Shown here: piece by piece, positions 1-64,000 of the stretch
Numbering within the stretch: the first letter of the stretch is position 1
Layout: every line of letters starts with the position of its first letter
Assembly: GCA_043228905.1 (NCBI GenBank)
Contig: JBHGNT010000012.1
Coordinates: forward strand, 13,888,001 to 13,952,000
Reading direction: 5' to 3'
Source of the DNA: Azolla caroliniana
Taxonomy: Eukaryota > Plantae > Polypodiophyta
Length of the DNA stretch: 64,000 nucleotides
The notes under the pieces: model-generated
Seen by the model: the letters and a program-made list of their open reading frames with translations, nothing else
The model's database searches: none
Told to the model about the DNA's origin: nothing
Position numbers and translations under genes: made by a program

Positions 1-3000
1 ATTGCTTCTCATTGGTGCCGCGGTGCCAGTCGATGAATGCCTTCCGCCGCCGCTGCTTGTGCTCCAGAATCGCTAATTCGAGTAGTTGTTCCAAACGGAT
101 TTGCAAGGAGTGTCTCTTAGGCAAGTGTAAACTTGGTAGCTGAAATTCTACTAACATTACGGCTTCTAGTCCGAACGCTAGTCGGAATGGCGTTGATTGC
201 ATGCTAGTTTTGAAGCTGGTGCGGTATGCCCATAAGGCGCTATGCAACTTCGTATCCTAATCCGTGTGGTTGTCGTTGACAATCTTTTTCAAGGCATTTT
301 GGAGTGTTTTATTCGTCGATTCCGCGAGTCCATTGGCCTGTGGTTAATACAACGTGCTTTCCTTATGAACCATAGTGTATTGTTCGGTGAGATCATGTAT
401 GACCGTATTCAGAAATGGCTTCCTTGATCACTGATGAGTTCGATACGGCAACCAAAACGGCACCAAATATGCTCATACAAGAATTTGACCGTGTAGCATG
501 CGGTGTTGTCGCGCAATGCTTTTGCCTCCACCCATTTCATACAATAATCCGTGGCCACTAGGATATATTTGTTTCCCAAAAGAGCCGCGACTGGAGTAAA
601 GGGTCCGACAAAATCGAGCCCCATTTCTGGAAAGGCTCGAGTGGAAGCACCGGCTAATGGGGCATCCGTGCTAGCTTTGTAGGTTGGCCCATTCGCTGGC
701 AAAGGTCGCATTCTTTATAGTATGCGTACACATCCCTTTCCATTGTTGGCCACCATAGACTTGCTTGCCATACTTTTTGGGACGTTATATCCCCCGCGTA
801 GTGGCCTCTTGCTGTCCCGCAATGAGCCTCTCGTAATACTGTGTCCTTCTCGTCCTGTCGCACGCCCTGTCGCTAGATGTCGTCGTTTCCCTTATGGTAT
901 AATATTCCTTCTACTAGGCAAAAGTTTCAGCTCCTACCCGCGAGTCATTTCTTTTCATCTATTCTTAGTTGTGGTGGTGGTAGTCCCCTTCATAAGAAGT
1001 ATGTCATTTCCATCAGCCATCTATCCGGGTAGTGCTTGCCATCTTTTGCCCTGGCTGTCCTAATACGTAGGATTTCGGCGTCTGGAAAATCATCGTGTCA
1101 TGTTACCGCATCGTTGCCATTGTCGAGCCGGCTTAGATAATCCGGTACCGCATGCCGTGTCCTTGGCCGATGCTAGATCTGGAATTCGAATTCTTGTAAA
1201 AGCAACATCCATCGGGCTAATTTCCCGGTTATTGATTGTTTTGTGACTAGGTACAGTAATGCGGTGTGATCCACGTGAAAAGTATTGACACTGTAGATCA
1301 TTCCGAAAGCTTCGTGCTCGGTTGTCAAGTAGTTCCATTCGGCGTCTAACAATTTGTGAGTGGAATAGTATACCGGTCGATACCAACTGGGCTCAGTGAG
1401 CGGCATAAGTGTGCTACCGATGGCTACGTCGGAGGCATCGACAAATACGTGGAATAGTTTTGACAATCTGGAGGTTTTGCTATAGGTGCTTGTGTAAGCA
1501 TCACTTTTAGTGCTTCGTACACCTTATCTTATGTTGTGGTCCATCTAAATGGTGTGCGGTGTACCGCGGCGTGTAACGGTGTTGCGAAATCCACAAGATA
1601 ACGGAGCATACGGTTGTGCCAATGAATTTGTCCCAAAAAATGGCTAAGGGCCTTTGCATTGCTAGGTGTCTTTTCCTTGACTATGGCTCTGATTTTACCG
1701 GGATCCACTGCAATACCGTCTTTGCTCACTATGTGGCCGAGAAGGGCTTTGCTGGTAACTTCGAACGCGCATTTGGACGGATTGAGGCTAAGTCGCGAAG
1801 TACAACATTGTTCTAAACATAACCTTAGATGGCTTAAATGATCCACTCGCATCCCACAGACCACAAAGTCAGTGAGGAAAACTTGCATGAACGTTGGAAT
1901 GAAGTCGCCAAAAATCTCGATAATGATGTGTTGGAACGTTGCCAGAGCGGTCTTTAATCCGAACATCATTACCATAGCCACAAACGTGCCCCATTTGGTT
2001 ATGAAAGAGGTTTTCTCCTGATCTTCCGAGTGCATGTGTATTTATACCCACTAAACCCATTGAGGAAACTGTACATGTCATGACCTGCGACCGCGTCTAA
2101 TACGCTATCCGTGAATGGAAGGGGGAATGCGTCGGTGATTGTGAGAACATTTAACTTGCTGTAGTCAACACACACTCGGATTTTGCCATTTTTCTTTGCT
2201 ACGACTACTACTAGGCTAAGCCATGTAGCTTGCTTTACTGGCCGAATAAACCCAGCTTTCAAGAGTTTTTTTTTTTCCTCCTTTACGCGTGTTGTGTAGT
2301 TCGGGTTCATGCGATAGCGTCTCTGCTGAACTGGTTTCGCATCCGTGGCCAAGTTAATTTTGTGTTGGTAGAATTTTGGGTTCAATCCCTTCATGTCTTC
2401 ATGTGACCATGCGAAGACATCTTTAAACTCCCGTAATAAGTCTGTCATTGCAAGTTTTTAGGTGGGTGTCAGGTCCTTTTCAATCGATAGTAGCCTTGGT
2501 GCCTCAACTGATCCTACATTGATTTCTTCCATAGTGACGTTGTGACTCTTCGCGAAATCTCCATCTCCTTCTCGAATGCCTCCCGTGCTTTATGCAGTTC
2601 CAACACCGATTTAGGGTCTGGTTCGTACTCTTCTCCGTTGGAAGCAATCGTTGGTACATACTCATTAGCAATTTCAAGGATGTCTATCTCAAACAACGGT
2701 ACTATCCGCAGATTTTTGTCTAGGTATGCCTCAAGTTCCGTATCCTCCAGCCCTTCTATCATGTTAATTTCTTCCGCGTATAATGGTGTTATTGCTTTCG
2801 TGGGTGAGGTGGTTTCCTGCGTTGGCACACAGACCTTGGCCCGCCCTCGTCGGAAGCTAATGCAATTGTACTGTCAGTTCTACTTGATATTAGCAGAGCG
2901 TAACCATGGTCGTCCCAACAAGATAGGATACGCCCCTGGCGCATCCAAAGGCATGACTGCTGATTACGATCCTTAACTTCCGAACCAACCCCAATGGTTT

Positions 3001-5766
3001 GACGGAACGGTGTCGTAGTGTATTTCGTACACTACATGAAAAATGTATGGAGTACCCAATTCAATAAATATGAAGAAATAGAAGAAAATATTAAAATATC
3101 TATTACATGCATAGGGCAAGATTCGAACCTTGTACCTCCATGTTAAAAAGATGAAGCCTTACCAAAATACTAACAAATCATGAGTGTTAGGAAAATAGAT
3201 ATCCCACATAGAAATGTTATTTTATGCATATTTTCTAGGATAAACTTTTAGTAAAAGAAAACGCTTTATAGAAAAGAGCTACATATGCACATCTAGTGTG
3301 CATGAACACTAAAGTTTGATAAAAAAAATCCATAAGGTTAGAAAAAACATGAAGTTTAGAAAAAACATAAAGTTTAGAAGAAAACATATAGTCTATAGAT
3401 AGTTAGAGAAAAATCAGGATTGGTAAGACTCTCTCATCACTATATAAGGATGGGGAGCATAATGTAATGGGGGATAGAAAATTATGGATAAAAAATCATT
3501 AGAGCTCAAAAATAATGTTTAATAAAATAAACTATGCTTCTAGGATTTACAAGTTTTCTATATCTTTCTTTTCCAATCTATTCTAATTTATTATTAGGGT
3601 TTTAAATATTAATAAAATAAATAAATTATACTCGTGGGATTCACGACGTTTCTATATCCTTATCTTTTAATCTAAATTCATATTCTTATCTAAATATTGA
3701 TTAATAAAATACATTATACTTGTGGGATTCACAAGTTTTCTATCTCTCTTTCCTATAATATACTCATAACTAGATTTGCCTCAAATTCTTCCTCCTCCTA
3801 GTCCAAAACCCCAGCGGTTCCCACCCGATTCACGCAACGATATGGTGCCAAAAGGCACGACAATTGGTGTCCATCATTCGGAGCCAAAATGGGCATGCTT
3901 CCCATTCCGTAATACCGAGGCGGTTACACATGGCTTTATTGATCACATTCACCCCAAAGCTGCCATCAATAATGCGGCCGACGATTTCCTGCCCTTGTAG
4001 CACCGCCTTGATGGCTGGATTGTGGTGACCAACCACGGCTAGGCCTGTGCCAAACTCTGTATAATTGGCCGAGATCTCTATTCTGTCTATGCCCCGTAAC
4101 CCGTTTTCCACGGTCTGCCAGAATCGAGGGACAAGACTTAATAGTTTGTCCATGGTCAGCGTAATTTCACAATCGACTAGTGCTTGCTATATAGGGTCTG
4201 GCACCAATACCATGTCTTGCATATGTGTGGTTGTGTGGCCAGACTCTTGTCGCATGCGTTCCACATTGGCTTCATTTGCCTTCTCTACCCAGGCTTCTGC
4301 AGCTTTGCGGATCTCGTCTTGCTCCGCCCAATCCGTGTTTTTCGCCTTGCTGTGGGTTGTAACCTGCCGGACTTCCGCCATGATCCGTTCACCACTAGCC
4401 CTTTCCCTTTATCGCGTCGTGGGCATTACATTGCGTGATGACCTTGTTGTTGACAAATAAAACAGTGAACGTTGGACTCACCTTTTTCGACAACCAAGGG
4501 TACCATGGTTTCTATCGGAGCCATCTGTTCTTCCCGGGGTCTCTGAAACCTCCTGTTGTTACGAGGCTTCTAGTGATACTCGCGACGACTATCCTGGCAC
4601 CGTTCTTCCTCCGAGAATTCGGCGTGGGATCGTTGGTTTCATGGCTGGCGATTACCTCCATACGAGCGGGGTTCCGCCTGACCGCCGCGATTGTTTGTGG
4701 TACGCTAGTTATTGTAGCGGCGCCCTCCTTGATGATTGGAACGGTCATTTCTCAGTAACTCCTCTTCTTCTTGCTCCTCTTCATCTGAATATGAATCATT
4801 GTTGTGATGGAGACGGTTCGACTGACCCATCCGCTAATTTCGCTCTATGTTATGGTAGCGCTCCTCCTATTGATCTTGGTCGTTGTGGCGGTAAGTCTAC
4901 TAAGGCTCCATATGGCGGATTGGAGGTGTGGGCCTATTCAACATGTTACATTCGCATTGATCCACCGTGTGGCTCGTGAATGACAAATGGGGCAATGGAT
5001 CCGCATGTTGCAATCCACCGCGGATTGCCTGGAGTTCAAGCAGATCGTGCATTGAATGGCTTGGCAGAAACGGTATTCCTCATCCTTGGGTAGTGCTTGA
5101 CGCAACGTTGTCATAGACATCCCATCGTCCTCCTCTTCTAACTCGACTTGTAATGCCCGTTCTATTACTGTGTCCGCCATTTGGTCCGTTAAATTTTGCA
5201 TATTTAACATTGCCCGGAAGGGTCATTGTAATGCTGCCAAAAATGTTTCCTTTGCTTCATCCTCCGTCAGAGCGCATGCTAACTATCGCTCTAAACTTTG
5301 GAAACGTAGGCTGAAATCAGCCACAGACTCTTGCGGGAGCTGTTTGACCGTATAAAATTGGCCGATGATCTCATGTTGGGGAATGCTTCTATGAAAGAAG
5401 CGGAAAAACGACGATTGAAGTTGGTCGCAGGAGATAAACGATGCGATGTCGAGCTGGGAATGCCAATGGGCAGCTTGCCCATCCAGGCTTAACCCAAACA
5501 CCACGATTTTGGAAGCATGGGGTTCCGCTTCCAGTAGTCGTTGTGACATATGGTTTGCGTTTGAGACATTTAGAAATACTACGCTAGCTCTTTACAATGT
5601 TCCCATGCCCTTTATATATACAGGGCATAGACGGTTACGCTTAGTGCGTGAACCGTTACATGCATTTCTACTTTCTAACGTCTCCATCATTATGAGGCTA
5701 CGCTTATACACTAGTCTACCTTAATTCCCGCCTTGTTTCTCACTAGTTCGTCTCGGGCAGACAACA
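1..5766 (-). mobile_element. Degenerate Ty3/gypsy LTR retrotransposon (partial 5' LTR, gag, PR, RT, RNase H, IN); runs off the left edge of the window
   Basis: Minus-strand ORF pieces lie in gypsy order. gag is at 5549-4938, protease IIDGSFGVNVI at 4153-3830, RT (RVCVDYSKLN, MFGLKTA, VFLTDF) at 2448-1529, RNase H (VFVDASDVAIG, YLTTEHEAFG) at 1466-1173, and integrase (HYAGDIT..CDLCQ, GLDFVGPF, ISDQGSHF) at 863-1. The outer LTR end TGTTGTC is at 5766, with a TATA near 5610. It is inserted in the gag of a copia element. Confidence 0.92.
3011..3862 (+). mobile_element. Solo LTR (TGTCGT...CACGACA family) inserted in the gypsy protease
   Basis: Terminal inverted repeat TGTCGT/ACGACA and a TATA box near 3441. 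Flanks are ACGG (3007-3010) and ATTG (3863-3866), a degenerate 4-bp TSD. Removing the insert plus 4 bp restores the host frame MDT-RSVKPLGLVR. Confidence 0.8.
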
Positions 5767-6704
5767 CATCTTCAAAAATAAGAACGTCGTGAACTGAGTC
5801 TCAGTATTTCGAAAAATCGTGAGGCTCCGGATTCAGGATGGCTCCAGTATGGCGGAGCACATCAATGCCTTCCAAGGGTTGATGAACCAAACCACCTCTC
5901 TAGAAGTACCTCTAGCCGACGAGGTATTAGCACAGTTGTTGCTAGGATCCCCTCCAAACAATTGGGAGACGCTCGTTGTCACTTTGGGCAACGTTGGGCC
6001 GGAAGGGAAGCATTTATCCCTAGAGCAGGTGATGTCAAGCTTGTTGAATGAAGAAGCTCGCATGAAGGACCGTGAGTCCAATACCGACCAAAAGGCCTTA
6101 GTCACGGAAGGTGACACGATTCAGGGTAGAGGCCTAAATCGAAGTCCCCAGAACCGAGATAAATCGGGGACCAGGTCGAAGTCGAGGAGGAGGCCCACGT
6201 GCTTCTATTTTGGAAAGCCGGGGCACTTCTAGAATAATTGTTGACACTTTCGAAAGGATAAAGGGGGAGTTGATGGCGTAGAGCCAAAGAAAATCCCTCA
6301 CAAAAAGAACACCTCAACAATCACCGTGAGTGAGGAGGAGTTGTTGCTCATTAGTGAGAAAAACAAATTCGGGTGCGTTGTTTCTCCTAAGCCCTGACCA
6401 AAAGTTCTTCTCATCCTATAGAGCCAGATGTCGGCATTTGAGATGTCTGTTTGGAAATCTCAACCGGGTGTAGACTCGTGTTGAGAGATGTACGACACGT
6501 TCTGGAGGTTATAATTGAACCTAATATTAGCCAGTCGGATAGATGATGAAGGCTACACGGGTAGCATTCGGAACAATGTCATGAAGTTCTGGAAGGGAAG
6601 TCTGATCATGCCTCAAGCTTGGAAAACCAACACACTGTACATAATGAATACTTGAATATGCCGAGGGGAAGAAAACATGGCAGTCGACACGGTCAGTAAA
6701 CTAT
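5767..6704 (+). mobile_element. Ty1/copia fragment (gag to GAG-pre-integrase) of an older copy that hosts the element at 6705
   Basis: ORF 5819-6232 (SMAEHINAFQGL..SLLNEEAR..CFYFGKPGHF) is a close paralog of 6790-7740. It ends at DTVSKL and resumes as (W)HRKLCHM at about 12205. Confidence 0.85.
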
Positions 6705-9700
6705 TGTTAGGAAATAGGTCCCTCCATATGGGAAGGGAGAAGAACAGTGTTGATGAGCAAACTCGGCCGAGGCCGAAACCGGATGAGAAATGGATGATTC
6801 ATTGGGAGGTATGTTCAAGCTCACCGGCTCCAACTATTCGGTGTGGAAGTCGAAGATGAGGGAAATGCTCATGGTTAAAGATCTTTGGTTGCCGGTTCAG
6901 TTCGGGGACAAGAGACCGAACAAAATCGACGCCACGATATGGGAGGTGATGCACATGAAGACAACGGCGTACATACGGTGCTTCATCGACATGAGCCTAT
7001 ACAACAACTTCAATGAAGAGAGCAAGGCTCATGAGCTCTGGGAGAAGATCGGCATTATGTTTCAGAACAAAAATGTTGTTAACCAGGTTTCGGTATTCCG
7101 GAAGCTAGTAAGACTCTGGTACCAAGATGGCTCCAGCATGGCGGAGCACATGAATGCCTTCCAGGGGCTGATACACCAGGCAACATCATTGGAAGTACCT
7201 CTCGCTGACGAGGTACTAGCGCTACTCCTGCTTGGTTCCCTCCCAGATAGCTGAGAGACGTTGGTTGTCACTTTGGGCAACACCGGGCCAGAAGGGAAAC
7301 GGTTATCCCTAGCAAGAGTAAAGTCGATCTTGCTTGATGAGGAGGCGCGTCGGAAAAATAAAGATACGAGCTCCGACTCCAAAGCACTCCTTACTGAATC
7401 GGAACGCGGAAGACAAAGAAACCGTAGTCCCCAAAACCGGGAAAAGTCGGGGACACAGTCAAAGTCAAGGGGGAGAGCTACTTGCTTCTATTGCAGCAAG
7501 CCGGGATACTTCCAGAAGAACTGTCGGCATTTCCGGAAAGACAAGGAAACCGACGGTACCGATTCGAAGCGGACACCGGACCGGAACAGTAAAGACCGGA
7601 AGGGAACGAGTGCAATCGCGATGAGTGAAGAAGAGTTGATGCTCATCACCGAGGAGAGTGAAATAAACCTTGCCGGCAACGAGATGACCTGGGTGGTCGA
7701 CTCCGGAGCGTCATTCCACCTTACCCTGGACCGTAAATGATTCTCATCCTACACAACCAGTGATCACGGTTGTGTCCGGATGGGGAATGAAGGTACATGC
7801 CGAATTGTCGGCATAGGAGACGTGTGGTTGACAACACCAACCGGTTGCAAGATGTTGCTGAAGCATGTCCGACACGTTCTGGAGGTTCGTCTGAACCTGA
7901 TATCAGCCGGTCGGCTAGATGATGAAGGCTACACGGTTAGCATCCGGAACAGTGTCATGAAGTTCAGCAAAGGGAGCCTGATTGTGGCTCGGGCCCGGAA
8001 GGTAAACACATTGTACCTGATGAATGCCTGGTTATGTCCGGAGGAAGTGAACGTGGCATCCGACACTACCGATGAGTTGTGGCACAAGAGGTTGTGTCAC
8101 ATGAGCGAGAAGGGGATGAAGAGGCTTGCTGACGACAACCTCATTCCAGTGAAGAATGTGCACTTGGAGAAGTGCACTGATTGTCTAGCCAATAAACAAA
8201 ACCGAACCTCCTTCCGATCAAGGCCACCGATGAGACGTAATGCGCCACTGGAGTTGGTGCATACGGATGTATGTCAAGTGGATACGAAGTCACATGCCGG
8301 ATTGCTGTACTTCGTGATGTTCATAGATTACCACAGCCAGAAGCTGTGGGCCACACCATTGAAGACAAAGGATCAGGTGCTATCTGTCTTCAAAGAGCTC
8401 CACGCGAGGGTGGAAAGAGAAACCGGCCGGAAGCTAAAGGCGGTTCGAGCAGATAACGGAGGTGAATATCGGGGGCAGTTCGAGGAGTACTGTCGCTCAA
8501 AGGGAATCCGGTTCGAATTTACTGTGCCGAAGACGCTAGAACTAAACGGGCTGGTCGAGAGAATGAACCAGACCATAATGGAGATGGTCCGGAGTATGCT
8601 GGCACATGCAAAACTACCCAAGAAGTTTTGGGCTGAGGCACTGTCGACGGCGACATATGTGCTAAACAAATCACCCTCAGTACCCTTGGACGGAGACACG
8701 CCACAAAGAGTCTTGACCGGTAAGGAAGTGTCCTACCGTCATTTGAAGGTATTCGGGTGTCTCGCGTACGTGCATGTAGCTAAGGACCGGAGAGGAAAGT
8801 TAGATCCAAAGACCTGGCCATGCATATTCCTCGGTTATGGCGACGAAGAGTTCGGCTACCGAGTGTGGGACCTGGTCGACAAGAAGGTATTCCGGAGTCG
8901 AGATATTATCTTCATGGAGGACAAGATGCTCGCCGACTGGGAGTCAGAGAAGAAGATAATGAACTCCGAGTCGACCGGTAAGGATCGATTCTACGATGAG
9001 CAGACCCAACCGGCAAGAGACCGATGGGCACTCGAGGAACCAGCCGGTTACGGTGAGGATACCGAACCGGCAGAAGAAGAAGTAGAGGAAGCTGAAACCG
9101 GAACCGGCCAAGACCCCGAATCGGATTCAGTTGAAGAGCAAATGGAGGAGCCGGTTACCGAAGCCCAGAGACAGAGATATCCTCTTAGAGAGAGAAGGCC
9201 CCCCCGGAGATTTCCGGATGCAGAGCATGTGCTGCTAACCGATGAGGGGGAGCTAGAAAGCTTCGAAGAAGCGAAGGATGACACCCACAGCCACAAATGG
9301 TTAAGTGCCATGTAGGATGAGATGGATTCCTTGCATGAGAACCATACGTACGAATTAGTGGAGTTGCCGAAAGGAAAGTAGGCACTCCGAAATAAGTGGG
9401 TGTCCAAGTTGAAACTGGGAGATGCCGGCAACCCCCCGAGATACAAAGCCAGGATCGTGGTGAAGGGGTTCCAGCAGAAGAAGGGCGTGGACTTCGACGA
9501 GATATTTGCCCCGGTAGTAAAGATAACCTCCATCCGGACGGTGCTGAGTATAGCGGCAAGCATGGACCTCAAAGTAGAGCAGCTGGACGTGAAGACGACA
9601 TTTCTTCACGGTGACCTCGAAGAGGAGATCTACATGCAGCAACCGGAAGGATTCGTGGAGAAAGGGAAGGAGCACCTGGTATGCCGGTTGAGGAAGAGCT

Positions 9701-10270
9701 TGTACGGACTGAAGCAGGCTCCCGACAATGGTACCGGAAGTTCGACTCCTTCATGGCCGATCAAGGGTACCACAAGACGCAGGCCGATCACTGCGTGTTT
9801 GTGAAGAAGTTCGAAGGAGGCAACTTCCTGATACTCCTTCTGTACATGGATGACATGTTGATCGTCGGACGGGACCAAGTCAAAATACGGATGCTGAAGA
9901 AGGCTCTCAACCGAACCTTCTCAATGAAAGACTTGGGTCCGACAAGACAAATGTTGGGGATGCATATTATCCGGAACCGGTCAGTGAAGCAATTGTGGTT
10001 GTCACAGGAGAAGTACGTGACAAAGGTGCTTCACCGGTTCAACATGGCAGATGCGAAACCGGTCGGATCGACACTTCCGGCAAACTGCAGGTTATCCGGT
10101 AAGCAAATCCTGAAGACGAAAGCAGAGAAGGCGGATATGATGAAGATTCCATATGCCTTTGCCGTCCGGAGCTTAATATACGCAATGGTGTGTACCCGAC
10201 CAGATATAGGATATGCAATCGTAGTGGTGAGCTGGTTCATGAGCAATACCGGCAAGGAGCACTGGAACGC

Positions 10271-10961
10271 TGTCGTGAAGAAAACCGCCCACAAGAGGAA
10301 TCGGAGGAGCAAGGCGTGGGAAACGGCTCTACACACACACGCGCGCCAAGAAGTACCTAAGGACGAAGTAGGTACATACGAGGATCCGAGGTGGGAGATT
10401 CGGTTGGTATGCAGTTAATACCAAACGGCCTCCTGACGGGCTATAAAAAGGAGGAGGAAGAATAGAAAAAGGGATCTCGCGGGGAGAGGACGAGGTGCTG
10501 CCGAACCGATTTCGGAGCTCCTCTCTCACTCCTGCTTTCTCTGTCTTCTGCTCCATCGCGTACCTGTGCAGGTTTCGAGGAGGCTTGCGCTGTTCCGTGG
10601 AACGCCCCGAGTGCGTCCTGCAGCACCTCCGACCTGTTTTCCCTTTCTGTGCGTCGCAACATACAGGGGTCGGCATCTGTTCGCCGCCCCGTCCGTTTCG
10701 TTAGTATCTATTCCGTGCCCCACCGCGGGTTGTAATACTTTGGTCTGTTATTTCCTTGCATTCATAAGTACATATCTTCCGTTGTTGCGTCCATCTGCGT
10801 CGGCGTTTGTTTGTGATCTCTGTTTGTTGGGCCGTGTCCCTGTGCAATCTTCGGTTCTGTGTAATCGGGTCTCTCTCTTACTCCGCTCTCTCTTGCTCTT
10901 CGGTCCAAGACCCCCGTGGTCCCTCCTCCTTTCTGCACGCAAGGGCGTAGCAACCCCGACA
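10271..10961 (+). mobile_element. Solo LTR (TGTCG...CGACA family) with a perfect 4-bp TSD ACGC, inserted in the copia RT/RNase H linker
   Basis: ACGC|TGTCGTG...CCCGACA|ACGC, with TATAAAA at 10442. Excision restores HWNAVKWILRYLKG. Confidence 0.93.
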
Positions 10962-11525
10962 ACGCGGTTAAATGGATACTCAGGTACTTGAAGGGCACTT
11001 CGCATATGTGTCTCCGATTCGGCTCCGGAAAACCTCAACTTGACGGTTTTACCGATTCGGACATCTCAGCTGATGTGGATACCAGCCGGTCTACATCCAG
11101 GTATGTAATGACATATGCAGGGGGAGCTGTTTCGTGGCAGTCGAGGCTACAGAAGACGGTTGCGTTGTCAACCACGGAGGCGGACTACATGGCGGCTGTG
11201 GAAGCCGACAAGGAAATATTATGGCTGAAGGACTTCATCGGAGAGCTTGGTATCCGGCAAGATGAATATCGGCTCTATTGCGACAGTCAAAGTGCCATCC
11301 ACCTTGCTAAGAATGCGGCCTACCATTCCCGGACGAAGCATATTCAGCGTAGGTATCACTGGATCCGAGAAAGAGTAGATGACCAGGAGTTCACGCTGAC
11401 GAAGATCCACAAGGCCGAGAATGGGTCAGATATGCTGACCAAAGTACTGATACCCGACAAGTTGGATGCATCCCGGAAGCGAGTCGGACTAGTAAGACAT
11501 CCCATGCCGGAGTGAAGGGGGAGTT

Positions 11526-12207
11526 TGTTAGGAAACAGGTCCCTCCGGATGGGAAGGGAGAAGAACAGTGATGATGAGCAAACTCGGTCGAGGCCGAAAC
11601 TGGATGAGGAGTACCCTGCTACGGAGAGCCGGATAGCGCAAACCCAGTGAGAACCGGATGAGGAGTACCCAGCTACGGAGAGCCGGATGGTGCAGACCCG
11701 GTGAGAACCGGATGACGAGTATCCGGCAAGATCCGGATGATGCAGGCCCGGTGAGGAGCGCTCTCCGGATGAAGAGACATATTCGTAAATATGTTTCTGA
11801 GAGTCCATCGTGGCTATATTTGTAAATAGCCGAAAAGTCATATTAGTATAAATATGACTTAGGGCAAACTTTTGATAGTGTAGTTGTCATTCTTGTTGGT
11901 GCAAGAAGAGAAAGTGTGTAACAGTGTACACAGAGAGAGAGAGAGAGAAAGAGACGAAGAGTTCGCATCTCTGTTGTAACCGCCGACTGTGGCGAAGATA
12001 GCAAACTCGAGGTTGTTACCTCGGTGCTCCACCATTGTACATTCTTATATAGTGATAGTTTGGAGTCTGTGGACTCCCGTGGTTTTCCCCTCTAAGGGTT
12101 TTCCACGTTAAACATCCTGTGTACTCTTCCTCTCCTTTGTGTCGTGTCTTTCGTTTCCCGTTTTCTGTGTATGATTCTAAGCTCGGCTGTGGCCGAGCGT
12201 TGCACAG
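11526..12207 (+). repeat. 3' LTR of the copia element; same family as solo LTR 57965-58772; terminal ~25 bp lost
   Basis: It follows the PPT, begins TGTTAGGAAACAGGTCCCTCC like 6705, and aligns along its length with 57965-58750. Confidence 0.88.
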
Positions 12208-12712
12208 GAAGTTGTGCCATATGAGCCAGAAGGGGATGCGAAAGCTTGCCGAGGACAATCTCATTCCGGAGGTGAGGAATGTGCAACTTGAGAAGTGCAC
12301 TGATTGCTTGGCCAGCAATCAAAATCGAACATCCTTTTGAGCATGGCCCCCGATGAGGAAGAAAATGCCACTGGAACTCGGGCATAAGGACATATGCTAT
12401 GTGGACACGAAGTCGCATGGTGGTTCATAGTATTAAGTGACCATCATTGATGACCATAGCCGGAAATTGTGGGTTTCCATGCTGAAGACGAAGGATCAAG
12501 TGTTATCTGTCTTCAAAGAGTTTCAAGGGAGGGCCGAGAGAGAAACTGATTGAAAGCTTAAGGCAGTCCGAGCGGACAATGGCAGAGAGTATCGTGTCGA
12601 AGACGCCAAAGATTAATGGGTTGGAGGAGAGAATGAACCAGACCGTAATGGAAAGGGTCCGAAGTATGCTTGCACATGTTAAGTTACCGAAGATGTTCTG
12701 GGTTGAGGCGTC
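12205..12712 (+). mobile_element. Continuation of the older copia copy (GAG-pre-integrase and integrase fragment)
   Basis: Translates to HRKLCHMSQKGMRKLAEDNLIP..CTDCLA..NGLEERMNQTVMERVRSMLAHVKLPKMFWVEA, paralogous to 8080-8640. Confidence 0.85.
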
Positions 12713-13856
12713 GTTGCAATCCAGGATGCGGTCGAGAACCAAATTTTTGCAATGCATCAAGGTACTCATGATGGAAGAACCTAATGCGCTCGATACATGA
12801 CATCTTCTATCTGTAGTCATTATCATTGTTATGATCCCAAGCTAGCAACTTGGCTTCTTCATGTGTAAGGTCATCGTACACTTTACATTCTGCATATTTG
12901 AAGAATGGGGTAAGAGGATACTCCTTCACAAGTTGACGTTCAGCTTCAGTAGAGTGTGATCCTCGAATCACGTAGTATGTGTAATCGTCAACCGATCTAT
13001 ACTTAAAGTCAACAACAGTTGGGCACTTATCAGGGTCGACCATTACTAAGAATGGCACTAGAGTGGCGTGTGGATTTATCTTCATTTTGCTTTTTGAGTT
13101 TTGCACATGCACTGAATGTGGCTCTCTTATTTCTAGAGCCCATCTTCCTGTTTCAAGATCAATGGGTGTCCTCTGAATAGAGGAGATCGTCTTTACAATG
13201 CTCTGAGGGGAGTATTCCCAATGCAATGTGGCTCCCTGGAGGAATAACTTCGAGCTCGGTATCTTCCTCCTCATCCTCCTCAGGTTGCTGCCTTTTCTTG
13301 TACTTCTTATGTTCCGGTTTTGATTTATTGGCAGACTTTGGTGGTGTGGTTGCTTGCGCGACCATAAGATCTCCCTTAATATAAGGGTGAAAAACAACAA
13401 TCAAATTATTTTTGGGCTCAACATCTTTTTTGAAAGCTTTCGGGTGGCATGAGTCAACTATGAAATGTTGTTCATCTATCCTGACTTTGCGCATCCCCAC
13501 CGAGCTATCAACATCGAACAAGAGGTTCGATGAGTCGTTGTCTTCGTATTCGATTTTCTTTACATGGCCGTAGGTGAAAGTCTTCCCCACCTGCAACATG
13601 CCCTTACATTTAGATTTCGCAAAAATAAGGAGCAAATCTCTTTCATCCTGGTTATAGATTAATGTCCACTCGACATGAGGGTAGCCCTTTACGAGAGGCT
13701 CCCCACTACTCTTGTCTCCTAAAGTGTGCGAAGTTCCATCCCCTCCCGACTCAATAAACGTTTTCCGTAAGTCAGGCTTGTACACGGTGTTAGAAGTTTC
13801 TTTTGTTGGGGAGGGAATCTTCAATTTGAAGGATGGGACCTTCTATCTTGATTCAC
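12710..13856 (-). pseudogene. Disrupted gene with a ParB/Srx-fold domain, preceded by a possible OB-fold-like region and an acidic linker; probable DNA-transposon cargo; 3' truncated
   Basis: ORFs 13824-13159 and 13400-12807 are joined by one frameshift, and the frame continues past one stop. The product reads LEIREPHSVHVQNSKSKMKINPHATLVPFLVMVDP..YYVIRGSHSTEA..EEAKLLAWDHNNDNDYR*KMSCIERIRFF. This fits the ParB pattern R..V..L...I......P.V....Y.IIxGxHR..A...EN..R..L..IE. A possible splice acceptor (TTTCAG) is at about 13856. Confidence 0.6.
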
Positions 13857-14602
13857 TGAAAACAACAGGTAATAACACAATGATATATCAATAATCTTAA
13901 AAATAAACAACGGAAACCTGAAAACTAAGGTAAAGTTCCACAAAAGTAGGCGAAAATCACCCGTTTAGGGTTGTAATGTTACATAAAAAACATTGAGAAA
14001 ACTGCCAAAAAATAGCAAGAAAGTGACCAATTCTAGTATATTGATCATGAAAGTCCCCCTTTCAATGAGAGGTGAAAACTTGACCAGGGAGGCGAAAACT
14101 GGAAGTCTTGGTTGCTTTGTGCTCCTGTGCTCTTCTGTTGCTTGAACACCATAATGACAATGAGAAGATGACTTCCCCTTATATAATTTAGTTTTTTTTT
14201 TTTTTTTTTTTTTAATTTAAAAAGAAGAAGAAGCGTTTGGACATGGTGCTTATTATAGAACTAAACTTTGAGCCTATTTTGGACTCTCATGATCTTACTA
14301 GGCTTACTCAAAATGTCCTCAAACTTGAGTACAAATTCTCTATTTTCTATTGAGCCTTTTTAAGTATCTTGTAACAGTTATTCTCAATTGAGGAATATAA
14401 CCATGTTAATAATAAACGGTGCCATATAAAGTCAAACGATTATCTAGAGCAAAGTTCGACGTCACTTTTTTCGATAGAGCCTTTTAACTTAGGTAAAATA
14501 AGAAATATTAAAGTAGATACAAATCATGACAAGTCTAGTTTTTCGAATGTTGACGACGACTGTGTCAACAAGCCTCAAAATTTTCGAAGAGTTCCTCAAC
14601 AA

Positions 14603-17044
14603 GTGAGCGTTAAACGATATAATTTTCTGTGTTTGGATCGCCAAATTGTAATTGATATATGTAAGGTATGTTGTGGGAGCCTTTTTCTATCAAAATTTGG
14701 AAAGGTAAACTTGGGGGGGTTGCGACAAAAGTATTTATCTCTCAATGGCGACAAACAAAATACATTCTTGATTGCCAATATGCAACTTGTTAAGGACCAT
14801 CTCACAGTGTCATGTTCTCAGCAGGTGGAATATTACCTTCACTTACTATGAAGAGTTGTCAAGTTGCTTTTAAAATTGCCTATAGCATCGGGAACATGAG
14901 GCAACAAAGAATTGAACATCGATTACTTAAGGGGTGGTGGGTACCTTTCAACAATACAGAATCTACATGTAAGGGTCTAATTGAGCGGCATGTCGTTAGA
15001 TGGATGGAGATATATTTCTCGAAGTAATGTGATGTTATGCCCACCATTGGAAGGTTACATTTGTTAGATAACTTCACTCATCGTGAGGTATACCAAGCGT
15101 ATAAGGATGACATGTTATTGGAAAGTGTACCTTACATACAATATTGACATTTTAATCGTTTATAGAGATCAAAGTTTAACAATGTGGTCATACCCTGCAA
15201 GGTCCGGATGGGTGTTTGTTCTATACGCGTGAGTTTAAAAAGCATGGCAAAGAGTGGGACAATAGATGAAGAAATAATAAAATATAAGAATTTATTGAGA
15301 GAACATCGAGAAAGCCAAGCGTTGGAAAGATCTAAAGTTATGCACCATCGTCAAAAAGCGCTTCAATTGCCAAAAAGATATATGTGCGTGATTATAGATG
15401 GGATGGATCAGAAGAAAACTTGTTTGCCACATTTTCAAAGGTTGCCCAAGGATTTTAGAGATGAATGCCTAGTGCAAATGCACTTAGTCGGATGTCTTTT
15501 GTTTTGTTAGACAATAAGGCCTCAAGTGTTCCTAACTTATCAAAATATCCACAACGACCCTAATCTTACAGTGATAGTCATGCAAAGAGTTCTATAGAGT
15601 TGGCAAAGTTTATTCCCACCAGTACTATACATGCAACTTGACAACACGGCGAGAGAAAACAAGAACTCAACTGTGTTTGGTTATTTGAGGATGTTAGTAG
15701 ACTAGGGTATTTTAAAAAAGATTAAGGTCAACTTCTTGCTAGTTAGTCATACACATTATCACATAGATGAAATGTTTAGTAAGTTCTTCAAGAAATTAGC
15801 TAGGTGCGATGCTTTCACACTTCCAAAGCTATCAAGGTTGATCGTTGAAGCTTATACCCCCAAGCAAGATGTGCAACATTTAGGTGAAGTATATGATTTC
15901 AAACGCTTTTGTTTGGAAGGTGATGGGATTGGATGTAGGGTTCTTGCTCCGCTTAATAATATAAGTTTTAACCATGTCTTCCTCATCCAAAAAAGTGTGG
16001 TCGGTCACAACCAAACCATGCTATATGCCAAAAACTACTCATCTAGTTCGCAATGGGAGCGACAAGACGGATGTATGCTCTTATTGCATTTCCCAAATGC
16101 AATAATCTATGGTGTTGAGCAAATGCCCTATGACGACCATAAAAGATTGGATGTTGGTAGTTCAACTGAAGAGCAAAAGATATATTGGATGCCTTGAGGA
16201 AAAACAGAAAAATATTGAGCAAACAAAAAAGAACACTGCTGATCAAGATGTGGATTGGTGGGATGTCTTCTTTAATCATCAACATACTATATTAGATAAC
16301 CACTTTATAGGGTATTGGCCACTACAAAATCAATTCGAATGGGCGTTTGGTGGCCCATCAATGGCGAGCACAACTCTTTTACAACCACTAGATAATCTTG
16401 AATTGAATAATCTAGTTCATCCACGACAAAGAGATATTTACGTGGGACCAAGATTATTGCATGTTGCAAAGGCGAGGTGACAAGGCAATCTACATGCGCT
16501 ACAAGTTGGTATGTTGGTTGCAACATTAATTGGGGGTGATAAGTTGGGCCATCCCTTCTGGATTGCCAAAATCATTGAAATTATTAAGGATGATGAAAGC
16601 AATCACGTAAAGTCTATTATGGTTCATTGGTATCATACCTCTTCCAAAGATGCATTTACTGGGAAGTACTCTTTAGAGATGGTTAAGGATGTCGAAGGCA
16701 CAAGCTGAAAGCAGAGAAGAAAGAATCTACCAAGCACGTCTACTCTAGCACTTGATAATGTTGACATACTCGTGTATGACTTCTCCTTGACCAAAACAAG
16801 TGATCTAAGATAGACTACAATCAAGATAATAAAAGACAAGATCCCAGATGTGCCTGTTGACACAACACAAAGACGAACAAGGAGTATGTCTCATAATCAC
16901 AGTGACACTGGATTGCAATTGGATGAAGACAATGCATTGGTTGCTAGTGATGATGAGGATGAGACCTCACAAAGCTCTTCTAGTTCATCGGGTGGGTTTG
17001 AAGGGGAAGGCGTATCTTTGGGAAGTGATGGATCTCATATATGA
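14603..17044 (+). pseudogene. Degenerate Sola-like DDD/E DNA transposase with a C-terminal BAH/Tudor-like segment
   Basis: Stitched frames give Cys-rich N-terminal blocks (CKVCC; CQVAFKIAYSI; CDVMP..LHL; VVIP..MGVCS). The catalytic-core-like motifs follow: YMCVIIDGMDQKK (about 15380), MQLDNTARENKN (about 15631) and FLLVSHTHYHIDEMFSKF (about 15733). After these come HPFWIAKIIEII..VHWY (about 16550) and an acidic tail. There are many stops and frameshifts. Confidence 0.72.
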
Positions 17045-19357
17045 AATGTAAATATTGTATGTTACATCAATATAACGATTCACAAATATGTATAAATATA
17101 CATGTTAGTCATTTTGTAATTTTTGTACGTTCTCTTCTAAATTTCACGTGTCAATTATTAGGGGCATTTTTAGAAAGCCCTAAATTTCCAAAACCCTTTA
17201 CACATGCGATGGTCCTTTTTGTGAAATGACCTACTTTGTGCCTTTTTTGGACGGACTGTTCTTAAATTGTGACATATTACCTATTTCAAATGACCTGGTG
17301 TTTATATAGTTAATATAAGTTTTCTTTCAAATGTTGATTCAATGATGTTGTAGTGGTAATTTACTAGTTATATAAAACGTTTACATATGTATATGAGATC
17401 AATACCTCATTTGACATATATTTGATATGTGATTCATGTTGTATGCATACAAGGTTAATACCTCAATTGTGTGTTACGTTCACATACATAGCGTATGAGG
17501 TCAATACATCAATTTCTATGTAAAGGATATGTGTGTCGTATGCGTAAGAGGTGAAAACCTCAATTATGTATTACGTTCACCCTTATTTTTGGATGTTTTG
17601 TGTGTGTGGAGGCTATATGCCTCAATTACGTATCTTGATTTACATCATTCGTTGGCTATGTGATGTTACGATTTTTTTAAATATATGCATATGTAATCAC
17701 GTGTATATGTATTTAATCGTATACATGGGATAAACATAAATATATATAAGGTTTTTTTTTTCATAATTATGTATGCTGAACGTTGTCCTTGTCAGGGAAA
17801 GGATCTTGGTGGCCATCCTCACATTTTTGTGAGAATGGCATAGTCGTCATCCTTTTCTTTCAACAATTTTTTGTTTTTGTCATCTCGTTGGTCACTTCGA
17901 TCTTACTAAGCGTTATAACAAAAAGATCATAGCTACAATGATGTTGAGAACGTAGGGCTTTACCCACTTTAAGTGAGGTCGCCCCTATGACACACGCATC
18001 CAACATCCCTTCCTCGTTACATGGTCATGATGCCAGCATGAGATCATCATTACAAAAGGCATTCGTAATGATGTAACCATGTGATGGGCCACATGGGCCT
18101 ACTACGAAAAGAGAGTCGAAGAGGGCTCGTGTGCTTTGACCATTAGGTTGCACTTTGGGGTATGTCGTCGTACCAACATAGTTTTGTAGTAAATGAGGGG
18201 GAAATAAGGACTCTCGACATATATGTTTTCATTTAAAAAAACATATATGGGCAAATGCCTTCACATATCTCTCATATGCATAAACACTAAACATTCAAAA
18301 GAAGCAAACCATCTGGTTAGATCAAGCATTTAATGTATTTGTTCTCGAGGTCTCGAGTTCAAATATGACCAAGATCATACAAAATTGTTGATACATATGA
18401 CTATAACACATGTTTAGACTTTAGGTCTAAGTGCACTTCGAGGTCCTCGTAATAGGACTTAAAGAGCCGAAACCACATGCGTGGGCACAAAGACATAGTT
18501 TATTGTTAACATTTTTTCGTATTTAAACTATTCATGACGCAAACATACATGGTTGAGCCTTGGGGAGCCTCCATGAGAAAATCGATATAGAGATCAGGGA
18601 AAGACATTCATTTGTCACCCCCATGGTTTTTGAAACACCTTTGTGTTACCATAGTATCTTGGTCTTGAACCTCATCTCATACGTCTAAAGGGGTATTGAC
18701 ATGAGATCATGATATCGATTAATGTTTGCCCATGATATGTCTACATAACGACACAATGTTATGACTATTTGTCTGACCTTATGGTGGAAATATTTAACCT
18801 AAATATTATATTATTATTAATTAGAAAAATAAGTAATTATGAAGAGTTATTTATTATTAGACTTTAGAGAAAACACTTCATTGAAGAGACAACTTTTTGT
18901 CCATCGTCTCTACAAACAAGCCATTTTTTACTAATGTAACACTACACAATCAATATAGAACAAATTTTATGTATGTGTGATCTCTCTCTCTAGCAATCAT
19001 TCTCTATTTGTATAGTTGCCGAATTCTACATGGTATCAAATGTATAGATTTCCGCATCTATCAAATAATACTAGAGAATCCTAGGAGTGTTGATCGATTT
19101 GTCATCAAGACAAGCGCTAAGCCAGATAGCCATCTTTCATAAAAATTGCACAATCCTCAACTCCTGCCAACATTCTCAACACACATAAACTTTCATTAGT
19201 AAAGTTATCAAAGCAAAATTATCGCATTTGGAGTGCTCGACTCGAATTATTATTTCAACACTACAAACTTTGGGATGTAGTGTCAAGATTATCAACAAAA
19301 CCTGATCTCCCCGGACCTGATCAAGTTATTTAGGAAGAGAAAGATCTTGTAGCAAAG

Positions 19358-20908
19358 ATGGAATTATTAGCACATATATCAGATGTTCAAGGAAAATCGG
19401 TTAGAAAGTTACAAACTTCACATCAAATTTGGGAGAAATTAAAGACACAATATGAACCAAAGATGGATGCAGCACAAGTGCACACACTACGCGCATATGT
19501 CACATTTACAATGAAAGAGGAAGAAGATGTAGATAATTTTCTTACAACTTGGGAAAAGAAATTGGATGATACAATTACATTTGGCTTGGACATTTTCGAC
19601 AAACTACAAAGATGTTTATTATTAGGTGCTTTACCCTCTTCTTGGTCACCTTTTGTGACTACACAAAATTTAAATAAACAAGCTATTGTGCAAGATCTCA
19701 TGCGAAACATAAGACAAGAAGACTCAATGAGAAAGACAAGAGAAGAAAACACATCAACACAAGCAATCGCTATGGCAGCCTATCAACCTCATTACAAACC
19801 ACAAGCAAGATACAGAGTTTCAAGAGTCAGTGGACCTCACCCGACATTTAATCTTGAATCACCTGACATCACTAGTGATTTTTCAATCAACTCAAAATCA
19901 CAATCCTCGCAAGACTATCCAAACCCATATGATAACGACTCACCACCTCGTTGTACGCGCCCCTTGTCCGATATCTATAAGGAACTCGACCAATTCGAGG
20001 CACACTTTGTGGACCTCGATATGGATGCTCTCATAGTTGAAGAAGAGCCGGATACCACAAATGAGTTGATTATTACCGTTAGAGAAGCGTTGTCTAGTAT
20101 TGATGGCCCTAAATGGAGAGCAGCCATGGAAGAAGAGATGCCAGCCTTATTAAAGAACAAAACTTTGAGCCTTGTCGATCCACCACCTGATCAACAAATT
20201 GTTAGTTGTAAGTGGGTTCTTCGCAAGAAGACCGATGCTAACGAAAATATTATACGTTTCAAAGCTCGTCTCTTAGCTCGTGGTTTTTCGCAGATACCTG
20301 GAATCGACTTCAAAGATACATTTAGCCCTACATTACGAAGTATGACATTTCACATATTTGTCTCTCTCGCCGTCAAACTTGCTTTGGAACTCCATCACTT
20401 AGATGTTCACACTGCTTTCCTTCATAGAGAACTTGAAGAAGAGATCTATATGCAACAACCACCGCATTTTGAAGATTCAACTCGACCAAATGTTGTATGT
20501 CGCCTACATCGATCCTTATACGGTCTGCGACAATCTCCACGAGTTTGGTATCATCGACTTTATAATTTTCTAACTAACAATGGTTATAAAATATTAAAGA
20601 ATGAACCAAATGTATACATTAAAATAGCTAAGAATAATTTCATCATAATTGGTGTTTATGTTGACGACTTACCTCTACTTGCCAACTCACTAGCGTATCT
20701 ACAACTTGCGAAGAAGGAACTTCAACAAGCTTTTCCAATAACTGACCTTGGTCCAATGAAGTATTTCCTTGGAATGAACTTACAAAGAGATCGTGCAAAA
20801 GGAACCATTTGTCTTTCCCAAACTCAATACATTGAAAGTGTATTAAAACGTTTTGACATGCTACATTGCAAGTCTATCTCTACACCCATGTCAACTCCAT
20901 GCAAATGA
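19358..20908 (+). CDS. In-frame gag-RT fusion ORF (516 aa) of the deleted copia element
   Basis: The gag part (IWEKLKTQY..LLLGALPSSW) runs without a stop into RT (KWVLRKK..FKARLLARGFSQ..LDVHTAFL..LYGLRQSP..VYVDDL). Confidence 0.8.
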   Translation: MELLAHISDVQGKSVRKLQTSHQIWEKLKTQYEPKMDAAQVHTLRAYVTFTMKEEEDVDNFLTTWEKKLDDTITFGLDIFDKLQRCLLLGALPSSWSPFVTTQNLNKQAIVQDLMRNIRQEDSMRKTREENTSTQAIAMAAYQPHYKPQARYRVSRVSGPHPTFNLESPDITSDFSINSKSQSSQDYPNPYDNDSPPRCTRPLSDIYKELDQFEAHFVDLDMDALIVEEEPDTTNELIITVREALSSIDGPKWRAAMEEEMPALLKNKTLSLVDPPPDQQIVSCKWVLRKKTDANENIIRFKARLLARGFSQIPGIDFKDTFSPTLRSMTFHIFVSLAVKLALELHHLDVHTAFLHRELEEEIYMQQPPHFEDSTRPNVVCRLHRSLYGLRQSPRVWYHRLYNFLTNNGYKILKNEPNVYIKIAKNNFIIIGVYVDDLPLLANSLAYLQLAKKELQQAFPITDLGPMKYFLGMNLQRDRAKGTICLSQTQYIESVLKRFDMLHCKSISTPMSTPCK

Positions 20909-21920
20909 TCAATCGAAGATGCTCCAAGAACTATTAAAAAACGAGAATGCTCAATGTTCCTTACAAGAAAATTCTTGGATGTATACGCTACCTTGTGATT
21001 TGTACATGTCCCGATTTATGTTTCACCGCTGAATTTCTTTCAAGATTTATGCAGGATCCCAGATCGAAACATTGGCAAGCTTTAAAACGACTACTACGTT
21101 ACCTAACACGAACAAAAGACACGGTGTTAACTTACTCTAAATCGCAATCAGAGCCCGCCAACATGAATCCTGAAGGATGGACCAATCCATCATAATTGTC
21201 TGGTTGGACAGATTCAGATTGGGGAGGGCATATTGATGGTTGTAAGTCAACAAGTGGCTTCGTATATTGTCTCATCGGCGCCACTATAGCATGGAGGTCT
21301 AAGAAGCAAACAACGGTTGCTCTATCTTTAATGGAAGCTGAATATGTAGCTGTAGCACTTGCTGCTAAAGAAGGAATATGGATTCATTCTATACTTGAAG
21401 AACTTAACTTGTTTAAGACTTCAACGCTAATCCTTCATTGTGATAATCAATCATGTTACATAAAGTTAGCCTGTAATCTGAAAATGAGTGATAATATTCG
21501 ACATGTCTCTTTCAAGCATCATTTTCTACAAGACTTAATCGAAGAGAAGAAGCTAGATTTGAAGTATGCGTCTACAACACTAATGTGAGCATATTTTCTA
21601 ACAAAGCCAATTCCTCCAAGCATGCCGCTTGTTGCTAAAAGATTGGTCTAACAATGCCAAACTATTCTTCGAACGACAATACTTTTGAATAAAATAATAT
21701 TTAGCTTAAGGGGGGGTGTGGAAATATTTAACCTAAATATTATATTATTATTAATTAGAAAAATAAGTAATTACGAAGAGTTATTTATTATTAGACTTTA
21801 GAGAAAACTCTTCATTGAAGAATCATAACTTTTTGTCCATCGTCTCTACAAACAAGTCATTTTTTATTAATGTAACATTACACAATCAATATAGAAATTT
21901 TTTTTGTATGTGTGATCTCT

Positions 21921-22105
21921 CATTCTCTTAGAACTATTTAGCTTAACTCTATTTTTATCTTATTTTTATTTTTATTTTCGATGAATGGGTAAATATCCCA
22001 TTATTTTGTAAACCATTTGTCTCATGGGCCAATCTTGGCCCTAGAAGACATTAATATATCTTTCTTTCTTCTTTCTTTCTTCTTTCTTTCTTCTTTCTTT
22101 CTCTC
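21921..22105 (+). mobile_element. Severely 5'-truncated LINE (3' UTR plus (CTTT)n tail) inside the (CT)n tract of the copia 3' LTR
   Basis: This segment is absent from the 5' LTR. It matches the reverse complement of 30082-30215 (TTGTAAACCA.TTGTCTCATGGGCCAA..TTGGCC.TAGAAGAC.TTAATA.ATCTT). Confidence 0.85.
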
Positions 22106-22189
22106 TCTAGCAATCATTCTCTATTTGTACAGTTGCCGAATTCTACACTTATCCTATTTCTTTGCCAAAAATTATCATTCAATGGTCAT

Positions 22190-25100
22190 AATAATGACCC
22201 GATGTCCTCTTGTCAAGCGGAAGGAATTCAGGGAAATCCTCCTAGGCCAATCTCCATTGAGTCTTATTTGATACAAATACAAAATTTCCTTAATTCAACT
22301 GCGCATCAGATGTCCGAACATCGGCAATCTCATATTGCTCTCAAGGCAGGAGTCATTAGTTTACAACGGAATACTAATAGACCCGATGAGCATAAGGGTG
22401 AACCATCATTTTTCTTAAAGCCATTTACGGGAGAAAAAAAGGAAATAACCGAAGAAGCAATCTACACATGGCTAGGCCGATGGGAATCTCATTTTGAGTT
22501 CTATCTCAACCCACATAATACGAAGATTACACACGTCGATCGAGAACTAAGGGGTAAGGCCACCACCTAGTGGCGTGGGCTCCAAACTTTGGGGAAATTG
22601 CTCGATACCTGGACAGATTTTGTCACAGTTTTCAAGGGCCAATTTCTGCAACCTCCATTTCGAACCTAGGTAGCACAAGCTTTAATGAACCTCTCTAGCA
22701 GGAAGTTTTCCTCGCTAGAAGACTATGTTCCCCATGCTAGAACCCAAATCCAAAAATCGGGTCTAGAAGGGGACAACTAGTTAATAGCTTGTTTTGACAA
22801 TGGCATCCCCTATTCGGACTATCACTAGATAGTGCAGGATACGGATCCCAAATCCTTCGAAGAGGCTGTTGAAATAGTTCTTCGCTATCTGTTAAGCATT
22901 GGGATAACAACACAACCAGTCACGAATTAGAACGCATCAACAAGGACGTAGAACGAAGAGGAAACGACAAGAGGAAAGGAAAGCAAAGAGACGGCCAAAT
23001 GTGAAAGGCCCATACCCTAAACGTGAAAGCTATATAAACCACATAGTAGCGGCTTTGTGGGGGTTCTCCCATTTGTAAAGATCTCCTATTGATTAGAGCT
23101 AGAGCTTCCTCTCCTCCTTCTTGTAACCTTTGAGCTTAAGAGAGATTAGTGAAGTGTTGAGTTAGAGAACACTAATCTCTCTCCTTGTTGGTGCTAGACC
23201 TCTTAGCAAAGAGGGTTAATAATAGACATACTCTTTCTTCTTATTGTCTATATCTATTAATCTATTGTCTATAAGAGAGAGCTTGAGAGAGTGACAGAGA
23301 TATCGTGCTTAATCATTTACTAATCATTGAGTGAGTGTGAGGCTCGGAGGTATCCGACAACCATCTCCGCCCGATTCACCATCAAGAGGGTATACGACGG
23401 TCCGAATCCCGCCACGACATTGAGGAGCTTACTCCATCGATACATAGATCCTTAACACTATCAACGCACTTCGAAGAAGGACCATAACAAACCCAACTAA
23501 GCGCCCAGGACTAAGCAGTCACAATTCGTAGGGAAACGCAAGCCACCCAACGAATTCATGGATCGCAATTGTAAGCGACAACATCCTTTTTGCGTATTTA
23601 GCAAAACGAAGGGTCATACAAAAGAGCAATGTCGAAAGCTCTAACGGAAAGAGCATGACAACAAAACAAAAGTTGCAGACCATAAAGGTCAGATTCCTAA
23701 TGTCCTTTAGGTCTATACGCATCATTTAAGTAATTCTAAATACCCTTTCCCTCATTGTGTATTGAGACCCAATGATTTACTATGTGCAAACGGGTATATC
23801 AATGGATCTCCCATACAATTTTTATTTTATTCGGGAAGCTCACACAACTTTGTGAATCATCATTTGGTTCAGATATGGGGAATCCAACCCACCGTAAGTG
23901 ATCACACCTATAAGGTGCACTTGGTTGATGGAAGAGTACAATACATCCATGGGGTGATTCATTCATGAGGAATCTCTATTGATACTTATATAGAGGAAGT
24001 AGACTTTCATGTAATGAATCTTTGTACCACTGATGTAATATTGGCTTATCCCTGGTTTTATAAAAGAAATTCATCTTTGTCTATTGATTGGGTTCACCAT
24101 TCCATTTCCTTTGTACTGAACGATTGTACTCATTTTATTCAATGTGTAAATAAACAATCTCTTTCGATTGTTTCCCCTCCATCAATATCCGAGTTGTCTT
24201 GTTCTTCATTATTTTATTGTGTACTTGATCCGAACATTCACAGTTATAATCTCGATAATGTCTCGGGTCAACTATCATATTTTGAGCATCAACAACTTGA
24301 TGAAATCTTAAATGATTTTCGTGATGTTTTTCCGAGTGAACTACCACATGGGTTACCTCCTAAACGTAGCATAGACCATCGTATAAATATTGTACCTGGT
24401 GTTGCACCAATAAGTATACCTCCTTATCGCTTAAGTCGATCCGAAGAGGATGAGGTATTTAAGCAACTCAAGGACTATAATTTACGAATGAGTTATATAC
24501 GTTATAGTAAATCTCCATGGGGTGCACATGTTCTCTTGGTAAAAAAGAAAGACAGCACATGGCGTATATGTATTAATTACCAACGCTTGAATAAAGTGGC
24601 GATCAAGAATTCATATTGATTGCCTCGAGCTGACAATCTAATTGACTGTCTCCAGGTAGCTTGGTATTTTACGAAACTTGATCTCTGTACGGGCTACCAT
24701 CAAATTCGTTTAAGTGCGGAAGATGTTTCTAAAATGGCATTTGATACGCGCTATGGCCATTATGAGTATTTGTTCATGTCTTTCTGGTTGACCAATGCTC
24801 CTGCCACATTTTAACAAGAAACGAATGACATTTTCGAAATACTGGGAAAGACTTGAGTCTGCAACAGATACCACCACATCCTCGAAGGAATCCTTCCACA
24901 TTGCTAACGGTCTGCTCTACTGTAATGGGAAGGTTTGTGTTCCAAATTTCCCTGAGGTCAAAAAGAGAATTCTTTTTTAATGTTGTGATGCGCCCTCAAT
25001 AGGGCACCCTCGAATACATCGTACACTTGTTCTCATCTCCACTCAATTATATTGGCCTAAGATGCGTCTTGACATACATAACTATGTGACTCAATGTCAC

Positions 25101-26717
25101 CAATGTCATGTTAACAAAGCCGAGCAACTTAAAGCCGTTGGACTTTTACATACCTTGGATATTCTCAATAATAAGTGGGAAAGTACATCAATGGATTTTA
25201 TTGTTAGCCTTTCTTGCACCCAAAAAGACCACGATGCCATTTGGGTTGTGGTTGATCAACTAACTAAAATGACCAAATTTATTGCTACTAAAACCATGGT
25301 CACTACTCCTGAATTGGCTTACCGATTCGTTGACGAGTTATTTCGTTTTTATGGGTTACCGATGCATATCTTAAGTGATGGAGACCCAAAGTTTACTAGC
25401 GACTTTTGGACGCAAGTCTTTAAGAAGTTAGAAACTACATTGGGCATGAACCCCACACATCATCCTCAATTCGATGGACAGATAGAATGAGTAAATCAAA
25501 TTATTGAGGACATGCTCTGTGCATATGTTGGTAAAAAACCAACAAAATGGGAACATTATCTCCCAATTTTGGAGTTTGCTTATAACAGCTCGAAGCATAC
25601 ATCAACGGGATATAGTCCTTTTATGTTGATGTATGGTTTTCAGCCATGAGCCCCAATTGATGTTAATATACATCATGATGAGTTGCAAACTATGCAAAAG
25701 TTTCTTTGGGATATGCAAGATAGGTTGCATATTGCACGAGATAATATAAAAACCACTCAAGCTAGAGCGCGTTTTTATGCCGATCATAATAGGGAACCTC
25801 GTGTATTCAACCCTGGACACAAAGTATTTTTACGTATACCTCACAGTTCTAATCTAACATTGTCTATGGGTAAGTGCGCTAAGTTAGCCCCACGGTTTTG
25901 TGGACCTTTTACAATCCTCAAACACATTAGTTCATCAGCCTATCGTCTCGCTCTTCCTGATGGCGTTCAAATCCATCCACTTTTTCATGTAAATCGTCTA
26001 AAAGAACTTCTTGGTTCTGGCAACAATACAGTGACAACTGAAACTCTAGTTACTTCTAAATAATTATCTTCTAAACCACATGTACCAGAAAGAATTCTCA
26101 ATGTTAAAACAAAAAAATTGCGTTCTAAAATAAACCGAGAATTTAAAATTAAATGGATCGATAAGTTTATAAAAGATGCCACATGGGAACATGAAAATAC
26201 TTTTAGAATTAATTTCCCTAACTTTCCATTGCAAGAGTGCAATGTTTTAAAGATGGGGAGTATGTTACGGGCATGACCATATAATATACCATGGTGAAAA
26301 TTTACCGTAGTATTCTATACACGTGGATAAAGTGTGAGGGTTAAACGAGAGCGTAAAGAAGGGGACGATTACTTTTAATCCTCGGGATTGAGACAACCAT
26401 TAGGCCAAGTGTGAACTTGCCTCGAGGCCTTAGGTCTGGCTATAAATATGAGGCCTAGCTACCCTCATTGGACACACTATCAACTACGCCGAGATTCTGA
26501 CATTGTGGTGGGTCAACTCTTGTAGCGAGCGTGCCAGCACCAAGTACGACTCGACGCCACGACAGTGGTATGGGACGCCGATCGAGGCTCGAGTCCGTCT
26601 CGATCCCTTCGCTCGGGGGTGGTCGGGTGGATCGACACCCTTCTTTCTGTCTCACCTTTCTTATTTATCTATCTTTTATCCTTATCATATGCTTACATTA
26701 GTAGTTAAGCTCTAACA
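22190..26717 (+). mobile_element. Degenerate chromovirus (Ty3/gypsy with chromodomain); RT C-terminus and RNase H deleted; 3' LTR 26263-26717
   Basis: Motifs: gag (PFTGEKKE..WLGRWE), protease FLFYSGSSHNFV, RT ([32 protein letters not shown]), integrase (WESTSMDFI, LSDGDPKF, KLAPRFCGPF) and chromodomain PERIL..FKIKW..DATWE at about 26080-26200. PPT AGATGGGGAG precedes TGTTACGG...TCTAACA. The 5' LTR was not recognised. Confidence 0.88.
22890..23457 (+). mobile_element. Solo LTR (TGTTAAG...CTTAACA) with 5-bp TSD CTATC, inserted in the chromovirus gag
   Basis: 7-bp terminal inverted repeat, CTATC at 22885-22889 and 23458-23462, and TATATAAA near 23031. Confidence 0.88.
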
Positions 26718-26980
26718 AGATCCACCGACAGAGATCAGTTGGAAGATGCAAGGAAACATCCGGTTGGAAGTCGTATGTCAGGTGAAGACCATGATGAACC
26801 AGCTGGATTCGGACAAAAAAACTAATCGAAGAAGAATCTGACACTGGAACTAGAGAAGATCCCAAATCAGATTCTGATGAAGAATAGACGGGGAGCAAGT
26901 GGTTGGAAACCAAGGAAGAAGATACCCTCTTAGAGAGAGAAAGGCCCCCCGGAGATTTCTGGATGTAGAGCATGTCTTAT
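26718..26980 (+). mobile_element. Copia integrase-RT linker fragment, same family as 6705-12207 (probably more of the older copy)
   Basis: GATACCCTCTTAGAGAGAGAAGGCCCCCCGGAGATTTC.GGATG.AGAGCATGT matches 9177-9232. Confidence 0.75.
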
Positions 26981-28015
26981 TGTTGAGTGGACAAGCTCAA
27001 CCAGATCCGTATCTGCTGAATAAGCTAGAGCTGGATTAGTGTCCTGAACTAAGAACCGGATCAGTGTCCAAATCATATCCGGAACCAGGAGCCACATCGG
27101 AGAGCCGGATCAGATTTTAACCGGTAGGCCATTAGAGGACTACGAATCTAGCCTAGTACGTAGGCATATTTTTAGGAGTCGGTGTCAGTTGCTCGTATGA
27201 GCATTGAAGTACTTGTCAGTACTTCTATTAGTCCTTTTAAGGACTTGTATAAAACTGCTCATAAAGCACATTATATGTACAGAGTGTTATTATTTTGAAT
27301 TGATTTTTATTGCTCTGCTCTCTTTATCTCTCCTGCTCTCTATCTATGTGATTCAAGCTTCCATTAAACCTTGTCTCTGTTTTCTATTGCTATCCGGATA
27401 AACCGGTTTGTCAAAGCTTTCGCATATTAACTTTTACATGGTATCAGAGCGCGAGGGTTGAGAACCTCTGCTGCCGACAAGCTATTTCCAAAGACAAACC
27501 CTAACTTCTGGAAAAGCACAGACTGAAAAGAAGGAAGACATGCACAGAAGCATGGCGAGCTCGCTTCCAACATAAAAGCTCGACCAGAGCAACTATGCAT
27601 CCTGATCATATAAAAGGCACCAATACCTGCTGGCACATGGATACTAGAGCTACGTGGAAGGAGGGAATGTAGCAACGCTGGATTCAGCACACAAAGACTT
27701 TCCGGTATGGGAACAAGGACAAGTAGAGTATTGTATTGTCTTGCGTCCTTTGTACAGGACCAGATGCTCGGCTACATCAGGGATGCAAAAAAGCCAAAAG
27801 AGACCTAGGAAAATCTCTACAAGATTTTCACCCCAAGTACCACAGCTCAGAAGTTGCAACTCCGACAAGAGCTCCACAGTATCCAGCAACGGGACATGTC
27901 GGTCATCAACTACACCACCAAGATCAACGAGATCTGTGATGCGCTCAATTCCATCAACGTGAAGGTGGACGACGACGAGATGGTTCAAATCTGCCTCGGT
28001 GGTCTAGTACTACGG

Positions 28016-28912
28016 TGTCGTGAAGGATTCCGGCCATAGGGGGAAACGAAGCGAGACGCATGGGAATGGGTGTATACACGGATGTACAAAGTTTAGCCTT
28101 TATGTCTGAAACATGTAATAACATTGGACTAGTAACTACTAGGTAGTAGGGTTAATGGGCACTTTAAAGACCCGCATGGATAGAGAGGAATGTGGGAATT
28201 TGACGTTACGGAATCGAGGAAAATCTCTTTCGGAAGTGGCTGACGTAACTACCTGATGTAACAACTTTCTCTCTCTCCTTGAGCTATAAAAGGAGAGAGA
28301 GAAGACTGAGAAAGGGATTCAAGAATTAGGAGGAGGAAGTGTTGTCGGATTGAGCGCCGAGTTCTCTACATCTCTCTCTCTCTCTTCCCGTCTTGTGCTC
28401 TGCACCGTTTCGAACAAGGAGATGAAGTCTCTACTCACACTGGCAGCCCGTGTGCTCCCAAACGGAGATTCTTTGTCTTGTCTCCATGTGTGTGTGTGTG
28501 TGTGTGTGTCTCTCTCTCTCCTGAGAGTGCTAAGTGTTGTTGCTGGCCGCGCCCGGTTGTGCTCCCCTTTGTTGGGGTTTCTACGTGGCTCCTACTTCTC
28601 GTGTGTTGGTCGTGCTCTGAGCTCGTGTCTTATTCCCATCCTGAATCTGTTGTGTGCATGTACGAGTCCGCGAGCCTGTGCGCTTGTCGCTGCTCCCCGG
28701 CATCCGGACTAGGGAAATATACTCCCTCAGGCCAGCGAGCTGCTCCGCTCCGCTCCGGGTACCGTTCCGTATCCGATACGCAACCAATGACCAGACTAGC
28801 GTAGCCATCCAGACTGTGACACGGTCCTCCCTTCCCCCATATTCCGAATCCTTTGTCTGAGATCCCAATGGTCCCATCCTATTTCTATGCATCCACACGG
28901 AAAACCACGACA
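28016..28912 (+). mobile_element. Solo LTR (TGTCGTG...CACGACA) with a perfect 4-bp TSD ACGG, in the copia gag
   Basis: ACGG at 28012-28015 and 28913-28916, TATAAAA near 28285, and a U5 motif GTCTGAGATCCCAATGGTCCC near the right end. Confidence 0.92.
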
Positions 28913-30081
28913 ACGGTACGGGCCAATCCATACGGCAATTTGCATCCAGGAGAAGCCATCGTCCTTCTTCAACTTGCAATCAATGATGATGGTCAAAGAA
29001 AACCACGCTAATGGGTCAAGGACCACTCAATCGGACAACCGGATGTTGTACACGGAGGCGGATCAGCCCCGTGGGCGTGGAGGACATGGTGGGTCGGCAC
29101 GCAAGAGCGGCGGCCGGCAAGAGCAGAATCAAAGGCAAAGAGACAGTGGTTCCGAACCGTCCACAAGCAGGGAGAGTCAAAGAGGCACCGGAAACCGGCA
29201 ATCAAAGACCTAAATAGAATGTTGGTATTGTGGCTAGGAGGGCCACTGAGAGAGAGAGTGTTGGAAGAAGTGTGTTGATTCAGATAAATCTGGATTCGGC
29301 AAGGCCGGACATGGGAATCGGCAAAGCTCACACTACGTCGAAGGATCAAAAGGATCCAGAACCGGAAAAAGGGGCAACCTTTGTGATGAAACACAAGGCG
29401 AACTCAATGAAGAAGACCACTTCCAGATCGGAGGAAGTGTAGTATGTTGACTCCGGAGCATCAAACCACATGACGAGCCATGAAGAGTGGTTCTCATTTT
29501 TGGAAAAGCCAGAGCAACTAGGAGTTGTCGAAACCCGAGACAACACTCCTCACCTGATCATGCATGTCGAAGAAATTCCCTTGAGTCATGTCAGACAAAA
29601 AGGGAAGTTTATGAACATTGCCGCGTTATTACGCGTGTGCGTGGAGAAAGGCGGGACCACAGGGGTCTTGGACTAGGGAGTGACGGAGCGTAGGAAGTCG
29701 TACTTCACCGTTTCCGGGACATCCCAAAAGCACACCGGAAGCAACCAAAGGGAGAGAGAGAGAGAGAGAGAGAGAGAGCGCTTAACACCGACTCACGCAC
29801 ACACACACACATGCCGACCCGACTCACGCCCTTATGTACAGGAAACGCAGGAAAGGGCAAGCACCCGACACCAACAGAGACGCGAATATACACAGACAGA
29901 CGCAAAAGTATATATATAAAAGGAAGAATACATTCCCGGCATCAAGCCGGACCAAGGTAGGTTACAGCAGTCGCCTGCTGTCAAGCCGCCGTCGAGGAGC
30001 TCTCGGCTCGTCGCGCCGAGCGGGGTCTTGCACAGGAGGCCGAGCCAAAGCAAACCCTAAGCAAAACACGAAGGGGGAAGA

Positions 30082-33000
30082 AAGATGTATTAACGTCTTC
30101 TAAGGCCAAATTTGGCCCATGAGACAATTGGTTTACAACAATAGAGTATTTATCCAGTCATCATAACTAAAATAAAATTAAGTAAAAAAATAGAACTTAA
30201 ACTAAAAGAGTTCTAGTAGTGTACAATATGTAGTATACTCGAAAGTGACTATACACTAAGCCTAATTTTATTTCCACCCAAGCCTCTCGAAAAGAAGTGG
30301 GGGGTCAAAGGGTCTTGATGTGGGTTCCAATGTAGAGAGTGCCCTCGCCATGGCTTCTAGGCGGCGTAGCTCACGTTCCCTTATTTTCAATATTGCTTCC
30401 ACATCACGTCGAGTTGCTTTGAAACCCGGCACCCGAGGACGTCTGGTTCTTCTCTGGTTTTCTGCCTCATCAATGGAAAGGCCGAGTGGTGCAAGTGTGT
30501 CGGCATTCGTTGTCTCCTCAGGTTCTTGAAAAACTACATTTGTTACATGTTCGTGATCATTAGCAACATTATTGTCAACATTTTGTAATTTATTCTCTCT
30601 GTGTTGTTTTAGCTCTAGAATGTATTTGCCTAATTTCTTTATATCTAGAGTATCTAATAGTTTGGGGAGGGTGGGAGACGGACCAAGTATGTCTTGGTAT
30701 TTTGCCCTTATCTCGGCATAGGTTGGACACTTGCATGTAAAGTGGTACTCATCCTCTATCTCTATGTGGCATAACCTACATATCCTTTCCTCCCTAGGGA
30801 CTCCACTAGTACGGCCATTTTCAATCTCAAGTTGGTGAGATGATATTCGAAGTTGTCCAATGGCACCCTTAGTGCATGTGGTAAGAATACATCTAGATAT
30901 TTTGGCCGCGTGATAAAACCTAACTCAGAGAAGTGCATGAAGTGTTTCTTATAGTACGACATTTTAGATGTGAGTGGCTCTAGTGAAGTGATCCATTTAC
31001 ACCGAGTGTAAATTTGCCATATTTCTTGGCGTATTACTTTATTGTGGTTCTCATGAGAGATTAAGGTGTTATCACTCGTGTGGTTGTACCTAAGGGGAGG
31101 TAGGTTATTAATGTCTAAACCATTCGCAAGAAGCCAACTCACCATCATGCCATACCATGAGCTAGTATAGCCGGACTCATACAATGATCGAGAGGCCTTA
31201 AAGGCTTGATGAGATATTCTATCATGTGGTTGGCTATGTATCCTATCAATGAAGACTACAAGTTGAAAAAGTGCCTCTACTAGCATTGGGGGTAACGTGA
31301 ACTCGGCCCTAATAATGTCATGTGGTATAGTCGATTTGCTTCGGAGTTGGCGTGATAACATCATCACCAATGGTCTCTCTAATTGCGTCCACATGAAGGA
31401 TGGTAATCCTGGAGCCCAAACCGCTGATGCATACATGAGGGAGGGGGTCACTAATGAGTCAAAGAGCCACCCTTTAGTCCGTGGCTCTTGAAAGTGTGCT
31501 TGGTGGCATTGTCTCTCTAGGAGTGAGAGGGATGCATGTCCTCTCGTGAGTCTATCCTTCGCTGCCTGTGTCATCGAAAATTTACCTGAGCGGGCACTAA
31601 AAGTGACTCCGAGATAGACATACGATCCAACCACCTCGATTGGGCTATGGGAGATAGTTAGGTGACACTTAGCTCTAACTTGGGCCGATGTGTGGAAGAT
31701 AAGGACTTTCGTTTTCCCTAGATTCACTACCAAACCTCGTTGTACACAAAAGTCATCTAAGGCATTAAGGTGCCTCTGTAGGTCGTGTTCGGATTCAGAG
31801 AGCAAAACTATGTCATCTACATAGAGCAAGATACGAACCTGCATATCCCTAAGGACCACTCCGGTGCCTCCCTCACGAGCAATAAAATCTGTGATCTCAT
31901 CAATGTAGATCCCAAAAAGCGTCGGTGATAGGGGGCAACCTTGTTTTACACCAATAATGCTAGTGAAACGATTGGATAGGCCACCTGGGCATCGGACACA
32001 CCCGGACACTTGTTCATATAGTGCGTAGATGGCCCATACCATATCATCTGGTATCCTCAAGCTTTTAAGTCTATCAAACAACCGCTCTCTAGGGACTGTG
32101 TCAAAGGCTTTGCAGAAGTCCACAAAACAGCAATATAATTTCTTCTTGCGAGCCTTAGTTTGGTCAATTAGGCATCTAAGTGTGAAGATATGATCAATAG
32201 TGGAGAAGGCTCGTCTAAAGCCAGCTTGTTCAGGTGCACGAAGGTTTAGGGTCTCCATGTAGTCGCTAAGCTCTGCTTCCATTACTGCACCATATAACTT
32301 AGCAAGGGTATGGCCTATCATAATGGTCCTATATGTATTTGGGTCCATGGGGTCCCCCCCTTTATGTATGGGGGCCACTATATTCATAGTCCACTGTGGT
32401 GGAAAACCCTCCGCAATGGCACGATTAAAGATTAGAGTTAGCAAGGGAGCTAGGCACTCTCTCGCATATATAATGTGTTCTGCTCGCAATCCTGTGTGGT
32501 CCATGGACTTCCTATGTTGTAATTTCTTTATGACCTTCATGACCCTAGAGGTCGTGAAAAGTGTCCCCGTGGTAGGCCGGGGTGTGGAAGGCATTGGAAA
32601 GGGTGGTTGGTTTGGGATTTGGTAAAGTCTCTCTGTATATGTGTGCCAAGTTTCGGGATCTTCGATGGGTGTTTGTGGTCTTGGCTCCCGTAGTCTCTTC
32701 CATGCCGTGGCGCAATCGCTACTCATGAGCATATGGTAGAGTTCCCAGTATTGGGATGCCTCCCACGCTCGTCTCTTACGACGTGTCATCTTACGCATTT
32801 CTTTGCGAGCTTGTATGGAGGTAATACTACCATTGAGTTGCGATACTGTAAGTTGTCTATGTAGGTCCCTACAATCCTCGTCATACCATTTATTTTGTGG
32901 CATTGATCCTGATCTACCTTGATTTGAGTGTTTTGTATATGGGAAACTGCTAGCTGCTGCGGAGTGAAGGATGTGTGTGAGTTTTGTACTAAGGCTTTCT

Positions 33001-34780
33001 AACGGTAGGGAGGGATCAATGGAGGGGAGATGGGCCTGAACATGTTGAGAGTATATGTCAGAGAGCTCATGTGTGAAATGTATTGTGGTGTGATGGCATG
33101 GTTGACTAGACTTGGTGACCTTAGAGATATCACATTTTAGCTCGAAGTATAAGAAACTATGGTTTGCACCAATAGGGCATGGGGCCACTCGGAAGGAGTT
33201 AATCATGTGGGTAGCTTCAGGGCGCCCTATTAGATAGTCAACTGTGCTTTCCCCTCCTCCATGTGGGAAACATGTGAGCTCTTCCGAGCCCGGCCACTTA
33301 GCTAAACCATTATATATGACCATCTGGTGCCGACTGCCAAGTTCGAGCAGATGATGGCCAAAGCTCGTGGCGTCCGCACCTTGATCCTTTGATCTACGTG
33401 TGGTGCCTATGTCTAAAGGATCAACATTTACCATTTCTAGGTTTCTATTCATCTGAGATACTGTGCATTGTCGGGATTGGGTTCTCGCATTGAAGTCTCC
33501 TACAAGAAATACTTCTCCTTGGGAAGAATATCAGATTATGTCATCCGATAGGGGTTCGTATGGAGAAGGCCCATGTGGCATTCCTTCATCAACTAATCTC
33601 GTCAAGCCACTAATATTATAACGGGATCCTTTTGGGGGAAAGTAACAAATGGCGAAAAATACTGCATGGCCTTTGCTTGTGGAGACTTTCACCCACATAA
33701 AACGAGCTTCTGGGTCTATCTTCATTATTTCTATCCTATTATGTAGCTCTCTACGAAATAGTATCGCGACACCCCCAGATCCCCTAGTAGTGTGTCGACG
33801 TGAGGTTTGTCTAAAAGCGGACTCCCAACGGGTGGTATTAACAATATTTTCATCTTTTATTTCTTTTTTAATGTTTCTTTTAACCACATCTACCCAACCC
33901 GTTTTAGCTAACTCTATGTTATTATTAACTTCCTCTTTAACTTTTTTAATTTCGTCCTTTATATCCTCTATAGAGGATATTTCACCGTCTTCTCGAGATA
34001 CCTCGATGTCCTTAAGTTGTTTTTTAAGGTCGATGTTTTCTACTTTAAGTTGTTCTATTTCGGCCTTGAGGGCGTCTTTTTCCTCTCTATCTTTTTTCTT
34101 GTGGATTTCGGTGTCTTTCACCCATTTTTTCATATCCATCTCTATTTTTGTTAAACGATTAAACATATCTAAAAAGTCCTCCTTACTTATAGCCTCGTCT
34201 TGTATATCCTTATGTTCCTTAGTCCGTCTAGACATCATTGTGGTGTCAATAAGAAAAAAAAAGGTAAAATAAATGGGTTCAAGACTTAGCCAAGTTTGTG
34301 TGTGTGTCGCAATCACATCGGCATTTTGTAGCACGCGACGAGCACACCAAAAGAACCCACCCACGAACTCATCAAGAAAAAGGCACTTCACCACATCAAG
34401 AGAGAACGGAGAAGAAAACACCCCGTGACGGCGACGGTGACGGTGGCAGTCATCAAACGACGATAGACGACGGCAGCAGACAGCCGACGGCGGCAACAGA
34501 CGGTAGACGGTGGCAACAGACGGCAGACGGCGGCAGTAGACGGCAGACTACTACAAACTGTAGGCGACGGCCGCAGACGGTGGCAGACGGCGACGGCCGC
34601 AGATAACGGCAGACAACGGCGACGGCGACGACGACGACACTAGCCGGCGACAGCAACGGCAGAGAGAGACGAGGAAGCGAGAGAGAGAGAGAGAGAGAGA
34701 GCAGACGGCGACGGTTGCAGCGGCTGCAGACAACGGCGACGGTGACGGCGACGGTGACGACTGCGACAGCAACGCAACAG
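30082..34780 (-). mobile_element. Non-LTR retrotransposon (RTE/RTEX-like LINE), near full length with an internal deletion
   Basis: GC-rich low-complexity 5' UTR, then a coiled-coil ORF1 start at about 34238. Endonuclease motifs GGVAILF, VGDFNAR and STVDY. RT motifs EQAGFR, CFVDFCKAFD, GVKQGCPLSPTLF and YVDD. C-terminal HQLEIENGR..RICRLC..EDEYHF..C, then an AT-rich 3' UTR. Confidence 0.92.
30762..33452 (-). CDS. LINE ORF2 (endonuclease C-terminal part plus reverse transcriptase); 896-aa open stretch, frameshifted near the C-terminus
   Basis: Carries the RT motifs listed for the LINE. There is an upstream stop at 33531-33533, and the Cys/His tail lies in another frame below about 30860. Confidence 0.85.
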   Translation of the reverse strand: MNRNLEMVNVDPLDIGTTRRSKDQGADATSFGHHLLELGSRHQMVIYNGLAKWPGSEELTCFPHGGGESTVDYLIGRPEATHMINSFRVAPCPIGANHSFLYFELKCDISKVTKSSQPCHHTTIHFTHELSDIYSQHVQAHLPSIDPSLPLESLSTKLTHILHSAAASSFPYTKHSNQGRSGSMPQNKWYDEDCRDLHRQLTVSQLNGSITSIQARKEMRKMTRRKRRAWEASQYWELYHMLMSSDCATAWKRLREPRPQTPIEDPETWHTYTERLYQIPNQPPFPMPSTPRPTTGTLFTTSRVMKVIKKLQHRKSMDHTGLRAEHIIYARECLAPLLTLIFNRAIAEGFPPQWTMNIVAPIHKGGDPMDPNTYRTIMIGHTLAKLYGAVMEAELSDYMETLNLRAPEQAGFRRAFSTIDHIFTLRCLIDQTKARKKKLYCCFVDFCKAFDTVPRERLFDRLKSLRIPDDMVWAIYALYEQVSGCVRCPGGLSNRFTSIIGVKQGCPLSPTLFGIYIDEITDFIAREGGTGVVLRDMQVRILLYVDDIVLLSESEHDLQRHLNALDDFCVQRGLVVNLGKTKVLIFHTSAQVRAKCHLTISHSPIEVVGSYVYLGVTFSARSGKFSMTQAAKDRLTRGHASLSLLERQCHQAHFQEPRTKGWLFDSLVTPSLMYASAVWAPGLPSFMWTQLERPLVMMLSRQLRSKSTIPHDIIRAEFTLPPMLVEALFQLVVFIDRIHSQPHDRISHQAFKASRSLYESGYTSSWYGMMVSWLLANGLDINNLPPLRYNHTSDNTLISHENHNKVIRQEIWQIYTRCKWITSLEPLTSKMSYYKKHFMHFSELGFITRPKYLDVFLPHALRVPLDNFEYHLTNLRLKMAVLVESLGRKGYVGYAT

Positions 34781-37298
34781 AAGAAGAAGAAGAAGAAGAA
34801 GAAGAAGAACCCTAAATCTAACGGTATACCCTCTAACGCAAAATGGGCAACCCCTTCACAAAGGGCGCTCCCTTCCTTTTATAGAACAAGGAGAGGGATG
34901 CGTTACAATGTGGGATAAATCCCAACTTACATGGGATTGTCTGTCCCGACTTGACTACTCTTCGGCACCATAAAGGCGCCCTCGTTATTCACACTAAATG
35001 TACATGGGTGCATACTCACACTGCACCCCGCTGATGTAGCCAATGTTTCCCGGTTTCCGCCTCTGGCCGAAATTCTTCACGACATCCGCCCCCACCTAAC
35101 CGCACATCCACCGGTACGTGCCAAATCCGGTGAAAGGTGAGAGATTTCGGCCGGTGAGAAACCGGTCTTCCGCGATCCGCATCCCGACTCGCTGCCGGTT
35201 TGATCCGTCGGCTTCGATTCTTCCTTCGCGCTTACCTCCCCGTAGGTTCGTTCAACCCGTCGATGGGTCCTCTGCCGCGATCTCCGTAGTACGCGTACTT
35301 CCGCTGGCCCTTGTTCGGCCGTATGAATGCCCCGCTCCCCGCCGTATGCTCGATGTCCTCCGTTGAGCATTTGTGTTGTCCTGATTGTCGTCCCATGTTG
35401 TTTCGCATTGCCTTCGTCCTCTCGCCGCCACCTTCCTTCTCCATGGTCTTACATCGTCGCGTCGGCTCGAACCGCCATGGTCTCCTGAACGGTGTGGAGG
35501 ATCCTCCTCGGCCTTCTACGCACTACCTCCGAACCGCGCAACTCATCCCCGTGCTCGCCTTTCTGCTCCGGCACCTCCGTGTGCCACATTCACTCATCCG
35601 TTGTTTGGCACTAGCTGTGCCGTACTCTGGTTCATTGCACGCCTTGTCGGCCTGTTTCCCGGCCAGATCGCGCATCGCCACTCACCCGCATATTGGTGTC
35701 CTCCGCACCCGAGGAACACCCCGCTTGGCCCCTCCCGTCTTCGTGCTGCTGCAGCAGGTCCTGAGTCTTCCGCTTGCCGTCGTCCCCTCGCCCCCACCAG
35801 CTTGTCACCCCGGGCTTGCCGTGTTAGTCTTCGCTACTTCGACGGAGCTACCGAGATCTATGAAGCGAGTGTGGAGGATCCTCCTCCGGCCTCTCTTGCC
35901 ATCCAATGACTCCGACCCTGTGCTGTCCACTAGGCACCCGTCACCTCGTTCCCAGCACCTCCCTTGTGCCGTCTTTCGCTTCCTTCGTTCGGCACCGTCT
36001 GTGCCGAACACTGTCCCGTAGTCACGCTTTGATCCGGCCCACGATGGCCACTTGCGAGACTCTTATTCCGTCCTAGGTGTGCCTTTCCGGCCCGTCACAC
36101 CTCCTTGTGTTTGCCCCTACCGGCTCCTTCCGAAACAGTAACCGGCCGGTGAGGGTTTTGCACTTCGTCTGCCCCGTCTTACCGACTCTCGATCCGCTAC
36201 CTCTTGTCATTGGGTCCCATTCCCTGCCGCCACCGTCCTTCTCCCTAGGTCTCACGTTGCCACGTTGGCCGAACTGCCGGAGTCTCTGGATCGGTGTGAG
36301 GGTCCCATAAGACCTGTCTTTGTTTTGTCGCTTGCCGAGATCTGGGTGTCTTTCGTCGGAGTCCTTCACGACTCTCCTCGTGTCTTCCGCATAGTCGGGT
36401 CCCGTTTCCCGCCGCCACCAACCTTCTCTCTCGGTCTCATGTTGCCACGTTGGCCGAACTGCCGGAGTCTCTGGTTAAGTGTGGGGATCCCGTAGGACCG
36501 GACTTCCTTTCGCCTACTGACCTTGTCGGAAGGTCCGATTCAGTTCGTAGCCGCTTCGCTGGCCTGATACCTCCTTGTCGTTCGTCGCCTCCTGTCGTCC
36601 GATCACGTTCTCCTGCCGCCACCGATCTTCCCTATAGGACTCACGCCGGCTCTCGGGCCGACTGCCGAATCGGTGTGAGGATCTCCGTAGACCGCCCATC
36701 CGTAGCCCTTTTGCCTTCATCACCTCGCTGCCACCGTCAGTATCTTGGTCTTACGTCGACCGCGTTGCCGACTGCCGAAGTCTCTAGAACCGGTGTGAAG
36801 GATCCTCCTAGGGCGCTCGTTTTGTCTTCCTGACCCTGTCCCGGGTCGTCCCTTTCCGCATGTCGAGAGGGCGGGGTTTACTCCGCACCCTCTCCCGTGG
36901 TACCGACGTATCGTCTCCTCGGCCTCTTTGTAGGCCGGCTCTCTTCCTCCCTTCCGGAATAGTCATCCGGGAGTCCGCTCCGCCCGGTTCTCGTCCCGGT
37001 CACCGCCCCTTTTAGTCGTGTCGGTGGATAGCATCCGCTCTGTGATCAATCAAGCCCCGCCTGAGCTTGATTCTCTAATGTCCGGAGTTTCGGCTCCTAT
37101 GCCGACCTTGCCAGACTCGTTCTGAACCTTTAATCACCTTCCTTCGAATTCTCGACCTTCGCCCGGTCGGTCTTTCTCCCCATGTAAAAGAGGGCGGCTC
37201 GTCCCGCACCCTCTCCCGTATCAGCACCTTTATGCCGATTCTGGCCCCGATCGAACCATCCACGATCGGATTACGCTCCATCCGAATCGGAATGTCGA

Positions 37299-38669
37299 TC
37301 ATCTCGTACCGCTTCCTTCCTCGGCCTCCTCGCAAGTCGTTCCCCATCCATCTTCGCTGGCATCGTGCCAAGACTCCTCTGTGCCGCCATCCATCTCCTC
37401 GGTCTTACATGGGCATACGGGCCCGAATGCCGAGTTCTCCGGAATCGGGTCTGAGGGCTTTCGTCCGTTCCTTCCCCGTATCGTCTCGCTGGTGATTCTT
37501 GGTCCTTCGTCGCCACCTTCCTCCGGTTGGGACTCACATGGGCACTCAGGTCCGACTGCCATCGTCTCGGGAGCAAGTGTGGGAAGACACAAAGAATCGC
37601 CCGTCTGTTTTACGCCCTTGTCCGTAGCCACCGACTCTTCGTGGTCGGTGGTCGTCTTTTTACCGATCGCGCAAGCCCCGCCTGGGCTTGCTTCTCTGAT
37701 GTCCGGGGTTTCGGGCTGACACGCCCGAAACCACCGGTCCCAACTATCCGGTTCCGCGATCAGTATCTCGGCCTCGTCCTTGGTCGTTCTATCTCCGCAA
37801 GTCGAGAGGGCGTTTTGTTCCACACCCTCTCCCGTGGTACCATCGTACCGATCTTCCGCCGTCGCGTGGGGCAAGTCCGTCTCCTCAGTCTCGGCTTGCG
37901 GCCTTGATCTTTCCTCTTCCTCGAGCATCGCCTCGAGAGCTGCGTACGCCTCCGCAATCCTGGCCCCAACACCGACCCTTGCCAGCTCTCTTTGCCGTTC
38001 AGCCTCTTCCTGCTGTGATGGCACGCCGTCACGCCCCTTCCTCTTAGCCTTCTCAGCTCGCTCATCATCTAGCCGTTGGCACACCCTTCCGACCTTCGAC
38101 CAGTCCTCCGTAAGCCCATTCGCTCCGTCGTCGTCTTCGAGCTCAATCCCGATGTCCTCCCGTTCCACTCGGTCAATCGACCTGACGAACAATAGGACCT
38201 TGTCCGTCCCCACCAAACCTTGTTCCCGCTCCGGGAGCCGAGCAAGCCGTCGCTCGAACTCTCGGAATGCCTTCGTCGCGCCCCGGTGGGTCTTTGCCGA
38301 TGCTACCCACTGGTCGAAGTCGTGTCGTCCCCGGCTCTTCCGCCGTCCTCCGTATGCCTTCAAGAGCGCCTCTTCAAAGGCCTCCCACGAACTATGAGCC
38401 TCACGGAGCCCCTTTACTTCCGCATGCATCCGGATAGCTACGACCCGACAGAAGAACTCCAGCCTCAACGCCTCGTCTACGCCGCGCTCCTCCATTTCCG
38501 CATTGTAGGCTTCCAAGTAAGATGGGACTTTGTCCCCGTTGAAACGGCCGACTCTTTCGACCACTCGCTCGACCGCTTGTTGCGCTGCTTCTCGCCTCAT
38601 CACCACTGGTGCCGACTCCAACACCACTTCGGCCACCATCACCGCGAGGTCGTCTTCTTCCGACTTCAT
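37299..38669 (-). CDS. Gag-like (Ty3 capsid-type) protein, 456 aa, with an acidic tail
   Basis: The ATG is just downstream of the PBS. RFNGDKVPSYLEAYNAEM..RLEFFCRVV..SWEAFEEALLKAYG..KVLLFVRSID..GLTEDWSKV is clearly homologous to 60995-62896. Confidence 0.8.
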   Translation of the reverse strand: MKSEEDDLAVMVAEVVLESAPVVMRREAAQQAVERVVERVGRFNGDKVPSYLEAYNAEMEERGVDEALRLEFFCRVVAIRMHAEVKGLREAHSSWEAFEEALLKAYGGRRKSRGRHDFDQWVASAKTHRGATKAFREFERRLARLPEREQGLVGTDKVLLFVRSIDRVEREDIGIELEDDDGANGLTEDWSKVGRVCQRLDDERAEKAKRKGRDGVPSQQEEAERQRELARVGVGARIAEAYAALEAMLEEEERSRPQAETEETDLPHATAEDRYDGTTGEGVEQNALSTCGDRTTKDEAEILIAEPDSWDRWFRACQPETPDIREASPGGACAIGKKTTTDHEESVATDKGVKQTGDSLCLPTLAPETMAVGPECPCESQPEEGGDEGPRITSETIRGRNGRKPSDPIPENSAFGPVCPCKTEEMDGGTEESWHDASEDGWGTTCEEAEEGSGTR

Positions 38670-38686
38670 CCTCCCTTGCCGCCTTG

Positions 38687-38702
38687 CACGTCGGGTTCAC
38701 CA
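38687..38702 (-). promoter_or_regulatory. Primer-binding site complementary to the tRNA-Trp 3' end
   Basis: TGGTGAACCCGACGTG lies just inside the 5' LTR and is complementary to the plant tRNA-Trp(CCA) end ...CACGTCGGGTTCACCA (tRNA sequence recalled, not looked up). Confidence 0.85.
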
Positions 38703-41700
38703 AAGATGTCGCGTTATTACGCGCGTGCGTGGAGAAAGGCGGGACCATGGGGGTCTTGGACTAGGGAGTGACGGAGCGTAGGAAGTCGTACTTCACCGTT
38801 TCCGGGACATCCCAGAAGCACACCGGAAGCAACCGAAGGGAGAGAGAGAGAGAGAGAGCACTTAACACCGACTCACGCACACACACGCACACACACACAC
38901 ATGCCGACCCGACTCACGCCCTTATGTACAGGAAACGCAGGAAAGGGCAAGCACCCGACACCAACAAAGACACGAATATACACAGACAGACGCAAAAGTA
39001 TATATATAAAAGGAAGAATACATTCCCGGCGTCGAGCCGGACCAAGGTAGGTTACAACAATCACCTACTGTCAAGCCGCCGTCAAGGAGCTCTCGGCTCG
39101 TCGCGCCGAGCGGGGTCTTGCACAGGAGGCCGAACCAAAGCAAACCCTAAGCAAAACACGAAGTGGGAAGAAGAAGAAGAAGAAGAAGAAGAAGAACCCT
39201 AAATCTAACAGTATACCCTCTAACGCAAAATGGGCAACCCCTTCACAAAGGGTGCTCCCTTCCTTTTATAGAACAAGGAGAGGGATGCGTTACAATGTGG
39301 GATAAATCCCGACTTACATGGGATCGTCTGTCCCGACTTGACTACTCTTTGGCACCATAAAGGCGCCCTCGTTATTCACACTAAATGTACATGGGTGCGT
39401 ACTCATGCTGCACCCCGCCGATGTAGCCAATGTTTCCTGGTTTCCACCTCTGGCCGAAATTCTTCACGACAACGTGCTTAACATCCCAATGATCACAAAG
39501 AACCTGGTGTCGGTAAGTCAGATCGTCGACCAGGGGATGCAAGTTCTGTTTACGCACCTCGGGTGCTTCATTGAGGAAGAGGTCCCGATCATCGCGCAAG
39601 GGCGTCGGGATAGGAGGATGTTTATCCTTGACACCACCGACGTAGGCACCGCTCTGTTCTCAAAAGGACAAAAGGTCGAAATGGTAATCGACATGTGGCA
39701 CAAGCGGATCGGCCACGTCAACTATCAGAGGCTTTAATTGAAACAAGTTGTTTTCAGATTGTCGAAATTCAGAGGCTGGAAGGCCCAAATATGTGAAGCA
39801 TGCGAGCTCGTGAAGCAACACCGCCTTATGTTCCCCACCGAAAGAAACCGGAGCCGTAACAAGTTGTATCTAATACATTTGGATGTATGGGGACCGACAC
39901 ACAATGTTAGTGTTGGCGCGAGCCGATATTTAATCTCCTTCATCGACGACTATAGCCGGCACACATGGATCTACCTAATCGAAAGGAAAAGTGAAGTTTT
40001 CTACTGTTTCCGGAACCTGCAAAGTCTTGTCAAACGGGAAATGGAGAGTAAGGTCAAGTGCATGTCTTCGGATGGCATAAAGAATATTTTTCTAGCCAAT
40101 TCAATAGTTATCTGCAACAGAAAGGATTTCGGAGGGAATTCAGCTGCCAATACACACCGGAACAAAATGGTGTGGATGAAAGGAAGAACTGGTCAATTGT
40201 GGAGGCGGCACAGGAAATGCTGGAAGAAAAGAGCATGCCCAAATTCTACTGGGCCGAAGCGGTCCGGACGACCATCTACATCCAAAACCGGATCGGGGGT
40301 AAGGTGTCAACACACGAGCTATATTTCGGGCAGAAGCCGAATTTAAGGCACCTTAGGATATTCGGTAGCATAGCCTATGTGCATGTGCCAGATGAGAAGC
40401 GGAGAAAGCTGGATTCGAAGTCGGAGAAGTGCATCCTTGTCGGCTACTCACATGAGCAAAAGGGTTATAAGTGCTATATCCCCCGAACAAAACAAGTTCG
40501 AGTGAGCCGAGATGTCAAATTTGATGAGTCGACATCATGATACTCTCTATCGACTCCGATGTCCAATTCCGACCCGATTCCGGAGGATGAGGCTAGTGAG
40601 CCCGAAACAATCCAAGCAGAAGATGAAGAAGGATTCGGTACTCTATATGAGAGTCTGATCTCATTCTGGCTAAGTGAGCTGAATGAGCGACTGAGTCGGA
40701 ATGACCAGTCATATGAAGAGTCGGCGAGTAGTGGTGACTCGACCTTGTTCTCCTCGCGCAAGGAACCGAGGAGACAGTTCACGCACAAAAAGAAGGGGAA
40801 GAAGAAGATGTCGGAGTATGCCACCGGCAGAGACAAGTCAGACTAGAGCGAGTTCGACTCTAGACAAAGCAGAGATGGACCTTTGGAAGAGAATTTCGAG
40901 TCGGCCAAGAAGGCCATGAAATCGGCGAATCAAAAATTGTGCCGATCCACCCGCCAGAAAAACCCCGCGAAGAGGTACGGATATAACAAATATATGGCGC
41001 ATCATTATGCGTACATGGCGAAGGTGGCAACCGAGCATGAGCCGAATTGGCTGAAGGCTAAGGACCCGAAAGCGGCTAAGGACCCGAATTGGCTGAAGGC
41101 CATGGAGGAAGAGATGCACGCTCTCACGGAGAATGAGACGTGGGACTTGGTGGACGTACTAAAAGGAGTGAAGCCCATCGGTTTCCGGTGGGTATACAAG
41201 GTTACATACAACACCGACAATTCCATCAATAGGTACAAGGCCCAGTTAGTGGCCATAGGCTACCCACATCAACATGGCATCGACTACGATGAGACGTTCC
41301 CACCGGTCGCAAAGATGACGACCGTCCCTGTCCTGCTTGTGGGGCCAGTGGCGAAGGGGTGGCATCTACATCAAATGGATGTAAAGAACATGTTCCTGCA
41401 AGGTGATCTTCAAGAGCAGGTGTATATGGTTTAGGCCCCCGGATTTCAGTTTGGAGTGAATACATCGGCGATGTGCCGATTGAAGAAACCGCTCTACGGA
41501 CTCAAGCAAGCCCCCGCGCCTAGAACGCGAAGATCACGAAGAGCCTATGTCAGATGGTGTTTGCTCCGTCGAAATTAGACTCTTCACTCTATCAGCCAAG
41601 GTCCCCCCCCCCCCCCCATGAGCAACCACTATCTTCTCCTGACTCACTACGTCAGATGGTTGCCTAACAAGATCATCATGAAATAATAATTTCTTCCCTT

Positions 41701-42089
41701 TCTGTGTATACGTGAGAGGGGTGACTTTGGAGGTTTCGATCAGAGAGCTTTGGTATTTTAGTTGAATGATCTTCACGGGGCGCTCATCCTTGGGGTCCAT
41801 AGACCTAATGGCACAACAAATTTGAAAGACTTAGGAAATGGGCACTAAGAGTTCTATAAAGAGTCAAATAGGTTTGTTTTCCACCTAAAACCGGTCATTT
41901 CGCTAAAAAGTTCTTTGCTTCATACCTAAACCCCAAACCTAAAAAACATTGATTTATTTTCCAAATCCAGTATTATAGGTCAATGTTGCGTTGCTACAGT
42001 GGTCCTTTATTGTTGTTGCGCTACGGTGGTGGTCGATTGATCTTTGGTCTTTGGAGGTCACTCACTTGCTCGCTCATGTTCTCTCACGT

Positions 42090-42909
42090 TGTCGCGAAAA
42101 TACGACGAGGATACGTGAACTTGAGGCAGGACCCCGGCGCCTCCGATGAGAGGATATCAGATTCGTGCGTTTATACTTTAAAGAATTAACAAAAATCAAA
42201 AAGTTTGACAAATTTCATTATGAAAGGAAAAAAAAATTACAATCTATCCCAAGATTGGGATTGCAAAAGTTTTAGCTTACAAAGGTTAATAGATTAAGCT
42301 TTACGAAATATAGCTTAGATAATAATAAAAATTAAGGATTATCAAGAGATAGATTAGATAAGGAAAATTAGGGTTCTTGAGTGTTATCACTTTGATAAGG
42401 AAATTAGGGTTTATGGCTTCGATAAGAAAATTAGGGTCCTTGAGTGTTATCGCTTTCATAAGGAAATTAGGGTTTATGGCTTCGATAGGAAAATTAGGGT
42501 TCTTGAGTGTTATGGCTTCAATAAGATAAGGGAGCAGAGAACAAAAAAGAAAATGAAGAAAAGAAGAGAGTGGAATATATATGGGTTTCTTTGTTGATCA
42601 TGCCCTTGGTGTTCCTTTCCATCCCCACTTTTTGTTGGATGGCCTCTACTTTTAGTTGGATGCAACGTCTTTATATTCGGCCATATGATCAATCATCCAT
42701 AAAGTTCGGTCCGTGCGTAATCCGTACATGCGTCGCGACCGAACATGCGTGTGCGCGCGTCCACCGAACCGTGTGTCCCTTGACTCTAGGATTCATTTGA
42801 GTCTAAGGATCCTTGCAGTCCAAGACCTATCATCCACACCCTTTCAACCCTTGTGACAAGACCCCAGTGGTTCCTCTCGAGTAGCACAAGCACACGCATT
42901 ATCACAACA
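42090..42909. mobile_element. Composite LTR-derived insertion flanked by ACGT/ACGT
   Basis: 42090 to about 42700 is the reverse complement of the 3' half of LTR 47351-48712. The right end CAAGACCCCAGTGGTTCC...CACAACA resembles the U5 end of LTR 60293-60955. ACGT occurs at 42086-42089 and 42910-42913. Confidence 0.65.
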
Positions 42910-43789
42910 ACGTCATGGGTTGCATTGCTATGGCATAAAGACATGATTTGAATAATGAGAATCCAACAAATTGAAAGAATATTCGCGTATGAAGAGTTAA
43001 ATTGACCATTTAAGGTAGCGAAATTCCTTGTGGCATAAGTAGCGACCTGCATGAATGGTGTAATGACTACCCCACTATCTCCAACATGGACTCAGTGAAA
43101 TTGAATTCTTTGTGAAGATGCGTAGTACTAACGGCTAGACAGTAAGACCCCATGCAAACAAAACAAACAAAAAACTAGCACCTTTGAAAACAAAAGTGGT
43201 AGGGCTCTCATTAAAATTAAAGAAAATTTTGATAGAAAGCATTAGATTTGTCCCAAGAAAATAAAAAGAGCATGGTTTCATATTAGTTTGTGGCACCAAC
43301 CTAGATAACTAATACAATTCCATGTGGAAGCTTTCTAAGCATTGGTATGGTCCATATGTGCTGCTAAAGGTTATTCATAATGTAACAAACCATTTGGCCG
43401 AGTTTGATGACACCCTTGTTAATGAGTAGGATGAAATTGAGGATGAACTCCATTCTAGAACTGAAAAAGATGAAAGCTAGATGTGTATCATGAACCCAAG
43501 ATGCTAGCACATATAAGAGGATGTGTACGGTTGGTAAGGGTGGACATCGTGTTGCGTTTTCCACGTGCAGTGATCATTGGTGATATAGATTATTTTTATT
43601 GTGTCAAAAGGATATGCGAGGAGAATAAGTTTTTGTAGGAGAAGGGAAACAAGAAAATCTAAGGATGTCCCACAAATCAAAATCCTTTCTGGGCAAAAAT
43701 TTGTTTATTTTTCTATGAGCAACTAACAAACATTTGTCCTTGAGGTATTCATTGAACTGGTCATGACTATTGAATCAAACATGCATACC

Positions 43790-46213
43790 TTGCTCCAATA
43801 TTTATTTGAATAACACTTGTTCTTGTGCAATACAGGGAACATACAAGATGTTCATGTTTTTGATGCCTTGCTTAAGTTGTCACTGAACATTGTCGCTAAT
43901 GTAATGTGTGGGTGTAATGTTCACCACGTAAGTTATCAAACCATTATCCTTATTATTTAAGTTGTTAGGTTTTGTCACTTAAGCTATTTTCAATTGTTGG
44001 TTTCGTCTTCATTTCCTCTCAACTCATTCTAGTTCCTCCTTCCATCATAAACTTAACCTATTGTAAAACTTGGGTTTTAAGAGTTTTTCTCCCTTTGCAC
44101 ACACCACAACATGACATCTCTAATATGGTGAAATGGGCATTTGGTATCATTTACCATCTCCATGTAGCTAGGCCTCTTCAAATTTTTGTAAGTCATCGAA
44201 CCACTCAATGTTGTATTATCTTATGGTTGGATGTGTTTGATTGTGAACAACATTTTGTCCACCTTGCTAGTCCTACTTGACATTGAGTTTTCCTTGTGGT
44301 TTATGAAACATTTTGTCATAGGCATCCTAGTATGATTTGGCAATGTGGTTGTTGAGTTGTCAGTTGTTGCTATCATCACTCTTTTTCTTCCAATAATCCA
44401 CCTTGATATGGTGGCGATTGTTATGTTACTAAAATTACAAATTGCTTTAAAATTTTGCTTCAAACTCCCCTTATGGAATTGTCCCTTATGCTTTGTGCTT
44501 AGTTTTATGTTTGGGATTGTTATGTTACTTACGTTACAACTTTGTATGGAAATTTGCTCCAAACTCCCCTTAGGAAATTGTGTCTTTTTCTTTTGCTTAG
44601 TTTCGAGGCAAGATTAGAAGTTTGCAATCATGCAATAATTTGTCGTTTTTCGACTATTTCTCATATTCATCCATCTGATTCTCATCCAACAATGCAATGC
44701 ATAATGATCTTCCTCGATGCTGCCACACTATTTCTCTTAGTTTCATATTTGGGCATGCTAATACTAATCCATAATCCCTCGTACACCATGCAGATATTGC
44801 ATTGGAATTTGGAACTACCGTAGTGCGTACAAGGATGGTTGACACATATTCTTATCATGGCAATTGCTAAAGCCATTTAAGTTATTATGTCACAACCTTG
44901 GGCATTGTTAACTGGGAGAAGTTTGTCACTCTTTAAGTGGGTTTGTCAAGGGAACAAAGTTTTACCTTCTATGTGTAAGGTTGTGTTTCACTACCTTTGG
45001 AGTGAGGGCTTATGGCACAATTCCAATAGGAGAATTAGGTTGTTGTTTGATGGTATCTATGGAATTACACGATAGGTAAGTACTATAAATGAAATTTTAA
45101 TTTGTAGGTCCTTGCATTTAAGATAACGAAAGAAAAATAAGAGTGAAAATGATTAATTAATGGAATGTTTTGAATTTTTTATGTTGTAGGTTATAAAGGA
45201 ATCAATCCAATTTGCAAATATACCCATGTTATGGTTCTATCAAAAGCACTTATCCCCAAGTAGACAAAGAGAGAGACAGAGAGTTTCCACAACATGTTGT
45301 TTGGTACTATATCAAAAGCATTTATGCCCACAACATACAAAGAGTAGTTTATCTTTTAAATACAAATAAGAAAAGTATTGATTCAAAACATAACCAACAA
45401 TAAGAAAGTATAACTAAATATGACATGATATTTACACACGTGTTTAATTATTGGCTAAATAGTGATGGGATCATGATACAAGAACATAATAATAATAACT
45501 ACATAGATAATGTTAAAATAGATAAATATATTACGATGGCATACATATGCATGATAAGTTATAACCAATAGACTATAATTAAAAAAATGAGACATTGCTT
45601 TACTTCACATGTAGCCTCTTAAACAACCTTTGATAGGTACCCCCATCACAAGGAATTTATATTACACTCTATGGTCAACATTGAAAAGAAAAGGTGTTTA
45701 ATATATGGAAATGGAGATGTAACGGATGGGTTGAGATGTTACTTGATGACCAATTCATGATAGAGGTTAGGGATTCACAAGAGACCTTGAAAAAGAAGAA
45801 GCAGATATAGAGCAAGGGGGTAGAAAAATTGCCATAATATGGAAAGAACCCACACAGAACCTAATGGGGCTTTAGTAGATAAACATGTTTACGATTGAGG
45901 GCGAGGCCTCATCTATCACGATTTGTATCCGAATCCGAATCCAACATAGTCATCAAGTTGACTTATGAGTGAGGGTGTGTGTATTTGCATTCCCAGTTGA
46001 GATGGCACACGGGGATCGACGCGTGTATAATTTCCTATCCGCGAATCATGTCTGAATTTGTTGTCATAGGCATGATGAAACTGATCGATGAGAGAGGAAG
46101 AGGGTGTGGATTCTGCCATTGAAGATTATCGTATCGTTGACTATACTTCAGTTGTGTATGTTACGTGTGTGAAGGGAAGTCATACTGTGGGCACATGAGC
46201 ACTCTACGTGTAG

Positions 46214-46275
<62 letters not shown>

Positions 46276-46420
46276 ACGCAAAAAGCAGCCCTCAAGAAAA
46301 AGCAAAAAGCAGCTGACCAAGAAAAAGCAAAGAGCACCCCATAAGAAAAAGCAAAAAGCAGCAGCAAAAAAAAAACGTGAGGTTTTTGCCAACGTTGACG
46401 TGTCGGCATTGGGCTGGGTT
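43790..46420. repeat. Unclassified ~2.6-kb interspersed repeat, copy 1
   Basis: Direct repeat of 49791-51890, starting TTGCTCCAATATTTATTTGAA and ending CGTTGACGTGTCGG..TTGGGCTG. Confidence 0.85.
46218..46270. repeat. (AG)n microsatellite, much longer than in copy 2 (about 51670-51685)
   Basis: Directly visible in the sequence. Confidence 0.95.
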
Positions 46421-46506
46421 AGTATTACACATTTGAAATTTTCCATTCTAGTTTATTACATATTTAACGACTAAGTATGAGTTACTTCTATTGTTGTTTC
46501 ACATAG

Positions 46507-47150
46507 AAACCATGTCTCAACAAGAAGCCTAGAGAAGTCAAAGACATACATGATTTTCCAACTTCCTTTCTTGCCCATCTTGAAAGAGCACGAAAAGAAA
46601 TGGATCGGCTCTTAGTGAAGTCGTTCAATGTGGACAATGCTGGGACTTTCAAGAAGTTTAGCCACAAAAAAGATATCACCCGAGAACTGTATCATAATGT
46701 GTATTGCGGTGATGTGGCGGAGATGATCCAGAAGCTACGAAAGGAGTACAAGTTACTCATTGCAGATATTCCATATGGTTTCCATATGGCTGAATCTTCT
46801 TACGATGATGAACCATTTAGGTTCAAACAGTTGGAGAAAATGGTGAAGGATTTTGCAAAGTTGACCACAACTAGCTTGTGGAGAATAGTGGTCTTTCGTA
46901 ATATGGACCAAGGATATTCTGTGGCTCAAGCGTTGAGATCTCGTCGTCATGGTGTAGAGAACCTTGCTTGGTAAGGCTTATACAAAGAATAATTCGATTT
47001 TGGCTGCATTTCAAGTCTTGTCACTTTGTGTAACTAAAACATAACTCTTTCCTTTTGTCATTTATAGGATCAAAACCAACGTTAATTGAGGACCTACCTT
47101 TCGGTTTGTTAATGTTATTACATACATATCTATTGTTTATTATGATTAAA
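46507..47150 (+). pseudogene. Fragment of an intron-containing beta-class N4-cytosine/N6-adenine DNA methyltransferase-like gene
   Basis: Exon 46507-46970 is open and follows the acceptor TTTCACATAG. It reads VYCGDVAEMIQKLRKEYKLLIADIPYG..KQLEKMVKDFAKL..WRIVVF..VAQAL..ENLA. A GT..AG intron at 46971-47067 joins in frame to W-IKTNVN*GPTFRFVNVITYISIVYY. The SAM-binding motif I is missing because the gene is truncated. Confidence 0.68.
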
Positions 47151-47350
47151 TAAAGAAGCAAAGGATTAAGGAGCATTTGAACAAGGTCAAGGGTTCAAAT
47201 CTGCTAGTGTACCTAGGAGTTATGCGGAAATGGAGACATGTCACGACAACTAAATGTGGCAACATGAGCAACATGCAACTAGCAAAGAACTCCGTGTTCC
47301 ATGCTCAGATGAAGCACATAGAAGTGCATTACCACTTTGTGCACGAGCGG

Positions 47351-48712
47351 TGTCGTGTGAATCTTCTCACACTATGTAAAAAATAACAAAATAATTATTA
47401 TAGATTAGATTAGTAGCTTACTAGAGAAAGATGGATATACTCAAGAGCTTCAAAATGTATTTTACTATATACAAAATGGAGAAATACATATCAAGTTATG
47501 TGAAAATAAAGTTTGAGAAGATAGGGAAATTAGAACTATCCCACATAGATAGGAAAGTTAAGGCCCTGACTATATAAGCACCTTGAGCTCCCTCATTTTT
47601 CATTTGTGCTAATTGCACTTTGGACACTTTGTTTTGATGGATGATGGTGACCAAATTCCCTAAATCCGGAAACCAGTCAGTAAGCAAATCCGGAAAACGG
47701 GTCCGGTAAGCAAATCCGGAAACCGGCCGGTATCCAAACCGGAAACAGGCCGGTAAGCAAAACCGGAACCGGAAACCGGCTGGTAAGCAAAACCGGAACC
47801 GGAAACTGGCCGGTATGCAAAATCGGAACCGGAAACCGGCCGAGATGCAAAACCGGAACTGGAACCGGCAAGAAAAATTGGAACCGGAACCAGCAAGCAA
47901 AACTGGAACCAGTCGGTAAGCAAAACTGGAACCGGAATTGGAACCAGCTGGCAAGCAAAATGGAACCGGCTGGCGAGGGATTCGGCGATCGGGCGAAACC
48001 GGTGACCGTACGAGGTTGGACGCAAATCGAACGGATAAAAGGATCATGTGGCTATTTAAAGAAAGGTAAAAGAGACTAAAGTAAAGGTCAAGTGGACGGT
48101 CGCATGCAACTAAAGAAAAAGCCATGCAACTAAAAATAGATTCAACGAAAAGAAAAGCTATGCAACTAAAAGTAGAGGCCATGCAACAAAAAGTGGAGGC
48201 ATATGATCAACGAGGAACTCCATATATAATTCCATTTTTTTTCCTATACGGAGGGGACTCTCCATATTATCTCGATTATTTTTCTTTTCGTTCTCAACTC
48301 CCTTATCTTAGGGAAGCCATATCTCTCATAAACCCTAATTTCCTTACGGAATCCAAAAACCCTAATCTTCCCTACAGAAGCCATAACACTAAAAAATGCT
48401 ATCTCCCCTACGGAAGCCATAATACTCATATAACCATAATCTCTTATCAAAGCCAAGAACCCTAAATCTCTATGGAATCCATATCTTAGTTTCTTCTAAT
48501 CTATTATTCTAGCAATCTCCTTAAGATAAAACTTTTGTAATCTCAATCTTGAGATTGATTGTACTCTTTCTTTCCCTTTATTAATGAAATTTGTGAATCT
48601 TTATCATTTTGCATTAATTGTTTAATATAATCATATGAATCTAATATCTTCCAGTCAGAGGCCCCGGGGTCCTGCCTCAAAGTTCACGTATCCTCGTCGT
48701 ATTTTCGCGACA
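47351..48712 (+). mobile_element. Solo LTR (TGTCG...CGCGACA, 1362 bp) with a perfect 4-bp TSD GCGG, in the copia RNase H
   Basis: GCGG at 47347-47350 and 48713-48716. Excision restores HFVHERVLTGEVEL. TATTTAAA is near 48053. Confidence 0.92.
47663..47972. repeat. Degenerate ~30-bp tandem array (AAGCAAAACCGGAACCGGAAACCGGCCGGT) in the LTR U3
   Basis: About ten imperfect units rich in AACCGG. Confidence 0.85.
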
Positions 48713-48940
48713 GCGGGTCCTCACCGGTGAAGTCGAACTCCGGTATGTCAGGATGGATCGACAGGTTGCCAACATCTTCACCAAGGTTGGAACCGACAAG
48801 TTGCAGCATTTTTCAGAGATGCTTGGTTTTCAGCATCTCGACATGGCGCACTTGAGGAGGAGAACGGGTATTGATACGGCTAGAACTAGAAAGGAAACAA
48901 CCCAAACAGTGTCAGGAACAGTACTAAGATAGAGAAGTAT

Positions 48941-49516
48941 TGTTAGGAATAGTACTAAGATAGACAAGGAATTAGTACTAAAAGATGAGGATTAGTACTA
49001 AGGGAGGTGTAGAACTCTCAAGAGAAGGAAAGAGTGAGTGTGAGAGAGAGAGATTGAGAAAGAGAGAGAGAATGATGATAACAAAAGATATATATTATGT
49101 TAAGAGAATATACAATAGTAGCTAGGAGGCTTAAGACTAGCATTGAACTGATCTAGTTCGAAATAATGCACGACCCGACTCGGACCACTCTCCAATCGGC
49201 AACCAAATCAATGTTGCCAACACCCGATCAGTTGCACCAAGTCTGGCACGTACCCGATCTGAAACAGAGTCTGGTCTCCATCGGCATGTCAGCCGAAGAC
49301 GGGTATAACACTCTGTACATACAATGTGCTCAGTGAGCACTTTTATACAAGGACTAAGAGAAGTACTTCAATGCTCGTACAAGCGACTACTGACACTGGC
49401 TCCTAGAAATATGCCTACGTACTAGGCTAGTATCATAAACCATATCTGATTCGTTCCACCTCTTGTCTGAATTGGCTGTCTCCAACTCGGCTTCAATCTT
49501 CAGGCCCTTCATAACA
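48941..49516 (-). mobile_element. LTR-like remnant related, in inverted orientation, to copia LTR 26981-27438
   Basis: 49305-49432 is the reverse complement of 27148-27290 (CTAGCCTAGTACGTAGGCATATTT..GAGCATTGAAGTACTT..TGTACAGAGTG). Boundaries are tentative and no TSD was found. Confidence 0.55.
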
Positions 49517-49790
49517 TTAGATGATGTCTAGGTCCTAGCCGCCATCGCCACTTATTCCGACTTGTGCCAACTTTCTTGTCTCCCCTTGTTTGTCAAGGTA
49601 TGGCAAGACTCGAACCCATGACCTTATGTTACATGGGTCGAGCTTTTGACCATTAGACTATATGTTGTAATACGAAGGATATTATTTTAATTTAAGTTTT
49701 ACTATAGAAAATTGATGTATATTCCAGATTTCTCGAGAACATTCTAGAAACTTTAGGAGTACTCCTGAGGACACTATAAAAGGAGGCACA

Positions 49791-51920
49791 TTGCTCCAAT
49801 ATTTATTTGAATGACACTTGTTCTTGTGCAATACATGGAACATACAAGATGCTCATGTTTTTGATGCCTTGCTTAAGTTGTCACTGAACATTGTCGCTAA
49901 TTTAATGTGTGGGTGTTAACGTTCACCACGTAAGTTATCAAACCGTTATCCTTATTATTTAAGTGGTTAGGTTTTGTCACTTAAGCTATCTTCAATTGTT
50001 GGTTTCAATCATAAACTCATTCTAATTCCTCCTTCAATCATAAACTTAACCTATTGTAAAACTTGGGTTTTAAGAGTTTTTCTCCCTTTGCACACACATA
50101 TCACGACAACACGACATCTCTAATATGGTGAAATGGGTGTTTGGTATCATTTACCATCTCCATGTAGCTAGCCCTCGTCAAATGTTTGTAAGTCATTGAA
50201 CCACTCAATGTTGTATTATCTTATGGTTGGATGTGCTTGATTGATGAACAACATTTTGTCCACCTTGGCAGTGCTACTTGACATCGAGTTTTCCATGTGG
50301 TTCATCAAACATTTTGTCATAGGCATCCTAGTATGATTTGGCAATGTGGTTGTTGAGTTGTTAGTTGTTGCTATCATCACTCTTTTTCTTCCAATAATCC
50401 ACCTTGATATGGTTGTGATTGTTATGTTACTAACATTACAAATTGCTTTAAAATTTTGCTTCAAACTCCCCTTATGGAATTGTCCCTTATGCTTGTGCTT
50501 GGTTTTATGGTTGGGATTGTTATGTTACTTACGTTACAACTTTTTATGGAAATTTGCTCCAAACTCCCCTTAGGAAATTGTGTCTTTTTCTTTTGCTTAG
50601 TTTCGAGGCAAGATTAGAAGTCTGCAACCATGCAATAATTTGTCGTCTTTCGACTATTTCTCGTATTCATCCATCTGATTCTCATCCAACAATGCAATGA
50701 ATACATAATGACCTTCCTCCATGTTGCCACACTATTTCCAAAACATGTTGTTTGGTACTATCAAAAGCATTTATGCCCACAACATACAAAGAGTAGTTTA
50801 TCTTTTAAATAGAACTAAGAAAAGTATTGATTCAAAACATAACCAACAATAAGAAAGTATAACTAAATATGTCATGATATTTACACACGTGTTTAATTAT
50901 TGGCTAAATAGTGATGGGATCATGATCACAAGAACATAATAATAATAACTACATAGATAATATTAAAATAAATAAATATATTACGATGGCATACATATGC
51001 ATGATAACCAATAAACTATAATTAAAAAAATGAGATATTGCTTTACTTCACATGTAGCTTCTTAAACAACCTTTGATAGGTACGCCCACCATAAGGAATT
51101 TATATTGTGCTCTATTGTCAACATTGAAAAGCAAAGGTGTTTAATATATGGAAATGGAGATGTAACGGATGGGTTGAGATGTTACTTGATGACCAATTCA
51201 TGATAGAGGTTAGGGATTCACAAGAGGTCTTGAAAAAGAAGAAGCGGATATAGAGCAAGGGGGTAGAAAAATTGCCATAATATGGAAAGAACCCGCACGG
51301 AACCTGATGGGGCTTTAGTAGATAAAGATGTTTACGATTGAGGGTGAGGCCTCATCTATATCACGATTTGTATCCGAATCCGAATCCAACATAGTCATCA
51401 AGTTCACTGATAAGTGAGGGTGTGTGTATCTGCGTTCCCAGTTGAGATGGCACACGGGGATCGACGTGTGTATGATTTCCTATCCGCGAATCGTGTATGA
51501 ATCTGTTGTCGTAGGCATGATGAAACTGATCGATGAGAGGGGAAACGGGTGTGGATTCTGCCATTGAAGATTACCGTATCGTTGACTATACTTCAGTTGT
51601 GTATGTTACGTGTGTGTGTGTGTGTGAAGGGAAGTCATACCGTGGGCACATGAGCATTCTACGTGTAGAAGAGAGAGAGAGAGAGAAGAGACGCAAAAAC
51701 CAGCCCACAAGAAAAAGCAAAAAACAGGCGACCGAGAAAAAGCAAAAAGCAGCCCACAAGAAGCAGCAAAAAGCAGCCGACCAAATAAAAGCAAAAAGCA
51801 AAAAGCAAGGCACCAAATAAAAGCAAAAAGCAGCAGCAAGAAAGAAAGAAAAAAAACGTGAGACTACGTTGACGTGTCGGCCGTTGATTGGGCTGTGTCT
51901 CCCAAAGATATTTTCTGCTC
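49791..51920. repeat. Unclassified interspersed repeat, copy 2 (about 550 bp deleted at ~50740)
   Basis: Direct repeat of 43790-46420 that lacks about 44735-45285. Confidence 0.85.
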
Positions 51921-52451
51921 TGATTGTTTTGAAACACGAAGGAAAAAGCAGAAAGCAGAAAGCGAATGGTTTTTTCTGTTTTCCGCGTGTTTTTTTTTTG
52001 TTTAAAATTTTAATTAATTTAGGGTTACAGGTCAACAACAGGACACAGAAAGAAAGAAGAGACAGAGGGATTAGCGACGACGACAGAGGTCAAAAAGAAG
52101 AAGAAGAAGAAGAAACAGAAACAGGGGAAGGAAGGAATTGACGAAAACAGAGAGGGGAAGGAAGGAAGTAAGGGTAATTAAGAAGATAGGGACAAAGGAG
52201 AGAGAAGAAGAAGGAAGAAGAAGAAGAAGAAGAAAACTGACATAAGGAGAAGAAAGAATCGAGACCGGTGCGAAAGAAGAAGGAAACCGAGGAGAGAAGA
52301 AGGAAAGATAGGAATAAAACAGTGGAAAGAAGAAGGGTAGGAAATTCTGGACAGCGTAGACAGATAAGTCGGAGTGTTTTTATCAAATCTCCGAGGAAGC
52401 GGAGTATTTCTTGATCGACCGATTCGGAGTGTGTGTGTGTGTGAGAGAGAG

Positions 52452-54804
52452 ATGTCCATCATGACCTCTTCCTCCCTAATTCAATCTGCTTGTACACATT
52501 TGCCTTTAAAAGCTCCGTGCATTCTCAGACAGAGTTCAGTCAATTCGTCTTCGCCTCCAATCTCGGCATCAAAACCCATTACTCTCAAGGTAAGCTGAAG
52601 AATTCCCCCATTACTTTTTAAGAAAAAGTTTTTGTTATGGATTATTTATTATATGGCATCATAGTATATTGTTATGTGATGTTATCAATCAATGGTCTTG
52701 TATAACAAACATCACATGTATATTTAGATATATGGTTATGATATCATGGTGTTTTATTGCATGATCATTGATGTCGTATGGCTTCTCATGCATAAACACA
52801 TGCCATGATGTATATAGTTCCATATGGTTGAATCAATAAGGTAATAATCGGAATCTCATGGATAAAGTATGATAGGATACCTTGGTATATTTTCTAATCA
52901 AGATTGTTAAATGGCCTCTCATGTATAGTATGGGGTATGATGATGTATATTGTTATACTTTTTAATCATAATCTCCTATGGCATCTCTTATATGCATATC
53001 TTGTATGAGATTGGTATATGGAACGTTTATCCAGTAATCACTCAAGATTATTGACTTAAAAAACTAGAACACGAAGATATCTCTCCAATGTAGCATCTCT
53101 ATGTGAATAATGAATGCTATATGCCAAGATTTTTTCCGTTTATTGTTGACACTAGGTTAGGGCTGGAGTGGGGTTGTACCCAGCATCTATGCGTTGGTGG
53201 AAGAAAGGAGAGCAATTGAACAACATGAAAGAAATCACATCGTCGGAACAGTTCTCTGAAGCCCTGTCTGTGGCTGTAAAGCAAGATAAACTGGTGCTTG
53301 TTGACTTCTACTCCACCGGTTGTGGCTCCTGTAAAGCCATCTATCCCAAGGTGAAATGTCAATTTAGTGCTTAATTAAGTGCAATACTCAAGAAATTTAT
53401 TGCCTATATCTCTATCTTTCAAGGATTTTGGAAATTTTCAGCTATTTTCATTACTATGGTTTGCAAAACATTTGCCTGATTTGTTTCGCTAAACTACAAG
53501 TGATATTTATTTGTTTCTCTTTTACTTCAGGTTATGATCATGGCAATTGGTGTTTTTTAAATATTTTGGAAACTTTTAGCTACTCTTATGACCATGTTTT
53601 GCAAAACGTTTTCGTGATTTCAACCGACCATTTATATTCATAAATCTGTGAGATTCATTATTTTATTCCCCTTGTATGCATGGCTTCCTACTGTGGAGTT
53701 GACATGAAAAATTGGGAGTTGACATGGATCATTATCTCTTCAAAGTTAGAATTCTTGTGGTCTGATGATGTGATTTTCACACCAGAATCCATATGTTTAC
53801 AGGTCTATGAAACACAGTCATAATAACGCCATGAATCCTCAAGTTGCATGCTTTTACTTAAGGAACCATATATGTATAGGTCTATCAAACATGATTATAA
53901 GCTCCTTTGACATAGTTAATAAACATGCTACTCTACAACACGGATAAAATAGAATATCTCCATACATCAGATATGTATATTGAATAATAAGTCATTTTTT
54001 TATATGCTTAGCCCCATGAAAGAAAAACAAATTAGCTGTTCCTGAGGAAACTTGAGGACTTGGTTTGTGTTTGTTTTCATGCCATATATCTATATGATTT
54101 ATGATATCCATAAAGCTTGGGATTCAGAAAACTTTGATACAATGTAATCACTGCAAGTTGAGATTTATTTTGTGTATGTATGTATGAATAAATGAATGTA
54201 TCCATGTCTATATGTGTATGTGTGTGCATATACATGATGCATGTGTTTCTATGCATGCATGCACGTAATGTAGCGCATGCATGCATGTGTGTCTGTATAA
54301 ATATAATGCAGTTTCTGTGTAACGTGCATGTTCTTGTCGTGGTTTGATTTGATGTTCTGAATTCCCATGATTACAGATACGTCAGATCGCCATAGAAAAT
54401 CCGAATATTGAGATTCTAAAGATAAACATCCAGCAGAACTATTCTCTCTGCCAACAGCTCAAAGTAAACATCTTACCGTTTTTCCATTTTTATCGAGGTG
54501 CTGGAGGGCCTATTGATGCTTTCTCATGTTCGCTAACCAAGGTAAATGAAAATCTGAAAAAATGAAAGCAAAATGCTTCGTCCTACATGCATATGTATCT
54601 TGTTTCTTTTCTTGTATATATGTTCTAGTTCATGCATCTATTTTCTATACTAATTTTGCGTATTGAAACACACAATGGCTAGCTAGCTAACTAACGAATT
54701 AACTAATTGGTCTTTTGTCTCTTTATCTCTATAAACAGATAAATAAACTTAAATCAGCAGTTGAGAAATACCAAGGAGACCAACCAACCTTGCTTACTAG
54801 CTAG
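52452..54804 (+). CDS. ACHT: Chloroplast Lilium-type / atypical Cys-His-rich thioredoxin, 187 aa; exons 52452-52589, 53156-53350, 54377-54541, 54739-54804
   Basis: All three introns are GT..AG and phase 0, and the spliced frame is open. A Ser-rich transit-peptide-like N-terminus precedes MRWWKKG..NNMKEITS..DKLVLVDFYSTGCGSCKAIYPK|IRQIA..ILPFFHFYRGAGG..AFSCSLTK|INKLKSAVEKY, which is characteristic of ACHT/Lilium thioredoxins. Confidence 0.92.
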
Positions 54805-55779
54805 CCCTTAAAAGCATTACAGATTAAGTGTAACAAAATATATGAAAGACTATACACATTCTTTTTACACAACCTTAGTATATGTTCTTTACCTAAACCT
54901 AACCTGTATAAGAGGTATCATTTGTACACTCAATACCTCATTCATTTGCCACCATATTTTATAGATATACTTACACTTGGATTTGTTTCTGTTGAATGTA
55001 ATAATCACAATGGTGGTGAGTTTTAACCATTCATCCCATTTGATGCTCTCAAAACCATCTAAAGCTTGTATACTTGCTGTATATTTATACATAATTGCAA
55101 GATTTGCAGCAAATGGTGGATTGCTGAAATAATCTTCGGTTAAGAAGACTTCCTCTCCATTCTTAAGGCTTTACACAAACATGATGAAAGTTTACGAGAA
55201 TTGAGATTATATGATGTTGTAAATTTCAAATATGTCAATTGTCATGAACTGTGAAATAGTACTCATGAACAAACATGATCTTGATTCGAGCTATAATTAT
55301 GAAATCCACCACACAAGCGTTAAAAATGCAAATGCAAAATACAAATAATGAATTTAATGTAAGGGAATGAACATCTTAATGCAATACTACTAATCAACAC
55401 TTCACACTTGAGGCATTTGTAAAAGCAATGTGTGGGTATTTGTGTGCCCAAGTAACATGCAACAAAAGAGGGTATGCTGTTTCCTTTCTCCATCTTGCCC
55501 CTAGATTTCATATTCTATTATTTATGATATATCAACTCTTGAGAAAAACTTGGATGAAAGTGATTACTACAATGACTTTTTTTGCATGATATGAAATGGG
55601 ATTATAAGTGTGACATAAGGGTTTAATTATAGTACAGCATGAATCATAATAGGATAAATGTAAGGCAAAGCTCTTTTTCGAAGCTTCGCTTAACGTGACA
55701 ATGAGACCAAACAGAGAATGTAAATATCCACTCTCTTTCGTTTAAACAATAGTTGTTATAATATATTATGTATCCACGA

Positions 55780-56000
55780 ATTTTGTAGTCGACTAGTCCA
55801 GATTCCATCTAAGCTCTAAGGTATGAGCACACGGGACGATTACCATTGTGAGCTTCTCTCATATGTAATAGGAAGTTTGTATTCACATATACATATCTGG
55901 GAGTGTAACTCTATATGTCTATCTAGTCTATTCTCAATATTTCTAACATGGTATTAGAGCCGAGAGGTTGACCTAGATTAAGATCGTTCGAGTAGACATT
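55780..56000 (+). mobile_element. Copia 5'-end remnant: LTR 3' end plus Met-i PBS
   Basis: ...TTCTAACA|TGGTATTAGAGC, with the PBS at 55949-55960. The left boundary is not determined. Confidence 0.5.
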
Positions 56001-56022
56001 GTCTATCACCAAAGAGAAATAC

Positions 56023-56028
56023 AGATAG

Positions 56029-56059
<31 letters not shown>

Positions 56060-57095
56060 GATTATATTATCGTCTTCGGGGGTCAATTATGACCTATGAG
56101 ACCAAAAATATTACATTTCACGTGATATATGTGAAAGTGAGTAGTGACTCTCGATGTTCAAGAACTTTACCAATGAATTTTGCAATCGAGAGTGCACATT
56201 GTGGTTGTGAGAAAAATTCATGCAAGGATTGGGCTCGATCGAAGAGATGTGGAAAGCATGGTCGAATATGATCAAAGACAGAGCATTGTATCAAAGTGTG
56301 ATACTCAGACTCATGAACTTGTTTAGGGCAAAGTGTGCATAACCAACCACTCTCATCACTTGTGGCCCAATGCCCTGTCTCACATCGCAATGCATGTGAG
56401 CTAAGTCGCATGGAAGCAATGGTTCGAATGGTAGATAATGGTATGGCCTCTAACATGTATTGATGTGTACGGTTTTCCCGTTACGCAAAGAATATGGTTT
56501 TGTAGTTAGGTGCAACATGTGTAGTATAATGTGTGAAGTGTGATCCTCCACATTTGTCCCATGTCATGATACATTGGCGTTGCAAAAATGCCTCATTTAT
56601 AGAGGAATCTAGTGATGCATCATGAAGTAAGTGTCTCGCGACCCATCCACCAAACCATTTTTCTATATCTTGCATCCAACCGGAACACAGAATTTTGCTT
56701 TTATGCGTTTTTTGGATCCTTTTGCTTGCTTCCCATGCAATTCTAGGAAGTCAATGTGAGGGACTTTTTTGAACCTTAAGCATATATTCAAAAACCCTTT
56801 CCATGGCCATGATCTCAATGGGAAGCGACGACGTCTCAAGGAGGAGGGTGTAGGGTGTTTGTTTCTTAACTTGTAGAAACTTTGAAAGAAAATGTTTTTG
56901 GACATTTTCAAACTCTTTCCACATAGATTTAGGGATGCTACCGCCCCATACTTCCACTCCATAGAGAAGAACCGATGTCACCAAAGTGTCGAAAAGATAT
57001 TTCTTGAGGACCCAACACTTAATATCTCCAAGATTGCATGCATGTGTTCTCAAATGCATAGTATGCTTGCTTACCTGCCTCTAAGCGGCGTGTAG
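56023..57095 (-). mobile_element. 5'-truncated RTE/RTEX-like LINE with a (TCTA)n tail
   Basis: KKYLFDTLVTSVLLYGVEVWG and MRLSSHALRCETGHW..LCTLC..ESEYHTLIQC are homologous to the C-terminus of the LINE at 30082-34780. The tail appears as (AGAT)n at 56023-56062. Confidence 0.85.
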
Positions 57096-57964
57096 CACAT
57101 TCATTCCATCTATGATTTGAAGGAACTGTTACCGGCCGGCAAAGGAGTCTAGAGTGTGAAACGAAGGAGTTATTTAATTATTAAGGATTCATGGTTGTAA
57201 GTGAGCTATTAGTGTGGACGGACGGACCGGAATCGGTATGCCGTTCCGGATCTGGACCGATCCCGAACAGGTGCGGATGGCACCGTTTTGTACTACAAAC
57301 CGGAAACCTATTTAAAGGCCCGGATACAATGTAATGTAGAGCGGATAATTAATGAAGCTTAGTGTTTTTATCTCTGTGTTAATTGCCGTTCTACATTCAT
57401 TGTTATATCTTACGCGTGTGATTATTAAGAACGATCTTGCTTAGTAACCTAATTAAGCTGGATTAATCGTTGAGCCTAATCCTCTTGCCGTAACACCCCT
57501 TTGGTGAAGTGTCTTCCGTAGACACCCTGTGTTAGGCCATTGTCCGACCCTAAGAGTTAACACAGTTTTTGGCGACCAACAATGCCGAATCCAGCAATAC
57601 CCGGAAAGCCTACTGCTACTACTGCCGACAGGAAGGCCATTATAGTAATCAATGCCCGGCGAAGAGCTATGACAAATGACCGACAGTAAATATGGTAGTC
57701 CTTGAAGTGGCAGATCTGCAGTAGGTGACCACAATGTCGAAGGGCATGGCCAAGGAATGGGAGACGCAGGAGACCATCCAGAAGCAAGCGACGGAATGGG
57801 TGAAGAAAGCAAACGAGCAAAATGTAACAGACTTACAACGGCAAAAGGAGAACACCGTAGGGCTTGCCGACGGTAGTCACTCCGAGAACGAGACATGGCA
57901 AGCATTGCAAGAATGCCAGATTACGCTGCCACTAGGAAGACTCCTACAGCTCGTGCCAAGATTC

Positions 57965-58772
57965 TGTTGGGAGACAGGTCCCTCCGGATGGGAAGGGAGA
58001 AGAACAGTGCCGATGAACAAACTCGGCCGAGGCCGAAACCGTATGAGGTGGACCCGGCTACGGAGAGCCGGATGGTGCAGACCCGGTATGAACCGGATGA
58101 GGAGTACCTGGCTACGGAGAGTCGGATGGTGCAGACCCGGTATGAACCGGATGAGGAGTACCCGGCTACAGAGAGCCGGATGGTGCAGACCCGGTATGAA
58201 CCGGATGAGGAGTACCCGGCTACGGAGAGCCGGATGGTGCAGACCCGATATGAATCGGATGAGGAGTACCCGGCTACGGAGAGCCGGATGGTGCAGACCC
58301 GGTATGAACCGGATGAAGAGACATATTCGTAAATATGTTTCTGAGAGTCCATCAAGGCTATATTTGTAAATAGCCGAAAAGTCATATTAGTATAAATATG
58401 ACTTAGGGCAAACTTTTAGTAGTTGTTGTCATTCTTGTTGGTGCAAGAATAGAGTGTGTGCGTAACTGTAATTGTATAGAGAGAGAGATAGAGAGAAAGA
58501 GGTCGTTGCCTCTGTTGTAACCGCCGCCTGTGGCGAAGATCTGTGAGCACGAGGTCGGTGCCTCAGTGAACTCACTGTTGTATATTCTTACATAGTGACA
58601 GTTTGAAGCCTGTGGGCTGCTGTGGTTTTTCCCCTAGTTTTGGGTTTTCCACGTAAACCTCCTGTGTACCTTGTCTCTTCTTTGTGTCGCGTTTTATTTC
58701 CCGTTTTCTGTGTATCATTTTAAGCTCGGTTGAGGTTGAACGTTGCGCATAAGGAACGACCTGTTCCTGTCA
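57965..58772 (+). mobile_element. Copia solo LTR with about five 54-bp tandem repeats; TSD GATTC/GTTTC
   Basis: TGTTGGGA...CCTGTCA, homologous to 11526-12207. Excision restores QLVPRF-TEGLK. Confidence 0.9.
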
Positions 58773-60426
58773 GTTTCACGGAAGGACTGAAGACAGCCAT
58801 GACGGAAGGAGAACCATCACTGGCACTGGTACTCTTCTCGAATCCGAAGGAGGGACCAACGGTGGTGGACACCAACAATCCGGTAATTACTGCCATTGTA
58901 AAAGGGAAAGAATTCCCCGGCACAGTAATAGACGGAGGCTCCGGTGTGAATGTAATAAGCCTCCGGACGTGTGATGCCCTGAGAATCCACGAGTGGGAGC
59001 CGTGTCCGTTTTGGTTACGGATGGCCGATACAAGCTCAGTGCAGCCGATAGGATTAATACGAAAATTAGAAGTCACCGTTGGTGGTCATACATTTCACAT
59101 CTTGGCAGTAGTGCTACAATTACAGGCACAGGGCGCGTACCCGCTATTGCTGGGGCGGCCGTGGTTGAAAACGGCACATATCAAACAGAATTGGAGGAAA
59201 AATATAATTACCTTCCAGCAAGGAAAAGCCAAGGTACGTGTACCAACACAGCCAAGGACGAGCACTGGCAAGGAATGTACACCGTTGTATGCAGAGTGCG
59301 TCAACATGCTAGAAGGGTTAGCTGACGAAGAAGAAGCTCAGTACTTGCAGGAAAACCCGAAGATCGTACCCCTCTTTGAAATTGACATTGCCAAAGTAGT
59401 AGCACCATACTTACCGCAGCCGGAAGAGACTGAAGTAGAACCGGATAAGGACGCAATCCGAGAGTTACGGCAAGCGCAAGAAGCGTTGGAACGGGAAATG
59501 GCCGTTTCACAGCGCGTAAAAGCGTCGCAACTTGAAGAGGTGAACCTAGGGACCACGGACGAAGCAAAACCGGTGCACATCGCCAAGGAGATGAAGTCCG
59601 AAGACAAAACGGCGATGATCACGCTTCTCACGGAATTTCGCAACGTGTTTGCCTGGTCATACGAAGACATGCGAGGGCTCGACCCTCAGTTATACCAGCA
59701 TCAGATTATATCCCGGCTTTTATGCAGGTTTTCCTTGACGATTTCGCCGTCTATAGCCGGGAAGAGGATCATTTGCAGCACCTCCGTCTTTGTCTAGAAA
59801 AGTGTAGAGCATACCGGCTAAGCTTGAATCCGGCGAAGTGTGTATTTGGCGTGTCTAGTGGAACCCTACTAGGACATATTGTGAGCAAGGAAGGCATTGT
59901 AGTCGACCCGGACAAAGTGAAAGCCATATTAGAAGCACCGGCGCCGGCAACGACAAAGGCATTGAGCCGGTTCTTAGGAAAGATCTGGTGGCACAACCGG
60001 ATGCTCCGATACTTGGCTGACCTGGCTACACCATTGCATGCCGTTGTACATCGAACACCATTCCAGTGGACTGACACCGAGGATAGGGCGTATAGGGTCC
60101 TCAAGGTACTATTGTCGCAAGCACCGGTAGTGAAGCCTCCGGATTGGAGTAAAGAATTTCATGTGTTCGTGGACGCCTCCGACATCGCAATCGGAAGCGC
60201 ACTGATGCAGCTTACGGAGCCAAAGTGGTACCGGCCAGTGTACTATGCCAGCCGAAAGCTATCCCAAGCGGAACAGAACTACTCTACCACGGTGTCGTAA
60301 TGTGGCATGTCTAGTGCGAGAAAAACTCAAAAATTGAGGATCCACACACATTTCACGAATACTTGTAAAAATGAAAATAAATAAACCTAGGTCACAATGG
60401 CATTGAGTGCATGTAGAGGGTTGCAA

Positions 60427-60484
60427 GTAGGATTTGAACCTTGCACCTCTAAGGTAAGAGGCAATTACCTTACCACTAAAGCTA
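60427..60484 (-). promoter_or_regulatory. tRNA-derived Pol III box A/box B cassette, antisense within the LTR U3 (second copy at 63433-63490)
   Basis: The minus strand reads TAGCTTTAGTGG (box A) TAAGG..CCTCT tacctt AGAGG..GGTTCAAATCC (box B), with tRNA-like spacing. Confidence 0.6.
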
Positions 60485-60961
60485 CTACTAAGTGCTTTAG
60501 ATATTCTATATTTCTTTCTCATATTCAGTATTCCGTAGGAAACGAACGAACAAAACCGTGTACACAAAACCACAGTTTTAAGCCCATGGTTTCCTACATG
60601 TCACAAAGCAAAACTGTGTGCACAGAAACCATGGCTCCAAGCCCATGGTTTTGTGCATGGACAAACCTATAAAACCCCTAGTATGGCTTGTGTAAGGGGG
60701 GGCTCAATATGATATGACCATCATCATCACCATCAATAATATAAGCTTCTATTTCTTCTTCTTCGCATCTATCTTGTAATTATTTATCTACTTCTGAAAG
60801 TGTACAATCTTCAATCTTCTCAAGTGTAATAGGTCTTCCTCCAATCTTACATTCACATCGTCCTCTTCTCAATACCTTGACGGACATCCTCCTTGGTCCA
60901 AGACCCCAGTGGTCCCGCTCAAGCGAAGCACGCTCGCACGCACATCTTCGCGACATTTTTT

Positions 60962-60979
60962 TGGTGAACCCGACGTGAA
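60962..60979 (+). promoter_or_regulatory. 18-nt primer-binding site complementary to tRNA-Trp
   Basis: TGGTGAACCCGACGTGAA begins 6 nt after the 5' LTR. Confidence 0.88.
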
Positions 60980-60994
60980 GAGCGGTAGGGGAGG

Positions 60995-62896
60995 ATGAAG
61001 CTGGACGAGGAATATCTAATGAAGGCAATGTCAAAGATGATGATGGAGTTTTCAAGCGAAGGGAAAACACGACATGCGGCCCAACAAGCCGTTGAAAGCA
61101 TGATCAAGCGAGTCGGGTTTTTCGATGGAGGCAAAGTCCAAAAATTTCTAAAGGCCTACAATGCCGAAATGGATTCAAGAGGAGCGGAGGAAGCAATGAG
61201 GCTGGAGTACTTTTGTCGAGTGGTGGCCGAACCAATCTTCGAAGAGATTAAAGAGATTCAAAAAACTCACGATTCGTGGGTGTCCTTCAAAGAAGCTTTA
61301 CGAGAGTCATATGGTTACGAAGAGCAAAAGGGACGAGGTCTGTATGAGTTTCACGAATGGGTGTCATCGAGAAAGACCCACCAGAGTGCTATGCATGCAT
61401 TCGTTGAGTTTGAGTATCGCTTCGCTCAACTCTCGGACCGGGATCGAAGATTGGTGGGGGTGAATAAAGTTCTGATGTTTGTAAAGTCAATCGATCGGAA
61501 TGAAAGGAAGACCATTGGAATCCAACTCGAGGATGACAATGGTGAAAATGGCCTCACTGAGGATTGGGCCAAAGTGGAAAGGGTATGCCGACAACACGAT
61601 AAGAGGGAGATGAGACTCTCATCGACAACAACACGACCCACAAGGGATGTTCAAATGAGAATGGGATGTGGCAATAAAAACCCACTGAAGGAAGAAAGCT
61701 CGAAGAGGGAAGCTTCGAAAGAACTCAACATAGAAGCCTTGATGAGAGAGGCAATAATGAACTTAAAGGCACAAGTCGAGGTTGAAGAGAAGCTGAAAAC
61801 AAAACCAAGGAAAATGGTGATCGACGAAGAGGAGACCTCCCGACAAATGCAAACTAATGGTACAGCCAATACGAAGGCCCAGGTTTGGTATGACAGTACC
61901 ATGGGAGAAGGTGTGAAACAAGCCACCTTCTCAACTTATGGAGGAACGACGGTTGAGAGAAGGGCCGAAGACTCGAGAGCGGGAAATGCTGCTTTAAGAG
62001 TGGACGAGCATTTCAGAACACATGCTGTGTCCGAAATATCGAGTAATGAAGGTGCAAGCATGAGGGAAGCTTGCGTGATCAAGGGATGTAAAGAGTGCGA
62101 GCTCGACGTGATTGAGGCGGTAGCCACGAGAAACGACATCAAGTCGCAGATGGCTAAGGAAGAGTTCACGGCGGATGACCGTGTCGAGACTTTCCCAACA
62201 CTTGATCTAGAGACTTGGGAAGTTGCGTCCGAGAGCCAACATGAGACCCAAGAGACGGAAAGTGGTGGGGAAGAAAATATTGAAGACAATGCGAATAACA
62301 ACATTGAGCGAAAGATGGCTACGGATGAGAAGACGGTGACCGATGGTGTCGAGGTTCTCCCCACATTTCTTCCTGAGACTTCGGCAGTTGTGCCCGAGTA
62401 TCAACGTGAGACCGGAGAGACGGAAGGTGACGGCAAGAAATCGAAGGACCAAAGTGGCAATGAGGACGATAACCACAGACGAAGGGATCCCTCCACACTG
62501 GTTCCGAAGACTTCGGCAGTTGTGCCCGAGAGCCAACGTCAAACCGGAGAGATGGAAGGTGGCAGCGAGGAGATGAGGGTCGAAGCCGGCGCATACAGAG
62601 GAACGGTTGCCAACAAGGAGGCCAAAAACAAAGCTACAATAGAGTTCGATGAAGAGCCAAAGAGCGGCAAGAAAGGAAGAACCGGAATACAATCCGGATG
62701 GAAGATGACTCGGTTGGTATTCCGACCCGAACGGAAGCCGACCCGGACGAGAGTTGATCAACCAGGCCCGACCCAACTGAAAACCGGACAGAAACTAACC
62801 CGGACGAAAGTCGATCATCTAAGTCCAATTCGGCCGAATGTGAATCCGAACGAAGGCCGACCAAGCCAGAAGTTGATTGGTCGAGATCGATCCTGA
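60995..62896 (+). CDS. Gag-like protein, 633 aa, open frame; capsid-like N-terminus plus a repetitive acidic tail
   Basis: FFDGGKVQKFLKAYNAEM..RLEYFCRVV..SWVSFKEALRESYG..KVLMFVKSID..GLTEDWAKV, homologous to 37299-38669. No CCHC knuckle and no protease motif were seen. Confidence 0.85.
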   Translation: MKLDEEYLMKAMSKMMMEFSSEGKTRHAAQQAVESMIKRVGFFDGGKVQKFLKAYNAEMDSRGAEEAMRLEYFCRVVAEPIFEEIKEIQKTHDSWVSFKEALRESYGYEEQKGRGLYEFHEWVSSRKTHQSAMHAFVEFEYRFAQLSDRDRRLVGVNKVLMFVKSIDRNERKTIGIQLEDDNGENGLTEDWAKVERVCRQHDKREMRLSSTTTRPTRDVQMRMGCGNKNPLKEESSKREASKELNIEALMREAIMNLKAQVEVEEKLKTKPRKMVIDEEETSRQMQTNGTANTKAQVWYDSTMGEGVKQATFSTYGGTTVERRAEDSRAGNAALRVDEHFRTHAVSEISSNEGASMREACVIKGCKECELDVIEAVATRNDIKSQMAKEEFTADDRVETFPTLDLETWEVASESQHETQETESGGEENIEDNANNNIERKMATDEKTVTDGVEVLPTFLPETSAVVPEYQRETGETEGDGKKSKDQSGNEDDNHRRRDPSTLVPKTSAVVPESQRQTGEMEGGSEEMRVEAGAYRGTVANKEAKNKATIEFDEEPKSGKKGRTGIQSGWKMTRLVFRPERKPTRTRVDQPGPTQLKTGQKLTRTKVDHLSPIRPNVNPNEGRPSQKLIGRDRS

Positions 62897-64000
62897 CAGA
62901 AGTTGAGCCGGCCGAGACAGAGGTCGAAGCAAACGAGCCACGACATCCAGTCAAGGTTGTTGAGCATAAGGAAAGGCAAGCATGAGACGAGAAAGGATGA
63001 TAAAGGAAAGTTAAGTGACCAAGGAGATGGCCGAGATGAAGGTGGCACATGCACGAGGCATGAAGCGTTATGCTCGGGAGTAGCACAGGGAGCCATGACA
63101 ACTAGACATGGCAATAAAAAAGGTGAGCGAATGATATGGTGGATCGGATGGCAACGACAGTTCGAAGTAGACGACAAAAAGACGGTGCAGACGAGGCACA
63201 AGAAAGGAGGAAATCAAACACCAACCACCTTTGACCCTTCCACATCACTCTTTTCTTCTTGGCACATACCGGAGGATGTGCGGTTTGGTGGGGGTGGATG
63301 TCGTGATGTGGCATGTCTAGTGCGAGAAAAACTCAAAAATTGAGGATCCACACACATTTCACGAATACTTGTAAAAATGAAAATAAATAAACCTAGGTCA
63401 CAATGGCATTGAGTGCATGTAGAGGGTTGCAAGTAGGATTTGAACCTTGCACCTCTAAGGTAAGAGGCAATTACCTTACCACTAAAGCTACTACTAAGTG
63501 CTTTAGATGTTCTATATTTCTTTCTCATATTCAGTATTCCGTAGGAAACGAACGAACAAAACCGTGTACACAAAACCACGGTTTTAAGCCCATGGTTTCC
63601 TACATGTCACAAAGAAAAACTGTGTGCACAGAAACCATGGCTCCAAGCCCATGGTTTTGTGCATGTACAAACCTATAAAACCCCTAGTACGGCTTGTGTA
63701 AGGGGGGGCTCAATATGATATGACCATCATCATCACCATCAATAATATAAGCTTCTATTTCTTCTTCTTCGCATCTATCTTGTAATTATTTATCTACTTC
63801 TGAAAGTGTACAATCTTCAATCTTCTCAAGTGTAATAGGTCTTCCTCCAATCTTACATTCACATCGTCCTCTTCTCAATACCTTGACGGACATCCTCCTT
63901 GGTCCAAGACCCCAGTGATCCCGCTCAAGCGAAGCACGCTCGCACGCGCATCTTCGTGACAACGGAACGGGAAGCTCTAGGGATGATCTACAGTGTGACA

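What the first reader, a model, noticed from the sequence alone, without database searches (positions are those of the whole stretch)
3007..63965. An LTR family whose 4-bp target sites all have a central CpG (RCGN)
Seen: seven insertions with TGTCG...CGACA-type ends have scorable 4-bp flanks. They are ACGG/ATTG (3011, degenerate), ACGC (10271), ACGG (28016), ACAT/ACGT (29619), ACGT (42090), GCGG (47351) and ACGG (60293). In the six that sit in host ORFs, removing exactly 4 bp plus the insert restores the reading frame. The 5-bp-TSD elements in the same window (CTTAT, CTATC, GATTC) show no CpG. Established: most plant LTR elements make 5-bp TSDs with weak sequence preference. Inference: this lineage's integrase reads CG, possibly methylated CG, at the centre of the target. 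That would steer insertions into methylated TE bodies and away from genes.
Basis: partly seen in the sequence, partly recalled or inferred. Interest (0 to 1): 0.82.

Follow-up and report, generated by a model that had tools for sequence, protein, structure and literature searches.

The report
Phygy-like retrotransposons inserting at CG sites
These plant retrotransposons do insert at 4-base sites with CG in the middle, but they likely belong to the moss 'Phygy' lineage, for which that preference was published in 2019, and nothing here shows that the CG has to be methylated.

Summary
All seven insertions sit at the stated places with the stated flanks, and removing insert plus 4 bp rejoins six host ORFs. 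It replicates outside the window: 18 of 19 genomic 5' flanks of related LTRs in public contigs have a central CG, against 4.7% background. Corrections: the consensus is VCGB, not RCGN (C is common at position 1; T next to the CG occurs in 1 of 58 strand-wise positions, 32% expected). These are several families, not one. The 42090 insert is two back-to-back LTR 3' ends, so its TSD is unproven. The autonomous partners are Ty3/gypsy elements without chromodomain or extra RNase H, with relatives in Physcomitrium, Riccia and Adiantum. Likely mechanism: the integrase reads the CG step where it kinks target DNA. Methyl-CpG reading and gene avoidance are untested; the one gene holds only 2% of usable sites.

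The parts
3011..3862 (+). Solo LTR (A) in the protease region of a minus-strand gypsy host; flanks ACGG/ATTG (degenerate)
   Evidence: its 3' end matches PBS-adjacent LTR ends in L002, L116 and others
10271..10961 (+). Solo LTR (B) in copia RT; TSD ACGC
   Evidence: 65-87% identical over most of its length to PBS-adjacent LTRs in 8 loci
28016..28912 (+). Solo LTR (C) in copia gag; TSD ACGG
29619..39471 (-). Gag-only element (D) in a copia host; LTRs 96.2% identical; TSD ACGT with one decayed copy; 3' LTR 29619-35084 split by a LINE at 30083-34779
38707..39471 (-). 5' LTR of D, followed by the primer binding site near 38702
37299..38696 (-). Gag-like ORF of D, 465 aa, no pol
   Evidence: 34-40% identical to the Gag N-terminus of autonomous partners
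42090..42909 (.). Insert E: a minus-strand LTR 3' portion (related to F) joined back to back with a plus-strand LTR 3' end; ACGT on both sides, but a single insertion is unproven
47351..48712 (+). Solo LTR (F) in copia RNase H; TSD GCGG
60293..63961 (+). Gag-only element (G) in gypsy RNase H; LTRs 60293-60955 and 63299-63961, 98.6% identical; TSD ACGG; polypurine tract just before 63299
60962..60979 (+). Primer binding site of G, complement of an 18-nt CCA-ended small RNA listed as miR894; assignment to tRNA-Trp is recalled
60989..62896 (+). Gag-like ORF of G, 635 aa, no pol
   Evidence: 31-37% identical to autonomous Gag N-termini

Best explanation
The seven inserts are solo LTRs, gag-only copies and one LTR chimera from several families of one Ty3/gypsy lineage, likely Phygy, and they sit at 4-bp sites of consensus VCGB, likely because the integrase reads the central CG step directly. 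Shown: 4-bp flanks with central CG in the window and in independent contigs; a shared primer site; autonomous relatives with Gag-PR and an overlapping RT-RH-INT frame. Inferred: those relatives mobilised the gag-only copies in trans; the integrase cuts with a 4-bp stagger, which needs a sharp kink at the central step; CG is a pyrimidine-purine step that takes the kink; base contacts narrow the choice to CG and exclude a neighbouring T. Insertions then fall wherever VCGB is plentiful, which here means CG-rich retroelement coding regions, with no need for methylation.
For: (window); 18 of 19 independent 5' flanks have central CG (background 4.7%, binomial P 2e-23), the other is ATGG; 3 of 3 retained 3' flanks do too; loose-end consensus at an LTR 3' end over 28-43 contigs per run ends CCGA, CCGG, ACGG, CCGG in four runs; partners lack chromodomain and aRH; relatives in Riccia, Physcomitrium, Adiantum. 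PMC6317226 text and Additional file 5: Phygy = 4 bp NCGN, tRNA-Trp 81%, n=186. PMC4422553 passages: 4-bp-stagger integrases favour a central YR step, largely independent of chromatin. Ginger1 uses CCGG/CCGT/ACGG; a Drosophila errantivirus subgroup uses CGCG. The five host regions hold 65% of VCGB sites on 38% of the length.
Against: No REXdb Phygy RT was available, so the defining tree placement was not made; the Physcomitrium hits are Gag/PR only (48-57% best identity) and are not labelled Phygy. No Physcomitrium protein is named among the top 120 RT-RH hits. Flexibility alone predicts any YR step (TA, CA, TG), so the strict CG needs an extra readout that I did not show. All six ORF-hosted inserts lie in LTR-element coding regions (about 7% by chance at a 65% share), which leaves room for chromatin or methylation bias. 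The partners come from unnamed contigs of the same or a related plant, not from the window.
Confidence: 0.8

Rival explanations
1. The integrase, or a cofactor, prefers methylated CG, so the NCGN rule is a reading of DNA methylation that steers copies into silenced repeats and away from genes.
For: All six ORF-hosted inserts lie in other LTR elements. Phygy is often nested in Tcn1 in Physcomitrium (PMC6911290 passages). Flank copies show CG-decay-type changes (ACAT/ACGT; ATGG in L052). A 1992 paper title on CpG methylation affecting retroviral integration in vitro was seen only in a reference list.
Against: The hosts are CG-rich (CpG o/e 0.9-1.0), while the CG-poor elements and the gene (o/e 0.4-0.8) carry no insert, which CG supply largely explains. 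Decay can postdate insertion. A CGCG target exists in Drosophila, which has almost no CpG methylation (recalled). Pfam finds no methyl-binding domain or chromodomain in four partner Pol proteins. Avoidance of a flanking T points to sequence readout.
Confidence: 0.12
2. The elements belong to a separate non-seed-plant gypsy clade (TatI-like or unnamed) that shares the 4-bp TSD and tRNA-Trp primer with Phygy.
For: TatI is also 4 bp and tRNA-Trp. The four partners form their own supported clade (96/94) apart from the Physcomitrium and Riccia proteins in the protease-region tree. One full unit in L013 is about 7.3 kb, slightly under the Phygy range.
Against: TatI is defined by aRH (100%), and no RVT_3 hit or room for it was found. 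NCGN is reported for Phygy alone. The Physcomitrium and Riccia homologues are about twice as close (50-57%) as the host gypsy (22-27%).
Confidence: 0.07
3. The pattern is a selection artefact: the reader kept only inserts whose flanks fitted.
For: n=7, chosen by eye; two pairs are degenerate and one insert is a chimera.
Against: The end sweep found no other member in the window. Start calls made from probes that contain no flank gave 18 of 19.
Confidence: 0.01

Closest known systems
Phygy (REXdb non-chromovirus Ty3/gypsy lineage; Neumann et al. 2019, PMC6317226)
   Same: 4-bp TSD with central CG, tRNA-Trp-type primer site, no chromodomain, no aRH, element size about 7.3-7.9 kb versus 7.7-10 kb, Gag/PR homologues in Physcomitrium patens.
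   Different: Described there from P. patens only. Here it is several LTR families, many solo LTRs and gag-only copies, and the target narrows to VCGB. RT-tree membership was not tested.
TatI (REXdb OTA/Tat)
   Same: 4-bp TSD and tRNA-Trp primer.
   Different: TatI carries aRH and has no reported NCGN rule; the partners here have no aRH.
Selgy (REXdb)
   Same: 4-bp TSD, non-chromovirus, overlapping reading frames.
   Different: tRNA-Ala primer, about 5 kb, no NCGN rule.
Ginger1 DNA transposons (PMC2836005)
   Same: Gypsy-type integrase, TGT ends, 4-bp TSD CCGG or CCGT/ACGG, all of which fit VCGB.
   Different: Animal cut-and-paste elements with terminal inverted repeats and a narrower target; no LTR, PBS or RT.
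Drosophila errantivirus subgroup with CGCG target (PMC5408687); PFV-type 4-bp intasomes (PMC4422553)
   Same: Sequence-biased 4-bp targets; central step distorted during integration.
   Different: CGCG has GC, not CG, as its central step; PFV accepts any central YR step.

Membership tests
Phygy | 4-bp TSD | tested here: met
   defined
Phygy | NCGN target motif | tested here: met
   7 of 7 in the window on at least one side; 18 of 19 in independent contigs
Phygy | tRNA-Trp primer binding site | tested here: met
   PBS at 60962 and 38702 is the complement of a CCA-ended 18-mer; that this 18-mer is the tRNA-Trp 3' end is recalled, not shown by a call
Phygy | Ty3/gypsy order RT-RH-INT without chromodomain | tested here: met
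   Pfam on 3 Pol proteins and 1 Gag; 60-72 aa tail after GPY in 4 Pol proteins; tested on partners, not on window elements
Phygy | No aRH domain | tested here: met
   no RVT_3 hit at E 0.01; RH-to-INT spacing about 120 aa
Phygy | Length 7.7-10 kb | tested here: inconclusive
   L030 7,859 bp with mismatched flanks (probably a chimeric assembly); first unit of L013 about 7.3 kb
Phygy | Falls in the Phygy clade in an RT-RH-INT tree | not testable with these tools
   REXdb sequence files were too large to read; only unlabelled P. patens Gag/PR homologues were available
TatI | aRH domain | tested here: not met
Selgy | tRNA-Ala primer site | tested here: not met
Ginger1 | Terminal inverted repeats of 40-270 bp, no LTR or RT | tested here: not met
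   direct LTRs, PBS, PPT and gag in D and G

The most novel reading that the evidence does not exclude
Phygy-type integrases, spread across mosses, liverworts and ferns, read a methylated VCGB site, so DNA methylation itself, not a chromodomain, is their guide into silenced repeats; Ginger1 transposases may share the same target code.
Probability: 0.12. Interest if true: 0.72.

Novelty: new member of a known kind. Interest (0 to 1): 0.22.

Why it matters
As it stands this extends a published but little-followed rule: one paper in the library holds 'LTR retrotransposon' with 'NCGN'. It shows the rule across several families in another plant and sharpens it to VCGB, which helps annotate solo LTRs and gives intact integrases for a bench test. 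It would matter much more if the integrase distinguished methylated from unmethylated CG, since that would be a chromodomain-free route to self-limiting insertion.

Tried and rejected
No whole genome is held, so the genome-wide logo could not be built. The window's two host gypsy elements were considered as the autonomous partner and rejected: their Pol is only 19-27% identical to the PBS-linked Pol outside two short integrase stretches. P0011 (1518 aa) is a duplicated Gag, not Gag-Pol. GingerRoot has a 6-bp TSD and is not relevant. A P. patens TE paper had no 'TSD' or 'methylat' passage. 'DUF4100' is in no paper of the library. The atlas gave only generic gypsy Pol clusters and could not place the host from the thioredoxin exon. 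Cluster look-up named no organism. No empty-site joint for insert E appeared among the rows shown, which is inconclusive. The protease-region tree is mostly unresolved, the outgroup branch is long, and three selected proteins including the Adiantum one dropped out for lack of the anchor motif. Two look-ups of earlier findings returned nothing.

Full report
Observation. The window is nested plant retroelement DNA (43.8% GC, CpG o/e 0.85); no whole genome is held. Four are exact pairs (ACGC, ACGG, GCGG, ACGG), one has one mismatch (ACAT/ACGT), one has two (ACGG/ATTG). Removing insert plus 4 bp rejoins recognisable host peptides in six cases; this fixes the length modulo 3, and the matching 4-mers fix it at 4. 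Contigs of public runs carry the empty paralogous site at 60292 with one ACGG. A sweep with LTR 3'-end probes found 132 ends in loci and window; 13 lacked a primer site, 8 of them in the window, all from these seven inserts. The three 5-bp controls exist.

Corrections. Self-comparison links only E with F, so these are several families sharing termini, primer site and Gag. Insert E has an LTR 3' end facing outward on both sides. At 42090, loose ends of public contigs include the primer-site complement, confirming a 3' end; contigs cross 42909 at low depth. Its ACGT/ACGT may be two independent flanks of a palindromic site.

Independent test. Their LTRs are 65-87% identical to window LTRs over the longer matches, so they come from the same or a related plant. 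A first method called 26 LTR starts among 65 upstream regions of 400 nt or more (39 uncalled): 7 followed a polypurine tract, and 17 of the other 19 had central CG. A second method, using probes that contain no flank, found 37 starts in loci: 17 after a polypurine tract, 1 at a contig edge, 19 with genomic flank, of which 18 have central CG and one is ATGG. It did not reproduce one weakly supported call of the first method (L018, TGTG); counting it gives 18 of 20. Background CG in those flanks is 4.7% (P 2e-23). Three 3' flanks read ACGT, ACGG, ACGT; I dropped L011 (degenerate primer site) and L105 (look-alike 39 nt inside an LTR, flank TCGA). In four runs (three samples), the consensus of 28-43 loose ends at 42090 ends CCGA, CCGG, ACGG, CCGG, with agreement of only 0.44-0.47 and primer-bearing contigs mixed in.

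Refined motif. Position 1 is a purine in 13 of 19 independent flanks, so RCGN fails. Over 29 CG sites read on both strands, the base 5' of CG is A 29, C 14, G 14, T 1, against 32% T among window CGs (P 4e-9); keeping L105 would make it 3 of 60. The consensus is VCGB. Most of these sites are one-sided flanks.

Identity. D and G encode Gag only. Loci L013, L017, L025 and L030 hold intact Gag-PR and an overlapping RT-RH-INT frame behind the same primer site; D and G Gag match these at 31-40%. Pfam finds RT, RNase H and integrase, no chromodomain and no aRH, and the tail after GPY is 60-72 aa. The nearest named RT-RH relatives among the best 120 of 474 hits are Riccia sorocarpa proteins at up to 72%. 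The Gag/PR region hits six Physcomitrium patens, three Adiantum and one Riccia protein among the best 120 of 697. The primer site is the complement of the CCA-ended 18-mer listed as miR894 (passages of PMC5846777 and PMC6678167); its assignment to tRNA-Trp is recalled. The host plant was not identified; a non-seed plant is likely from these relatives.

What is known. [quoted passage not shown] Its Additional files 1 and 3 could not be read; they may already show VCGB and hold the reference sequences. PMC6911290 (passages) reports GC-rich centres in 4-bp TSDs and Phygy nested in Tcn1. PMC12885004 (passages) reports Phygy in a liverwort. PMC2836005 (passages) gives Ginger1 TSDs CCGG 75%, CCGT/ACGG 24%. 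Searches for 'Phygy', 'NCGN' and CpG/methylated/insertion-preference terms listed no paper whose title or abstract start addresses methyl-CG targeting by this lineage; I opened only some of the hits, and subscription papers are mostly missing.

Mechanism. PMC4422553 (passages) shows that 4-bp-stagger retroviral integrases kink the central step, favour pyrimidine-purine there, and do so largely independent of chromatin. CG is such a step. By inference this integrase adds base contacts that fix CG and exclude a flanking T. Placement in repeats follows largely from supply: the five host regions hold 65% of VCGB sites on 38% of non-family length, and the one gene holds 16 of 756. The methylation reading is not excluded, but no call supports it over plain sequence reading.

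Verdict. A real, replicated target preference, already published for the lineage these elements most likely belong to. New member of a known kind, with a small refinement (VCGB). Interest 0.22.

Noticed in passing
L013:186-11295; also L078, L029, L040, L042, L044: LTRs with a polypurine tract before them and a primer site after them. In L013 an autonomous unit is followed by a gag-only unit across a shared LTR: either true tandem elements or assembly collapse of repeats.
   Followed up: partly
L030:3970-3983, L017, L025, L013 (end of gag-PR frame): All four partners end the Gag-PR frame with GGATTT(T/C) just before the stop, a likely -1 frameshift site placed after the protease rather than before it.
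   Followed up: partly
window 30083-34779 and 21929-22066: A LINE (RT ORF 30762-33530, minus strand) splits D's 3' LTR at a GAA-rich tract; a related short piece sits in a copia 3' LTR at a TC/TTC tract. This LINE may favour purine microsatellites.
   Followed up: partly
window 42090-42909: Two LTR 3' ends back to back with ACGT on both sides: a deletion between two opposite insertions, or integration of an aberrant cDNA with two U5 ends.
   Followed up: partly
window 60962-60979 and 38685-38702: The primer site is the exact complement of the small RNA catalogued as miR894, which is likely a tRNA 3' fragment and could act on this lineage's RNA.
   Followed up: partly
window 43787-46419 and 49788-51898: A two-part duplication at 88-93% identity upstream of the thioredoxin-like gene.
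   Followed up: no
window 52300-54800: Multi-exon thioredoxin-like gene with a CGSC active-site motif, the only evident host gene in the window.
   Followed up: partly
window 14300-17000: Decayed ORFs with a DUF7869 match, probably a DNA transposon; CG-poor and free of these insertions.
   Followed up: partly

Follow-up and report, generated by a model that had tools for sequence, protein, structure and literature searches.

The stretch of Azolla caroliniana DNA analysed here, a window of 64,000 nucleotides, contains a decayed copy of a many-copy family of cut-and-paste DNA transposons with terminal inverted repeats (TIRs). In intact members, a gene running opposite to the transposase encodes a ParB-methylase protein that, on balance, we consider likely to bind the element's own array of palindromes and to write N6-methyladenine (6mA) on the element.

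The transposon copy and other fragments in the window

The features of the window are as follows.

12199..12709, plus strand: old fragment of a Copia integrase, joined to the ParB exon at a deletion junction
12710..13861, minus strand: ParB-like/amino-methyltransferase gene, its large exon, decayed through stops and one frameshift and cut at 12710
13862..14312, no strand: spacer (divergent promoter) between the divergent genes, containing a TATA-like box (14179-14186, minus strand)
14313..17044, plus strand: transposase pseudogene, DUF7869 (Sola-like, DDD), with a conserved C-terminal beta-rich domain
17270..17302, minus strand: 33-bp terminal inverted repeat, with its 5'-AACAC end at 17302
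41588..41851, minus strand: second fragment, the 5' part of a ParB exon, of the same subfamily as the methylase fragment and on the opposite strand to it
46415..47260, plus strand: methylase-half fragment of another subfamily, 87% identical in nucleotides to L019/L021/L022/L025

An earlier note on this DNA had read the plus-strand gene as a DDD transposase, and this was borne out. Frame 14899-16194, with stops read as X, matches DUF7869 in Pfam (E 2e-44), and all three family aspartates are kept. We take DUF7869 to be the Sola transposase; Pfam itself carries no such name. The gene, whose start at 14313 was placed by homology, contains 9 stops and about 3 frameshifts and is 64-71% identical to the intact intronless 890-aa ORF of L006. 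The minus-strand ParB-like gene is indeed cut at 12710, where the Copia fragment adjoins it. The core of its exon is 88% identical to P0004 and, judging from the model of a relative, would adopt a ParB fold.

This copy lacks the methylase exons and one of the two terminal repeats. The palindrome array of intact copies is absent from its spacer, probably through an internal deletion, and the copy, lacking both array and methylase half, would be inert. The remaining repeat shows 3 mismatches to that of L006. Neither this repeat nor the ParB fragment at 41588-41851 featured in the earlier account.

The same account had inferred a fusion of the transposase with a BAH chromatin reader, a label that we could not confirm. 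The C-terminal domain has no Pfam or PDB profile match, and its Atlas leads, PWWP and BAH (both 0.76), lie below the Atlas threshold. A sequence-profile search of solved structures gave nothing significant for the transposase or for this domain, and the single-sequence model of the transposase was unusable (pLDDT 32), with no Foldseek match.

The methylase fragment reported at 46507-47150 is real and spliced, but that span was too short. The fragment comprises an intron end, the DIPY exon (46507-46970), an intron and the start of the next exon (47068-47260), within which it stops before motifs X and I. Its methylase exon covers only the N-terminal part of the methylase domain; a word search with it found no longer protein and Pfam gave no match above the cut-off. 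A viral-contig scan found no relative. The suggestion that the ParB half and this fragment are halves of one copy had to be abandoned, because they belong to different subfamilies: the ParB half is nearest to L001/L011, but the fragment shares only 40-47% identity with their methylase exon, as against 87% with L019/L021/L022/L025. We also rejected a single inversion linking the 41.6-kb and 46.4-kb fragments, as the order would be wrong. A pair of inverted repeats, 42087-42661 and 48160-48715, was likewise dismissed as element ends, since neither matches the AACAC repeats; the two look like LTRs.

Anatomy of the family

For comparison we used 80 related contigs (34 sequence groups at 88% identity), which probably represent collapsed repeats and may include chimeras. 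The earlier proposal that intact ParB genes continue into a methylase and are linked to the transposase at other loci holds in this set. A DIPY methylase exon lies directly downstream of the ParB exon in 53 of the 80 contigs, and 25 of the remaining 27 end within 530 bp of the ParB exon. The transposase is head-to-head with the ParB gene in 12 of the 13 contigs with at least 2 kb of upstream DNA, and transposase, ParB exon and DIPY exon occur together in 10 contigs.

Intact elements are about 6-8.6 kb long, and L006, L041, L045 and L070 have 33-37-bp TIRs at both ends, enclosing the gene pair. The start AACAC was found in 32 of 38 element ends. One clean 4-bp target duplication, TGTT, borders L041, where the DNA on the two sides belongs to a single Gypsy pol frame; three of the four two-ended contigs, whose flanks may not come from one site, lack a duplication. 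A Spy-like reading with CAC termini, an AA/TT target and no duplication was rejected, since the AA belongs to the end (L041, varied flanks).

Among 35 aligned transposases D436 and D478 are invariant and D355 is present in at least 90%; the Sola superfamily is described as having a DDD transposase (PMC10741241). The target preference given for its Sola1 subgroup is AWWT (PMC3845634). As only 2 of 38 flanking 4-mers are AWWT, we do not file the family as Sola1, although the note on an Ectocarpus Sola1 element likewise gives a target bias other than AWWT (PMC12477816).

The liverwort Riccia is an independent lineage with linked transposase and ParB-methylase genes: R1sor_010795, a DUF7869 gene, and R1sor_010796, which combines ParB-like and methylase parts, are immediate neighbours on a single contig.

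Palindrome arrays between the divergent genes

Upstream of the main ParB-methylase exon, between the two divergent genes, lie arrays of a 23-bp parS-like palindrome, AAnTCGATRC-NNN-GYATCGAnTT, with a conserved TCGA in each half-site. This zone contains 173 palindromes in 55 kb, compared with 7 in 281 kb elsewhere. They are present in 29 of the 36 loci with at least 500 bp of upstream DNA; the other 7 have none at up to 1 mismatch. The arrays are helically phased, with modal spacings of 32, 39-42, 50-53 and 62 bp across 20 subfamilies, a statistic that overstates independence because the subfamilies share ancestry.

The ParB-methylase protein

A single in-frame GT-AG solution joins the ParB exon and the DIPY methylase in 5 of 6 loci, giving proteins of 888-963 aa; for L045 there was no spliced solution within the range of exon boundaries tried. 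The methylase motifs follow the order IV-X-I: DIPY (46 of 47 matches), NPYQKP (37 of 38) and DLFSGTG (14 of 14 where the match reached it). PF01555 matches at 31.6-37.9 bits (cut-off 26.7). Pfam ParB_N gave no match and a sequence-profile search of solved structures nothing significant for the fusion; the Atlas lead for P0004 is ParB_N (0.92).

We modelled not the family's own protein but P0125, a full-length relative about 30% identical to it (pLDDT 76). The model has the fold of beta-class amino-methyltransferases and matches CcrM with Z 22.1 (rmsd 3.4, 213 aligned). Its N-terminal part matches PadC (Z 9.5, rmsd 3.0, 98 aligned) and KorB (Z 8.8, rmsd 9.6, 131 aligned), and further matches are Pnob8 ParB (Z 8.6), SerK (8.0) and Srx (7.5). 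The family's protein is a predicted beta-class amino-methyltransferase with a ParB fold.

The ParB box is GGSHSxEAR in the family and GGGHxREAR in Chara relatives. The usual ParB CTPase box has a GxxR arginine, which GGSHSxEAR lacks, and motif IV has isoleucine in place of the first proline of DPPY, so neither catalysis nor CTP use is assured. In one alternative reading the gene is carried along passively, or its product binds DNA but has no catalytic activity, or the element acquired it from the host. Besides the non-canonical motif IV, two observations fit this reading: DIRS1 elements are described as carrying an inactive methylase domain (PMC4738411), and the fusion also occurs in a Ginkgo protein of unknown context. 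We nevertheless find it improbable. The spliced gene is under strong purifying selection, its methylase dN/dS (0.016-0.081 in the 8 of 16 pairs with estimable dS) being below that of the transposase (0.07-0.13), and the three methylase motifs are nearly invariant. The gene is linked to a transposase in the liverwort too and co-diverges with the family's own (Mantel rho 0.52, p 0.001, 11 loci), an independence overstated by two near-identical pairs and by the shared ancestry of subfamilies.

If the enzyme is active, its motif IV, which starts with D, points to 6mA rather than to N4-methylcytosine (4mC) of the Marchantia type. Some D-motif enzymes do write 4mC, and an enzyme writing it, for example on the CpG of the array TCGA, could block host 5mC there. 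The conserved TCGA would suit such a writer, PvuII and rotifer N4CMT are also among the matches of the P0125 model (each with Z about 19), and the bacterial relatives of N4CMT are reported to recognise TCGA (PMC8885841). However, a serine in motif IV is given as the mark of N4C enzymes (PMC4738411; PMC8885841), and here it is DIPY, not SPPY. The best structural matches are adenine methylases, if by a gap of only about 3 Z units, and by annotation the best phage matches of P0125 are either adenine-specific or generic DNA methylases. A 4mC writer therefore appears rather unlikely to us, and the analogy that the earlier note drew with the rotifer and Marchantia enzymes is weak.

Proposed function

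In the reading that we prefer, the ParB and helical part would recognise the 23-bp palindrome, placing several dimers on one face of the helix, and the fused enzyme would methylate nearby adenines, perhaps in TCGA. The mark or the bound protein may then stop host 5mC silencing from shutting down the promoter region that the two genes share, a protection that would act on any copy still holding an array. Stated for the whole group (fern and liverwort transposons with relatives in Chara and Ginkgo), the proposal that a ParB-fold protein loads at phased palindromes and, by writing 6mA or 4mC, blocks 5mC silencing of the element's promoters is a tentative one. Intact elements are still CpG-depleted (observed/expected 0.66-0.82), so any shield from host 5mC is not element-wide.

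This depletion speaks for another reading, in which the same anatomy would serve not anti-silencing but the regulation of transposition, through array-bound repression of the gene's own promoters or methylation-timed transposition. Dam methylation times IS10 and IS50 transposition to replication. The position of the arrays between divergent genes is suited to autoregulation, and their helical phasing fits a cooperative nucleoprotein complex. On the other hand, the arrays lie inside the element and away from its termini, where the chemistry of transposition takes place, and no observation favours repression over activation. We regard such a regulator as unlikely, if the least so of the alternatives to 6mA-based self-modification.

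Relation to known systems

The earlier note had presented the system as new. It is the same design as Sola1-1_Ec32 of Ectocarpus, described in 2025 as a transposon with ParB-like and methyltransferase domains, with self-modification proposed as a hypothesis (PMC12477816), and is thus not a new kind. As far as that description goes, both are Sola-type TIR transposons with an opposite-strand gene that joins a ParB-like domain to an N4C/N6A methyltransferase, ends that begin with AAC (AACCG in Sola1-1_Ec32, AACAC here) and a 4-bp target duplication. Sola1-1_Ec32 is a single 21.5-kb family of a brown alga whose repeats are imperfect and 282 bp long and whose protein has 1104 aa, whereas ours belongs to land plants and has 6-8.6-kb elements with 33-37-bp repeats and a protein of about 900-960 aa; the two are likened by description. 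Phased palindrome arrays, as found here, are not mentioned in the main text on Sola1-1_Ec32. Our literature search, outside the scope of which lay subscription journals and Repbase, found no report of the design from a land plant.

Red-alga Plavaka (EnSpm) elements with PAG2/PAG3 are likewise described as having accessory genes for a methylase (PF01555) and a ParB-like domain, and tandem inverted repeats next to the ParB gene are proposed to serve as binding sites, but these elements belong to another superfamily and use two genes, ParB-2OG oxygenase and methylase-SET fusions (bioRxiv 10.1101/2025.02.11.637652). CcrM, M.BceJIV, M.MboIIA, M.PvuII and phage ParB-methylase loci share PF01555 and the motif order IV-X-I with the family (PMC4738411). 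Unlike these beta-class enzymes, the family enzyme has the DIPY variant and is encoded in a eukaryote, by a gene that contains spliceosomal introns and is carried by a cut-and-paste transposon. Rotifer N4CMT, which has a chromodomain, and Marchantia MpDN4MT1, which has no extra domain, are also bacterial-type beta-class amino-methylases in eukaryotes; they are reported as host genes with SPPY that write 4mC (PMC8885841; bioRxiv 10.1101/2021.02.12.428880), while the family enzyme is transposon-borne, fused to ParB and has D in motif IV. Eudicot VANDALs offer a functional analogy, as their accessory protein is described as binding its own element and altering its methylation (Bostrychia preprint). 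VANDALs induce hypomethylation, whereas the accessory protein here is itself a predicted writer.

Significance

Enzymatic 6mA in eukaryotes beyond a few unicellular lineages is described as disputed (PMC12695648). The family offers a candidate 6mA writer together with a candidate site of binding, and it shows where to search, in tractable plants such as Ceratopteris. The idea of transposons that modify themselves through ParB-methylase proteins has so far been set out in a few lines on algae; compact plant copies that keep their frames intact and have defined palindromes open it to direct testing. If true, it would add a new strategy of anti-silencing or self-regulation beside that of VANDAL, and would place a defined enzyme behind DNA methylation other than 5mC in land plants.

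Composition of the window copy

The window is plant DNA rich in repeats: pieces of Copia, Gypsy and LINE elements occur in it, besides a single thioredoxin gene. The following features belong to the element family.

14313-17044, plus strand: DUF7869 transposase pseudogene, its start and stop placed by alignment to the transposase of L006, a related element locus on a metagenome contig
13861-12710, minus strand: ParB exon (32 database relatives, 64-88% identity)
ending at 17302: terminal repeat, 33 bp with 3 mismatches
46415-47260: methylase fragment, 87% identical to the L019/L021/L022/L025 subfamily of loci
41588-41851, opposite strand to the methylase fragment: ParB 5' fragment of the same subfamily

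The earlier note had described a Sola-like transposase head-to-head with a ParB gene. The window frame 14899-16194 (+), read with stops as X, matches DUF7869 in Pfam (E 2e-44), and the pseudogene, which carries nine stops, aligns at 64-71% with the intact, intronless 890-aa transposase of L006. The ParB exon is interrupted at 12710, where an old Copia integrase fragment follows. Relative to other copies, A-for-G and T-for-C differences are about twice as numerous as the reverse, a bias compatible with 5mC deamination. The neighboring region 5777-12709 is an older Copia hosting a younger, related Copia (~6704-12206), and a LINE at 30762-34547 (-) has an open reverse-transcriptase frame of 922 aa.

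The methylase fragment proposed at 46507-47150 is real, but it extends over 46415-47260; it is without motifs X and I. We considered it and the ParB 5' fragment as parts of the copy at 12710-17302 and rejected this, both being of the L019/L021/L022/L025 subfamily. Nearby, the sequence upstream of a thioredoxin-like gene occurs twice (43787-46419 and 49788-51898, 88-93% identity), and the duplicate adjoins the fragment at 46415. The host thioredoxin-family gene itself lies at 52455-54830 (+), has a CGSC active-site motif and matches PF00085 with its exon 53156-53350 (E 2.7e-7). An inverted pair of LTR-like repeats (42087-42661 and 48160-48715, 70% identity) flanks the fragment and was rejected as the ends of this family. 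A tandem array of a 30-bp, ACCGG-rich repeat occupies 47660-47960.

The ParB exon continues into a methylase

A scan of metagenome contigs confirmed 160 loci, of which the best 80 were kept; judging by their introns and retroelement flanks, these are probably plant DNA. In 53 of the 80, the ParB exon is closely followed, in the same orientation, by a methylase exon with motif IV (DIPY); in the others the contig ends at most 530 bp past the ParB exon (25) or holds only a truncated piece (2). In five of the six loci tested, a single set of GT-AG splice sites, defining four introns of 68-102 bp, yields a continuous reading frame (888-963 aa) that runs through DIPY, DLFSGTG (motif I) and the last exon. 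The transposase is head-to-head with the ParB gene in 12 of the 13 loci having at least 2 kb upstream, and all three parts are present in 10 of the best 80. Both the continuation into a methylase and the two-gene organization of intact members, as the earlier note had supposed, are thus borne out. In four public runs containing the window DNA, all 30 bins along the ParB-methylase gene were covered for the nearest long locus, and one contig links the ParB exon with the exon after it. In the annotated Ceratopteris protein KP509_1Z236600, a stretch beyond the ParB exon aligns with the first part of the DIPY exon of the window (44% over 48 aa, E 4e-9).

Of 606 representatives found by a profile search at E <=0.001, 150 were listed, and the names of 17 long ones were checked. 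Chara braunii, Riccia sorocarpa, Adiantum nelumboides and Ginkgo biloba are named among the matches listed, where at least four proteins (two Chara, one Ginkgo, one metagenome) have all three methylase motifs. In Riccia, the genes R1sor_010795 (DUF7869) and R1sor_010796 (ParB-like and PF01555) directly follow each other on a single contig, and in Ceratopteris the transposase is represented by one cluster with 8 members. Of the relatives with names, ferns are the closest, so a fern is the likely host. The Ginkgo protein Gb_37443 is a ParB-like-methylase fusion in a gymnosperm, with the motif DIPH, encoded by either a transposon or a domesticated gene. The 1825-aa model of Chara CBR_g41648 contains two ParB-methylase units, possibly through gene-model fusion.

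Fold and selection of the ParB-methylase

Exon 4 of the gene matches PF01555 above cut-off, and DIPY and NPYQKP (motif X) are matched in 46/47 and 37/38 cases. A fold model of P0125, a full-length relative (~30% identical; 36 sequences, pLDDT 76), matches CcrM (Z 22.1), M.BceJIV, M.MboIIA, M.PvuII and N4CMT with its C-terminal domain, and PadC (Z 9.5), KorB, Pnob8 ParB, SerK and sulfiredoxin with its N-terminal domain. Residues 245-450 of another relative, P0004 (its ParB region), resemble DUF3723 (Atlas score 0.96), a hint that this fungal family may be ParB-like as well.

Methylase dN/dS was 0.016-0.081 in 8 of 16 chosen pairs; in the remaining eight, silent sites were saturated and dN was below 0.09. 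Transposase dN/dS was 0.07-0.13 (6 pairs). Pairwise divergence in ParB increases with that in the transposase (11 loci; rho 0.52, p 0.001, inflated by two near-identical pairs). The methylase dN/dS and this co-divergence indicate that the gene is a selected part of the element, retained long. A dead or passive gene is hence very improbable.

Element ends and superfamily

Terminal repeats and target duplication, by which the earlier note proposed to recognize the element, were found. We detected 38 ends, 32 of them starting with AACAC, in varied, AT-rich flanks. Elements with two ends measure 7594, 7724, 7805 and 6044 bp; that of L018 is at least 8.6 kb. L041 has a TGTT duplication, and its flanks form one Gypsy pol frame, continuous across the site on discounting 1, 4 or 7 bases; the longest exact duplication is 4. 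No target duplication was present in the other three two-ended contigs. The two flanks of L006 differ (Copia and another repeat), which is what collapsed repeats would give. Family-member ends lie within another member's transposase or methylase gene in three loci (L005:3960, L021:3280, L040:4040), through either nested insertion or assembly joins.

The triad D355-D436-D478 is invariant or nearly so in 35 sequences. Sola is defined by a DDD transposase and a 4-bp duplication (PMC10741241), and by triad and duplication the family appears to belong there. The AWWT preference of Sola1 was not seen (only 2/38 flanking 4-mers).

Palindrome arrays and a possible function

The palindrome TCGATRC-NNN-GYATCGA (at most one mismatch) is present in 41 of the best 80 loci and in 29 of the 36 having at least 500 bp upstream, with 173 copies in a total of 55 kb of upstream zone vs 7 in 281 kb elsewhere. 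Across 20 subfamilies, the most frequent distances between palindromes are 32, 39-42, 50-53 and 62 bp, which approximates 3-6 turns of the helix (R 0.70 at 10.4 bp, 65 non-independent values). On our reading, the gene of L018 would begin with a short ATG exon; the predicted first intron, which separates it from the large exon, contains the array. The window spacer has zero copies; its alignment to L001, another locus, begins immediately beyond the palindrome of L001, which suggests that an internal deletion removed the array.

We somewhat favor a mechanism in which the ParB and helical part would bind the phased palindromes, and the enzyme joined to it would place 6mA on the promoter region of the same element, opposing host silencing. 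Adenine is favored by the D of motif IV (PMC4738411, PMC8885841). The same residue speaks against 4mC written on the CpG of TCGA, which we consider unlikely. Autoregulation or replication-coupled timing is a minor possibility. Intact copies are still CpG-depleted (observed/expected 0.66-0.82), which counts against element-wide protection.

Relation to known transposons

The system is not new in kind, contrary to what the earlier note proposed. Ectocarpus Sola1-1_Ec32 already has a 1104-aa ParB-like and N4C/N6A methylase gene opposite the transposase and a 4-bp duplication, as here, and self-modification was proposed by its authors (PMC12477816); its ends are AACCG, and those of the window family AACAC. 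In red algal Plavaka elements, related domains are split over two genes and accompany inverted-repeat arrays (bioRxiv 10.1101/2025.02.11.637652). Our literature search, with Repbase outside its coverage, found no land-plant report of a ParB-methylase transposon. The window feature is real, and is a new, land-plant member of a kind described recently and thinly.
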